From Octopus vulgaris (lineage: Eukaryota): a stretch of 64,000 nucleotides of DNA. Shown here piece by piece: positions 1 through 64,000 of the stretch (position 1 is its first letter; the number at the start of each line of letters is the position of its first letter). The stretch spans positions 2,666,001 to 2,730,000 of the forward strand of contig OX597830.1 of the NCBI GenBank assembly GCA_951406725.2. Reading direction: 5' to 3'. The notes beneath the pieces were generated by a model, which was not told the DNA's origin, did not search any database, and was given only the letters and a program-made list of their open reading frames with translations. A program made the translations under genes and the position numbers.

Positions 1-684
1 GATGGTTTGTTATATTATGGCATTGGAATATATTTTGGTTTGTTTTCTAATGTAATTCTTCTCTGTTTCTAACCATTTCATATTTCCTGCATTGGTTACA
101 AAAGGCGATTACATAACACTGTTTATTTCAGGAAATAATATGGAGGTTTACTTCATTGTAAGCGTTTTTCCATCATCATATAAGCAGTTCATGTTATATA
201 TACTTATGCCTTTTGGTGATCAGGGTAATCCTGTGCCTGTGAGATTCTTTGATTGGCCTTTGTTGGAATGTCTCTTGTTCATGTTACCACATTCTGTCCA
301 TAATTTCATTGTCTTTCACTGTCTTTTGCACTTCTTTCCCTTCGACAATTTTGTGATCACCAACACAAACTATAGACACACCCTGTGATGACCCCCTCAG
401 GATAATAAAAGAAATCCTTGTTATTGCTGCTGTTGTTGTTGTTGTTGCTGTTTTCATTGTTGTTATGGTGGTGGTGGTGGAGGATTGGCAAAAACTGACA
501 GAGCATCAAACAAAATGTCTGGTACCATTTGTTGCATGTCTTTTCTGAAATATGACCAAATGCAAGCAAGGTTGATTTAGATATTTTATCCTTTCAAAGA
601 TGAAAAATAAAATATACCAGTCATGTACTGGGGTTGATACAATTCTCGATAAATGTGTGACCTTGTTTTATAATAATAACACTA

Positions 685-713
685 TTGTTGTTGTTGTTAT
701 TATTATTATTATT

Positions 714-745
<32 letters not shown>

Positions 746-872
746 TATTATTATTATTATTATTGAGTTACAGAGTAGCCATGCCATCAAAGTGACACTG
801 GGTTACAAATATACAAGGCCCAGTATACCTATCATGACTACCCGTCTGATATGGGTACATTATTACTATTAC

Positions 873-931
<59 letters not shown>
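685..931. repeat. (TTA)n/(TCA)n microsatellite tract interrupted by a ~95-bp repeat fragment (765-860)
   Basis: Direct reading. The insert 'catgccatcaaagtgacactggg...' matches the start of the 60541-61073 element. Confidence 0.9.
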
Positions 932-932
<1 letters not shown>

Positions 933-934
933 AA

Positions 935-1335
935 AGGTTGTGAGCTGGCAGAATCATTTGCATGGTGGGCAAAATGTCTAGTGGCATTTCATCTGTCTTT
1001 ACATCATGAGTTCAAATTCTGCCAAGGCCAACTCTGCCTTTCATCCTTTCAGGGTCGAGGAAATAAGTACCAGTTATGTACTGGGGTTTGATGTAAACGA
1101 CTTATCTCCTTCTCCAAAACTAGAATCACTATTTTGCTTATTACAAAGGCAGAATTGTTTGCACACCTGGTGATATTTCTTTCAGCTTTACAATCTGAGT
1201 TCAAATTCCACTGAAGTCAGCTTTGCCTTTTATTCTTTTGGAGTTGATAAAGTAAGAACCAGTCAAGCACTGGGGTCAGTATAATCAACTTGCCCCATCT
1301 CCCAGATTTTCAGGCCTTGTGCCTAGAGTGAAAAG
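935..1335 (+). mobile_element. Two tandem copies of tRNA-type SINE family A (MetaSINE-like central domain)
   Basis: Head 'gagctggcagaatc', B-box-like 'gagttcaaattc', core 'ctttgcctttcatccttt..gggtcga..aataagtaccag'. The same family recurs at 4058, 28419 and 33189. The MetaSINE assignment is from memory of the domain. Confidence 0.75.
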
Positions 1336-2506
1336 GTTTAGTATTATTAATATTATTCTAAATTATGAAAATTGTAAAATCTTGAAGAGAAACTGAACCA
1401 GAGATATAACTGTAACCAAGCAAGCATGCTAACCTACATGCAACAAGGACATTGTCTCGTCTGGAAAAGCAGAATGGGTTGGATTTAATTACAAAATAAA
1501 TAAATTTATTTTAGAATATTTTTGCCCTCACAAAATGTTATTGTTCTTCTCGTGTTTTTTTTTTAATGTTTTTTTTAATTAGGCAGCTAATTGAATTTTG
1601 TTTCCTGTCACATAAATATAAAAATAAATAAAAATGTTTGTTTATTTTTCAAACATAATTAGTTCTAATCAGATAAATCCAATATTTATCAAATTCGAGG
1701 TTCAAGACAAAAGACAATGACTTGAAGTAATGATAGGAATTGGCACTACCAATATTCCAAGAAAAGCTTTCAGACAATATTTTGCCAAGAATTTTCTATG
1801 CAGATAAAATATGACCATGCGATTTAAAATTGGCATCTAATTTTTAATCAGTTTAATACAAATTATTTAAAAGATGATCTAATATGATAAATGCTTTTTT
1901 TTCCCCCACTGTTTAGATAAAGCTATAGGGCACAGATCGATTTTAGTTATATAATTTACTAAAGTAAATTTATAAATCTAATAACATAAAATCCACATTG
2001 CTCTGATTTTCCCTTTAATAATAATAATAATAACAATAATTTCTTATAATATTGATGATTTCTAAGCTAGATAAGAGTCTTGGCTGAGTAGTTAAAAAAA
2101 GTCCACTTTTGTACTCTATGGACTTGATTTCAATTCCATAGCTCAGTATCTTTGGTCAAAGGTCATCTAAGATTTTTAGTCAACCAAAGTGTTGAAAGTG
2201 GAACTTTGGCTAACAAAAACTGTGTTGGAACCTGTGAGAGACACCATTCCCCCTTTTAGTATGGTAGACTTATCCATTTACTGATTCATTCATACCCACC
2301 CACCAACCAACCACTTGGATGCCTCCAGTCTGTTGGAAATATTTAGGCCAAGTTGTCAGTTTGGTAATGATTTGACCACTTCCTTCCCAGGAATACAAGA
2401 AATAATCTTCGTCTCTCCTCTTCAGTAATCTTGGACTCTGCTCTTCATTAGAAGTCATCTTGCCACTGATTTGGAGATATGCTTTTCAAAGTTCTCCACA
2501 TTTGCA

Positions 2507-2557
<51 letters not shown>

Positions 2558-2599
2558 GTGAGGATGCTTTGTGGTTTATCAACTTCTTGTTTCTGTCTA

Positions 2600-3400
2600 C
2601 AAAAGTGAAGTTGAAGAGGAATTCTTGTAAGTTTGGAAGTCTATGCTGCAGTTGTTGTTGTCGTTAATATTATTGTTTTGTGGTTGTTGCTGTGTTTACA
2701 GGCCACCTTGGGGCCAATGCTGTTATGTGGCAGATGTTTTGTTTTCATATGACCTCACAACAGAGGAGAAAGATCCAAGTTTTGCCTTTGTGCAATGTCT
2801 GTGTTTTGCTGAAGTGGAGAGGGCACTTAGAGGCTTCTTTTAGTTTTCCTCGCCGGTTATGTTACTGTTGCAACATTTCTTGCTGTCGTTTCTACTAATG
2901 ATGTCATAGAATTCTATGCAGGGCAGAATGTCCATTAGCTGTCCTTGGATGATTGGTGGCACCACATATGTAGCATTTGGGCCTCTTCATGTCCAGTCCT
3001 AAACTGTTAGAAGTTGCTTGGAAAGTCAAGTAGAGATGCTTTTGAATCTTAACAGCTCTGCCTGGATATCTCTATCATTAACCAATATTTTCTGGCACAG
3101 TTTGTTCATGTCCAGAACAGTTTATCTCAATCTTCACACCAATCAAAATGCCTCTACACCTGTTACCAGGTGTTTCTTTCTGGTAGCAATTCTACCAAGG
3201 AATCTAGTGCTCTTAGCTTAGTTTTTCCTTGGGGCTGGCCAGATTCGAACAATCTCAAGTATAACCAGCAGAAATTGCAAAGATAATCTGGACTGAGGAA
3301 AGAAAACTCCAAATGACACGTCCTTGTTTTCTTGGTATTGTCTCTCTGGATGTTTTGTTGTCCCTTTTCTGTATCAGCTGTCTGGATGATTTGCATTCTT
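2600..3400 (-). pseudogene. Possible degenerate gag-like/ORF1 relic of a non-LTR element
   Basis: Minus strand ~2990-2935 reads KRPKCYICGATNHPRT, a degenerate CCHC zinc knuckle. The surrounding frame is broken and the boundaries are a guess. Confidence 0.35.
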
Positions 3401-3437
3401 GTCCCATTTTTGTATTATATATATATATATATATATA

Positions 3438-3590
3438 CTTCTTTCAGTTTCCATCTACCAAATCCACTCACAAGGATTTGGTTGGCCTGAGGCTATAGAA
3501 GAAGACCCTTGCCCAAGGTGCCATGCAGTGGGACTGAACTCAGAACCATGTGGCTGGGAAGCAAGATTATTACCACACAGCCACTCTTGC
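3438..3590 (-). mobile_element. SINE family B (tRNA head plus CORE-like 'ccttgggcaag' segment), 5' part
   Basis: Reverse complement gives 'gagtggctgtgtggtaa...gagttcagtcccactgcatggcaccttgggcaag', matching the 24817-25230 copy. Confidence 0.8.
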
Positions 3591-4057
3591 TCATAAAAGT
3601 TCAGGATCGTAGCTAACGTACAGCTCAACATCATTTCCAGAAAATAGTTATAAATACAGACTTGCCACCAATTCAAATGTGTTTGAGGCGAATTCGAACC
3701 TGCAAGAAAAAGCATTCACTGTATTTTGTCATGGAGAAAGTTTCTCATTGTAGACAAACAGGTGTAAATAGACTGAGTCAGCTCACAGTGTCACCTTGCC
3801 AGGCTGTGGGATGCCTGTATTTCAGAGTGGTTATCTCCTCTTCAGCCACAAAGACTGAGAAGTCTGTGAACTGACATGAGAGACAAGTGCCTCTTATGAT
3901 ATTCCTGTCATCACTCGATGACCAGTTGTGCCATTAAGCAGCTCACCATAAATGAAATAGGGATTGACAGCACCAAGCAGTGGTGTGTATATATTTTGTT
4001 ATACATTTTTTACTTTAAACTAATATTAGCTGACTTTAATGATGGGGAACTACTTAT

Positions 4058-4454
4058 ATTTCTTTCTTTATTGCCCACAGGGAGCTAAACATAGGGGGAA
4101 CAAACAAGGACAAACATAGGGATTAAGTCGATTACATCGACCCTAGTGTGTAGCTGGTACTTATTTAATCGACCCTGAAAGGATGAAATGCAAAGTCAGC
4201 CTCAGCGGAATTTGAACTCAGAAAGCAAAGACAGACGAAATACCTATTTCTTTACTACCAACAAGGGGCTAAACACAGAGAGGACAAACAAGGACAGACA
4301 AACGGATTAAATCGATTACATCGACCCCAGTGCAAAACTGGTACTTAATTTATCGACCCCGAAAGGATGAAAGGCAAAATCGACCTTGGTGGAATTTGAA
4401 CTCAGAACTAATGGCAGACGAAATACCACTAAGTGTTTCGCCTGGCATGCTAAC
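4058..4454 (-). mobile_element. SINE family A, dimeric (3' half duplicated)
   Basis: Two successive copies of 'gattacatcgacccc..ggtactta.tt.atcgaccc.gaaaggatgaaa'. Head 'ggtggcaagctggcagaatcgttagcatgcc' on the minus strand. Flanking 'cttatatt' is a possible TSD. Confidence 0.85.
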
Positions 4455-5422
4455 GATTCTGCCAGCTTGCCACCTTATATTAAAATGTAGATGCAAAACT
4501 CAGAGACTGGCAGCTTCAATGAATATTCTGATGAATGTGATGGAAATCTTTATATGGACGTTGGACATGCTAGAAATGACTGTCAAATCTTTCATGAATT
4601 AAGTCCTGCAATCTTAAATGAACAGAGATGCAACAATATAATCCAAAATAGACAATAAATTTTTTTTTTAAATGATAGGATGTATATTGCTTATTTGGAA
4701 TGCTTCTGATCAAAGATGTGGTCAATGAGAGTTGACCAGGAACTAAACAATAACAACAACAACACCAACAACAACAACAGCTTGTCGTGGATTCTAATGG
4801 TTCTTTAGTTTGTCTATATCAAATCTGTAAATGACAGTTTTAATTGACTTCTTTGGTCTCCAATAATTCCATCCATCCTGGTTAGTCCGAGGTTAACTCC
4901 ATAGCACTGTTGTGGTGGTGGTGGTGGTGGTGGTGGTGGTTGAGATGGCAGCTGTGGAGGTGGCAATGGCGGTGCAGGCAGTAGTGGTGATGGTGGTGTG
5001 GTTTTCAATAGTCATATCTAGTCTTCACTGGTTGAGCAGACATACGATATGAAAGTTGTCAGCAGAAAACAAATATTTAAGCAGTTTTTGTAGTTCTAGC
5101 AATCCTGTATTCATTGATGCTCAAAGATGTAAAACTGCTTCCATATTAAAAAACTGTAGGAAGTTTGTTGAGTGAGGTTAAGCTGTTTCACTGAGAAAAG
5201 TGGAGACTTCTGTAGATTTCTTGCTGTGAAAAAAACTTGTTCCAAGATGCAATATTTCAAGTCTCTGCTTCCATATAAAAGATTGTAGGAAGTTTAAAGA
5301 GTGAAATTTAGAGTTCATGGAGACACTGAACGTTGTCTATGTTTCTTGTATGTCTCTCAACAATAACTAAACAAATCAACACATTTCAGCTATTACCAGG
5401 TGCTATACAAAATATTGATAAC

Positions 5423-5862
5423 TGGCATCCGTGCTAGTGGAGCGCTAAGAGCACCATCCGAGGGTGATCATTGCCAGAGCAGCTGACTGGCTTCCATGCC
5501 GGTGGCATGTAAAAAGCACCATTTGAGTGTGATTGTAACCAGCATTGCCTTCCTGGCACATGAACAAAACATTCGAGTGAGGTCGTTGCCAGTGCTGGCT
5601 CCTGTGCAGATGGCCCATAAAAAACACCATTTGAGCATAGCTGTTGTCAGTACTGCCTGACTGGCTCCTGTGCTGGTGGGGCACATTAAAAGCACCCAAT
5701 ACACTCTCAGAGTGTTGGCGTTACGAAGGGCATCCAGCTGTAGAAACTCTGCCAGATCAAGATTGGAGCCTGGTGCAGCCATCTGGTTCACCAGTCCTCA
5801 GTCAAATCGTCCAACCCATGCCAGCACAGAAAGCAGACGTTAAACGATGATGATGATGATGT
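5423..5862 (+). mobile_element. RTE-type 3'-tail element (5'-truncated LINE end or partner SINE) with ~5 tandem 40-66-bp modules and (GAT)n tail
   Basis: Terminal 'gaagggcatccagctgtagaaac...ccaacccatgccagca..gaaagcagacgttaaacgatgatgat' matches the 3' UTR of the RTE LINE at 12107-12345. Confidence 0.8.
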
Positions 5863-6467
5863 TACATACATATCATTGCAAATGCAAGGTAATGTGCAAT
5901 ATATTTATGTGCTGTATGCTGCAACCATTGGCAATATATGGTACCATAGATATGGAGGTTTCAAATTTTGGCACAAGGCCAGCCAATTTTTAGGGGGTGG
6001 GGTGAGTCCATTACATTGATGCTACTGTTGAACAGTTGCCTTGTTCTATTGATGCTGAAAGAATAAAAGGCAAAGACAACTTTGGCTGAATTTTTTTATT
6101 CAGAACACAGAGGCCAATGAAATGCAACAAAACATCTTGTCCAGCACGGTAACTGTTCCGCCAGCCCACCCCCTTATAAATGGGATGAATACTGCTGAGC
6201 ATTTTGTCCAGCATTGCTGACCACTCTGCTAACTTGCCATCATAGGGACCATAACTACGTTATTCTATTTTATATAGATATCACTATAAATACAAAAGTC
6301 CCACACAAAATATTGATGAGTTATTTATATATAATCAATTCAAGGATGTTATATCCACATTAGGGATTATATAATCCAAAACAATTCCACTGGTTAATCG
6401 CTCTCATGTACAGAGAAAGTCTCTGCAATATATTAAGGATTACTGTAGTAATACATATTATTAATAT

Positions 6468-6942
6468 TGAAAGAAAGAAAATGGGGAAAGATGGATGTAT
6501 GAATAATTTATTTCTATAATATATTTTTTATAATAACAATACAAATAAAGTATGAGTCATAAAGTTCAACAAGAAAATGTGAAAAACCTACAAATATGCA
6601 ATTCTGAGCATTTGCTATCATTTTTAACTAAATGAGAAAGAGCTTCTTCGGGGTTATTATGAGCTTATAGAACAAAAGTTAACATTTTTGTTGGAAGGAT
6701 ACATACAGAAGAGTGTGTATCCTTCCAACAAAAATGTTAACTTTTGTTCTATAAGCTCATAATAACCCCGAAGAAGCTCTTTCTCATTTAGTTAAAAATG
6801 ATAGCAAATGCTCAGAATTGCATATTTGTAGGTTTTTCCTTGTTGAACTTTATGACTCATACTTTATTTGTATTGTTATTATAAAAAATATATTATAGAA
6901 ATAAATTATTCATGCATCCATCTTTCCCCATTTTTTCTTTCA
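6468..6942. repeat. Long near-perfect inverted repeat (foldback IR1), arms ~239/230 bp, 6-nt loop
   Basis: 6468-6706 is the reverse complement of 6713-6942, with a few mismatches and one ~9-nt indel. Followed by (TG)n. Confidence 0.95.
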
Positions 6943-6974
6943 CTAAATATGTGTGTGTGTACACACACACATCT

Positions 6975-7350
6975 GTATGTTAAGATGTTTACTTTTCAAC
7001 CACATGGTTCTGAGTTCAGTCCCATTGCAAGTTACTCAGATCAGACATCTTTTACTATAGCCCCAGGTCAACAAAAGCCTTGTGAGTAGATTTAGTGGAT
7101 GGAAGCTAAGGGAGGCCTGTCCTTTATGTGTGTGTGTGTCTTTATATATATGTCTGACCCCCATCATCCCTTGGCAGCTGGTGTTCGTTTCTTTGCATTT
7201 CTATATTTTAGTGGTTTAACAAAAGAGATTGAATAAGTACCGGGCTTAGAAATTAAGCTCTGGGGTCGATCTGTTTGGCTAAAATCCTCCAGGTGGTGCT
7301 CCAGCATGGTCACAGTCCAATGAGGGAAACAAGGAAAAGATAAAAGATAA
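6975..7350 (+). mobile_element. SINE family B, degenerate near-full copy
   Basis: 'accacatggttctgagttcagtccc', 'ccttgtgagtagatttag', tail 'ggtgctccagcatggtcacagtccaatga..gaaacaag..aaagataaaaga'. Confidence 0.7.
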
Positions 7351-10080
7351 ATACATATATTTTACAATATACTAATGTATTTTATATCGATATCATTACC
7401 AATGCAAAATACCATAAAATATATCAATGAATGTCATATAGATACTGCTACCGATACAAAGGTACAATACAAAATATTATTTGTATGGATTAGTCAACAG
7501 AAAGAAAGGAGGGTACCTATGAAGTTTTCAGAGCTTCGGGGGTTTGTGGTTGAAGAAATCATTTTACATCAGATAAAATCTATTTGAAGGGCTTCCACTG
7601 TTTCTGTCAACCTAATTTCACCCTCAAAGTTTCACTTGATATATGATTACACACCAATCCTCTACGGAACTTAGAGTTCTATACAGCTAATGGCCCTTAG
7701 GTTCTTAAAAGATTTCAAAACAGTTTTTAACCACACAGCAATGTTCCAATCCTTAATAGACTAGGTTACGAGTTCACAAGGACTAAATAATGTACCTGTC
7801 AACAAAACTCATTTCATTTTTTGAATTAGATTACGTGACAAGAATGAAAGAATGAAGAGATGCAGAAACTACACAAAAACTATAACTGAAGACGATTAAA
7901 GAAACGGGAGATTCGTTAAACCTAGTTGTCACTAATTGGTGATTCCTTCATAAGATATTTTGTAAGTTGCCCTCCCTCATTTTGGGCAGCATCCATTTCA
8001 AATTTAAAATCACTGCAAATGCTCAGCCTTGCAATCTCTGGGGATCTTTCTCTGGGATTCCACAAACATAACAAAACTGGACTTCTTCCTCTTCAAAACC
8101 TGGAAATATTTCCCTTTTTATCAGTAGTTGATCTTTTACAGAAATCAATCATATTATTGATCTCTCATTTAGGAAGTGGTGATGGTGGTGGAGGGGGAGG
8201 AAGTAGTGGAGAGGTGATAGCGTAGGAGGTGGAGGAGGAGGTGGTGGTAGCGGCGGCAGTGGTGGAGGAGGAGGTGGTGCTGCTGCTGCTGCTTCGTGAA
8301 CAAACATTGAAGTTCACAGAAAAAGAAAAGGACAATAGTCTAACCCGTAATGGCTCCCTCATCAACAGACTCCAATCTCCATTTCACTGATGTGCTGCCT
8401 CCTCCATCTGCCTGCTCTACTGCTACTACAACATCTACTGCTCCGTTTGAATTAGCTCCTCTCTTTCCCTGATGAAACAGGACATTGGCACCTTGCAACG
8501 GTGCCAATGTTATTTGCTAAGCAAATAACAGACCATTTCTATTTTATTGTTATTGTTGTTGTTTAGTCAAATCCCAATCAGCAGTATTCCAGCCATGACC
8601 ATCCATTTCAGTTTCTTCAAATAATGTGTTTGGTAATTTTTTTTCTCTTTTAACCCAGTTAAATCAAGTTGAGTAAAGCCAAGACCTTTTGCAGAGCTGA
8701 GACTACATTAGCCAATGTGCCCCACTTTAAGGGGTAGCTGGCTGTTGTGACTAGCATTTCATGGAACCACTTAATTGGTTCCCGTGTTAGTTCTACTTTG
8801 GTGTGTTTGAAAGATGCCAGCAAAGCATTAAGTTGGCCTCGCCTTATATCATAGGTCAGTGATATCACAGAAACACACTTCACTAACAACCGTTTTCTAT
8901 CAAATCTCACCGAGAAATCAAAGTCTACCAGAAACATTCATGGTGGTGGCTGTAACGCCAGCACTGCTGCATTTATAGAAAATGGTAAAATGTCAACAAA
9001 TAAAAGCAAAGTTGAAATAATATTAGCCAAACATTACTATGATCCTTGACCGGAGAAACATGTTGATCACTGATACCATACGAGTTAATGAAGAAAACAA
9101 TTTAACTCAAAGAATTCCTTGAAAAATGGCTGCATCTAGTTTTGAAATCATTATCGTGACGGAACCAGGTTAGAGTTGTAATTCCTCACAATCAACATTT
9201 TAAAGTGATTCTTTTCATAGCAACTTCCAAAGGAAAATTAATATCACTTGAAAGAGTTTTTGGTAAATAAGTGACTGGAAACAACAATGCTTTCTGGAGA
9301 AATAATTCAACAGAACCAGAATATTTCCTAAATGGTCTCATGATTGAATGGCTTAGAAAGCTGCAATGGAATTATTCTGAAGACTGTTGAATGGTAAAGC
9401 ATAATTATCCTTGCTGCTTCACTATCATCAAATAAGTGTATAGTCTTCTTTTCTCAAAGGGGAAAGACATTTTGCACCTTGTTTAAAACGAACAGGCTGA
9501 AGTGTCATGAGAATGGCTTAGCTTATAAATGCCAGTAAATTCTTAAGAAACCGTAAATCATTTTTATAATGATATATTTGTATTAAATATCTTACAAAAG
9601 CCTTTAAAATAGTTTGATGAGGCCAGAACAAAAATAATTCAATCTTTCATGATATACATCGATGAATAACAGTTCAAAATATTTAGCTTATTCATAATTT
9701 TATTTTCTTTTCCTCTTCCATAAAGCTATGAGAAATTATCTCTGTATTCAGAGTGGCCATTTACTTGGTTCCTTCTTCTTTCCTATCCAAAATATTATGA
9801 CACTTCTGCTTATTTCCATAGAGGAAATATTATTCTGGTCTTAAATTTTCAATACCATTTTTCATTGAAAGATTGTAAAGCATTTTTTATTTATTTATTT
9901 GTGTGTTTTGTGTTGATAGAGAAAGTTATTAATTGATATACAAAGGGAAGTAGAGGGGAAGAGAGAAGAGCTGAGAATCGGAAGTACCAGACATTGGTTA
10001 CGTTGTGAAAGAGAGAAGAATTTGTAGAAGTAGCATTGTGATTGTGAATTGTGCTGAGTTGAGGAGAGAGATAGAAGGGA

Positions 10081-10111
<31 letters not shown>

Positions 10112-11934
10112 AAGAGAAAGATTTAGTAGAAAACTCCTGGGAGGACTTTGGTCAACTTGGAGCTAAGATATACAATTATTTTATAAAAGTCATTTAATGT
10201 ATCTCAAAGGTGAATTCGGCTATAAATAATAGTTTGTAATATGTTTGAGTTAAAACTCCTTGGCATAGAAAAAAAGACAGAAAACTGCCAGAGGGACTGA
10301 AACAACTCGTTCTTATGTAATCATGACAGATGTATTATCAATTGCACCAAAGTAATCAACCTCTTTTCCGTCAAATGAAACAATTTGATCTCTTTAAGTG
10401 AGATTATTTTAATTCTGACGGCTGAAAAAGAGGAAGAGAAATGTCAATGATGTTTGCAAGGTCTTTGAGGCTGATCAGGGGGTATACTACTACAAGGATC
10501 CACCAAGGATCACCATGTAGCTGCACATGTAGCCTGGGTGAGATAGTTTTCAGGAAAACTGGCAATTGTTCCTACACGTAACTCTACCCTCTCTGTATTA
10601 CCAAGGATTAACCAAAAGGAAAGGCTGCTGACCTGAGTTGATAGAACTTGGCAGTAGTATTCTCAGAGACATTGTGCCCAAAATGGTATGTGCTAGAATA
10701 GTTACAGTAAGGCTTTTTCTCAGACCCTTTAACAGTTTCAGACAATTTAAGGATTAGTGGGAGGGAGGGCCACAAGTTGTTAAATATATTGTTACAATTC
10801 AGTAGTTTGTAATAAGGTGGGCTTCCAGATGCTAAACATTTTTCCAGTTCACTGGTTAGTCGCATCCACATCTAATAGACATGCCATCCCACACATGTGA
10901 ACACTGCAAAATGAGTGTACTCTGTAAATATCAAAAATGAGTGACATTAATAATCTGTGTGCATGTGTGTGTGTGTGTGTGTGAGTGCATGAGTGTGCAT
11001 GAGTGTTTAATTGCATGGACGTAGTACCATTGCCATTGAGGGTTATCTGACATTTGATTATTGCTAGCTGTAAACTATACATAATGGTTCATTGACAGGG
11101 GCACTGCATATGACCCTTTAGTCAGAATCTCTAAGACTAGCAGAAGGGAGGATATTCTCCCCAGATTAGAGATTCGGTCCAAATACTTGTCGCAGAGTGG
11201 AATGTAGTAAAAGGAATCAAAGGTTGTGTGAAGGCATTAAAACCAGGCAATGGATTGTACCTGCCTAACTTTAATAAATGAAAAAAAAGCCTTAAAAGTA
11301 ATGGACAAAATGATAAAAGATAATTAATTAGAAAATTAATTGGAAAAGGTTTTTCAAGGAATAGCAGAGAAATGGTAAAGAAAGTAATGCATTGAGTATT
11401 CTTGTAGAAACCATTGTCTAAAAGATTGCATTGTACCTTATATTTCTTTTTATCAAGAATTTCTGCAATTTATCAGGAAAAATAAACTGCCTCTGATGAT
11501 AACAAAAAAAAAAAGAAAAGAAAAGAAAATATGGCATCAAGAAATAAATCTTCCCAGTTTTAAGAAAAAGAATGTGGAGAAACAATTAACTGGTTTTTCA
11601 TTACCAAATAAATTATTTAATAATTAGTAAGACAATATCAAAGAATTTACAAAGAAAGAATTATTGCTGAACATGATATTCCATGTCTGTTTGAGTGTGT
11701 AGAAAAAAAGAATGGAACAGATGCAAACTTCAAGACAAAGAATATAAAAAGAAATAAAACAGAAAAAGTGTCAAAAAGATCCAAACAAAACAATGCATGT
11801 TTTGGTTTGGAATTTCTCTTTAATTTACAGAGAGAAGAAGAAAAGGGGGAAGCAATTAAGGTATATTAGGAATCTTCTAAGAAATATATACATTTCCCTG
11901 CACGCACACGTGTGTGTGCATGTGTGTCTATGTA

Positions 11935-12000
<66 letters not shown>

Positions 12001-12106
12001 CACATACACATATATATATGTATATGTGTGTGTGTATCTGTGTGTGTATATATACACACACATATATTTATATGTATGTATATATATGAGTGTGTGTGTA
12101 TATATA

Positions 12107-14930
12107 TCATCAACATCATTTAATGTCTGTTTTCCATGCTGGCATGGGTTGGATGATTTGACCAAGGCTGGTGAGCAGGAAGGCTGCACCGGACTCCAGT
12201 CTGATTTGGCCTGGTTTTCTATGGCTGGATGCCCTTCCTAATGCCAACCATTCTAAGAATGTAATGGGTGCTTTTACATTCCACTCACACAGGTGCCATT
12301 TGCGTGACGCCAGTATCTTCCATGACTGTGATTTTGCTTGGCTTAATGGGTCTTCTTCTCAAACATGACATAAGCCAAAGGTCTCGGGCATTGCCTCCAT
12401 GAGGCCCAACACTTGAAAGGAACTCAGCCACTTTGTCTCCATGAGGCTCAAAGTTCATAGATCATGCTTCACCACTTTGTCCCATGTCTTCCTGGATCTA
12501 CATCTACCACAGGTTCCCTCCATAGTAAGAGATCAGCACTTCTTTACATAGATGTCTCATCGATATCCATCCCATGACCATATCAGTGCAATCGTCTCTC
12601 TTGCACACCATATCTGATTCCTCTTATGCCTTTCTCTCAAGATGCTTACACTTTGTTGAACATGCACACTGACATTGCACATCCAGTGAAGCATACTGGT
12701 TTCATTTCTTTGCAGCCTACGCATGTCCTCAGCTGTCATAGCCAATGTTTCACTGCCATGCAGCATAGCTGTTTGCACACAGGTATCTGCTTTTCACTCT
12801 GGAGGCCCTTTGCCAGTAGAGGTAGGAGCTCTCTGAACTTTGCTCAGCTTAATCTTATTCTCACAGCTACACTCTCGGAGCATCCACCTCTACTACCAAC
12901 TTGGTCACCTAGATAAAGGAAACTATCTACTACCTCTAGCTTGCTCCCATGGTAGTTGAAGGAGTTTATTTTCTGTACATTTGCAGCATTTATTGTACCT
13001 GTGCATCTTCCACATACAAAAGCTATTTTCCCTGTTAACCTTCCTCTGATATTGCTGCACCTCTTATGGGTCCATAGCTTACACTGGGTGCATCTTATGG
13101 AGTTTCTACCTATGCTTTTTCTACAGATTGAGCAGGGCCATCTAACTGAAGGAATTTAGGATTTGTCTGCCTTCCTACTTACTAAGACTTTGGATTTTGC
13201 TACTTTAACTCAGTGGTGCTTCTCCCTGGCACAAAACCAAACTGCATCTCATCTAGACTAACTCTCTCCCTAATTAGTTGGGCTATAACCCTCTCCGTGA
13301 CTTTCATTACCTGATTCAACAATTTGATACCTCTATAATTATTTCCATCGAAGTCATAACCTTTACTTTTGTAGCAGTTGACTATGGTGCTGCTACACCA
13401 GTCATTGGGTATGACTCCTTCATGAACCACCTGATTTATGGTGTGACTAGACCATAACCCACACCAGATATTTTAAGCATCTCAGCAGAGATTCCTGATG
13501 GACCAGGGGCTTTCCCTGTCTTCATATCCTTAACTGCTTTATCTGTCTGGGTACTGTCAAGTCGGATAGCTGGTCTCTCAGTTGAGTCAACATGTAGCAG
13601 ACTCTCCTCTTCGGATACATTCTCCACATTCAGCAGTCTTTCATAATGGCATCTCCAAGCCTCTTTCTTGGCAGAATCATTAAACGAAAGTACACCATCA
13701 TCCATGCAAACACATTTCTCTCCTTTGACATCATAATTTTCTATCACACACAGTCTTGCAATCCGAAACACTTCACTTTTTTGGCTCTCATGTCACTGAA
13801 CAGAGGCAAACTTCTTTTCAGCTTCCCTCTTGGATAGATTACACCTGTCTCCTAGCTTCACTTCTGGCTATCTGATACAGTTCCCTGCTACCCCAACTCT
13901 TCCAGGCCCATTTCTTTGCTCTAATGGCCCTGTCTACCACATCGTTCTACCACCACGTCACTTAGGTCTTTTGGGAGTTTGCACCAACCCCAGACTTAGT
14001 CTGTGGCACTCAGCAACCTGTTCTGTAGGAATTCCTTGTTTCCCTCTATGCCACAAGTTTGTAGCTCACCCTCCTTCTCATAAAATTTATCAATTAGGAG
14101 GTCCCTAAATCTCATGAAGAGTCCTTAAGCTTTCACATCCTTCTTTTCTAGATTGGTCTACTTCTTGGCATTCTTCTGTCCTGGAGTCTAAAATCACTAA
14201 TGACTAGTCTATGCTGGTGGATATATTCTTCACCAGGGAGGGGCTTTGCACTTAAGAGCAACCATGCATCCTGCTGCCTGCTGTGAATGTAATTGATCTG
14301 ACTAATGTAGCCACCTGATTGGTAGGTTACCAGGTGGCTGGTCAGCTTACAGAAGTTGCTGCTGCAGAACCAATTCCTTGTCCCCCATGTACACCATGGA
14401 AAATACTGGGCTGCCATCCAAGATGCCCATTGAAGTCCTCAACCACAAAGATGAGATCCTTGTCATTCATCTCAGATGTAGCCTGCAGAAGAATATCATA
14501 AAAATGGTCCTTCTGTTCATTTGGTAGGCCTTCTGTGGAGCATAGGCAGAGATAATTGATACTATGCTATTCTGCAAGACTAGCTTGAACTTAAGTACTC
14601 TATTCCTCACTTTGTCTACCTCTACGACCTTACCCACCCATTTCTCTGCAAAAAGTATGACCACACCACCTACTCCATCACTGTTACTTTCCCAGAAGAT
14701 TTTTATACCTATGTATCTTGCCTGTGAGGAACCTGGCTGAAGCTCCTCTCCTCCTTACCTCTTGGATGCAGCATACATCAACACACCTCCATTCAAGCAA
14801 CTCAACACTCTCGCTAGACCTGCTTTTCAATGTCCCTACATTGACAGTGCCAACTCTGAGAACTGGGTGAGGGGTGCGGGAGGCAACACAAGCAGGAGAG
14901 ATGGTATTGGACACTTGAAAAGAAGGTTTC
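12107..14930 (-). mobile_element. RTE-clade LINE, decayed, with APE endonuclease, partial RT (core deleted), PHD finger and 3' UTR ending in (GAT)n
   Basis: APE motifs VGTVNVGTL, VCCIQEVR, ISAYAPQ, QHRLVISDF. RT N-terminus KAPGPSGI, NYRGIKLL, QFGFVPGRSTT. Then KSKVLVS, EVVDSFLYLG, MLHGSET. Many frameshifts. Confidence 0.92.
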
Positions 14931-16175
14931 AGTGATCGCTTGGTAACAGATATGTCACATCAGTTGGTTTCACTTTAACTTATCATCATTCAAATATGTT
15001 AAAATTGTTGTCCCTATTGGTAGTGAGTAGCATTGTAAATATAAGCATTACTACTGCAAACAGAAATAGGTCAATGTATAAATTGATTATTTATATAAAT
15101 GATCAGCTATTGGTTAGTCCATTATGTATAGGGAGAAAGAGGAAGATGGCTTGTTAATTTACTAATAATTTCCAATGTAACCTATCACCATTTGGTGCAT
15201 GCAGTAGTTTAGGGACTTGTTGGTGGCAGAGGAGGAGGGACGAAGGTATGCAAGTGTTTTGGTACAGAAGTGAGGTACAGCCCTGTAGGGGTTTCCAGTA
15301 TTGAGAATCGATTTCTGGTATAGGTGGGAGGAGATGAAACAATGTTAAAACTCTGGGTCTGTGGATCTGCAATTGAAATTCTGTGTTTCTTATCACAGGA
15401 ATCTCTTTGAGATATTACGTTGGCAAAATATAACAGGCTGCAGTGAGAAACATTTGCCTGGGAAACTGCACAGTTGAACTGAACCCAAAATCTTATGAAT
15501 GTGAAGCAAAGTTTGATATTACTTCAGCCATGCCTATACTCATATGTATATAGATATGCTCCCTCTCTCTTGCTTTCCCCCTCCATTCTTTTTCTGTTCT
15601 TCTCTGTTTTTCTCTCTTTCTCTCTCTATCTTATACATGCACAAAGTAAATGCTTATGAGTTGAATACAGTACGCTAATGATAACCTGTACCTTACTGAA
15701 ATGCTGTTATTATAACCATGAATCTGCAAGGCACATAATGTTCTTCCTTCCGCTTCCACTGACTGGAATCAAATCTGTTCCTCTTCTCTTTCATGGCTGA
15801 GTGATTATTAATAAGAAGAGAATTCATCTGTAGAATCTGTTGATCCAATAAAAAACATCTCACCACCCATGCTCACAGATGCCTCTGAGTGTAACACAAA
15901 TTATGGAAAATTGCATTCACAAATATACATAAAATACGGGCGTGTGTAGGTATGTGTATGTATATCTATTTATCTACAGCTTTATATGTCTATGTTTGTG
16001 AATATATATATAAATATAGACACACACATATTTTTAGATTATATAGACATGAATAAGTATGAGTATTTGTATATATATATAGCTATACATATATGCTCAT
16101 ATTCATATATATATATATATACTCTCACACATATTTGTATATAAACATACACAATCACGCACACACACACACATG

Positions 16176-16330
16176 TACAGAGTTATATCTTTAGATTTCA
16201 ATTTATATTTAATAAAGATGTATCTAGTCTCCCAATGAAAGAAGTTCTCTTGGAAAAAACACTGGATTTTCAGCAGCTTGGAATAATCATTGGCTGACTA
16301 GTTTCACCTTTCATTAAAGTCTCATCAGTT
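16176..16330 (-). repeat. Hammerhead-like PLE-type terminal fragment, homologous (inverted) to 18320-18462
   Basis: Minus strand reads CTGATGA-gactttaatgaaaggt-GAAAC-TA-GTC. It shares 'attccaagctg' and 'ataactctgta' with the 18320-18462 copy. Stem I does not pair. Confidence 0.55.
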
Positions 16331-16571
16331 AGAAATGAGTATGGACAGAATCATTACAGAACCAGACAAAATGTCTTATAGTATTTCTTTTAGATCTCTA
16401 CATTCCAAGTTCAACATAGAACTTCATCTTCTAAGGTCGAATATCAAATAGAATATCAATGAGGTTAATAGTATTGAATGCCATCCTCTCTACCTAAATG
16501 GTTTGCCTTGTTCCTAAATTAGAAACCATTAGAAGTTCTTAAGTGATCACCAAGTGATGTCATCCAAGCTA

Positions 16572-17824
16572 TGAGGGTCAGCTGAAAAGTTTGTAGCTTG
16601 ACCAAGATACTCTCCTGGAATCTGACCAAATGGAGTTTATTTTTCAACATAGTTCTCCTTGCAATCAACATTCTCCTTCCATCGGCCCCTTGCAGTGCTT
16701 GGATCCCATTGGTGAAGATGCTATCATCTTGCTGGTTAAAAAAGTCGTTAACAGCAGATATGCTTTCATTATCCCTGTGACACTGGTTCTCATCCAAGTG
16801 TTTTTTTTATCATATTGGGGAACAGATGATAGTCAGATGGAACCAAATCAGAAGAATAGGGAGGTGATCAATCAATTCAAAGCCTCAGACATATACATTG
16901 GTGCTTGAATCTAAGGACTTGTGTTTTGGAGCATTGTCCTGATCAAACAAGACCCGTTTTGTTAGTTTTCCTGGTTGTTTGTTCTTGATAGCCTTTCGTA
17001 ACTGCTTCAGCAAGTTGGCATGAGACTCTCCATTGATGATGTGACTCCTTTGAAGATAATCAATAAACGCAATAACTTTCGTATTCCCAAAACTGAAACC
17101 ATCACCTTCCTTGTAAATGAAACCTTCTTTGCAGCAGGTGTGGAGGAATGTTTCCATTGTGTAGATTGTCTCTTTGTCTCTGGCTCAAAGCGATAAACCT
17201 AACACTCACCCTGGGTTAGGAAATGATCAAGGTAACCAGCTGGGTCTACCTCAAACAATCCTATGATGTGATGCACTTTTGATTAGGTGTCAGAAAATGT
17301 AGCATCCACCAACCAGAAAACTTTGAAATGCCAAGTTCATTGTGTAGAATATTCTCAACTCTCTCTCTCTCAGGGTAAGCTAATAGCATTGGCCATTTGA
17401 TTTATAGTCAACCACCAGTCATCCATCAGCATGTGTTGAACATGATCAATGTTTTCGTAGGTGGTGGCAGTTGCAGAATGTCCAGACCCTAGTCATCTTC
17501 AAGACTCTTCATCCCCCTCATAAATTCAGCTTCCTATTGTTGCACTGTTGATAAAGCTGGAGCATCATCCTCTGATGTAACAGTCAGGTCAGCATGAATG
17601 TCCTTTCTCTGCAAGGAATTGACGACACTGATGCCAAATTAGTTCATTTTCAGAAGTCATTACTAGTTACTTTTGGAGTCTTCTTTGAGCAGTCAGATGT
17701 TAGCTTACCTGGAAAGAAACAATCCAGGTATTAATAAGAGGTGTTGGATTTAGTGAATGCCATATTTTACAGCTCAAGTTTCCCTTTTTCATAGTCAGCC
17801 TAAGAACTTTTCAGCCCACCTTCA
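16572..17824 (-). mobile_element. Decayed mariner (Tc1/mariner) DNA transposon
   Basis: Imperfect ~30-bp TIRs (tgagggtcagctgaaaagtt / aacttttcagcccaccttca) with TA on both sides. Transposase remnants LLKQLRKAIKNKQPGKLTKRVLFDQDNAPKH and FFNQQDDSIFTNGIQAL. Confidence 0.9.
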
Positions 17825-17954
17825 TAAAGTAGAACTACTAAAAAGAAATGAAGATTATTTCAGGCTAACCAAAATGTACATAAATTTATAAGATTCTTTG
17901 CCCGGTACTATTATGACTTGAAGCATAATTATTCATAACTATTGTTGCATTGTT

Positions 17955-18166
17955 CTATATTTAAGAGATGAGGAATTATTTACATTATTTACATTAGACG
18001 GATATTTGTCCTCATCTTGTTTGTTGTTAACACAACGTTTCGGCTGATATACCCTCCAGTCTTCATTTCCCCAAGACACCTGATGAAGGCTGGACGGTAT
18101 AACAGCTGAAATGTTGTGTTAACAAGAAACAAGATGAGGACAAATATCCGTCAAATGTAAATAATG
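17955..18166. mobile_element. Foldback insert IR2 (arms 17981-18066/18083-18168) with hammerhead motif and ~15-bp TSD
   Basis: The arms are reverse complements. Flanked by tattgttgcattgtt (17940-17954) and tattgttgtattgtt (18167-18181). Confidence 0.85.
18075..18120 (+). ncRNA. Minimal type-I hammerhead ribozyme motif (CpG-decayed)
   Basis: gacac-CTGATGA-a-ggctg(loop)cagct-GAAA-tgtt-gtgtt. The opposite arm keeps 'cagccGAAACGTTgtgtt', giving a consensus palindromic stem III and a GUU triplet. Confidence 0.65.
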
Positions 18167-19414
18167 TATTGTTGTATTGTTGCTCCACTTCTTAGTGTCC
18201 TGTGATCTATCTTGAACCATTAGGCAAATTACATTACACCTAACATAATCTCATTAACGTTTTTGCAGGTAGCTGTACTCTATTTTCTTCTCTCTGTTTA
18301 GAAGACATCAGTGAGTCATCACTGATGAGTTTTTAATGAAAAATGAAACTGTACCCTTGATTCTCATTCCAAGCTGTTGCAAGTTTTGTTGGTTAACAAA
18401 GGAAACCACTTAAGCAATGGGACTAAATGCATGTTTATTTAGCATTTATGGATAACTCTGTAGAAATATCGTAAAGTTTATACCTCGCTCAGAGACTTAT
18501 TATTGTCTGTAGAAATATTTATTCATAAACCTCACAGCTTTCATACTCTCAACATACAAATATATAATAGAAATATCATATTCCCCTCCCAAGCATTATT
18601 ACACCTGCCTCTTCTCCCCATCACGCTCCTGCAGCCTACTGACCATATCATCTCTCTCTCTCTCTTTCTGATTACTGTATCATATTTACTACTCCTGCTG
18701 CTTGCCCACCTCACCCTACACTCTTCTGCAACCCTCTGTATCCCCCAACTCATGGCTCCTTGCTCATCCACCCTTCAACCCTACTCATTCTGGCAATCTG
18801 CCCCCCCCCACCTATCCCCTTATTCTACATCCCCCCCACATGCAAGCCTGAAAACCAGTTCTTCAACTCACCCTGTACCTTGTGGGCCACCAATGCAATG
18901 CATCCACATTATATATTCTCTTGCAGCTCTTCTCTTTATTTGTACTTTCTCTTGTGCTCCTTCTTTAGATGTGAGAAGCCATGTCAATCTCTACAAAAAC
19001 CCACATTTCAGCCCCCCCCCCCCCACGTCTTATAGTTCCTTCCCCTCATCAACAATCATGAAGCTGACCCCAACCCCTAGGGTTTGTAGTCTGCAAGCTG
19101 CAGTAGAACTTCAGTAGTGCAGGTGGCATAAAAAAAAAATGGTATTCAGTCCCCACTGTAAAGGGGTTGGCATTAGAAAGAAGGGCCCCCAGCTGTTGAG
19201 ATGGGGCTGAAGCAGACCCTGTAGCATGAAACAGTGCTTTGATACATTGGATCCAGTCAAACCATTCAACCCATGCTGGCATGGAACATGGGCCTTAAAC
19301 GATGATGATGTTGATATCTATATGTATGTATACACACATGCACACGTACACAAATATATGTATACATATTTGTGTGTAAGCGTATATATACATATATATG
19401 TATGGATATATGTT

Positions 19415-19825
19415 CTTTTATTATTTTACTTGTTTCAGTCATTTAATTGTCACCATGCTGGAGCACACACTTTAGTCAAACAAATTGATCCAAGGACTAA
19501 TTCTATTGGTCTCTTTTGCCAAACTGCTAAGCTATGGGGACTTAAACACACCAACATCGGTTGTCCAGCGATGGAAGGGGGACAAACACATACACAAATA
19601 TATACATATATTTGGTAGACAGAAACTGAAAGAAGCCCATTGTGTGTGTATATATATACACATACATAGGGCTTCTTCCAGTTTCCATCTAACAAGTCCA
19701 CTCACAGGGCTTTGGTAAGCCTGAGGCTATAGCAGAAGATACTTGCCCAATGTGTCACACAGTGGGACTGAACCTGGAACCATGTGGTTAGGAAGCAAGC
19801 TTCTTACCACACAGCCACTCCTGTG
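19415..19825 (-). mobile_element. SINE family B, near full length
   Basis: Minus-strand head 'caggagtggctgtgtggtaagaagcttgcttcctaaccacatggttccaggttcagtccc' (A/B boxes). Tail 'tgactgaaacaagtaaaataataaaaga'. Confidence 0.85.
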
Positions 19826-20515
19826 ACTCTGCCTCTCTCTCTCTATATATATATGTGTATGCATGTGTGTGTGTATAGATATATACATAAGAATAGACAG
19901 AAATAATGGGTTATATTCATTTATTAAATTATTATAGACTCACAGTTGGTGCATTTATTTTTATCTTTATTTTTTACTTTTCTTTCTATTTTTATTTGGT
20001 TACTTTTGTTTAGCTTTGTTTTTATTTGATTTCGTTTTTGTTTTATCTTCCTCCTTTAGTACTTTGTGTACTTTACTCTCCAGTCCTATCTAAGAATCAT
20101 ATCTCAGCCTTATTATTGCAGCTGCACCAATAATACTTTGCCCAATGATTTAGAAATGTTATCCACTCTTAGTCTTACCAGTTACAGTTTATTTATTTAT
20201 AATCCATGATTACCAGTTCTCGCTATTTCTGTTAACTGTTTTGTACACAGGTGAATCGCTCATAATTAATTAGATAAACTTTGACACTTTAGGTTTAAAA
20301 CAATTAGCAATATCATAGCAGCTTTTGGCTTGTATATTTGCATCATTTGCAAAATGTAGGAAAACTTCAAAGGCTTGCTGCTGACCATAAGGATGTTGTG
20401 GGATATTAAATTCCTTTACGGATGTCAATACTATTAACCCATGGTAAAAGAAAACAATAGATTAAGTGTGATGTCTAAGAAACAGGTGAATTAGTTCTGA
20501 ACAAATGACTCACTG

Positions 20516-21140
20516 ACCAAATATTTGCATTTCCCTAGATAATTCTCCCCTGGCTGCAACTGTCTGACTTGTACCATTCGGGAAGTCATGCAGCCACTCC
20601 CCTAATTTAGCAGCCATGCCAAGGTTTTGCTGCTTGTGACATATCATGCCATGATCAACTTTGTCAAGGGCCTTTGCAAAGTCCAGATATATCACATCAC
20701 CATTTGAATGGTCAAGTAGCTGCCTCAGGACCCAGTCATAATGCTGCAAGAGCTGCGTGGGGCAGCTTCTACCTGGACGGAAGCCATGCTGGGTCTCATT
20801 CAGCAAATCATTTTCTTCTGACAATTCATTCCGTGACTTTGCTAAAATGTGAAGTCAGAGAGATGGGCTTGTAGCTCCCAGCCTCTGCTCTGCTTCCACC
20901 TTTATGGATAGGACATATGATGACTTGCTTCATCTTTTTGGGAAGTTTACCTCTTGCAAAGAAACTCTGGAAGAGTATCTGGAGTGGTCCCGCTAATTCT
21001 TGTTTACATGACTTTAGGAGGACAACTGGGAAACCATTGGGGCCAGTTGCCGAATTTGAATTCATTTCGTTTATGGCTGCCATTACATCTTCCTCTTCAA
21101 TGTTGGTGCCTTTTTCCTGACTGACTGCTGTCCAATGGTT
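20516..21140 (-). pseudogene. CR1-type LINE reverse transcriptase fragment
   Basis: SATGPNGFP, PIHKGG..YKPISLTS, QHGFRPGRSC, VIYLDFAKALDKVDH. Frameshifted and truncated. Confidence 0.88.
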
Positions 21141-21724
21141 AGAAGCACCAATGAAGGGAACAGAAATATATACACTTAACATACACACTCACGCATATTC
21201 ATATATACCCAGTTGCTTATGAATTAGCCTTTTGGCCATCTATCCTCTCCATGTACAGAACATAAGGTGTCAATGATCTGGGAAATTTATGTGGATAAGT
21301 AGAGTATATAAGGCAGGATTGATACATGAAATGTCTGTGGATTAGTGTGTATAAAGCCCATCCCAGGACTTAGTCTTTTGCTCCTGGCACCTGCATCAGA
21401 ATATATATTGAGAGACAAAGAATGAAGTAAGGTGAACTTGAGGTGTTACATCTTTTATGAGTTACAAAGAAATGATGGAATGACTCCAACAGCTCTAAGT
21501 CAAAATATGTTTGACATGTTCACAGAAGATGTTCGTACGTCTCAAAGATGTTCATGGAAGATGTTTGTACATTCGAAGATGTCTTTTGAAATTCTGATAT
21601 GGATATTGGTGTTTAACTCTTCTTGATCTTGACTCTGGTTCCATGATACAAGACTGACCATTTTATAAAAGCTTGTCTTTAAAATGAAACCTTTCATCAC
21701 AATTTGATATAAGAAATATTTAAG

Positions 21725-22012
21725 GCCACAAGCTGGCAGAATCATTCCTGAGCAAAGGAAAAAAAATTGCTTAGCAGCATTTCTTCTGATTTTACATTCT
21801 GAGTTCGAAGCCAGAGGTGTAACCAGCCCACTTATGCTTACTTTCCCTTCAATGGACACTGCTTGCAAAGACCTATTGAGGCAAGTGAAATCGAAATCAA
21901 ATTCAATGATTAGCATCCGTGCTAGTGGAGCACTTTGAGCACCATCCGAGCGTAATCGTTGCCAGAGTGGCTAACTAGCGTTCATGCCGGTGGCACATAA
22001 AAAGCACCATTG
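21725..22012 (+). mobile_element. SINE family A 5' half joined to RTE-type 3' modules
   Basis: 'agctggcagaatc...ttctgagttcgaa' is directly followed by sequence containing 'gcatccgtgctagtggagcac..agcaccatccgagcg' (as at 5423). Confidence 0.55.
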
Positions 22013-22997
22013 TAAAATTAAACAATTTCATCATCGAAATCTTAAGACAAAAAGGTTGGGCATGAGTAATTCAAAGGAATAAGAATAAACAAGCCTTATA
22101 TTTGACAGGGAAATCTGAATGCTAAAGCATTAACACTTTAGACACATTATATTTCCCTAGAGAAGGTCATTGATGGATTAGAAATACAATAATACTTTAT
22201 CAAAGTCTTCTTCCCCAACATCATAAGTTAGTTCCACAATGAAATTCATCTTTTCTTTTCTCTAGTTGCAATCAAATGTTCACAAGAGCTAGAATTGGGT
22301 GGTCTATATTCTATAATTAGCATGTGATTAGAACATAACACGTATTCTTACATTTAAAATTAAGATCAAAGTTGTATATTTAAATATAAATGTTTTAAAA
22401 CAACTGTTTTCTTCATATTATTCTGTGATAAGGACACCATATGCAGATGAGGACACCACTCCCAGGTGAGGACACCATTCCCAAATGAGAACAACTCTCT
22501 GACAATATAAAAATTACTCATCTCAGAAATACAAAATTGTATTAATTGTTTTTTTTTTTTTTTTCCTCTGTGAACCAAAGGTATTCTCAGGTGGGATGTG
22601 ATCAAATGGTTTAAAATACTGATTAGCTTATGATATGATGGAAACAGCTGTTATTTGTAACAACAATGGTTTTGTTTGTAAATCTAAAGCTGGTTTCATA
22701 GGTCAGTGGAGTCACAAACATTAGCTAATGGAATGAGTGGGTGGGTGTACTCTCATAAAGTGAAAGCAACAAGAGAGTCTATCGTGTATGTACATGGGTT
22801 CATACAGGCAAAGCATACAGTGGAAGGGGAGGAAATACTCATGACTCCCAGCCACCAGACAATGATACAGAATGGTTCCCAACAAAGTGATTGCTTTAGT
22901 TGACTTCAAGAGAAAAAGCTGGTGATGTATTTCTGCTGCTCCTATATTTTCTGGTTGGAGAAAAACATGTCTGATGTTTATTACATCTTTATGTATG

Positions 22998-23048
<51 letters not shown>

Positions 23049-23578
23049 TTTTTTTCTTATCATACATGTATTAATTTTGTGATTCTTCTATGGCTTAGAA
23101 GTGTTTGACTTCTATTTTTAGTGAAGCAGGTGCTTATGTAGTACCCTAGTATATATAAATATATTTATATAACTTATATAAAATTTATTGTATACATATA
23201 TATATAGATCATTTTATATCTATCTATCCATATATATATATATAGATCATTATATATCTATCTATCTATCCATATATATATATATATATATCATCATCAT
23301 CATTTAGCGTCCGTTTTCCATGCTAGCATGGGTTGGACTATATATGTATGTATGTATCTATGTGTGTATAATGAGAGTTATTGGTATCTAGAAGACCCAA
23401 AGTGGTAGGTAAGGCTATGTAAGTGCTATGGAAGGATCATAGTTAAACTCTCAGTTTGATAATGATATGAGTAAGGAGTCTAATGTGGGTCTTGTATGAG
23501 TATGTATATGTTAAATAAAATGAGACAACAAAGCCAAGGCTGTGTGGAGTTTTCAGGACATTTCTAAAGAGAGAGCTA

Positions 23579-23626
23579 GTCTTACAGCCATTTCTGGGAT
23601 ATTAGGGATATCTCTTCATCAGAGAC
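23579..23626 (-). ncRNA. Minimal type-I hammerhead motif (antisense arm of IR3)
   Basis: gtct-CTGATGA-agagatatccctaatatccca-GAAAt-ggct-GTA-agac. Confidence 0.65.
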
Positions 23627-23852
23627 GATGTGAGGTGGTTAAATAGAGGGAAATATTAGAGTTCAATATACCACTTCTAAACACACCCCCCCCTTAGATA
23701 ATGGAACTGCAACTAAAACATTTTTATACACTTTTATTTTCATTTCTACATTCATTTTCCTATTTCCTTATATACTCCTTATTTCCTTCCTTTCCAAAAT
23801 AACTCCTCATATTGAACTCTAAATACTTCCCTCTATTTAACCATCTCACATT

Positions 23853-23900
23853 GTCTCTGATGAAGAGATATCCCTAATATCCCAGAAACGGCTGTAAGAC
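23853..23900 (+). ncRNA. Minimal type-I hammerhead motif (IR3)
   Basis: Stem I gtct/agac, core CTGATGA 23857-23863, stem II gatat/atatc, GAAAC 23885-23889, 4-nt loop GGCT, GUA triplet 23894-23896. Confidence 0.75.
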
Positions 23901-24039
23901 TAGCTCTCTCTTTTATAAATGTTCTGAAAACTCCACACAGCCTTGGCTTTGTTGTCTCATTTTATTTAATAAGTGTGTGTGTGTATGTATATATATATAG
24001 ATCAGAGTTACCCTCTCCAAGATGGGATGCCTTCACCAC

Positions 24040-24350
24040 AGTTAAGGAGCAACATCTGCCAGCAAGACATCTTCCACAAAAGCTGTCTGAGGACAATCTG
24101 CAGTTATTCCTTAAAAGACAGAGTTTCTAATGCCAGCCTGTTTAGCAAGTGTAAGACTGGTGGAATCGAGAGCATCCTTGTGCAATCCCAGTTGTGCTGG
24201 GCTGGCCATGTCATCAGGATGAATGATGAAAGAATACCCAAAGTCTTCATGGGCAGCCAGCTTGAGAGTGGGCACAGGAATATTGGGTGACCATGACTCA
24301 GATATAAGAAGAATAACCCTTTAGAGATGAATATATCTCCCAACATTTTT
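24040..24350 (+). pseudogene. RTE-BovB-like LINE C-terminal fragment
   Basis: FHKSCLRTIC..VSNASL..GIESILVQSQLCWAGHVIRMNDERIPK..GHRNIG, a typical RTE C-terminus. Confidence 0.8.
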
Positions 24351-24582
24351 GAGCAAATAAAATGGAGATCATTGTATCAAAAGGGTATTAGTAATTTTGT
24401 TGCAAGCAGCATTAACAGGGTTTGAGGTACAAGGCAAAGGAGTAATCCTGTTACTTGCAGGATCTGTGGCCTTCTTTGCAAATCGTTGACGGGACTTAAA
24501 TGTCACATTAGACATAAGCATTATGACTGACAAAGAAAGAGTATGTTGTCTGAGCCTCATATGTCGAAACCAAGAGTCCATC

Positions 24583-24630
<48 letters not shown>

Positions 24631-24816
24631 ATATATATACATATACATATGTATATGTATGTATATATATATGTAAACATATGCATACATGTGTATGTGT
24701 GCATATATATATGAGTCAATTATGATGATTATATAAATATATGTATACATACGCACACATACAGATACATTCACAGAACACCATATTTGTTAGTAAAATC
24801 CAACAAATATTAACTA

Positions 24817-25230
24817 GACGCAGGAGTGGCTGTGTGATAAGTAGCTTGCTTACAAACCTCATGGTTCTGGGTTTAGTCCCATTACATGGTACCTTGGGCA
24901 AGTGTCTTCTACTATAGCCTCATGCCGACCAAAGCCTTGTGAGTGGATTTGGTAGATGGAAACTGAAAGAAGCCCGTCGTATATATGCATATATATATAT
25001 ATGTATGTGTGCATGTATACATTTGTGTGTCTGTGTTTGTCCCCATAACATCGCTTGACAACCGATGCTGGTGTGTTTACGTCTCCGTAACTTAGCAGTT
25101 CGGCAAAAGAGACCGATAGAATAAGTACTAAGCTTACAAAGAATAAGTCCTGGGGTTGATTTGCTCAACTAAAAGCGGTGCTCCAGCATGACCACAGTCA
25201 AATGACTGAAACAAGTAAAAGAACAAAAGA
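24817..25230 (+). mobile_element. SINE family B, full length, with internal (TA/TG) tract
   Basis: A-box 'tggctgtgtga', B-box-like 'gggtttagtccc', 'ccttgggcaagtgtcttctactatagcc', tail 'gactgaaacaagtaaaagaacaaaaga'. Confidence 0.88.
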
Positions 25231-25259
25231 GCAGACTAATACTACTGTTTCTTCCATTA

Positions 25260-25297
<38 letters not shown>

Positions 25298-27125
25298 AGT
25301 ATTAATAGTAATGCTTCAAATTTTGGCACCACCCCAACAAGTTCAGGTGAGTGGGTAAGTCTACACTGACCCCAGTGCTCAACTGGCATTTACTTTACCA
25401 ACCTTGAAAGGATGAAAGGCAAAGTTGACCTCGGTGGCATTTGAACTCAGGACAAAAACCCAGTGGTAATTGTTAGTGACAGTTAGGGAAGGCAAAGAGG
25501 AGATAATTTTAAGAAATTAAGAATGAATTTTAAAATATTAAATTCAAATGCATCAGGAAATATCTGATGTTTATTAACCGAAAATGTGACAGACATGCAT
25601 GTTTCAGTGTTATTGAACTTCATCATTGAAACAGGTCGGTCATATGCAGCTTAAACTTGCAATTTCACCATTCCCAGGAGAACTACAGCTATGAAAATGG
25701 ATATATTATTCTGTGATAGCTGCAAAATATCCTAGCATTGTTAAATATTGATAATTGATATAGCATTTGTTTATTAACTTAATGTCATGTTATTGGTGAC
25801 TTCAAACAGACATTTAAAGTGATGGTCAAATATGAGCTGGTTCCAGTGTGAGTGGACACTTCAAAGGTTGCTTCATTTTTACCTCTGTTCAAACAATATA
25901 TATTCTTTAAGCTAGCTTTTTGGTTCTTCTAAAGGGAAGTGTTTATTATGACTTTTTTTTCAATGGTACTGTGCCAATGTTGATAAGAAATACAGAAATC
26001 ATAAAATTTCAGATCACACACTAATATTGAATTGGCACAATTTACCAATAATACAACTTTGATTTACTAGCCAAAACCGTTTTTGGCTGGGAAGCTATCT
26101 CAGCTGGGGGTGGGGTGTGTGGGTTGTGCTGATGCAAGAGAAGAAGTAGAAGAACAGATATTCCTGTAAAAGGCCAGCCATTCCTCAGAAGTGTTCTGTC
26201 AATTTTCCTTCCTAGCATAGCAAATCTCTTTCAATCGCATCCAATAATCCTCCTCTCATTACATACAAGCTGAAGTTCCAGGCCAAACTGCAGATTCCAA
26301 TGCCATACTTGAGATTTAGTCTTCATTAAACCAAAGTAGTTTTATTTCTCCTTCCAGTCTCTCTCGAACAAGGCAGTATTTGATGTTACAGATCAATAAA
26401 TTTATCATTTATCACTCACAGATTTTCCTATCGCTACAAATCAATTCGACTCTTGTAAGGATTCTTCTCCATATTCCAACATCAATATGTTCTATTTAAC
26501 CATTGTAGATATAATTTACATTGAGACCACGCAGACAAAGGTCTGCTGGAATTATTCATTTCATATGATAACGCAATAGATACAGCAATTCCAGTCGACA
26601 ATGGAATGGTTGCTACCAATTTAAGTATTGGTGGAATACGTTAATAAGTTATAGTTTTACTATCACAGTCGATATGTTATGGCTTTACAGATTAACAAGT
26701 TAATCTTTGATTAAACAGTAGTCTTGCTTTGAATGCATCAAGATTTTGCTTTGAAATTCTTACAAATTCAACCCACCTACTCAACATGTAGGTTAAGAAG
26801 TTTTACTTTGCAGCCGTGGTGTTTCTAGGTTCAATCTACTCTGAAAACGTTCATTGAGTATCTCCATCTCAAAGCAGAAAGAACTGTACCTTCTGGTAAC
26901 CAAAACTGTGTTTGTACTTCTCTGATTTCATGCACTTTTGTAACAGTAAAGGGAAATTGACTCAGTCCTCCAATAGGTAAGGGACACTAGACAAATACAG
27001 GGGTCAAGGGTTCAATATAGATAATTGATTTAATCTTAGGAGAAGCACGAATTTATAGATTGTAAATTTCTCTGGAACTAAGATTAGAATTTTATATGGG
27101 TAAGTACTTGCTTAACATCTAGTTA

Positions 27126-28414
27126 CGAGGGACGTTCAATAAGTAATGCCTCTGACCCACTTGCAGTTGTTTGATCCAGCTGACATTTTGCATGTGCAAT
27201 TATTTATATCTCTATAGATTAAGTGATAAATTGCAGCTCTGAACTAATTGTGGTTTCTGATTTACAGGTGTTTGAACTGAGTCAAGTGTGAAATGGAGCC
27301 TGTTGAGTGGCGAGCAGTGATCCGGTTTTTGTATTTGAAAGGACGCACACCACGGAAGACTTTTGATGAAATGAAAGTAACTTATGGTGATGATGCCCCA
27401 TCATATGACCTTGTAAAACGCTGGCATCGTGAATTCAAACATGGTCGGAACTCTGTGGAAACAGCTCCCAGATCTGGTCGCCCCCTTCTGCCATTGATGA
27501 GGCATCTGTCCGTCAAGTTGAGGCTGCCATTTTGGAAGATCGACGCATAATTATTCGCCAAATAGCCCATGAGGTCAAGATTAGTACCGGGTCTGTGGAA
27601 ACTATTATTCATGACCATCTGCATATGCAAAAGGTGTCTGCCAAATGGATTCCCAGGTTGCTCACACCTTTCCAGAAGCATGAACGCATCGAGTACTCGA
27701 AGATGAATTTGGAGATGTGCCAAGAAGATGAGTCAAAATTTTTCAAAAGTCTGATTACACAGGATGAAACCTGGGTCCATCACTATGATCCAGAGACCAA
27801 AGCCCAGTCAATGCAGTGGAAGCACCGTGACTCACCTCCTCCAAAGAAGGCAAGGGTGCAGCCCTCCACTGGTAAAGTCATGCTCACAGTCTTCTGGGAC
27901 CAGGACGGAGTAGTGATGACAGATTTCCTGGCAAAGGGTACCACAATTACAGGAGCCTATTATGCTTCACTTTTGAGGAAATTAAGAGAAGCTATCAAAA
28001 TCAAGAGGTGGGGCAAGATCAGCAAAGGCATCCTCCTCCTGCAAGACAACGCTCCGGTCCACAACTCGCGTGTCACCAGATCAGAAGCACAGGCATGCGG
28101 CTATGAACTCCTCCCCATCACCCTACTCTCCTGACCTTGCACCTCTAATTTTCACCTCTTCCCAGCCATGAAGTTGTTTTTGAAAGGAAAGTGTTTCCTA
28201 GATGATGCAGCCTTGATTTCTGAAGTCACGTCGTGGTTGGAGGACCAAGCTGGGATCTTCTATAAAAACGGTCTCCAGAGCTGCATCAAACGATGGGAGA
28301 AATGCGTAACTCTGGGTGGTTTTTATGTAGAAAAATACTAATAACTGTGCCAAATTTCGTTGCTCTACTGCTATGGGAAGTGGGTCAGGGGCATTACTTA
28401 TTGAACGCCCCTCG
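27126..28414 (+). mobile_element. Full-length mariner transposon (~1.29 kb)
   Basis: ~37-bp TIRs (cgagggacgttcaataagtaatgcctctgacccactt / aagtgggtcaggggcattacttattgaacgcccctcg) with TA TSD at 27124-25 and 28415-16. Confidence 0.97.
27293..28341 (+). pseudogene. Mariner DD34D transposase, frameshifted
   Basis: MEPVEWRAVIRFL, RSGRP, KWIPRLL, ITQDETW, LLQDNAPVH, YSPDLA..SNFHLF (third D appears as N). Frameshifts near 27485 and 28120-28145. Stop TAA at 28339-28341. Confidence 0.92.
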
Positions 28415-28418
28415 TACT

Positions 28419-28649
28419 TATTTCTTTACTGCCCACAAGGGGCTACACACAGAGAGGACAAACAAGGAAAGACAAACGGATTAAGTCGATTACATCGACC
28501 CCAGTGCGTGACTGGTACTTAATTTATTGACCCCGAAAGGATGAAAGCAAAGTCAACCTCAGCGGAATTTGAACTCAGAACATAGCGGTAGAGGAAATAC
28601 TGCGAGGCATTTCACCTGGCATGCTAACGTTTCTGCCAGCTTGCTGCCA
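28419..28649 (-). mobile_element. SINE family A, full length, 15-bp TSD
   Basis: Head 'ggcagcaagctggcagaaacgttagcatgcc' and tail 'gtaaagaaata'. TSD taacatctagttact; the left copy is split by the mariner. Confidence 0.9.
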
Positions 28650-28734
28650 TAACATCTAGTTACTGGGTGTGTCATCAGTACAAAAACAAGGTTTTTCTGT
28701 GAGGGCTTGCTTAGGTAATACTACAAACAACTAT

Positions 28735-29312
28735 ATATATAGACAAAATATGCGAGTTTAGTTCACAGGTGATCTAAACGATTAGGTACGCTATGTAAGT
28801 GCTGTAACAGATTACTAGGGCTCCAAGGCTATAGCCAAGACAGTAGTTATGAAGCTATTGCAGATTTTCGATATAGCAAATATATAGTTGCTAAAGAGGA
28901 CAACAAACATCTCAAGTCATACATTATTATTACCGGAAAAAAAAATTCAAAGTCTCACTGCTGTTTCTGCGATATTCCATCATCAGAAACAAATAGAGAA
29001 AACGAGGAGATAAACGACGTAGAGGAAATACAGAAAGGAATAAGGAGATGAAGAAAGAGAAGAAAAAATAACTTTTATGCTTCTTTCTTCTTCTCTTTTT
29101 TCTTCTTATTCCTTTATTCATGTCCTCTATGTCGTCATTTCATTAATCTATACTCTTCTCGTTTCCCTATTTGTCTCTGATGATGGAATATCCCATACTC
29201 TGGGATATCTCAGAAACAGCTGTAAGCCTGAATTTTTTCTGATGATAATAATGTATATGACTTGAGATGTTTGCCTTGCCTTAACGTTTGTTGTCCTCTT
29301 TAACAATTATAT
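28735..29312. mobile_element. Foldback insert IR4 (diverged arms ~28882-29075/29082-29312) with hammerhead motifs, between (TA)n tracts
   Basis: Inverted pairs include 'taaagaggacaacaaac'/'gtttgttgtcctcttta' and 'aaacatctcaagtcata'/'tatgacttgagatgttt'. Confidence 0.85.
29173..29228 (+). ncRNA. Minimal type-I hammerhead motif (IR4)
   Basis: gtct-CTGATGA-tggaatatccca(tactc)tgggatatctca-GAAAC-AGCT-GTA-agcc. Palindromic ACAGCTGT stem III. One stem I mismatch; the other arm retains agac. Confidence 0.72.
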
Positions 29313-29469
29313 ATATATATATATATATGTATATTCAAATATTCTATAATTAAAAACATAATTATAATTAGGGTCAGTTAATTGCTTCACCACATTTAGA
29401 ATTTAGAAATAGGAGTTAAAAATTCCTTTTCTACTACTGTAAGAATCACCCTAATTTTCTATTATTAAT

Positions 29470-29514
<45 letters not shown>

Positions 29515-29521
<7 letters not shown>

Positions 29522-29690
29522 GGAGAGTTTACGAAAAAACAAAAGACGAAGACAGGTGGTGTACAAAACAAACAGATGTATTAGTATAACGCTCAGGAAT
29601 AGAAAAAGTCTTTTACGCTTCGAGCCTACGCTCTTTTACAGAAAGGGACACAGAAAAAACAAGGAGAGAAACAAAGAGAGAAAAAAAAGG
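29515..29690 (-). mobile_element. PLE-type terminal fragment with variant hammerhead, next to (TA)n
   Basis: Same family as 50780-50960. Minus strand reads cttt-CTGTAAA-a-gagcgtaggctc-GAAGC-GTA-aaag. Confidence 0.6.
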
Positions 29691-29847
29691 AGATATATAT
29701 ATATATATAAAATTTTGCATCAACTTGTAGGATGCCAAGAATCGCTAGAGCAAATTTTAAGTGCCACTTGTATTTACTTGGTGTGTGTGTCTGTTATAGA
29801 GTAAAATGGATGGCCAGGCATGGATGGAACGACTTAGATCAATGTAA

Positions 29848-30510
29848 TTTAATAATATACCTTACATATCTACATACAACCCCAGAAACAAAGAAGCCTT
29901 CACCATCATCACCCAGAATTTACCAATACTTCATAAGGACCCCAAATTAAAGGAAATTCTAAACATACACCAAATCATTAAAAGCTACAAACAACCTAAA
30001 TCACTTAAAAAGATTCTCACAAAGGCAAAATTGTTTTCTGAAATTACGGATGCAAAAGTAAAAAAATGTGGTAGACCGAACTGTGCAACATGTCCAAACC
30101 TGCTAGAAGGATCAGAATTCTTCTTCAAAGAGGGACAGAAATTCAAGATCAAATCTAATTTTACTTGTGCCTCTGAAAACATAATTTGTGTCATAAAATG
30201 CTCGGGCTGCCACCAAGACTACATGGGATCCACGGGACTATCACTCAGATGTAGATGCACACTGCATCGACAACAGATTGCATTCCCAGAATACAGAATG
30301 ATACCTTTTAGTGAGCACATTGAGAAATGCGCAAAGCAACTACTACCACAATTTTTAATCTTTCCATTTTACCAATGTGCTATCGGATCATCAACACAAA
30401 CTAGACTAAACAAGGAAACATTCTTCATTGAAAAGTACAAGCCCAGACTTAACCATTCCAACATACTGATACAGAGAAATTCACCCCAAAGGAAAGGAAA
30501 AAAATTTTAA
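29848..30510 (+). pseudogene. Penelope-like retroelement C-terminus: linker, Cys motif and GIY-YIG endonuclease (Neptune-like), 5'-truncated
   Basis: The open frame extends upstream of the listed ORF: IPYISTYNP..SYKQPKSLKKIL..KCGRPNCATC..FTCASENIICVIKCSGCHQDYMGST..LRCRCTLH..RLNKETFFI..KPRLN. Confidence 0.88.
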
Positions 30511-30619
30511 GCGATTATCTCCCTTACACCGGAAGAAATCACTTATTACCTCCCCTTATTTAGAACTCTTTTCAACATAAACATAACGATAACTCTTCTA
30601 AACATAAACATAACGATGT

Positions 30620-30659
30620 AAGAAATTTGAAAAGCTAAACGCGAAACCGGTCATTTCTT
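30620..30659 (+). ncRNA. Minimal type-I hammerhead ribozyme, U3-A8 covariant core, in the PLE 3' region
   Basis: Stem I aagaaat/atttctt (7 bp), core TTGAAAA, stem II GC(taaac)GC, GAAAC, palindromic ACCGGT, GUC triplet 30650-30652. Confidence 0.78.
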
Positions 30660-31980
30660 CTAAACTATGTCATTGTAAGAAAAAAATTTATAATATTCTT
30701 CAAATATATTGACTCAAATATATATTTTTTAACCTTTTAAAACAAGCCTTCTGTAGTTTTTTCACTTTTTACTATTTTCTATATATATACATATATATAT
30801 ATATTTACATCTATGGATGTATGTATATGTATATGTGTGCATATGTGTATATGTGTGTGCATGTGTACATGTGTATGTATATATATATGCATGTATATGT
30901 ATGCCAATGTGTGCATATGTATGAGTATGCATGTATAAGTATGCACATGCGTTCATGTGAATGCATGTCATCAGCAAGACATTTACTCTTCTCCATCTTT
31001 CATAGTTTCTTTCTCTTGCTCATGCCCAACTCAGTTGAGGGGTCTAACCTTGTGGGCACTTGGTGAACTCATCAGTGCTTGTGCCTCATAAAAAGCACAC
31101 AGTCCATTCTGTTAAATGGTCAGCATTAGGAAGGGCATCCAGCTGTAGAAACTTATGCCAGCATGGAAAAAGGGACATTAAAAGATGATGATGACAACAA
31201 CGGTGAGGTTATATATACATGTGCATATATGTAACACTGACACGTTGTTGCTATGACACAATATGTACCTAAGTGGAGTTATATCAGGTGAATAGTAATT
31301 CAAAGGAGTGAAAACTTTCCCTCAACCCCCGATACTTGTGATGTGGTGCTACCTTAAACAAGATCTATTCTCTGTTGGTGAAGGAAGCCCTACTCTCAAC
31401 TTTCAGTTAAGTGAGTAGAATTAAGAAGATCATCCAACCGTAAACCATTCAATCTCTGGCAATCCACAGAAATGTCTATTATTTGCAGAGACATCCAACT
31501 CAAGTAGAAATATTAATGTTTAAATGTGGAAATAAAAACACAAGTTTTACAAATGCGATTATCGCTGAGTCTTTCCTAATTTCCTCTTCAAAACTAAACA
31601 TTCGAAAATCTCTGGAATCTTGTCAAAAACAAAGATGTAGTAGTGACACATTCGAATACCGCTTTTGACATCTGGTTCGATCAAGCTTCCCAGAAAATCC
31701 TGAATATTTTCTTTCTCTTTTACTTCACACACACAAACTTACTTTCACAAATACGTGAACATACACAGAACTGTAAGCGCAAACACACACACAACGCACA
31801 TACACTCACACACACACACACACACACACATGTATGCTCATGTATCTGCTCTTGTCTTTCATTCTTTGTAATTATCTCTTTATCTATCTTAACTCTTTCT
31901 TCCATGTTCCTGTCTTTCACAGTCTCTCCCCCTTTTTTCCTTACTTCCTCTCTCTCACTCTCTCAGTCCGTCCATACGCA

Positions 31981-32015
<35 letters not shown>

Positions 32016-33059
32016 CTCTACAACACTGCCATGACAAAATATTCTCCACACTCACAAGTTTAGTCCATTGCATGTGTGTGTATGTGCATGTGAGCATTTA
32101 GGTGTGTGTGTTTACGAGCAAATGTGTGTGTGGGAGAATGTGTGCACGAGAGAATGTGTGTGTGTGTGTGTGTGACTATATATGAATACTAAATAATGAT
32201 GATGATGATGATGATGATACAAAGCAAATTTTAAAAGCTTAATAATGCAGTTTTAAGAAAAGATTGTTTTGTTTTTTTTATTATATATTGTTTTGTTTTT
32301 TAGTTGAGAATCTCTGACCTCTGTGGCTCCTTTTTCAAATATTCCAGCAGAAGAAGGAAAGAATATCATGACTCTCACAAAAACTGCTTTTGGTGAAGGC
32401 AAAAATGAAAAATGTTTCAATGAAAATAGCAATTTAGATTCTATATGTTACATAAATTACTGGCCAATTAGCCAGGTGGCATTCTTTATTTACAGCATGT
32501 GGCTGGGTCAGAGAATCATATAAAAGCAACCAAAGTTATTTTCCTGTTGCACTACCAATGGAACAACAACATCCACAGCCTCTAAAGAACTGATCTCCAT
32601 TTCCAAATTCCTGTTCCTCAGCTAACAGCCATCCCTCCATCAATCTCCTATCTATGGAACAACTCATTCAGCTGCTAGAAATGATGTTTAATTTCCCAAC
32701 ACTTCACTTTGTCTCCCTTCAGGTGTCCTTTATCCCCTTCTCCTCCTCCCTCATCTGCTCCTATTTCCCTCATTTCTCCTCCTCCAAGACTGATATTTGC
32801 TGCATCCAGCTCAGATTCCATATTCAATCATCTGTCACTTACTTTTCACGTGAACTCACGTATCTGCCAGCCCAACTTTTTCTGCTTTTCTCTCCTTATT
32901 CTTTCTCTTGTATCCACCTTGCACCATGAGGCTGCATCCTCACAATCTCTCTCTCTCTTTCTCTCTCGGGCTGGGGAAGCCATGTATTTATGTCATTGCA
33001 AGGCACATGGTCCTATCCCTCGATCATATTTTCACAACCTTCAGTGTTACATGCCAATG

Positions 33060-33540
33060 AGAAGAGGTCTCGGCTTGTGAGTATTTTGCGACCTTATTAA
33101 TGCTGGTGGTACAAAAATAGAAGCACCCAGTCCATTCTGTGAAGTGGCTGGTATTATATTAGGAATATAATACCAACCACTGCACAGTGGCGACCTGGCA
33201 GAAACGTTAGCATGCCGGACGAAATGCGTAGCCGTATTTCGTCTGCCGTTACGTTCTGAGTTCAAATTCCGCTGAGGTCGACTTTGCCTTTCATCCTTTC
33301 GGAGTCAATAAATTAAGTACCAGTTACGCACTGGGGTTGATGTAATCGACTTAATCTCCTTGTCTGTCCTCTCTGTGTTTAGCCCCTTGTGTGTAGTAAA
33401 GAAATAGGTATTATATTAGGAAGGTCATCCAGCTGTAGCAACCATGCCAAAGCTGACAATGGACTTCAGAGCAATCCTCTGGCTAATCAGCTTGTTGACC
33501 ATTCACCTCATACCCCAGCATGGGAAATCGAGCATTAACT
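33060..33540 (+). mobile_element. RTE-type 3'-tail element interrupted by SINE A (33189-33406)
   Basis: 'aagcacccagtccattctgtgaagtggctgg...ttaggaaggtcatccagctgtag'. The inner SINE has a 16-bp TSD ggtattatattaggaa (33150-33165, 33407-33422). Confidence 0.8.
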
Positions 33541-33587
33541 GGTAGTTGTGTGTGTGTGTGTATATATATATGTGTGTGTATATATAT

Positions 33588-33930
33588 ATGGCGTTGCTCG
33601 GGTTTGTTCCTACCCTTTAGAATTGGAATTTTGAAAAGTAAAAATAAGTGAATATTTCTCTGATTGAAATACACCGAAAAATGGCGACACAGCATCAAAA
33701 AATCGTAACAAATAGGGATTTTCATAGAAAAAAAAGCACCTTTTTGATGTAAATCATATTTGGTGTTAACATGGTCCGATTTGAAGGAAAGAAGAGCAAG
33801 CCTTCTTCTATCATTCTCTCTATTTTGGTCAACTTGCGCCGCAGAGTCTCAGAGGAGATAGTGTTAGTTGAAGGCCACCAAACCTGCCATGCACAGACAA
33901 CTTCAGCTTTTATATATATATATATATATA
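33588..33930 (+). mobile_element. Possible non-autonomous Helentron/DINE-1-like (HINE) element, 5'-truncated
   Basis: Starts 'ggcgttgctcgggtttg' and ends 'cagacaacttcagcttttatatata', termini reminiscent of HINEs. Recognised by pattern only. Confidence 0.4.
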
Positions 33931-34177
33931 TCAACAATAAAGGAACGGCCATAATAGGCCATTCACCCACTAGAAATAACAGCCAAAGCTTCAACCGCAA
34001 ATAAAAGTTAATTCAGTAAACCAGGAGAAAATTTAAAAAACATTTACCCTGTTTTAAATTTTTTAATTTTTTAAATTTTCTCCTGGTTTACTGAATTAAC
34101 TTTTATTTGCGGTTGAAGCTTTGGCTGTTATTTCTAGTGGGTGAATGGCCTATTATGGCCGTTCCTTTATTGTTGAT
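33930..34177. repeat. Perfect inverted repeat IR5 (111-bp arms, 26-bp AT loop), followed by ~105-bp extension to (TA)n
   Basis: 33930-34040 is the reverse complement of 34067-34177. Confidence 0.95.
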
Positions 34178-34307
34178 GTTGAACTTAAAAATGGTCTATG
34201 ACTATCTTAATTTTTTCCTACTAGGCCGCTGGTGGCAAAAGAATTCTACAAAATTTTTTTTGCCACCCTATATTGATTAATTATATATATATATATATAT
34301 TTATATA

Positions 34308-34428
34308 CTTTATTTAAAGCAGCAGAAAATTCAACAAAACCTGTTACTCTGAGTTTCCCGTTGTAAAATTTGCAACGGGAAACTCAGAGTAACAGGTTTT
34401 GTTGACTTTTCTGCTGCTTTAAATAAAG
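34308..34428. repeat. Inverted repeat IR6 (~56-bp arms) holding only the 3' half of a hammerhead
   Basis: 34308-34363 versus 34373-34428. Contains GAAAC-TCAGA-GTA-acag. Flanked by (TA)n, with a ~70-bp right extension. Confidence 0.9.
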
Positions 34429-34896
34429 CATATTACTCTGCCACTGGTATTTGAGTACTCTTTTTTCCACCTTGTTTCACATTTATGTGTTTACTCCGGT
34501 ATATATATATATATATCATGATGTATAAAGAAATGCTGCATGTCACTAGAATTTCTTTAACTGAAGGCCACTGCAAACCATTCCAAATGCTTGTTCCTTG
34601 TTATAGCTTGTAATGGTTTGGAATCACATAACATAATGCTAAAGCATATACTGATATTCATCCCTTCAGGGTCGATAAATAAAGTACCAGTTGAGTACTG
34701 GGATCAACTTGAACCCACCCCTGGAATTGCTGGCCTTATGCCAAAATTTGAGACTGACACTAATACCATTATCATCATCACCACCACCACTACTGCTACA
34801 TAAACATGTACATACATCCAACACCAGTATGGCATTTGAGGCTGTTTTGAAACACTGCATCTATGAAAATTGCAGGCATAGCTGTGTGGTAAGACC

Positions 34897-35310
34897 AGTG
34901 GTTCCCAATCGATTTTTGGCCATGCCCCACAGAATCATTTCTAAAATCCTGATGCCCCCTTGTGATATTTAATTTTTGTTATTCAAAATTTGGTTAATGT
35001 TTACAATATTACCCGGAAACGAAATAAACGAAAAAATAGTGAAATGGATGTAAAAAGAAATGTGTAGGAAACGAATATGAAAGAAATGTGTGGAAAGCAA
35101 CGATAGGGGAGGACTGTGGAAAATTCACAAGATCCGAGGTTTTTGCCCATAACTTGGTGAGAGTTTATCGTGGATGGCGAGTATAAATCCAAATTTTAAA
35201 AATTCCTCTGAAAATTGACGAACTTTTTTTACTTGAACAATTCATTTTATGTATTTTTGAATCGGTATAACTACAGATTTGTGCGACCCCAACTTTGGAT
35301 GATCATAACC
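34897..35310. mobile_element. Possible non-autonomous hAT (Charlie-like) relic
   Basis: Starts with 'cagtggttcccaa', a typical hAT TIR. The right end 'gcgaccccaactttgg' is degenerate. Confidence 0.4.
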
Positions 35311-35561
35311 TTCACTTTTTCAGTCATGGTCTCTCAAACTCCCACAAAACTCATACCTCAGCACTACATATATATCGCTACTGCACTTACTTCTACTACT
35401 ACTACTACTGCTGCTGCTGCTATTTCCTTCTATCCAGACATTGTTTTCCAATATACTCTTATATCTACAACTTCGATCCCTTTCTCTCACTGCCTCTTCT
35501 TCATCAAATATATTTCTCTCGAATCTATAAGACTTAATACAAGACATTTGTGAAATAGCTA

Positions 35562-35606
<45 letters not shown>

Positions 35607-38299
35607 CATCATCATCATCATCATTACTATATTTGAATATCATTATTATAATTATTATTAGTAGCAGTTCTATTATTGCTATTATTATTATTATAATTAT
35701 TCTCATACTATCCACATTTCTACAGCAGCTTCTAATCTATGTCCTTCAGATAATTTGTGCCATCTAATGCAACCTTTGGTTCTTAGGATTCACACAGAAG
35801 CGATAAAATTCCCTAAATCAATGGAGCACATAGCTATTGCGAGTGTCAGGAAAATCTTTGGTGCTTTATGTAATAGGTAGGAATAGTTCAGTAATCATAG
35901 ATAACGGATGACTGCTTCCAATCAGTGAATCATATAACGTTTGCTATTGGAAAGATTCGAGTTCATTCCACCAATTAGCAACTGAAGGCCAATCTTAATT
36001 AACTAGAAACTTCCATAGAATATTTAATATAAAATAAAACATTAACACACATTCGGAGAGAGAGAGTGTAGAGTTTCCAAAGTTTGCATCCTTTTCAAGG
36101 TTTACATAGTGAAAGTGGATAGGTCTGTAAATTTGCTTATAGAAGACCTCATAAAAGAACAAGAATGTAACCTTTATCAGTTTTCTGGTGAATTTGTAGA
36201 AATACCATTGTTAGTGTGGTGTGAATAAGCATCGTTTAATGGCCAACAATTTCTTCAAAGACTTTTATATATTTAAGCAGGATAGACATTATGTGTTATT
36301 TGCCAAAATATCGGCTCAATACATTGATTACGATATTAATAGATTAATACAGCGACAATGTGATTTCGATATAATAAATATAATAGACTTCTCATTTTAT
36401 TGAACAATCTCGAATGGGAAAAGGGGGAAAAAAAATGTCAAGGGTTATGTCTATCATTTCTCTTTGACCAAGAGTAACGTCATGAAATGCTGCAGCTTGG
36501 CAAGCAAGCATTCTTTCATAATGGGATTTGCACAGAAACACTATATTGAGTTTTCACAATATATTTATGCTATACAATATCTTACAAAATATAGAACTAG
36601 TTCTAGACAATTCTCCACCCCACCACACACACACTACCACTCCATCTCTCTCTCTCTCTCTCTCTTCCATTATATTAACGACTCAATCACAATTTCAACT
36701 AACCAAACTATCCCTAATGCGTGTAGTGGGTGTATCTAAGAAATATATAACTATTTTCTATCAATGACGTTTGTTAATTGTTAATGTTGGTGTTGTTGTT
36801 GTTGTTTAACCCTGAGAAGACCATAATCAAACAGGTCGCTGATCAAAAACATTCAAGCTTTTTTCACCCTTTTAACCATTTTTCAAACCCTTTTAGTGCC
36901 AAACTGTCTGAGGCCTTCCTTGGTTTTATCAATAAGGACTTCTGCTTAAAATCTTCCATCAGAACATTGGGTTAATTTATCTTCCAAACACCAGCTTAAT
37001 GATGACAGTTACCTTAGGAAATTCTTCCTTATTTCCAAAATTAATGGTGACAAGAGCAGTGTGTTTCAACAGAAATAGGGTTTCAAAAGAGTGACCCCAT
37101 AGAGTATCTCGGTCTACACGATCTAATATACCATCCCCATTCTTATTCATGTTATTTCTTCTCAAGTCATCACTGACCTAAAAGATTTCAAATCAAACCT
37201 GTTCCAACCTATGACCATCCTGTTTCATGAAGACATAGGGCACCTCTCTTATTGTTGTTACTGTTTAACACCAGGTTAACTCTAATCCAGAAAACCTATG
37301 ATCAAATATGCATTCCAGACATATTCATTCTGCCTTTTCTTTTTAGTGTATCTAAGACTACAGTATTTATTATATTTCCTTCTAAAGAAGATGAGATAGA
37401 TTTGGCTGCTATTTCCAGCATGTAAAGTGATCTTTTCAATTTGTTTATATAATTTATTTTCTTCTTATTTTTTTGAAAGTGTGGTTTTGGCTGAAGGTGA
37501 GACTCTTATTGGTTCAAATCCAGTTCCTCTCAAATCCCTCCATGATTATTACTAAACAGATTTGACCATTCAGCCCGACCATACACACACAGTCTGTTAC
37601 TATGAACAAAATATCCCAAGGGTCTTTGTTACATATAATTGTTCTTCCCTGGAGATTCTTATTCTTGTGTAACCTGGGTAGGTATTTTCCTTGTTCCCTA
37701 GCAACTGATTCTGGTTTGCTCTCTTCTTTTTCTCAGGTCCTGCTCAATATAAACTCAACACGATCGGCTGCAGTGTGTGTCTGTTTATATATTCTGCTAA
37801 CAGACATTTGGTTGTTTTGGATATACTTATATTGTGATTGTATATTTGGTTGAATATTCCAACAGGGATTTTTCAGGTGTACATTTTTATTTTGGACTTT
37901 AGTTCTTTCAGTCAGTTATTGATTAGCCATTGATTTATTGTTTATTCCTTGTATGGTAGGTTCATTTAGAACTATTTCTGCAGTATTTTAACATCTCATT
38001 TATTGTTTATGTAGCCATCTTTGCTATTTTATTTTCCTTTTTTTTTAAATGCTGTTTTATGTTTGTGGTCAGTTTTGTTGTGATTCTTTCATTGGTTTCT
38101 TGTAGATCATCATTTCTATGTATTGGTCATTCTTTTGTTTTATTTTCCATCTAAATTCTTTCTTTGAGTTGTTCTTCTTCAATATTTTGAATCTTGTTCT
38201 TATAATAAATCCCTGTATGTACTTTCACTGCAGTTGTGTCTGCTGCCTCAGATACGTGCTGCTGTTCTTTGTTTTGCTTTTGGTTACCTGTTATCATCT

Positions 38300-40860
38300 T
38301 CAAAGAACTCCATATACTGCTTACCAGTGCCATTTTCTCTATTTTACATATAATTGCATAAAATACTGCAGTTTTGGTAAGGTTTTTCTCTGCATGGTCT
38401 TCACCATACACAAAGCACCTAATAACCTATTATCATGTTCCTGTTTTTGTCCCCACATTTGGATTATCTCTATTTCTAGATCTTTGTATTTAAATAAATT
38501 TTTTTATTACTTTTAGAGATACAATGTTATCTATTAGGACTGATAAGTCGATTAGGAGTCCTTTTTTTACCTAAGTACTTCTTGACAACAATATCTGATT
38601 GGTTAATCATGATCATCCAGTTTATATTGGCATATGCTAGGTTATGGAGCCTTTACCAATATTGGAGATCTTTTCTGATATATAAGCTAATGTCAACTCT
38701 TTTCTGTTAGTATTTTATAAAGCTGATATAACTTTCAGTATATAAAAGTCCCAACTCTGCCATGTCTTTTGATGGATTCTGTCTTGGTTAGAATTTCACA
38801 GACAAAGACTATGTTTCTCTTCCATCTTCTCTTATTCTGCAAATTCTTATTGTTTTCTACTCAATGGTAAAAATTTGCCATTTTCTCATGAGGAAATTAT
38901 GACCCTGTATTGAAATCAAGAATTCTTCAGTCTCTGATTTGAGAACCACATTCCTCAGCCAGTGTTATTGCTCTTCCTTCTTTACTTCTGTTCAATGTTT
39001 TTCACATTTTCACTAAACAGAGGCTTTGCTTGCAATCATTTTACAAAGGCATTTTGCAGCCAACCCAGTTTTAGAATTTTTTCACAATATTTCTTGTTAA
39101 CTGTCATTTTAGCTACCATTTTGCATTCCTTTTCTTGCTAACAGAAAGCAGTTGTTTGCTCTGTTCATGTTTTGTGCTTATTTGCATGAATTTTTCACGA
39201 TTCTGTATGAGATATTTTTTGTAGTCTTGGAGCAAAATATTTTGTAATAATTTTCTAGTTGTCACTTTGAATTCATAATAAATATAATCTTTCTATGTCA
39301 GATTTTTAGGTGGAGCATTCTAGAAGCAGTCATTACTTTTCTTGATTATCTTCTTAGTCATGTTAATTTATTTAACATTCAATGAAGAATATTACAATAA
39401 AAAATTATTACTAAGGCAGCTACAGTTTTGCTGTATATCACCTCAATTTTACCTCTGTTTTAAGTATCAAACGATTCTATTAATAATATTTCTTCCTTTA
39501 TTTGTGTGAGTTGTATGCTCTTTAAGTCACTGATTCCTAAGTATTTGTAAGTCTAATTCTTTGATATCGTTTTTTTTTATCTAGTACAATATTAGTATTT
39601 CTATTCATTTATTTTTGCCAACGTTCTCTTGGGGCATTTTTTGAAGCCATATCCTCAAATTCATTTCCCTACTAAATCCGTGTACTATGTGTAGTAGTGT
39701 TTCTAGTTATTTATTCTTTGCAACATATACTTGAGACCTTTCATATTCAAAAGATGTTTGATTGCCTTACCATATTGTCATTAAATGCATAAGACAAGAA
39801 AAGACAGACCTTGGAATATTCTTGTAATGAAAATGCAGTTTGTTTATATAATTCCTTCTTTTGTCTCTAACTACAGAACTGTTTACCATTTACTCATGAC
39901 CTCTTTCATGTATCCTCTTATCTCTGGTGCTACCGTATTCATAACTAGTGTTATGAATCCCCACAAAGGATCCATGTTTGAGGAATATTATCAAACATCT
40001 TTGGATAATCAATCTATATCAGACCATTGTTTTTCTTTCGGCAATCTTCAGTTTTGACTTTATTGATCAGTAATTGATTTTTAAAGAAATATGAGCCTCT
40101 GCAGCATTCTTTGCGCTCTTCTGGAAACAATTTTTTCCAACTGTTTATTCACTCTATGCAAATGTTATTGCTGTCAAGAGTTTTTGATTGAAGGAAGCCT
40201 GGAGGCTTGGGAATTGACTCGAGGATGATTATTTCCCCGGTGAACCATTTACGTTTTGTCTCCAGTTCTCTCACCATTTCATTAAACTACTCTCCTATCA
40301 TCTTAGTTGACCCACATAAATATGTGTCTCAGATGCTTTCTGCATTTCTTATACTATTTCTGCTGGTTTGGCCACCCATCACAATTCACATGCCTTTATT
40401 TGTTGTTTTTTCCATTCACTTTTCTGCTGATTCTTTTGCTGTCCATATTCTTCCCTTAAATTCTTCTCCTTCTCCCTGGTGTTGATGCTGTTTTATTTTT
40501 CTCAAGTTCTTGATAAAATCCTTTTTGGTTGGAATAAAACTGTTTGCTCTCTTCAAAGAATTGTTGATGGCTTTCCTATCGATGGATTCTTTACAGTTTA
40601 ACAGGAACCTCTGTTGCAAGTGTTCTTTGATTCTTGCAGACTTTCTTTTTCTTCTTATGTTACACTTCTGTCTTATTTGTTCCTCTCTCATTTGTTTCCT
40701 TTTTTATTTGTTCTTTTGTTTTATTATTGATTTAATTAAAGATTCCAAAATCTTTTCCTTTATTTTCTTTCTTTTTATGAATATTTGTGTCTTACGTTGT
40801 TTCATTCGGCTTTGATATCCCTTTTTCATTAGATCTAAAGGATTACCCATTTCCCTTCAT
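38300..40860 (-). pseudogene. Highly decayed R4/Dong-clade LINE (RT plus REL region)
   Basis: Minus-strand remnants QLLIN (~40070), TYKYLGI (~39540), RKVMTASRMLHLKSDIERLY (~39310), WLRNVVLKSETEEFLISIQ (~38930), EIIQMW..LLGAL (~38440). An (AAT)n-type tract is adjacent at 40880-40965. Confidence 0.72.
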
Positions 40861-40912
40861 CATCACAGATGCAGATGCATAATATTATTATCATCACCAT
40901 CATCATCATTGC

Positions 40913-40957
<45 letters not shown>

Positions 40958-42674
40958 CATAATTATTGACTCTTGCAGTGTAAAGACGTTTTTTATATTC
41001 TCCTTCGAGACACAATTTGTTCAAGTATTACCAGATGAAGTTTTCTTTGGGGATGCTTATACAAAGAGCTATAATTGCTTCATGAAGGGCAGCCATTAAT
41101 ATGTGGTGGGCATGCAACAAAAAATGAGTTGTTTCACAAGCTTTGAAAATATTAGTTACACACATCACAATTCACACCGAAAATGGCAACTAGGCTTATT
41201 TAACCTACAAGAATAAACACTAGAATGGTTAAAAAAAAAAAAGAACCATCAATACAAAATCAAAAAAGCACTGAATATACAAGAATGGAAAAACTGAAGA
41301 ATTAATCGTACAAATTGTCTCAAGTCCTGAAATAAGTTGTCTAGAAGATGGCAACAAGATCAAATATAGAAATAGCAATAGAACAGTCACATGATTCCAA
41401 ATACAGGGGTCCACTTATTTATACAGCAGTTGCATGAACATTAAACTTCCTTTATTACAAAACGAACATGATATTTTTATATGCATCGTGGTTACCCGGC
41501 AAAAATTTAAGCAGGAGAATTTTGCAAAACTAGCAGCAATTCTTTACCACTGGAGATAATTAAAGAAAGAGTAAAGAAAAATATTCTGTATGTCTGCTTA
41601 TGAAAGAATAGAAATGGGCTAAATCTTTGTTCACACTAAAAGTAACACAAGTTATCCAGTTGTTACATATGTTGGAGTGAAACACTCTATAGGTGAATGT
41701 GTGGAAGAAACGGAAAGTGTTAGAGAAATAACCAGGCAGAAAAATAATGAAGAGAGACAACAAAAAAGAACAACCACCAGTTTCATAGCAACACTAGCTT
41801 AAACTCTGGGAGTGCAGCAAAGTTGTCTTTAAACATAGTACCACAAATTGTTAGATGAGCACATACCATTTTCCCTCACAATACCATCCTGCAGTATTCG
41901 CTTACACCAGCGATGAGGAAGACATCATAATTTCAGATGAATATCAACAAGTAATTGATGACAATACGAAAAGGAAAAAAACAAAACAAAATCAAAGAAA
42001 AAGAAAAGTGAGCATGAAATAAGGAAAACAACTGGGGGGAAGAACAATTTATTCCAGATGACAAGAAGATCTTGCTTCAAGAAAATAATGAAGAAAATAA
42101 AAATAAGGAGAATAAAGATGAACTTTGATTCACTGTTTTTTGAAAAATCAAACCAAGGGATAATAGAGAAATTACGCATCTGTGTTGCTATGGTGCTTCC
42201 GAAGACATTAAAATGGTGAGAAAATAGTTGTATTCAAAGCATAAACAATATGCAAAGTTTAAACTAATATACCATATCCATCTTCAAATAGATTACTCTC
42301 AAGATGTTGCTGTTTCCCACACCAATTGTCTCATAAAATGCTTGTTGGTGCATTTGGTGGTACTCAAACACAATTTGGAAAATAATTCAATAAACAGAAT
42401 CATGGAGTACTCTAATTCAATTTAACCTGTAATCTTTCGTATTTTATTTCCTTTAATAATATTTTGTTTTAACTATTGTATTTTTGAGAGATTTATTGAT
42501 TTTTAAAAAATTGATTTCCAATTAAATATGTGAGAATTTGAATGCTATTGTGTGTGTATATGTGTGCACTTATAGTGTATATGTATGTATATATGTGCCT
42601 GTGATTGTGTATGCATGTATTATATAGCATTTTCACCCTCACTCTTGTATTTGTAAACTAGTTGAATTTATTTC

Positions 42675-43098
42675 TCTGCCAGGGCTGCTGACTGGCACCC
42701 ATGCTGGGTGGCACGTAAAAAGCACCATTCGAGCATGATCACTACCAGCGTCGCCTTATTGGCATTGTGCTGGTGGCACGTGAAAGACAACTTTGAGTGA
42801 GGTCGTTGCCAGTGTCGCTTGACTGGCTCCTGTACAGGTGGCACATAAAAAATATCTCTTGAGCGTGGCCGTTGCCAGTACCGCCTGACTGGCCCTTGTG
42901 CCAGTGGCACGTAAAAGCACCCACTACCCTCTCGGAGTGGTTGGCATTAGGAAGGGCATCCAGCTGTAGAAACTCTGCCAAGATCAGATTGGAGCCGGTG
43001 CATCTTGCTTGCCAGTCCTCAGTCAAACCATCCAACCCATGCCAGCATGGAAAGCGGACGTTAAACAATGATGATGCTGCTGCTGCTGATGATGATGA
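42675..43098 (+). mobile_element. RTE-type 3'-tail element with ~4 tandem modules and (GAT)n tail
   Basis: Repeated 'gtggcacgtaaaaagcacc..gag..cgttgccagt', then 'ggcattaggaagggcatccagctgtagaaac...ggacgttaaacaatgatgat'. Confidence 0.85.
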
Positions 43099-43489
43099 AG
43101 TACATATCACGAGTTTACATTTAACTATTTTTATTTGAATATTGGCTCTACAAGTCACTCGCCCATTCTGGGTTCCTCTCAGATCCTCGTCAGGAACTCA
43201 ATTCTCATATGTTTAGTTGTTTATATGCAAGTTTCTTCTTTCTAACTTTATTTATCGAGGATCTGTTTTATAGGTAGATACTCTTCTTGTTACTAAGCCA
43301 TGTCTGTTTTATTTGTTAAGCGATCTATTATTTCATCTCTTCAAAGGAACAAAGGTAGCAGAGGACTTGTTGGCAGAGGAAATGACATCATCACTTAAGT
43401 TCAGTGGCTTTTGGAGGGTGCAAGTGTAAAGAAACATAGGAATACATACGCACTTTTGTATGTGGAAGTATGTATATATATATATATAT

Positions 43490-44034
43490 ATTCAGTTGAA
43501 TATGGTATTTAAGTTAAAGGCACAAGAATTTGGTATGGCATTATCCATATAATTCAAATTGGGATGATTATAATCAAAATAAGCAACAGGGATATCCAGA
43601 GGTTCTACCTCAAAGGGATCTTGATTTATGGCTCTGCCACTTAAACTGTCTTTTACTCTATAAAAGATAGATTCTTGTTTTTCCACTGGACCTGATAGAA
43701 TAGTCTTAAACCACCACCCCAGGTGGAAATCTAAACAACAAAGTAAAACCAATGACAAGCAGTATCTTCATGGAAAGAAATATCAGTTACTTCTATATTT
43801 TTGTTGATGAAACTTGTTTCTCTGTCTATCTACTTAACCTCTTTGTGATTTTGGTTAATGGAATAACTATAAAAATGAATCTTTTAAATTTAACTAAATT
43901 CTATATTTGTATGCAGCTGAAGATTACTCTACATTTTAAAACTGATGTATGTAATACTTGCATTGTTCAATTAAATGGAGTCGCATGAAACGATCGTACT
44001 GCATTACCTCTGGATATCCTTGTTGCTTATTTTG

Positions 44035-44040
<6 letters not shown>
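43490..44040. mobile_element. (TA)n-flanked insert with 35-bp inverted arms (43569-43603/44006-44040) and a degenerate hammerhead-like motif
   Basis: tataatcaaaataagcaacagggatatccagaggt / acctctggatatccttgttgcttattttgattata. CTGATG(t)A..GAAAC-GATC-GTA at 43942-43998. Confidence 0.65.
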
Positions 44041-44070
<30 letters not shown>

Positions 44071-44499
44071 GCTTGTTATAATTTCTGTCTATCAAATCTT
44101 TCACAAAGCTGCCAGGCAGTGGGACTGAATCAAAAATCATGTGGCTGAGAAGTGAATTTTTAAAACACACAGCCATACCAGCATGCACACTCACACACGC
44201 ACACACACACATATTCACAGAAAGTCATTGTTTATTTCTAGGATGTACTGTCGTTCAAATAAGTGGACCTTGTTTAGCTTTCATATCTGGAGATTGTCCC
44301 AACCGTATTAGAGTAATACATTACTATGTCCCTATCGTCTATTTTTCTCTGTATTATAATTAATGCAGTTAACGTCACTGCAAGAGTCATGTTTCCTTAA
44401 GAAGAGGAGAGAGAGAGAGAGAGAGAATGGCATGGATAAAGCTTTGAAGATTTCACCATTGTTATACTCGTGTTTCAGATCCAGGAACTTGTGATAAAT

Positions 44500-47000
44500 G
44501 ATTTGTTGAGAGAGTATCACAACTCTCCTTCTCCTCGATAGAAATGGATTAAAGACATCAGCATCAGCATCAGATGGTGAGACTAGTCCTTTTTCAACTG
44601 ATTGTTTTTGATAAGGAAACATATTTTGGGATCTACTGAGGGAAAATTTAATGAAGAAGTGATTTTGTCAATGTTGAAAGAATTAAGGATAACAATCCCC
44701 TGAACTTTCTCCTGGTAGAAAATTAAGTATTATTAGCTGAGATGATTGCATGTTTAAAGCTATGGAAGGCATCAATCATTAAAATAATTCGTTAACCTAA
44801 AGATTCATTAAAACAAGTGATTGTTCTTAATTTCATTGTTTTATTATCTTGTTAGTTTGCATTAAACATGACTGGGTAGATTACCATATCATTTCATTTC
44901 AACGTTCATTTTGTCTACATGAGGAAGATTGGTAAAGAGTCATTCTAGTCTTATAAATATTCAAACTACTTTGAAATTCCGAAAATTCAGTGCTTTTAAA
45001 TTGATTGCCATGGCCACCATGAACAAAACTTGTAACACTGAGAAAAGGGAATAATGAGGACAAGCTTTGAATAATAGAGTGAGAACTTCCTTACCCTGAA
45101 GTGAATGTGAAATGGTAATACGTAAATTCTTTGAGTGCTGTCAAAAGTAAGAGTCTCCCATTTTACTAAATTGCTTTATATCCTTCATTAAAAAGAGACA
45201 ATTTTTTTATTGCAGAAGTTGGCCTGTTGTAATTTTCACAAAGTGAGTTATGAGTGTTACACATATATCACAAAATCTAATTTAATCTAATGTTTTCTTA
45301 ATAGTTTATTACGGTTTAATCTTGCTGTATAAACATTCCTTCCTTGTTTAAGCTGCGAGTGTCTCATCTCTCCATCAATCATCATTGTTAAATCCATTCC
45401 TTCGTTATTTTCAAATCAATTCATTATTATTAGGAATTGCAGAAATTTTACTTAGAACATCTGCAACCAAATTCTTTCTTCTTGGACAGTATTGTATTTT
45501 CTATGAGATCTTCATTGGCATTTTTAGTGAAAGATTTAGGTCAGGCTTCCTAGAAGAAAACTACTGTTTGCTCAGGTGTAACAAGCTTTTGTGCTTTTAG
45601 GTAATGTCTCAATTTTCAACTGATTAGACTGTTTCAAGAATTTCTAAATTTAAAGTGAGTTATTTCTTTTAAATACCATTGTATATGAATAGATGCAAAT
45701 TGGCTACTCAGCTGGCAATACGTGAATAAGTAGGGGACAAGTTGTTGCAACTGGTAATGAAGTTATTGTCTCATTGTCTTTGAGTTTTTCAATTGTCTCA
45801 AGACATTTCACCAATATTGGCCATTACTGAAGTTGTTTACCTCCAAACAAAGGTGTGACAAGTTCAACGAAAGTTTTTAGTTTTGATAACATTCAATAAT
45901 GACATATTTAAATTCTTTGGATTTTCCAGGCACAAAGAAACCAGATGGCTATCAAAGGTCAAGTAACTTGTTGCCACCTCTAAATATGTGACCAAAGAAA
46001 GAGAACTCAGTCACCTTGAATTTATCTTTTCAAGAGTTGTGTGAGTGACCTACCTCTTGGGTATAGCCAAAGAGACTTACAAATTTTCATTTTGGATCCT
46101 TTTATTTTCTTCTACCACATAGCACCACAGCATCAAGACAATGAACTATCTCCAGCCACCCCTATTAGTTTTCAACAATTTCTCTTCTTATTCTGATAAA
46201 AACCATTAGTTGTACTCTGATTGTAAACTCCAAATGGCATTTACAGAAATCAAAATAATTCATTCTTTGCTTCAATACCTGTAAAATGTCACTCCCCAAA
46301 GACGCAATGGTGGTTGGTAATATGCTTACGAAGCTCAGCAGTGTGGAAACAATAATTTGCAAGAATTTTCATTTAGAAACAAGATGAATGAAGAGAACAG
46401 GAAATGCATCTGGCCCAATTGAGTGTATCAATTAATAGAATCTGTGTAGTTGGATGCTGTTTGTGTCATAAGAATTCAGAAACTTCGAGGGATGTGAAAT
46501 AAATCATTTTAACAGTGGAACTCAGAGTAAATAAAACTGTAAGTAACAGAATGTAGAATATTGGGTAAATGAAAAATATCTCGGATGACAAAAATCAAAG
46601 GCTACCAATATTTTTAATAACTGCAAACACTTGAGAACATAATAACAACTTAGAGGATTTAGTTGTTCCCTCAGCTAATAGTTTATGAATTTTAGAATTA
46701 GTGAATTGAAGATCTTCAAAGAACCAATTCTAAATGGAGCAATGGATTGGTAATGCTTCCGTCTAAATTTCTGAATTAAATTTCTGATCAGCTTGTGCAG
46801 CAGACACAGTTAAGGCTGAGAGTTTACCATTAAATTCTGTCTCAAATGACTGAAATTGGGAAAATTCAGGAATACTCAAGAATGTATTCCAAAATCAATG
46901 AAAACTTTTGTTATAAGAAAGCAAGGGTTTTGTTCAGCGTTCTTAGAATTCGCTTTCAAATTCAGTTCCACCTGTCTCCATCAACAGATTACAACCTTTT
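44500..47000 (-). pseudogene. Decayed Ty3/Gypsy pol (RT-RNase H-integrase)
   Basis: In Gypsy order on the minus strand: PDAFPV (~46410), MPFG (46240-46229), CLDAVVLCG (YLDD-like), FSFFGHIF (~45990), KNLVADVLSK (~45460), GNQFKSTEF (~45000). No LTRs found. Confidence 0.65.
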
Positions 47001-47039
47001 GACATGATTTATGTTTTAATACAACCCAATCTTTTGAAA

Positions 47040-47685
47040 GATAACTCTATAACTGGTTGAAGCCCTTTATTTTCGGTCGAAAAAAGGTTGTCATAGTTCT
47101 AGGACAGCACTCTTCGCCCTATGAGATGACATCAGGTGTACCACAGGGATCTGTTCTTGGCCCACTTTTATTTGTTGCATATGTTAATGACATAGATGCC
47201 AACTTAAAGAATGCCACAGTGCTGAAATATGCAGATGACATCAAGCTGTACCTCGAAATAAAGAGGTCAGATCCTGTACACTATGGATTTCTATTGCAAG
47301 CAGACCTGGACACATGGACTGGCAACTCAAGCTGGCTGTGGACAAATGTACCACCATGCATTTTGGGAGGAGAAACCCAGTGTCCACCTACTCCCTCCAC
47401 AACACTAACCTCAAAAAGTTTTCGTGTGAACGTGACCTGGGTGTTATTGTCGACAGTGATTTGCGTTGGACAAAACACATCACTAAAATTGTCAAGAAGG
47501 CTGAGGGTGTCTTGGCATCACTCACCAAGTCCTTTGTGAACCGCTCTCCGACTATCTATCTGCGGCTTTATATAGCTATGGTAAGACCTCACCTGGTATT
47601 TGCATCACCGGTCTTGAACCCCTATCTTGCCCAGGATATCAATCGTCTGGAAGCCGTTCAGCGACATGCAACCAAAAGAATACCC
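47040..47685 (+). pseudogene. CR1-type LINE RT fragment inserted in the Gypsy relic
   Basis: SGVPQGSVLGPLLF, KYADDIKLY, ERDLGVIVD..LRW..HI, MVRPHL..P..LEAVQRHATK. One frameshift near 47310. Confidence 0.92.
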
Positions 47686-47689
47686 TTGT

Positions 47690-48700
47690 TGACATTCCAT
47701 TACCAAACATCCAAACAATTTTACATTTAAGACGTATATAAACAAGACATTATTTACAGCTAAGTTTTTAACATAAATTATTGTTGATTTCCCACAACAA
47801 TAACATGTATTATTGTTATTATGTGTGGCACTGTCGTTTGTAGCACTAATAGAGGAGTCTTCTATTTGGACATGAAATGTAGAAACTCAATATAAAATGA
47901 AGCAAAATCAAATTTATTACAAACTAAGTTGTTGATCAGATTCCCTTCTTTACAATAAGCACTTCTAACAGCCTTGTTTACAAATGCTTTAGAGAATCTA
48001 TAATATTCTGAGATCTGTCGACAAGACCTTCCAATACTTTGTCCATGCTGTTATTTCATTGAATAATGTCTTGTTTGTTCATTAAATATATTTTTGTTAC
48101 CAATAAATTTAGATGCGATGAAGTATTTAGCTCTTATATGACATGCAAAGCTAGTTTCCGTCTTCTGTTTTGTCATTTCAGGTGATTCTGTCATCATAGT
48201 AACCAATCATTGTATCTCCTAACTTCAAAGAAATAAATCTAATTTATCGTTTGCACCTGGTTTCATAAATCTAAGATATCTTTCAAGTCAGATAATAAAT
48301 TTATCAAAGACTTCTGCCAAATTATACTCCAACATGAGAGGGTTGATTCCCATTGATGGCATCATTGATTACAATAACTTCTCAACCATGAAATTTGGAA
48401 TTTGTAATGTCAAGGTGTCACTATTAACCAACCAAAGATGTATTTCACACTTCACAAGTCGTCAGGTAATGAAAGTCATCTATCCACTTTTTATAATAAA
48501 TGGCAAACGGTTCCACTACAAGACAGTAACATATGATCAAGGGATTCTCGTGATTTAACATGATTGTCTCATTAGCAATTGACATAATGGTAAAAGACAA
48601 TTACGGAATATCCAGCACTAGCACCATGCACATAGTTCAGAAAGAGAGGTGGATTGAGAGACACTAATAAAGAGATCAGTCTAATTGGAAAGGTCTTAGA
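47690..48700 (-). pseudogene. Possible further LTR-retrotransposon relic (gag knuckle / RNase H / integrase Zn-finger remnants)
   Basis: Weak motifs only: CYCCGK (~47800), FMKPGAN (~48260), YVHGASAG (~48625). Confidence 0.3.
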
Positions 48701-50505
48701 TGCTGCCCTTTTTTGTCCCTTTACTTGAATCATAACAAAATACTAAGATATGTATTGGGGACCCATCAGTTAAAACTTGTCATTTAATCCTTTCAGAAAA
48801 CAGAATTGTTTTAATAGGAAATCTAATTTAAGTTTATGGATTTAGGATCAAATATAAGCTTTCACAACTGTTGTTGGATTGGGATCCTAAGCCAGAGAAC
48901 AATAATTTCTCCAGAACAGAACAAAAGAACTGGTGTCACTTCTTTTTTCTAGTGAATAGCCACAGTCTTTTTTTTTTGGTGTGTGTATGTGTGGGGATAG
49001 AGGTGAGGGTATCATGGATTAGTCTAGAGAAAGGGGTTCTTACCATGACTTTTTCAAACCCTTTTAAATTTGGTGTGATTGATGTGATTGGCAGGGTCAA
49101 GGAGTGATTTTCAAAAAGGATAATATTCTGGGAAGAATGAAGTGAGTATAAGGGTTAATTTGGGGCTTAAAGAGGGGTAGGCAATACAGGTAGTGAGAGG
49201 AGGAAAGTCAGGGCCTCAGAAGTAAACAAGCGTTGATGGCAGAAGATCAGCTGATTCTTAGAAGCAGAGGCCATTGTAGTAGCAGTAGAAAATTCAGAAG
49301 GAAAAGACAATCCATCTGTGGTGAAGCAGTTGGAAGGCAATGGTAAATAACTTGATGCCAATTAGTCAGGTGGACATTTTTTAATGATAAAGACGAATAT
49401 GAAGTGAAGAGGATCTTTTAATCCTTTTTTTTTTTGAGGTTATAGAAACCTTTTTAGTGTAAGGGCTATCATAAAACACGTTCAATGCATTCCATAAAGT
49501 TACCAATAATAGAAAGTGCTTCCAGTCATAGAATCCATGTCAAAATAAAATGTAGAACAAACAACTTATGATTTTATGGCATGTCATGTTGGTGGGGGAA
49601 GGGGGCAGGAAATTTAAATAAAAACTGACTTGGGTCTTTGATGAATTTCTAACACATTCCAGGATGGGAAGCGAACATTTGGTAAAGATGATGATGATGA
49701 TGACGACGATGATCTTGTTATTGCTAAATATTACCAGTTCTGTTTGAATAAAGGAAGACATGGTGCAAAGATGGAAGCAAAGCAATTTCAATTAATGTTC
49801 TTGAGTTCTGGACCCCAGGTGCCTCTTCAAGGGGATTCTATCCTAAAATGCACACCTAAAGCATGTGAAAGCCCTGCTTCCAAAGTACAATAAATAAGTT
49901 AGGAGACTCTATATTTCCGAAAGTTGTTTCTAACATAAACGAAGTGAAGTAGTTACTTCTGGATTCAAAACCTGTTTTGCTAAGGAATTACAATGGCTCA
50001 ATGGTACATCTTCAATAGCAAAAGTGGTTCTGTTAATGGTAAAGTGTACTTAATGTTTACCAAGCAAAAGTGGCATTTGGCAAAATGTCTGGCAAATATA
50101 TTTTCATTGCATAACGGATAACACAAGTGACAGAGAGGCTGATGGAAGTGGATTTCCTATTTCCTGCACTCAATCTACTCATTCGTATTGATTTCAAACA
50201 GTCTTCCAGACACCACAAAAGTCGGGCCTCATAACTGTTCTGTTCATGCCAAACACACAAATGTTTTAACACTTTCAGCCTAACAAGCTGTTTAAGAGAC
50301 TTGGGAAATTATGTTTCACATAATTACATAATCATTCATTGTTTAATTACGCAAGATTTATCAGGACATCCTAAACCAGATGATGGCCTCCACATAGTAA
50401 GAGCCACATTTATTCACACAAATTCCTAAATACAGGATCTGGCTTTCTCAACATAGAGCAAATATAATATTTTGTAATGAAATATGTTACACTGAAAGTA
50501 ATTGG

Positions 50506-50549
<44 letters not shown>

Positions 50550-50552
<3 letters not shown>

Positions 50553-50709
50553 GGGCTCCTTTTAGTTTCTGTCTACCAAATTCATGCACAAGGTTTTTGT
50601 CAGCCTGAGGCTATAGTAGAAGACACTACCCTAAGTTGCCATGCTGTAGAACTGAACTCAGAGCCATGTCATTGAGAATGAAGCTTCTTACTACACAGCC
50701 ATACCTGCA

Positions 50710-50712
<3 letters not shown>
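50550..50712 (-). mobile_element. SINE family B 5' part between (CA)n and (TA)n
   Basis: Minus strand 'ggtgcaggtatggctgtgtagtaagaagcttc...gagttcagttc'. Confidence 0.75.
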
Positions 50713-50779
<67 letters not shown>

Positions 50780-50783
<4 letters not shown>

Positions 50784-50960
50784 CAGGGGAGAATTCACAA
50801 AAAAAGCAAAAGACGAAGACAAGTGGTGTAGAAAACAAACAGATGTATTAGTATAAGGCTCAGGAATTGAAAAATTCTTTTATGTTTCGAACCTATGCTC
50901 TTCTACAGAAAGGAACACAGAAAGAAACAAGGAGAGAAAAAAATGTGTGTAGTGGCTACC
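50780..50960 (-). mobile_element. Second copy of the PLE-type terminal fragment with variant hammerhead, next to a long (TA)n
   Basis: Collinear with 29515-29690. Minus strand reads cttt-CTGTAGA-a-gagcataggttc-GAAAC-ATA-aaag (50877-50912). Confidence 0.65.
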
Positions 50961-52849
50961 GATCCCATACATACATACATACATACATACATACATACAT
51001 AAATATACGCACACTTATGTACATGTACATATGTATGTATATGTGTGTATTTATCTGTATGTATCTGTATGTGGAGAGCTTAGAGGAAAAAAACAGACCG
51101 ACCGAAGTAAATCCCAAAAAGGAACCAGTTATTGAAGTTGACCATTCTATGGTTTAAATGGCAATTAAAAATATGAAGACTGGGAAAGGATAGTTGCTGG
51201 GAGACAAGGGCTGAAAATATCCATGAAAGCCGAGCAGAAACTAGTCACCCATCTTTTGTCAACAAAAAAGTATAGAAAAGCATCCTATCTGATAACTGGC
51301 ATCACAGTACAATCATCAACTGCTATAAGGGAAAATGGGCTGCCCTAGAAGGAAGCAACTGCAGAGGCACCAAACCAGTGGAAATAACAGAAATCTGATC
51401 TGAAAGAGATCTAGCTGACATGAGCTGCTGTGTGAAATTGTACCACAGCAAAAACTATTAAGGTTTCCTCCGAAATGAGATAACTGCAATATAAGTTCTT
51501 AGCAAAGAGTACGTCCCCTACCTAATATATGTTACCCTAGAGAAGGACTTTCACAGGATACAACATTATATTGTGTCTTTAAGAAATTTAGTTGTAGATT
51601 AATGAAGATTGTAAGCAGAGATGTCTTGACATCTTTAAGTTATTCACATTCACAATCATCATGGCCCATCTTAAACTAATATTAGTCAGCCAGTTTACTG
51701 TGTGAGACGGGTATTTTAAAGATATTTAGCTGTTATTTCTATGAAGTCTAATGACCCCCCAATGAGTCTCTATCTTTTGTTCTTGTGTCATAGCAGAAAG
51801 AAAAACTATGATTGAGAAAAAGTTTGTGTCTAAAACAATTGCATTGATAAATATCTTTCGATGCCGATTACCATTACTGTATGTTGGCTTTATTTTAGTT
51901 TTTGAATTTTTTTCTCATGTTTTAACTTCTCCATTCTGTCAATTCCTGATTCCATTCCATCTAAAGAACCTTAAAAACCTAAGGATTCTTCAGAATTTCT
52001 GTCCATTTCTCATTTCTTATTGCTATTAAGCTGCCAAATTTCTGTGCTGTGATTTTAATAAGGAACATCTCATCCAAAATTTATGTTCGCCAATTTGCCT
52101 CGAAGACTTTATAGTCATTTATTGAAGTGTGCTGATCATAGATTAAATGTGAAAAGTTTGGAATGGCATCAGGTAAAAAAAAAAAAAGCATTGAAGGTAT
52201 TAAAAGAGAAGAAAATATAAAGGCAAGGGGAAGAGCAAGCACAAAAAAGCAAAAGAAAAATATATAAATGATGAGGAGGACGATGACAACAACGATGATG
52301 TTGGTGGTGGTGGTGGTGGTGGTGAAAGAATCTTTCTGTTATTAGTCAGAAGAGCATGAAGACTTAGAAAAAACATTTCACTGGGGTTACAAATAAAGAA
52401 AGAAGAAGGAAAAAAGAGGAATGAGAAATACGGGCTTACAAATAAAAAAAAGGAACTACGAGAATTGTTATCAATTGGGTGGAAGGACATTAAAATTTCA
52501 TAAATATACATAGACATACATACATGTACATCTGCATATTTTTTATGCCTACGTACACACACACACACACACATGTGTATGTATGTATTTATGTATGAAT
52601 GTATATGCATACATTCATACATAAATACATACATACACACATACACAAATGCACACACTTGGAATGAGTGAAAGTTATGGTAAAGCAATAGTATCAACAA
52701 GATTTAATTAAAGGAAACAAAGCATGAAAGATTACTTATTAAGTTCAGTAGAATTATCAATGATGATCTTTATTTAAACGTTTCTCAAATTTTGTTCGAG
52801 TGCAACTGAATGCACCAGTAAGCATGTTTTGATACAACTTGATTGGAAA

Positions 52850-53400
52850 AACTTAAGCATCTACAAAGAGCAAAAATGTGGAATGAGAAAACTCGAAAAG
52901 GAGTGGCCAAGAATGAAAATTGCAAAATTCTGTTGGATGTAATGATTCAGTGTGATCACCTGACCAGATATCAGAAACCAGGCATTGTTGTGGTGAAAAA
53001 GAGTAAGAAAGCACAGGTATAATAATTAACATAGCATGTCCCAATGACAACAGGACCAAAGAGAAGGAAAAAGAAAAACTGAACAACTATGATGATTTGA
53101 AGTGGAAAATACGAAGGTTGTGGTCAATGAAGAGAGTAGACATGATACCAATAATAATTGGCGCACTTGGAAGTATCAGCAACCAATATGACTCATAAAG
53201 AATGGTATAGATATAAGGGTAGAACTACTCCAAAAACCAGCATTGCTTAGAACTGCAAGAATTCTTTGCAGGGTTCTTGAAGCATGACCAGGAAACAAGT
53301 GTCACCTTAGTGTGTTGCTTTTGGACAGCTGACACTTTCCATCATAACCAGCAAAATAAGCTGAAAGTTTTCATCAAACAGCAACAATAACAACAACAAT
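52850..53400 (+). pseudogene. R4/Dong-clade LINE 3' end (restriction-like endonuclease) with (CAA/TAA) tail
   Basis: KILLDVMIQCDH..KPGIVVV, IINIACPNDNR.KEKEKEKL..YDDLKWKIRRLWSM..MIPIIIGALG, LQKPALLRTARILCRVLEA*. Confidence 0.88.
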
Positions 53401-54087
53401 GCTTTCTTTGTTAGCCACAAGGTCTGTGAGAGGAACATATTAAAACAAAGAAACTTTAACAAAGCATTATTGAGCGAAATGACAGGGAAATATACAAAGT
53501 TGATGGGGTTAAAATATATAAACGTATGTGATATATATTTAATGGATGAATTGAAAATGGAAATAAATATGAGAATATATGATAAAAGACTCAATAATTA
53601 AAACTAGAAATTAAAAGAAAATAAAGTATGGAAAATGTCTGTTCTTAGTGTTGACACATGTACCCAACGGCTCACGTGAACAGCTTCTGAGCCACTTGGG
53701 ATTGAAACAGAATCACCTCTTTTTGAACTATTTCAATTCTTTATAATGTAGTTGCACTTTGTGTTTACAATCATTTCATCTTTAACAGTTGCTTTTATTC
53801 CACACCTTTACTTTTTCCTCATCGGAATATTCCTGACAGCACAGATTTGAAAATTTACCTTTTCATTTTCAAAGGATGAAGAATCTCAGTTCATCATTCT
53901 CTTCTTCATTGTTATTCTGAAGAGGAAGGTGGTGAGCTGAAAGAATCGTTAACAAATTGGGCGAAATGCTCAGCAGCTTTTCGTTTGTTCTTACATGCAG
54001 AGTTCAAACTCTGCCAAAGTCAACTTTGCTTTCGAGCTGATTGCACTGGATTCAATGTAATCGAGTGGTATTGATGGTGATGATGAC

Positions 54088-54329
54088 GAGAAGAAGAAGA
54101 AGAAGAAGAAGAAGAAGAAGAAGGAGGAGGAGGAGGAGGAGGAGGAGGAGGAGGAGGAGAAGAAGGAGGAGGAGAAGAAGGAGGAGGAGAAGAAGGAGGA
54201 AGAGAAGAAGAAGAAGAAGAAGAAGAGGAGGAGGAGGAGAAGAAGAAGAAGAAGAAGAAGAAGAAGAAGAAGAAGAAGGAGGAGGAGGAGGAGGAGGAGA
54301 AGAAGGAGGAGAAGAAGAAGAAGAAGAAA
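54088..54329. repeat. ~240-bp pure-purine (GAA/GGA)n microsatellite
   Basis: Direct reading. It follows a SINE A copy (53925-54070). Confidence 0.95.
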
Positions 54330-54862
54330 TAAATGAAGGGAAATTCTGATAATCCTGAGTGGGGTAGTTGTGATTGTGGTAGATGGTGGAGGAACAAGGT
54401 TTAGTAGAAATTATTCCGAATAGTTAATCTGATTGGCTGCAATGTTTAATTGTAGAAACGGCCAAATATCTGTCCAAATTGTAGGAATCTTTGAGAATCT
54501 ACGAGTAAATACATGGAGAATAGGGTCGTGGTTTTTCTGCCAATAGTCAGAACCAAAAGTTAGATAAACATAGAAAGTTACCAACAAACAAACAAAAGGA
54601 CACCAAAGTAAAATCTAGAAAAGCAAAATTGAAAACAAATCGAATGGAATAAAAATAAAAGACTTTTTCTTTTCTAAATTCGAAAGATTTGGAACAGAAT
54701 CAAGACAAGAAAGGAAATGATTTTCTTTAAGGGTGATTAAACCTGGTATTAGATTTAGTGTATTTAACACCAGGGAACTGACAAAAGAGTGTGAAATTTC
54801 AGGTGAGATGGTGTGTGCTTTTGTGTAGGAGGGTATACGTATGTTTGTACGTGGATGCACGG

Positions 54863-54897
<35 letters not shown>

Positions 54898-55659
54898 AGT
54901 GAGTGTGTGCTTTAGTAAACACAGGTCCCTAGTTTATGTAGCGGCTGTAATTTATGTGCATAATAAATCATTGTAATTCCCATCAATTATTTGATGTGTT
55001 AAATATGCATGTAAGTCAAACTTGGTAAACCAAGCCAGTAGCAAGAACAGAGCATATATCAATATATGTGTATGTGTTCATGTGTGTGTGTTTGTATGCA
55101 TACACACACACACAGATATTATATTTGTGTGTGTATATATATGTATGTATAAATCGATAATGTAGAAGAAAAGGAAGTAGGAGTGAGGGAGTGAGGAAGA
55201 GATGCAAGTGTAAGAACATTACATTAACCAGTAAATTCATAGAAGATTACTTTTACTAGTAAATCAAATTCTGGGACTGGCCACCCCTGTCAAATCAAAT
55301 AGCCGGGTTGTCTGTGTCTGAAGACATTCAGCTGACCAACAGACACACAATCATAATGAAAGAACAAGAAAAAAGAGAAAGAAAAAAAAAGAAAGTCTGA
55401 AAAATGAGTTTGATAAAAGAGAGTGAAATATATTGAAGGGGTTATGATGTGTAGCTTTGGTCTTGACTAACACGTCTGACAGTTTGGACCAGAGATTTTA
55501 TCTGGAGGTCAGCGGAGTGACATTTTTGGTTTTTTTACATTTATTGGCCCAGTTGACTATAAAATTGATCAAAGCCCGAGTTATCAGAATGTTTAATCTG
55601 CATTTTTATTGATGTCCATCAAGAAATAGTTGGATACATTTGCTTGTTGCTAATACCCG

Positions 55660-55707
<48 letters not shown>

Positions 55708-57691
55708 TTTGGTTTGCTGTAATCTGCTAGATCAGAACCAGGCTCATTAGAAACGTTTCCAAGTCTTCATCGCTTCACTGTTCATCAATTTCTGCTCTGT
55801 AATTGTAATGTTTCACTTTGATTTCTGTTATCCAAATAAATTTAAGAGCTTCGTGGCTCAATGATGTATGTAGTCACGCTCAATAATTATGGATGCACAA
55901 TCAGACAAATGAACCATTTGGAAATAAAACTGCAGCAGCATTAAACCTAATTAACGAGTAAAATACAAAACCTCACAAAATAATTAGAAAAAGTAAAGAC
56001 CTGTTAGTGTGTCTGTAATTCGTCTAAGTGGTCCTGTTATGGCATCCCAGACGTAATCACTACCAATTCCATTTAGATGACCGAAGAACAATATTGTTTT
56101 ATGTGCCGCCACTGTTGTGTAAATATCTAGATATTTCACTCTAGAATATGGAGAACAATTTATGCAATACAGCATTTTTTTTTTGTCTGTGGTTCTGAAG
56201 TGCAATGGATTTTGAGAAAGAGAAAAAAATGTAAAAAATCACAATAAAATACTCTGCACCAAATGCTAAACCACTTTCTTTCAATTTTTTGTCCTTTTCC
56301 CATCCAACAGAAATCTATTTATTGGATTAGCAGACGCTCAGCCATCACATTTATAAATAATCAGGTTAGGGTTATGCAGACTTCCTCTGGATTTAACTTC
56401 AGTTCCAGCTTTGACCTTCACCTAGCAACACTATATTGGCTTTTTATCCAGATTACATTGGATATCTCTCTTATAAATAATTAATCCACTCCAAGATGTA
56501 TCTCCGCACCGCCTCTCTTCATTGGTTTCTGTAATTCTGACATTTTTGACTAAATGCTGAACAGATCCAAAGGAACTTGCTGCATCCCATCAGTCTGTTG
56601 TAGATGTCCTCGCAAAGCCTTCCACTAAACAAATGCTCCAACATACCTCCAAAATTATGCCTGTAAAACACCATTCTCCACCATTTTATAACATGTAGCA
56701 TTCAATATATAACATGTAACAGATGTAACATGTAGCCCTTCAAAGATAACCGTAACCCTGGTGAGTTCAGTAATAACCCTGTGGTTATTACTGTACCAAC
56801 TTGAGTTATACAAAGAGCCTCTATGCAGTCCTTATGCAAGAAATAACAGCTACATCTCCATTAGATTACACTTTAGTGTCTTAAAAAATGTAAGGTCACA
56901 TTGAAAAATGAGATCTTCAGTACATACTGCCATAAAGATTGATGGAATGAGCATGTGAAGAATGCATCTTATCACAGGGTCTCCTGGATAAGGGTCAGCC
57001 AAGAGTTAGACAAAAACTACCCTCTGCCCATCATCTAAGGACGTTACCAGTGTTATACTTTCTAAAAAGGTACATTTTTACCTCTAAAGCTGTTCAGTTG
57101 GTCATTCAGTAAACCACATGTTTTATTATTGAGGTTCGGCTGGAGAACTTGCAACAGAGTGGACTCTGCTGAAAGACCCCTAAGGGTCAGGTGATGCTGT
57201 TAAACTGAACAATGGATTAAGTCTGCCATCCAAAGACTGGAAGTTGTCCCAGTAACAGACTTTCTTCCAGTTTCCATACCAAAATTACTATCACAAAACT
57301 TTGATTGGTTTAAGAATCTGTCTTCATATTTTCCTTGATTTAAAACAATTGAAAAAAGAAATGGAAATGATCAATTTTTGAAATACACGAACAGAAACAA
57401 AAATAATAAATTGTCTTAGAAGGAAATAATTATATTTTGATATTTACAAGATCAAATGTTATGGACTGATGAAATAAAGATGACAGAAATAAGGCCTTGC
57501 AGTAATTCTTCAGGCTTTGTTATGTTCTGAGTTCAAAACCTTGTTGAGGTTAACTTTGCTTTTCTTCCCTTTTGAGTCGAGAAAACAAAGTTCTGTTCAA
57601 ATTCTGGGATCGATTCAGTCAAGTTCTCTTTGCTAAAACTTTGTTGACCGAAATTAGAAAGTAATACAAAGAATGAAATTATGATCTAACT

Positions 57692-57955
57692 TCATCATCA
57701 TCATCATCTAACGTCCACTTTTCATGCTGGCATGGGTTGGATGGTTGGACCAGGGTTGGCAAGCTGGAAGGCTGCATGGTTTCTTTGGCTGGATGCCCTT
57801 CCTAATGCCAACCACTCCGAGAGTGTAATGGTGCTTTAGTGTGCCATCAGCATGGGTACCATTTATGTGACATTGGTACCATTTATGTGACTGTGGTTTT
57901 ACCTGGCTTGATGGGGCTTCTGCTCAAGCATGGCATAATACCAAATGGACTCAGT
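57692..57955 (-). mobile_element. 5'-truncated 3' end of the RTE LINE
   Basis: Collinear with 12107-12385, including 'gactgtg.tttt.c.tggctt.atggg.cttct.ctcaa.catg' and the (CAT)n tail. Confidence 0.8.
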
Positions 57956-59462
57956 CCTTAAGGTGACCATTTTAATATCACTTTTATTCCATATCTTCTC
58001 TCAAGCCTCTGATGGTGCTTCTATTTGCTATTTATTATTTCAATATACTAGAAATAATAGTCAATTCTCCTTCATACTTCAACCTATCATCTTTTAAAAC
58101 AATATACTGAATGATGTAATATGGGGCACTGACAATTCCACAGTAGAATAAATTGGTTCTGGAGACCCCTTTTCTTTTAAGACAACAAATAGTTTCACAT
58201 AAGAATAAATTGGTTTGGGTGCCTCTAATCTTAAAAACAAGATTGTGTGATTACAACTTGAATATCTTTGATCAAACTAACTTAGATGTAAACAACAGCT
58301 ATTTTCTCCCAATATCAATTTTTTAAAGAATTTTTATCCTTTTCATTTTCTCTAATTCTGCTTTCAAACAATTTTTTAAATAAACATTCTTATATTTACA
58401 TTGAACACAAACACTCCCCCAGACTTACAAAGCATTAAAATGTTTTTCAATTCATTTAATCTCCCAGACTCATATTTACCAGAAAGATACTTTCGCTGTT
58501 ATTGATAATGGGCATAGGCTGGTTGTGTGGTTAAGCTGTTGGCTTCACATCTATGTAGTTTTAGTTTCAATCCCATGGGATGGCATCTTGAGCAAGTGTC
58601 TTTTACTATAGCATTGGCTTGACCAAAACCTGATAACTGGACTTTGGTAGTGAAAATTGTATAGAAGCCCATTATGGAGGCTGTTCCTGTTCAAGTGGGG
58701 TAGACTTCAATCTGTCCCCTTAACACCAACATCCACCCACACACCTTTGGTGCTGTAAGTTAAGATCATTTTATCTAATAGAGGCATTCTGTTGTAGGGT
58801 TCAAAGTGGATTTTTGGTCTGAGAATAACTTCCTCCTGCCCCATGCAGTTTCAGAGACCTTGGAAAGCATCATTGGTTACTTCCACCTTCATTTTCTTGG
58901 ACTAACCATAAAAGAACACAAAAGAAAATAAATACAGTTCTTCAAGCCACGGATTCTTCATTATATAAGATACACACATGTCTTGTTTGGAACCTTCAGT
59001 TTCCTCAGGTATTTCTCAGGAATTATAAGGTTTCACTGGAATCAGACATGTTTGTTCCTCGTTAACTATTTTCCTTACATTCTTAGTTTTACTTGATGAA
59101 ATTTGTTTCTTTCATTCTATTCCAAGTGAAATGATTTCCAATAGGAGATCACAATAGAGAAATTCCTTTTAGTTAGAATTGGTGGAAACCAATTCCTTTT
59201 TTTTTTTTATAAACTTACTCAGAAATGTCATAAGCAGATCTGTACAAGTTGACTAATTTCACAAAACAAAAAAGGAAAAACAAGACAAAAAACGACAAAA
59301 AAAATGATTTAACTCTATAAATTCCTCTCTGAACAGTTGCCAGAGCCTGTTTGGCAAACTAAATTTCAGAACAATGTTTAATGTACAAAATGGAAATAAA
59401 ATTAATAAATAGAATTAATGAAATAGAATAAAATATTTTGGCAAATTATTTTAAACATAACA

Positions 59463-59511
<49 letters not shown>

Positions 59512-60157
59512 GTTGTTGTTGTTGTTGTTATTATTTATTTATTTATCTGTTTTTTTTACTGAATTTAAGATGATAATATTCAGATAGCTTTCTTGGCAAT
59601 CAAGTTCAATAAATTATAGGTCAAAATTAGATTGAAAAATTCAATTTCAAGTTTTTGTTTCATTCATTATCAAAGTTTCAAATTTCAATTTTAGTATTTT
59701 TATTTTATTCAATTTTATTTTTATATTCTGTGTGTGTGGTGGTGACGAGGGGTGGGGAGTGGGGGGGGGGTAAATTGGGAGAAAAATGTCAGATTGTAGA
59801 AAGGAGCAGAGAGATATCATCACACTTTGACAGCTATTACAATTTATTGATCACTTATATTGTTATTTCGAAATGTAAAATTTCTAAATGGAACCATCTA
59901 CTCGCCAACTTTGTAGAAAAAAAGCAAAAAAAAAAAACATGGATGGCTGATTCATAGCCATCAATAGACAGAGAAAAACATACATAATTCTTTAAAGATC
60001 CAGCAATAAAAAATAAAACAGCAAAATTCTTGTGTTTAAATGATAAATAATAACAAACAAATTTTTAAAGAATCATTGCTATAAAATTTGAGATATTGTA
60101 AAGAATGGCTCTCCCTAGAATTAGATAATGGTTGTCACTTGAATTAAAATTCATATT

Positions 60158-60280
60158 TGCATAGCTTGCATTATAAGTTACAAGGCTGGCATTATCAGTT
60201 ACACAACTTGCATTATCAGTTCCATAGCTGGCATTATCATTTGCATAGCTGGCATTATCAGTTACATAGCTGGCATTATC
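60158..60280. repeat. 21-bp minisatellite, ~6 copies (consensus tacatagctggcattatcagt)
   Basis: Direct reading. Confidence 0.9.
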
Positions 60281-60540
60281 TCACCAAATGTTCAAAATAT
60301 CATTTTCAAGCATCAACTCACTCGACACAGACTATGTATCAGTTTCTCCAGCTATCTTGTGGTTATATTAAAACCTTTTGATAACCACTGTTGGTTTGTT
60401 TATGTTCTTCTGACTAAATGGTTTTGCAAAGTTGGAGAAGCAGACATAATATAAGAACTGTGACTGATTTGATCAAGTAGACCATTCAAGGTTATACAAG
60501 GGAGAGAGAGAGAGAGAGAGGGAGAGAGAGAGAGAGAGAG

Positions 60541-61072
60541 AGCAGTGCATGCCATCAAAGTGACACTGGGGTACAACTATATGAAGCCCTGTAGACCCAT
60601 CTGATAAGGGTACACCAGGCACATGCATCACAACTATATGTGCATGACATGGTGATCTCATATCAAGATAAACAGCGCATGACCTTGCAGGTGGGACTCA
60701 GAATTATCATGAGGTCGAGCAGCCCATCCCACTCAAAAAGTCCTTGAATAAGGCTTGTTTAAGGATGCTGAACAAGACATCCATGTTTCCAAAGGCGAAT
60801 TATTTAAACTCCAAAGAATTCCTCTCAACACATGGCTATGGTGCTCCCTGCCAACTACTTCTGCTCATGATTAGAGACACACATATCGTCAACCACTAAG
60901 AGACATGCTCAACTGGTTATGGTCAAGCAACTGACAAACAAATCTGTGGTATTGAGCAGAATATTTGCTGTAGCCCATCTTTTATACCAAGACAAAACAA
61001 TGTACATGATAACACTTCCAATCAGTTAAGATCAGAAGCCATGAGAGCCACTGCCTGGTATTGCATCAGGGC

Positions 61073-61073
<1 letters not shown>
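60541..61073 (-). mobile_element. Unclassified ~530-bp interspersed repeat between microsatellites
   Basis: The first ~80 bp are homologous to 765-860. Flanked by (GA)n and (TATG)n. No ORF and no clear Pol III boxes. The strand is inferred. Confidence 0.55.
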
Positions 61074-61124
<51 letters not shown>

Positions 61125-61179
61125 GTATGTATGTATGTATGTGTGTGTGTGTGTGTATGCATGCATGCATGTGAATGTG

Positions 61180-61241
<62 letters not shown>

Positions 61242-62427
61242 TTCTTAAGTAGCCAGATGATGGCTTTGCTATTAATTTTTATTTTGTACAACAGTCGTTT
61301 CAACCCATTCTGCTAATGGTCCTTTCTGTGTTGGACTCTGTTCAACATGTTGTGATGCATCCATTTTGCAGTCAGGGCCTCACCAGGCACATCCATACAT
61401 AAGATTGAGTCTCACCAAAGATCCTGAGTTTTGACTGCCATATTGTTATATGCCCGTCTGGTTGGGGAATGAACCGTTGCTACAATTTTCAATTACCATT
61501 ATCTTTGTATAAGAATTGCAAATATTTGTAAATATAGACAAACAACCGTTGATAAAAAATATTTGTAGGGGAAGTGAATGGATGGTCAGGGATGGATTGA
61601 GTTACATTGGGTATAAGACAATGGAATGGTTCTAGGAAAAGGAAAAGAAGGATATATAAAATATAAATTGGACATGGGTGATCGTTGTATTCTTTCTTGT
61701 CTTGAGGTTCACAGCCAAACGGCTGGGTGGATTCACATGAAAAATGGCAGACATATGGAGACGGGTGTGTAGATTGGAATGCAGTTTGTATTTTTTACTT
61801 TGCCCCCACACTTACCGAGAAAATTGATTAAAACATTTTCTAATGGAATTTCCCTCTTTCTTCTGCCATTAAAACAACCAGTTGCTTAGAAGGTGTTTTC
61901 TGACAGGGTGGGGTCAGGAAATTTTCATACAGCTGGAGGCTCCAATCAAAGCAGGGGACACGAAATGATGAGGTTGAGAAACGCTGTTATAGATTATGCC
62001 TAACAGAAAACGATCACAGCCACATCATCCAAACAGACTGGGTGATACCGGGCTTAGCTGCTAGTATATATATATATATATATATATATGCAGGCTAGAA
62101 TGTCTAGTGGGGGGACAGGTTGTTTAGCTAGTAAGCTAGCTCAGGTCAGGGATGTGTGTACACACATTCACACACACACCCACTTGTACATGCACTCACA
62201 CAAGGGACATTGGCCCACCCACCCATATGGTCAATTTCAGTGGTAGTTCGTATAGTTTATAGTTGGAAGACAATCTTACCAGTGGTCTGTCATCACAGTC
62301 TCTTCATCAGGGACAGCAACAGGATGGGTCGAAACGATGACCATTGTACAAAATAAAGATTAATACTAAATCCATCTTCTGGCTACTTAAGAAATTATTA
62401 TTATTATCTCAATTAGCACTTTTAATG

Positions 62428-64000
62428 TTGACGAACCTGACTCAACAGGTTTCTTCAAGAACTGCAGGTCACTCTACGATCCAAGGTTAGCACAGCAGGC
62501 CATCCTGCGAGCCATGGACTCACTTCATTTGTCGGGTCTTCGAAGTCACAGCATATCTCCAGAGGTCTCGGTCTTTCGTCATAGCCTCTGTGAGGCTCCA
62601 AGTACGAAGGTCATGCTTGACCACCTCGTCCCATGTCTTCCTGTGTCTACCTCTAACCTGGATTCCTTCAACAGTTTGGGAGTGGCACTTCTTCACACAT
62701 CTCTCCTCGTTCATCCTTAGTACATGATCGTACCAATGCAATCGTCTCTCCTGCACACTGCATCCAACATTTCTCTCATGGACACTGACATTACACATCT
62801 AGCTTCCTTTCTTTCAAGCCTACGCATGTACTCTACAGTCACAGCCCACGTTTCACTGCCATGAAGCATAGCAGTTCGCATACATGCATCATACAACGTG
62901 CCTTTCACTCTGAGCGAGAGACCCTTTGTCGCCAGTAGGGGGGGAAGCTTTAAACTTTGCCCAAGCTATCTATACGGATAGCTGGTCCTTCTACTGGGTC
63001 AATATTTGGCAGGCTCTCCTCCTCCCACTCGTTCTCCACATTCAGCAGTCTCACGGAGTGGCTTCTCCAAGCCTCTTTCTTTTCAGAATCACAAAAAGCA
63101 AGTGCCCCATCATCCATTCGAACACATTTCTCCCCTGTGACATCACAATTTTCTCTCACACACTGTCTTGCAATCCGAAATACCTTAGTTCTTTGGTCCT
63201 CACGTCTCTGGACATTGGCAAACATCTTCTTTTCCGCTATGCTCTTGGCTATGTATACCTGCTGCCTAGCCTCCCTTCTGGTTACCTGGTACCGTTCCCA
63301 GCTACCTCCATCCTTCCAGGCTTTTCAGGCCTGTTTCTTTGCCCTGATGGCCTTGTCTACTGTGGAATACCACCACCACGTAACTCTAGCTCTGGAAGGG
63401 ACTTTGCACCAGCCAGAGACTTGGTCTGTGGCACTCAGCAAGCTGTCCCATAGGAATTTCCAGCTACCTTCTATGTCCGATGTCTGTAGCTCCTCCTCCC
63501 TCTTCTCAAATTTCTTGATGAGGATGTCCCTAAATCTCTGACCATGTGAAGGGTTCTTTAGCTTCCAAATCCTTCTTTTTTGGATTGGTTTGCTTCTTGG
63601 TATCCTTCTGGCCTCAAGCGTAAAGTCACTAATGACTAGCCTATGCTGGGGGGTACATTCTTCACCTGGGAGTGTCTTTGCATTTAAGAGCAACCCTGCG
63701 TCCCGCTGTCTGGTGAGGATGAAATCAATCTGGCTAGAAGAGTCACCTGATTGATAGGTTATCAGGTGGCTGTCTGGCTTCCTGAAGTTAGTGTTGCAGA
63801 TTAGAAGGTTACATGCATCACAGAATTCCAGTAGCCTGGTTCCCTCATCGTTTTGAGTGCCAATACCATGGCTACCGTGTACCTCAGTGAAGATACCTGC
63901 TTCCCGCCCGACATGCCCATTAAAACTTCCAGCCACGAAGATGTGGTCATTGCCACTCGTCTTTGAGGTAGCCTGTAGAAGGGTGTCATAAAAGTGGTCC
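62428..64000 (-). mobile_element. Second RTE-clade LINE (APE region and C-terminus, entire RT deleted), continues past the window
   Basis: AGSFNGHVG, NDEGTRLLEFC, QIDFIL, QHRLVISDF. Junction PAIRID|AWAKF. Then MLHGSETWAV, RRLHWYDHVLRM, GRHRKTW. Confidence 0.92.

Follow-up and report, generated by a model that had tools for sequence, protein, structure and literature searches.

Head-to-head foldback inserts in an Octopus vulgaris genomic window: seven Penelope-like and hammerhead repeat families with near-strict tail asymmetry

The window, a 64,000-nt stretch of Octopus vulgaris contig OX597830.1, contains seven inverted-repeat inserts, which are members of seven unrelated high-copy families and not of a single one. 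What is new is a near-strict tail asymmetry within the inverted pairs: the partner was tailed in 43/43 pairs of one family selected by its untailed end (F5) and in 0/23 pairs of another selected by its tailed end (F6). We consider it probable that each foldback consists of two 5'-truncated copies laid down in one insertion, with both target strands nicked, reverse transcription (RT) begun at two sites and the resulting cDNAs joined. The foldbacks themselves are an expected product of Penelope-like elements (PLEs) and do not represent a new element class.

Seven inserts from seven families

Self-BLAST of the window recovered all seven local inverted repeats (IRs) described in an earlier sequence-only reading, and family-based mapping set the limits of their arms. 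These features and a nearby PLE (family FA) are, in window positions:

IR1, family F1, 6430-6945: tailed arm 6430-6706 (-), untailed arm 6713-6945 (+)
IR2, family F2, 17952-18168: 5'-truncated arms 17952-18066 and 18066-18168, head to head
IR3, family F3, 23371-23969: tailed arm 23371-23670 (-), untailed arm 23669-23969 (+), tail ~135 nt
IR4, family F4, 28743-29314: tailed arm 28743-29068 (-), untailed arm 29083-29314 (+), tail 137 nt
FA, 29848-30791 (+): 5'-truncated Neptune-like PLE with CxxxxCxxC linker and GIY-YIG
IR5, family F5, 33930-34283: untailed arm 33930-34052 (-), tailed arm 34067-34283 (+), tail ~105 nt
IR6, family F6, 34303-34500: untailed arm 34303-34363 (-), tailed arm 34372-34500 (+), tail 67 nt
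IR7, family F7, 43484-44043: tailed arm 43484-43603 (-), untailed arm 43600-44043 (+), tail 91 nt

The common plan attributed to these inserts, with an extension on a single arm, was found in each of the seven. IR5 and IR6 lie where they had been placed but are longer, their tails reaching 34283 and 34500, respectively, and IR2 adjoins a 9-bp target-site duplication and not (TA)n. The arms of IR1 are 99% identical to each other. An inverted partner lay nearby in 13/28 (F1), 26/30 (F2), 14/28 (F3), 18/30 (F4), 43/56 (F5), 23/30 (F6) and 7/29 (F7) loci. As a control, three non-IR common repeats within the fetched loci had such a partner at one given end in 18/310, 12/206 and 2/98 cases and at the other end in 16/310, 18/206 and 2/98, overall 2-9% of hits.

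The inserts had been viewed as one recurring family of non-coding derivatives, possibly mobilized by elements like the one at 29848-30760. Neither part of this view was supported: the seven family references share no DNA similarity apart from a 37-nt hammerhead stretch matching between F3 and F4, none was similar at the DNA level to full-length FA copies, and four families have ORFs of their own. Their identification as PLE ends carrying minimal type I hammerheads with a palindromic stem III was borne out. [quoted passage not shown] Judging from sequence, IR3, IR4, IR6 and IR7 each represent, in 5'-truncated form, the 3' end of a separate coding Hydra-like PLE; IR1 is probably another such case, with a suggestive ORF link. 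Only IR2 and IR5 are non-autonomous among the seven.

GIY-YIG endonuclease (EN) fragments occur in decayed ORFs upstream of F3 (Pfam E 9e-4, below the cut-off), F4, F6 and F7. RT fragments were found for F3 (L311, L309), F4 (L450) and F6, here within the inverted arm of L399; none was seen upstream of F7 in the examined loci, and the 3' UTR of the F7 PLE is ~2.3 kb. The linker has the form CxCx5C in F3 (CNCRPGTIC-type), F4 (CNCSSETDC-type) and F7 (CNCRTKSHC). Both F6 copies (2/2) read CNF, with F replacing the second C, and so depart from this form. RWK and DKT motifs were seen in F3 copy L309 only. In F1, 2/25 loci have related EN fragments ~1 kb upstream, in antisense orientation. The source PLEs of F3, F4 and F7 are decayed, and that of F6 is young; F6 has 4527 exact tail ends.

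Hammerhead core motifs were confirmed at their reported positions in IR2 (18080, +), IR3 (23622, - and 23857, +) and IR4, where GUG forms the cleavage triplet of the left hammerhead and stem I of the right one contains a mismatch. Of the two hammerheads described as partial, that of IR6 does consist of a 3' half only, whereas that of IR7 (43911-44004) is complete, with its core at 43917 and not at 43942, and has a loop II of ~60 nt. The IR1 core is mutated, GAAAC being deleted in both arms, and IR5 is without a hammerhead, its arms ending 9-21 nt before the F5 family cleavage site. FA has a U3-A8 variant at 30620-30659. A strict structural descriptor matched the whole window only at 30627 and nowhere within the seven IRs (background, 0.01 hits per shuffled window); an earlier strict descriptor was blind to bulged stem II forms. 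The hammerheads of the window are mostly decayed or absent. Rfam gave no hammerhead among the 150 of its 155 window matches that were listed, nor in 8 loci; the minimal and long-loop forms found here lie outside its models. The long loop II inserts of F1, F5 and F7 escape short descriptors as well as Rfam. Conservation of the hammerhead across copies was tested and found for all seven families. An intact core was present in 11/28 (F1), 15/30 (F2), 14/28 (F3), 12/30 (F4) and 21/29 (F7) loci, counts that score truncated copies as misses, and the F6 core is mostly CCGAUGA with some CUGAUGA. We propose that pLTR duplication incidentally placed hammerheads on both strands and that they are not a designed pair.

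Tail asymmetry and the origin of the pairs

Every one of the seven families has two fixed 3' ends, with the tail optional, and a variable 5' truncation. Among 56 F5 loci picked by the untailed end only, 43 had an inverted partner, in each case ending at the tail; among 30 F6 loci picked by the tailed end only, 23 had one, of which 21 ended at -67. Arm lengths did not follow the tail. The untailed arm reached further 5' in 26/43 F5 pairs (tailed arm in 13, tie in 4) and in 10/21 F6 pairs, the latter count covering 21/23 pairs after exclusion of L385 and L387; duplicate loci were left out throughout. At the most, the untailed arm reached 4 kb vs 0.55 kb for the tailed one.

The F5 junctions comprised 22 with microhomology, 18 with an insert and 3 blunt. 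Since junctions vary between copies, the foldbacks were formed per insertion and not amplified as units. Two F6 junctions do recur at short palindromes, in six copies each, but the query behind that sample contained junction bases and biased it; the unbiased F6 sample gave varied junctions. We regard it as very improbable that the foldbacks are non-coding units amplifying whole and mobilized in trans by FA. The abundance of FA (20302 candidates, ORFs up to 895 aa), the non-autonomous nature of F2 and F5 and the two recurrent F6 junction types would suit this idea, but it conflicts with the differing junctions of unbiased F5 and F6 loci, with the ORFs of the four families and with their lack of DNA similarity to FA. 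General arm-to-arm gene conversion was also rejected: in F2, F3, F4 and F6, arm-arm identity approximates copy-copy identity, the outliers being IR1, IR3, L015 and L072. Because the two identities are about equal in the old families, F5 is the only family in which template sharing can be seen.

The window's own junctions are not cleanly bridged by independent contigs, as might be expected of assembly artefacts. Other head-to-head F5 and F6 junctions nevertheless occur in contigs of other runs, the arms differ, are asymmetric and end at family-specific positions, and F2 pairs are flanked by target-site duplications of 9-14 bp in 12/19 cases (permuted mean 0.9, max 6). An artefactual origin is extremely unlikely.

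Self-priming has been put forward, according to the available part of PMC3846280, to explain Penelope palindromes of head-to-head type in a rotifer: a single cDNA or antisense RNA would fold back and serve as its own template. It would agree with the short palindromes at many junctions and with the variants that arms have in common. Such snap-back copying from a tailed strand, however, needs an untailed arm nested in the tailed one. It is contradicted at the loci where the untailed arm is longer unless two template classes are assumed, and both outer ends, which lie on (TA)n, are at fixed positions within the element. That either arm may be longer thus argues against simple snap-back, which we judge improbable.

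Under the two-cDNA reading that we favor, the element's enzyme would nick both target strands, each of two RT start sites would give one primed cDNA, and the cDNAs would then be linked 5' to 5', presumably by end-joining via 1-7-nt microhomology or short inserts. A dimer may act on one RNA or on two RNAs of one source locus; the variants shared by arms fit one RNA or two transcripts of a homogeneous source array alike, and L355, the only locus in which the variants of both arms alternate, has no clean monomer register across its arms. In vitro, a PLE enzyme predicted to be dimeric nicks and extends both strands, and RT begins at two sites bounding the tail (PMC11167929), the two-start result coming from a single Poseidon element and not from Hydra.

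The putatively tRNA-headed family F2 and the tandem repeat F5

From its sequence, F2 reads as a SINE with a tRNA head, a hammerhead and a Penelope-type end. The unit is ~272 nt long with a tail of ~25-29 nt. Compared with tRNAs of this genome, represented by 8 anticodon types, its head matches colinearly with a score of 58 vs shuffle maxima of 42-45. Box A and box B motifs were read by eye, and ARAGORN and Rfam found no tRNA in F2. Counter to the one-tail rule, 2/26 pairs are tailed at both ends. F2 may be mobilized by a borrowed Penelope/Poseidon-type enzyme.

F5 has the sequence features of a young, protein-free tandem hammerhead repeat, a non-LTR retrozyme, of which IR5 is the shortest form (tip). 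The monomer is 493 nt long (35% GC; longest ATG ORF, 66 aa), hammerhead cores are intact in 144/148 monomers, and folding of the hammerhead region gives z -3.5. Up to nine monomers make up an array, which is flanked by (TA)n, and no autonomous partner was found among the fetched loci. We counted 34 variants that all monomers of an array have, 13 partial variants and 84 singletons; the arms of one insertion had 34 variants in common vs 3.3 with arms permuted (reached in 0/2000 permutations). F5 likely inserts as whole arrays by the same back-to-back route, and the arrays may reflect repeated rounds of copying on a self-cleaved, probably circular monomer.

A more specific proposal, to which we give slightly less than an even chance, is that a PLE dimer works on one RNA, with both (TA)n strands nicked and both sites primed, and that a circle yields arrays in one step. 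The RNA would be bound across the tail, and with both start sites on the same molecule each inverted insertion would receive exactly one tail. Internal priming would not need an RNA 3' end and could therefore run round a hammerhead-made 493-nt circle, producing tandem arrays that lie back to back. We place somewhat less weight on the arrays having arisen with no circle, by local unequal crossover or slippage or from linear multimeric transcripts. Local amplification is put forward in the available part of bioRxiv 10.64898/2026.07.22.740005, and the 13 variants common to only some monomers and a near period-3 pattern in L235 would suit it. Moreover, 5' ends cluster just before the cleavage site (33/96 in 29 nt; flanking bins, 1 and 4; L368, with an N gap, and L235, at a fetch edge, left out), as expected of run-off on cleaved linear RNA. 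This cluster could instead reflect stalling at structure, as another hairpin in the F5 unit collects 8/96 ends. Against an origin without a circle, some insertions carry rare variants that every monomer of the two arms has (L330, 9/9; L319, 5/5), and arrays start exactly at RT start positions on (TA)n.

If the one-RNA dimer proposal is true, F5 would provide direct genomic evidence that retrozymes of animals are mobilized by PLE rolling-circle RT, and F2 would be a tRNA SINE using the same machinery. Being young and short, F5 is also a ready substrate for tests of rolling-circle copying.

Relation to known elements

Thousands of insertions in this genome offer a countable rule, with one tail per pair, independent arm truncation and a common template. 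This speaks against simple self-priming and links each of the two strands with one of the two RT start sites seen in vitro. Our literature search, outside subscription papers, Repbase and supplements, found no statement of the one-tail rule, no account of retrozyme arrays whose ends bear PLE insertion signatures and no PLE-mobilized tRNA SINE. Fig. S9 of PMC7229834 and the files of bioRxiv 10.64898/2026.07.22.740005, both sources available in part, may bear on novelty. The origin of PLE tandem and inverted structures has been called unresolved (PMC8557442), and PLE mobilization of animal retrozymes has so far rested on co-occurrence and phylogeny.

For Penelope elements, truncated copies arranged head to head and tailed on one side have been described before (PMC8557442, Fig. 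2 legend; PMC3846280). In the available parts of these two sources, as here, an inverted copy lies at the 5' end, the tail is often one-ended, and microsatellite bias, junction palindromes and a pLTR hammerhead are described. Tails here measure 67-140 nt in five families compared with the 30-40 nt described there, the one-tail rule is backed by counts and near-strict, and the shortness of most copies leaves nothing but the palindrome. Among C-terminal EN+ PLEs, the Hydra clade (PMC8557442) resembles our families in the CxCx5C linker (F3, F4, F7), the RWK/DKT motifs (F3) and the (TA)n targets; 3' UTRs here are ~1-2.3 kb, F6 has F for C, and the placement is by motifs. Minimal PLE hammerheads (PMC4209133) likewise have one additional base separating positions 9 and 10.1, a palindromic stem III and the U3-A8 variant seen in FA, and pairs on opposite strands, 100-700 bp apart, have already been described for them (PMC4209133). 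The loop II inserts of 58-75 nt in F1, F5 and F7 are a difference.

The Sm-alpha/Sj-alpha repeats of schistosomes are SINE-like hammerhead repeats that combine, as F2 appears to do, a tRNA-like head with a type I hammerhead. F2 differs from them in its PLE-type two-end tail, its 9-14-bp duplications and its head-to-head arrangement in 26/30 loci.

F5 resembles metazoan non-LTR retrozymes, as the available parts of PMC7229834 and bioRxiv 10.64898/2026.07.22.740005 present them, in its tandem non-coding monomers of 35% GC and its single type I hammerhead per unit. PLE mobilization and tandem cDNA from circles were proposed earlier in the same two sources. The F5 unit, at 493 nt, exceeds their range of 150-450 nt and has an extended stem-loop II of ~60 nt, and F5 array ends bear a complete PLE insertion signature of two fixed 3' ends, one tail, an inverted junction and (TA)n, which was not found in those parts of the two sources.

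Inverted repeats of the window and their families

Self-BLAST of the window recovered all seven inverted repeats proposed in the sequence-only reading. Each consists of two head-to-head 5'-truncated copies (arms) of its own repeat family, F1 to F7 for IR1 to IR7, respectively.

6430-6945, IR1
17952-18168, IR2
23371-23969, IR3
28743-29314, IR4
33930-34283, IR5
34303-34500, IR6
43484-44043, IR7
29848-30791 (+), Neptune-like Penelope-like element (PLE), family FA

Mapping against family copies placed an extension (tail) on a single arm in every one of the seven and revised the ends of IR5 and IR6, which reach 34283 and 34500. The hammerhead core motifs reported in IR2 to IR4 were also present where that reading placed them. 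Only the hammerhead at 30627 passed a strict descriptor in the window, and the hammerheads of the window copies are mostly decayed. Two more similar CTGATGAG...GAAAC motifs, at 16328 (-) and 18322 (+), lie beyond the listed repeats and may belong to another PLE end.

A genome search with each arm gave first-look candidates for F1 (164), F2 (1331), F3 (4127), F4 (2476), F5 (792), F6 (328) and F7 (3358), with 40 candidates scored and 30 loci fetched per family. These counts are lower bounds, since for F6 alone the genome holds 4527 matches to an exact 32-nt pattern from the tail. A nearby inverted partner was found at 24-87% of loci of these families versus 2-9% of hits for three common control repeats, counted per hit in fetched loci, overlapping loci included.

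The view that all these repeats form one family was not borne out, as the seven references had no DNA similarity to one another except a 37-nt F3-F4 hammerhead match. Nor was a tie to elements like the one at 29848 supported, with zero DNA similarity between the references and full-length FA copies. With 20302 candidates and an 819-aa reverse transcriptase-endonuclease (RT-EN) ORF, FA is an abundant Neptune-like PLE in its own right; its hammerhead is the U3-A8 variant described previously (PMC4209133).

The proposed mapping of arms to PLE 3' ends held for F3, F4, F6 and F7, each below its own GIY-YIG ORF. Walking upstream through natural copies crossed approximately 1-2.3 kb of non-coding 3' UTR and reached GIY-YIG ORFs in a decayed state, whose linker is of the CxCx5C type but lacks the second cysteine in F6. 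Copies of F3 and F4 also yielded RT fragments, and a single F3 copy showed the RWK and DKT motifs. By motif match, and with the second cysteine of F6 absent, these ORFs would fit the Hydra clade, which inserts nearly always into (TA)n (PMC8557442). In F3 (loci L252, L259) and F7 (L282, L295, L305), the endonuclease linker is preceded by Asn-rich inserts of (AAT)n that resemble those of rotifer Penelopes (PMC3846280). For F1, a possible link to such an ORF comes from related EN fragments, which were found upstream, antisense, at 2 of 25 loci.

The two arms of an insertion in old families are about as similar to each other as separate copies are, IR1 being an outlier (99% vs 83%). Its arms differ by about 10% from the F1 majority and have 19 variants in common (8 private), and common deletions remove the hammerhead. 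No close sibling was found among 40 scored of the 164 F1 candidates. Late arm-to-arm conversion and re-mobilization of a dead copy are suggested as alternatives.

A near-strict rule of one tail per inverted pair

In each family, copies end at one of two fixed 3' positions, which are separated by 25-140 nt. Against junction bias, F5 loci were chosen by the untailed end (56 fetched from the first 100 listed of 174 exact sites) and F6 loci by the tailed end (first 30 of 4527). An inverted partner was present at 43 of the 56 F5 loci, and all 43 finish at the tail. For F6, 23 of 30 loci had one, ending at -67 in 21, at -73 in one and as an internal match in one; none of the 23 was tailed. Tailed partners were likewise absent in F3 (0/14) and F4 (0/18), in agreement with this rule, and 2 of 26 F2 partners broke it. 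Junctions differed between loci (in F5, 22 with microhomology, 18 with inserts and 3 blunt), which speaks against the idea, raised for checking earlier, that inverted pairs are amplified as a unit with one junction.

Both strands are nicked and extended in the work of PMC11167929, where two RT start sites bound the tail and a dimer is predicted. The one-tail rule would follow if both start sites served one event, one per strand; two cDNAs, truncated independently, would then be joined at their 3' ends. Self-priming, the proposal of PMC3846280 for inverted pairs, would leave one arm nested within the other, and most F5 pairs contradict it: the untailed arm is longer toward 5' in 26 of 43 (10 of 21 in F6). 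Because 34 of 42 F6 arms extend beyond the cleavage site, uncleaved RNA would often be the template, in line with the in vitro dispensability of hammerhead cleavage (PMC11167929).

A tandem hammerhead repeat and a probable tRNA-headed SINE

The F5 unit, a putative retrozyme, is a non-coding tandem repeat of 493 nt (35% GC; best copies about 99% identical). Its type I hammerhead has a stem-loop II of about 60 nt, and 144 of 148 monomers keep an intact core. Arrays hold up to nine monomers, and their starts coincide exactly with the family's fixed ends on (TA)n. At 54 loci with both arms, of 70 analyzed, 34 variants were common to both arms, which disagreed at 29; permuted arms had 3.3 in common, and the observed fraction was reached in 0 of 2000 permutations. 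Among sites covered by at least three monomers, 34 variants were fixed in all monomers (4 locus-private), 13 were partial and 84 were singletons. Rare variants fixed across both arms imply passage through a single monomer, of which rolling-circle copying, as proposed in PMC7229834, would be the simplest cause. Linear multimers transcribed from a locally amplified source are possible, such amplification being favored in bioRxiv 10.64898/2026.07.22.740005. In one array of eight or more monomers (L235, G000:C1:31726000-31735900), variants recur at a near three-monomer period. Of 96 F5 5' ends, 33 fell in the last 29 nt upstream of the predicted cleavage site (neighboring bins, 1 and 4) and 8 gathered at a separate hairpin; the pile-up is compatible with run-off on cleaved RNA and also with a stall at stem I.

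The F2 unit (about 272 nt) comprises a tRNA-like head, (AAT)n, hammerhead and tail. Its head aligned to genomic tRNAs with a score of 58 (shuffle maxima 42-45), and neither ARAGORN nor Rfam called a tRNA there. Target-site duplications of 9-14 bp flanked 12 of 19 pairs, with a permuted mean of 0.9.

Neighboring repeats and known systems

Full-length FA copies L231 (G000:C10:22731500-22738500), L234 and L232 have two overlapping frames, an upstream ORF of 492 aa (323 aa in L232) and an RT-EN ORF of 819-869 aa; canonical PLEs have a single ORF. A frameshift or an intron is possible. A further repeat anchored on (TA)n lies at 29515-29690 and 50732-50943, next to the FA fragment; it bears a hammerhead-like motif in minus-strand orientation and had an inverted partner in 0 of 42 hits. 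A mariner-like element occupies 27124-28416 (Transposase_1 match at 27433-28131, E 5e-25); its inverted ends, 39 nt each, lie at 27124-27162 and 28378-28416. An abundant SINE-like repeat lies at 24815-25231, 19378-19885, 3417-3590, 6973-7373 and 50508-50751, and in L232 (5713-6543), where two facing copies flank (TA)n and form an 844-nt palindrome.

Searches of the open-access literature turned up neither a near-strict one-tail rule combined with independent truncation, nor signatures of PLE insertion where retrozyme arrays end, nor a tRNA-headed SINE that terminates like a PLE. PLEs are already known to form inverted 5'-truncated copies tailed on one side (PMC8557442), and hammerhead pairs on opposite strands had been described by 2014 (PMC4209133), so the headline of the sequence-only reading was largely known.
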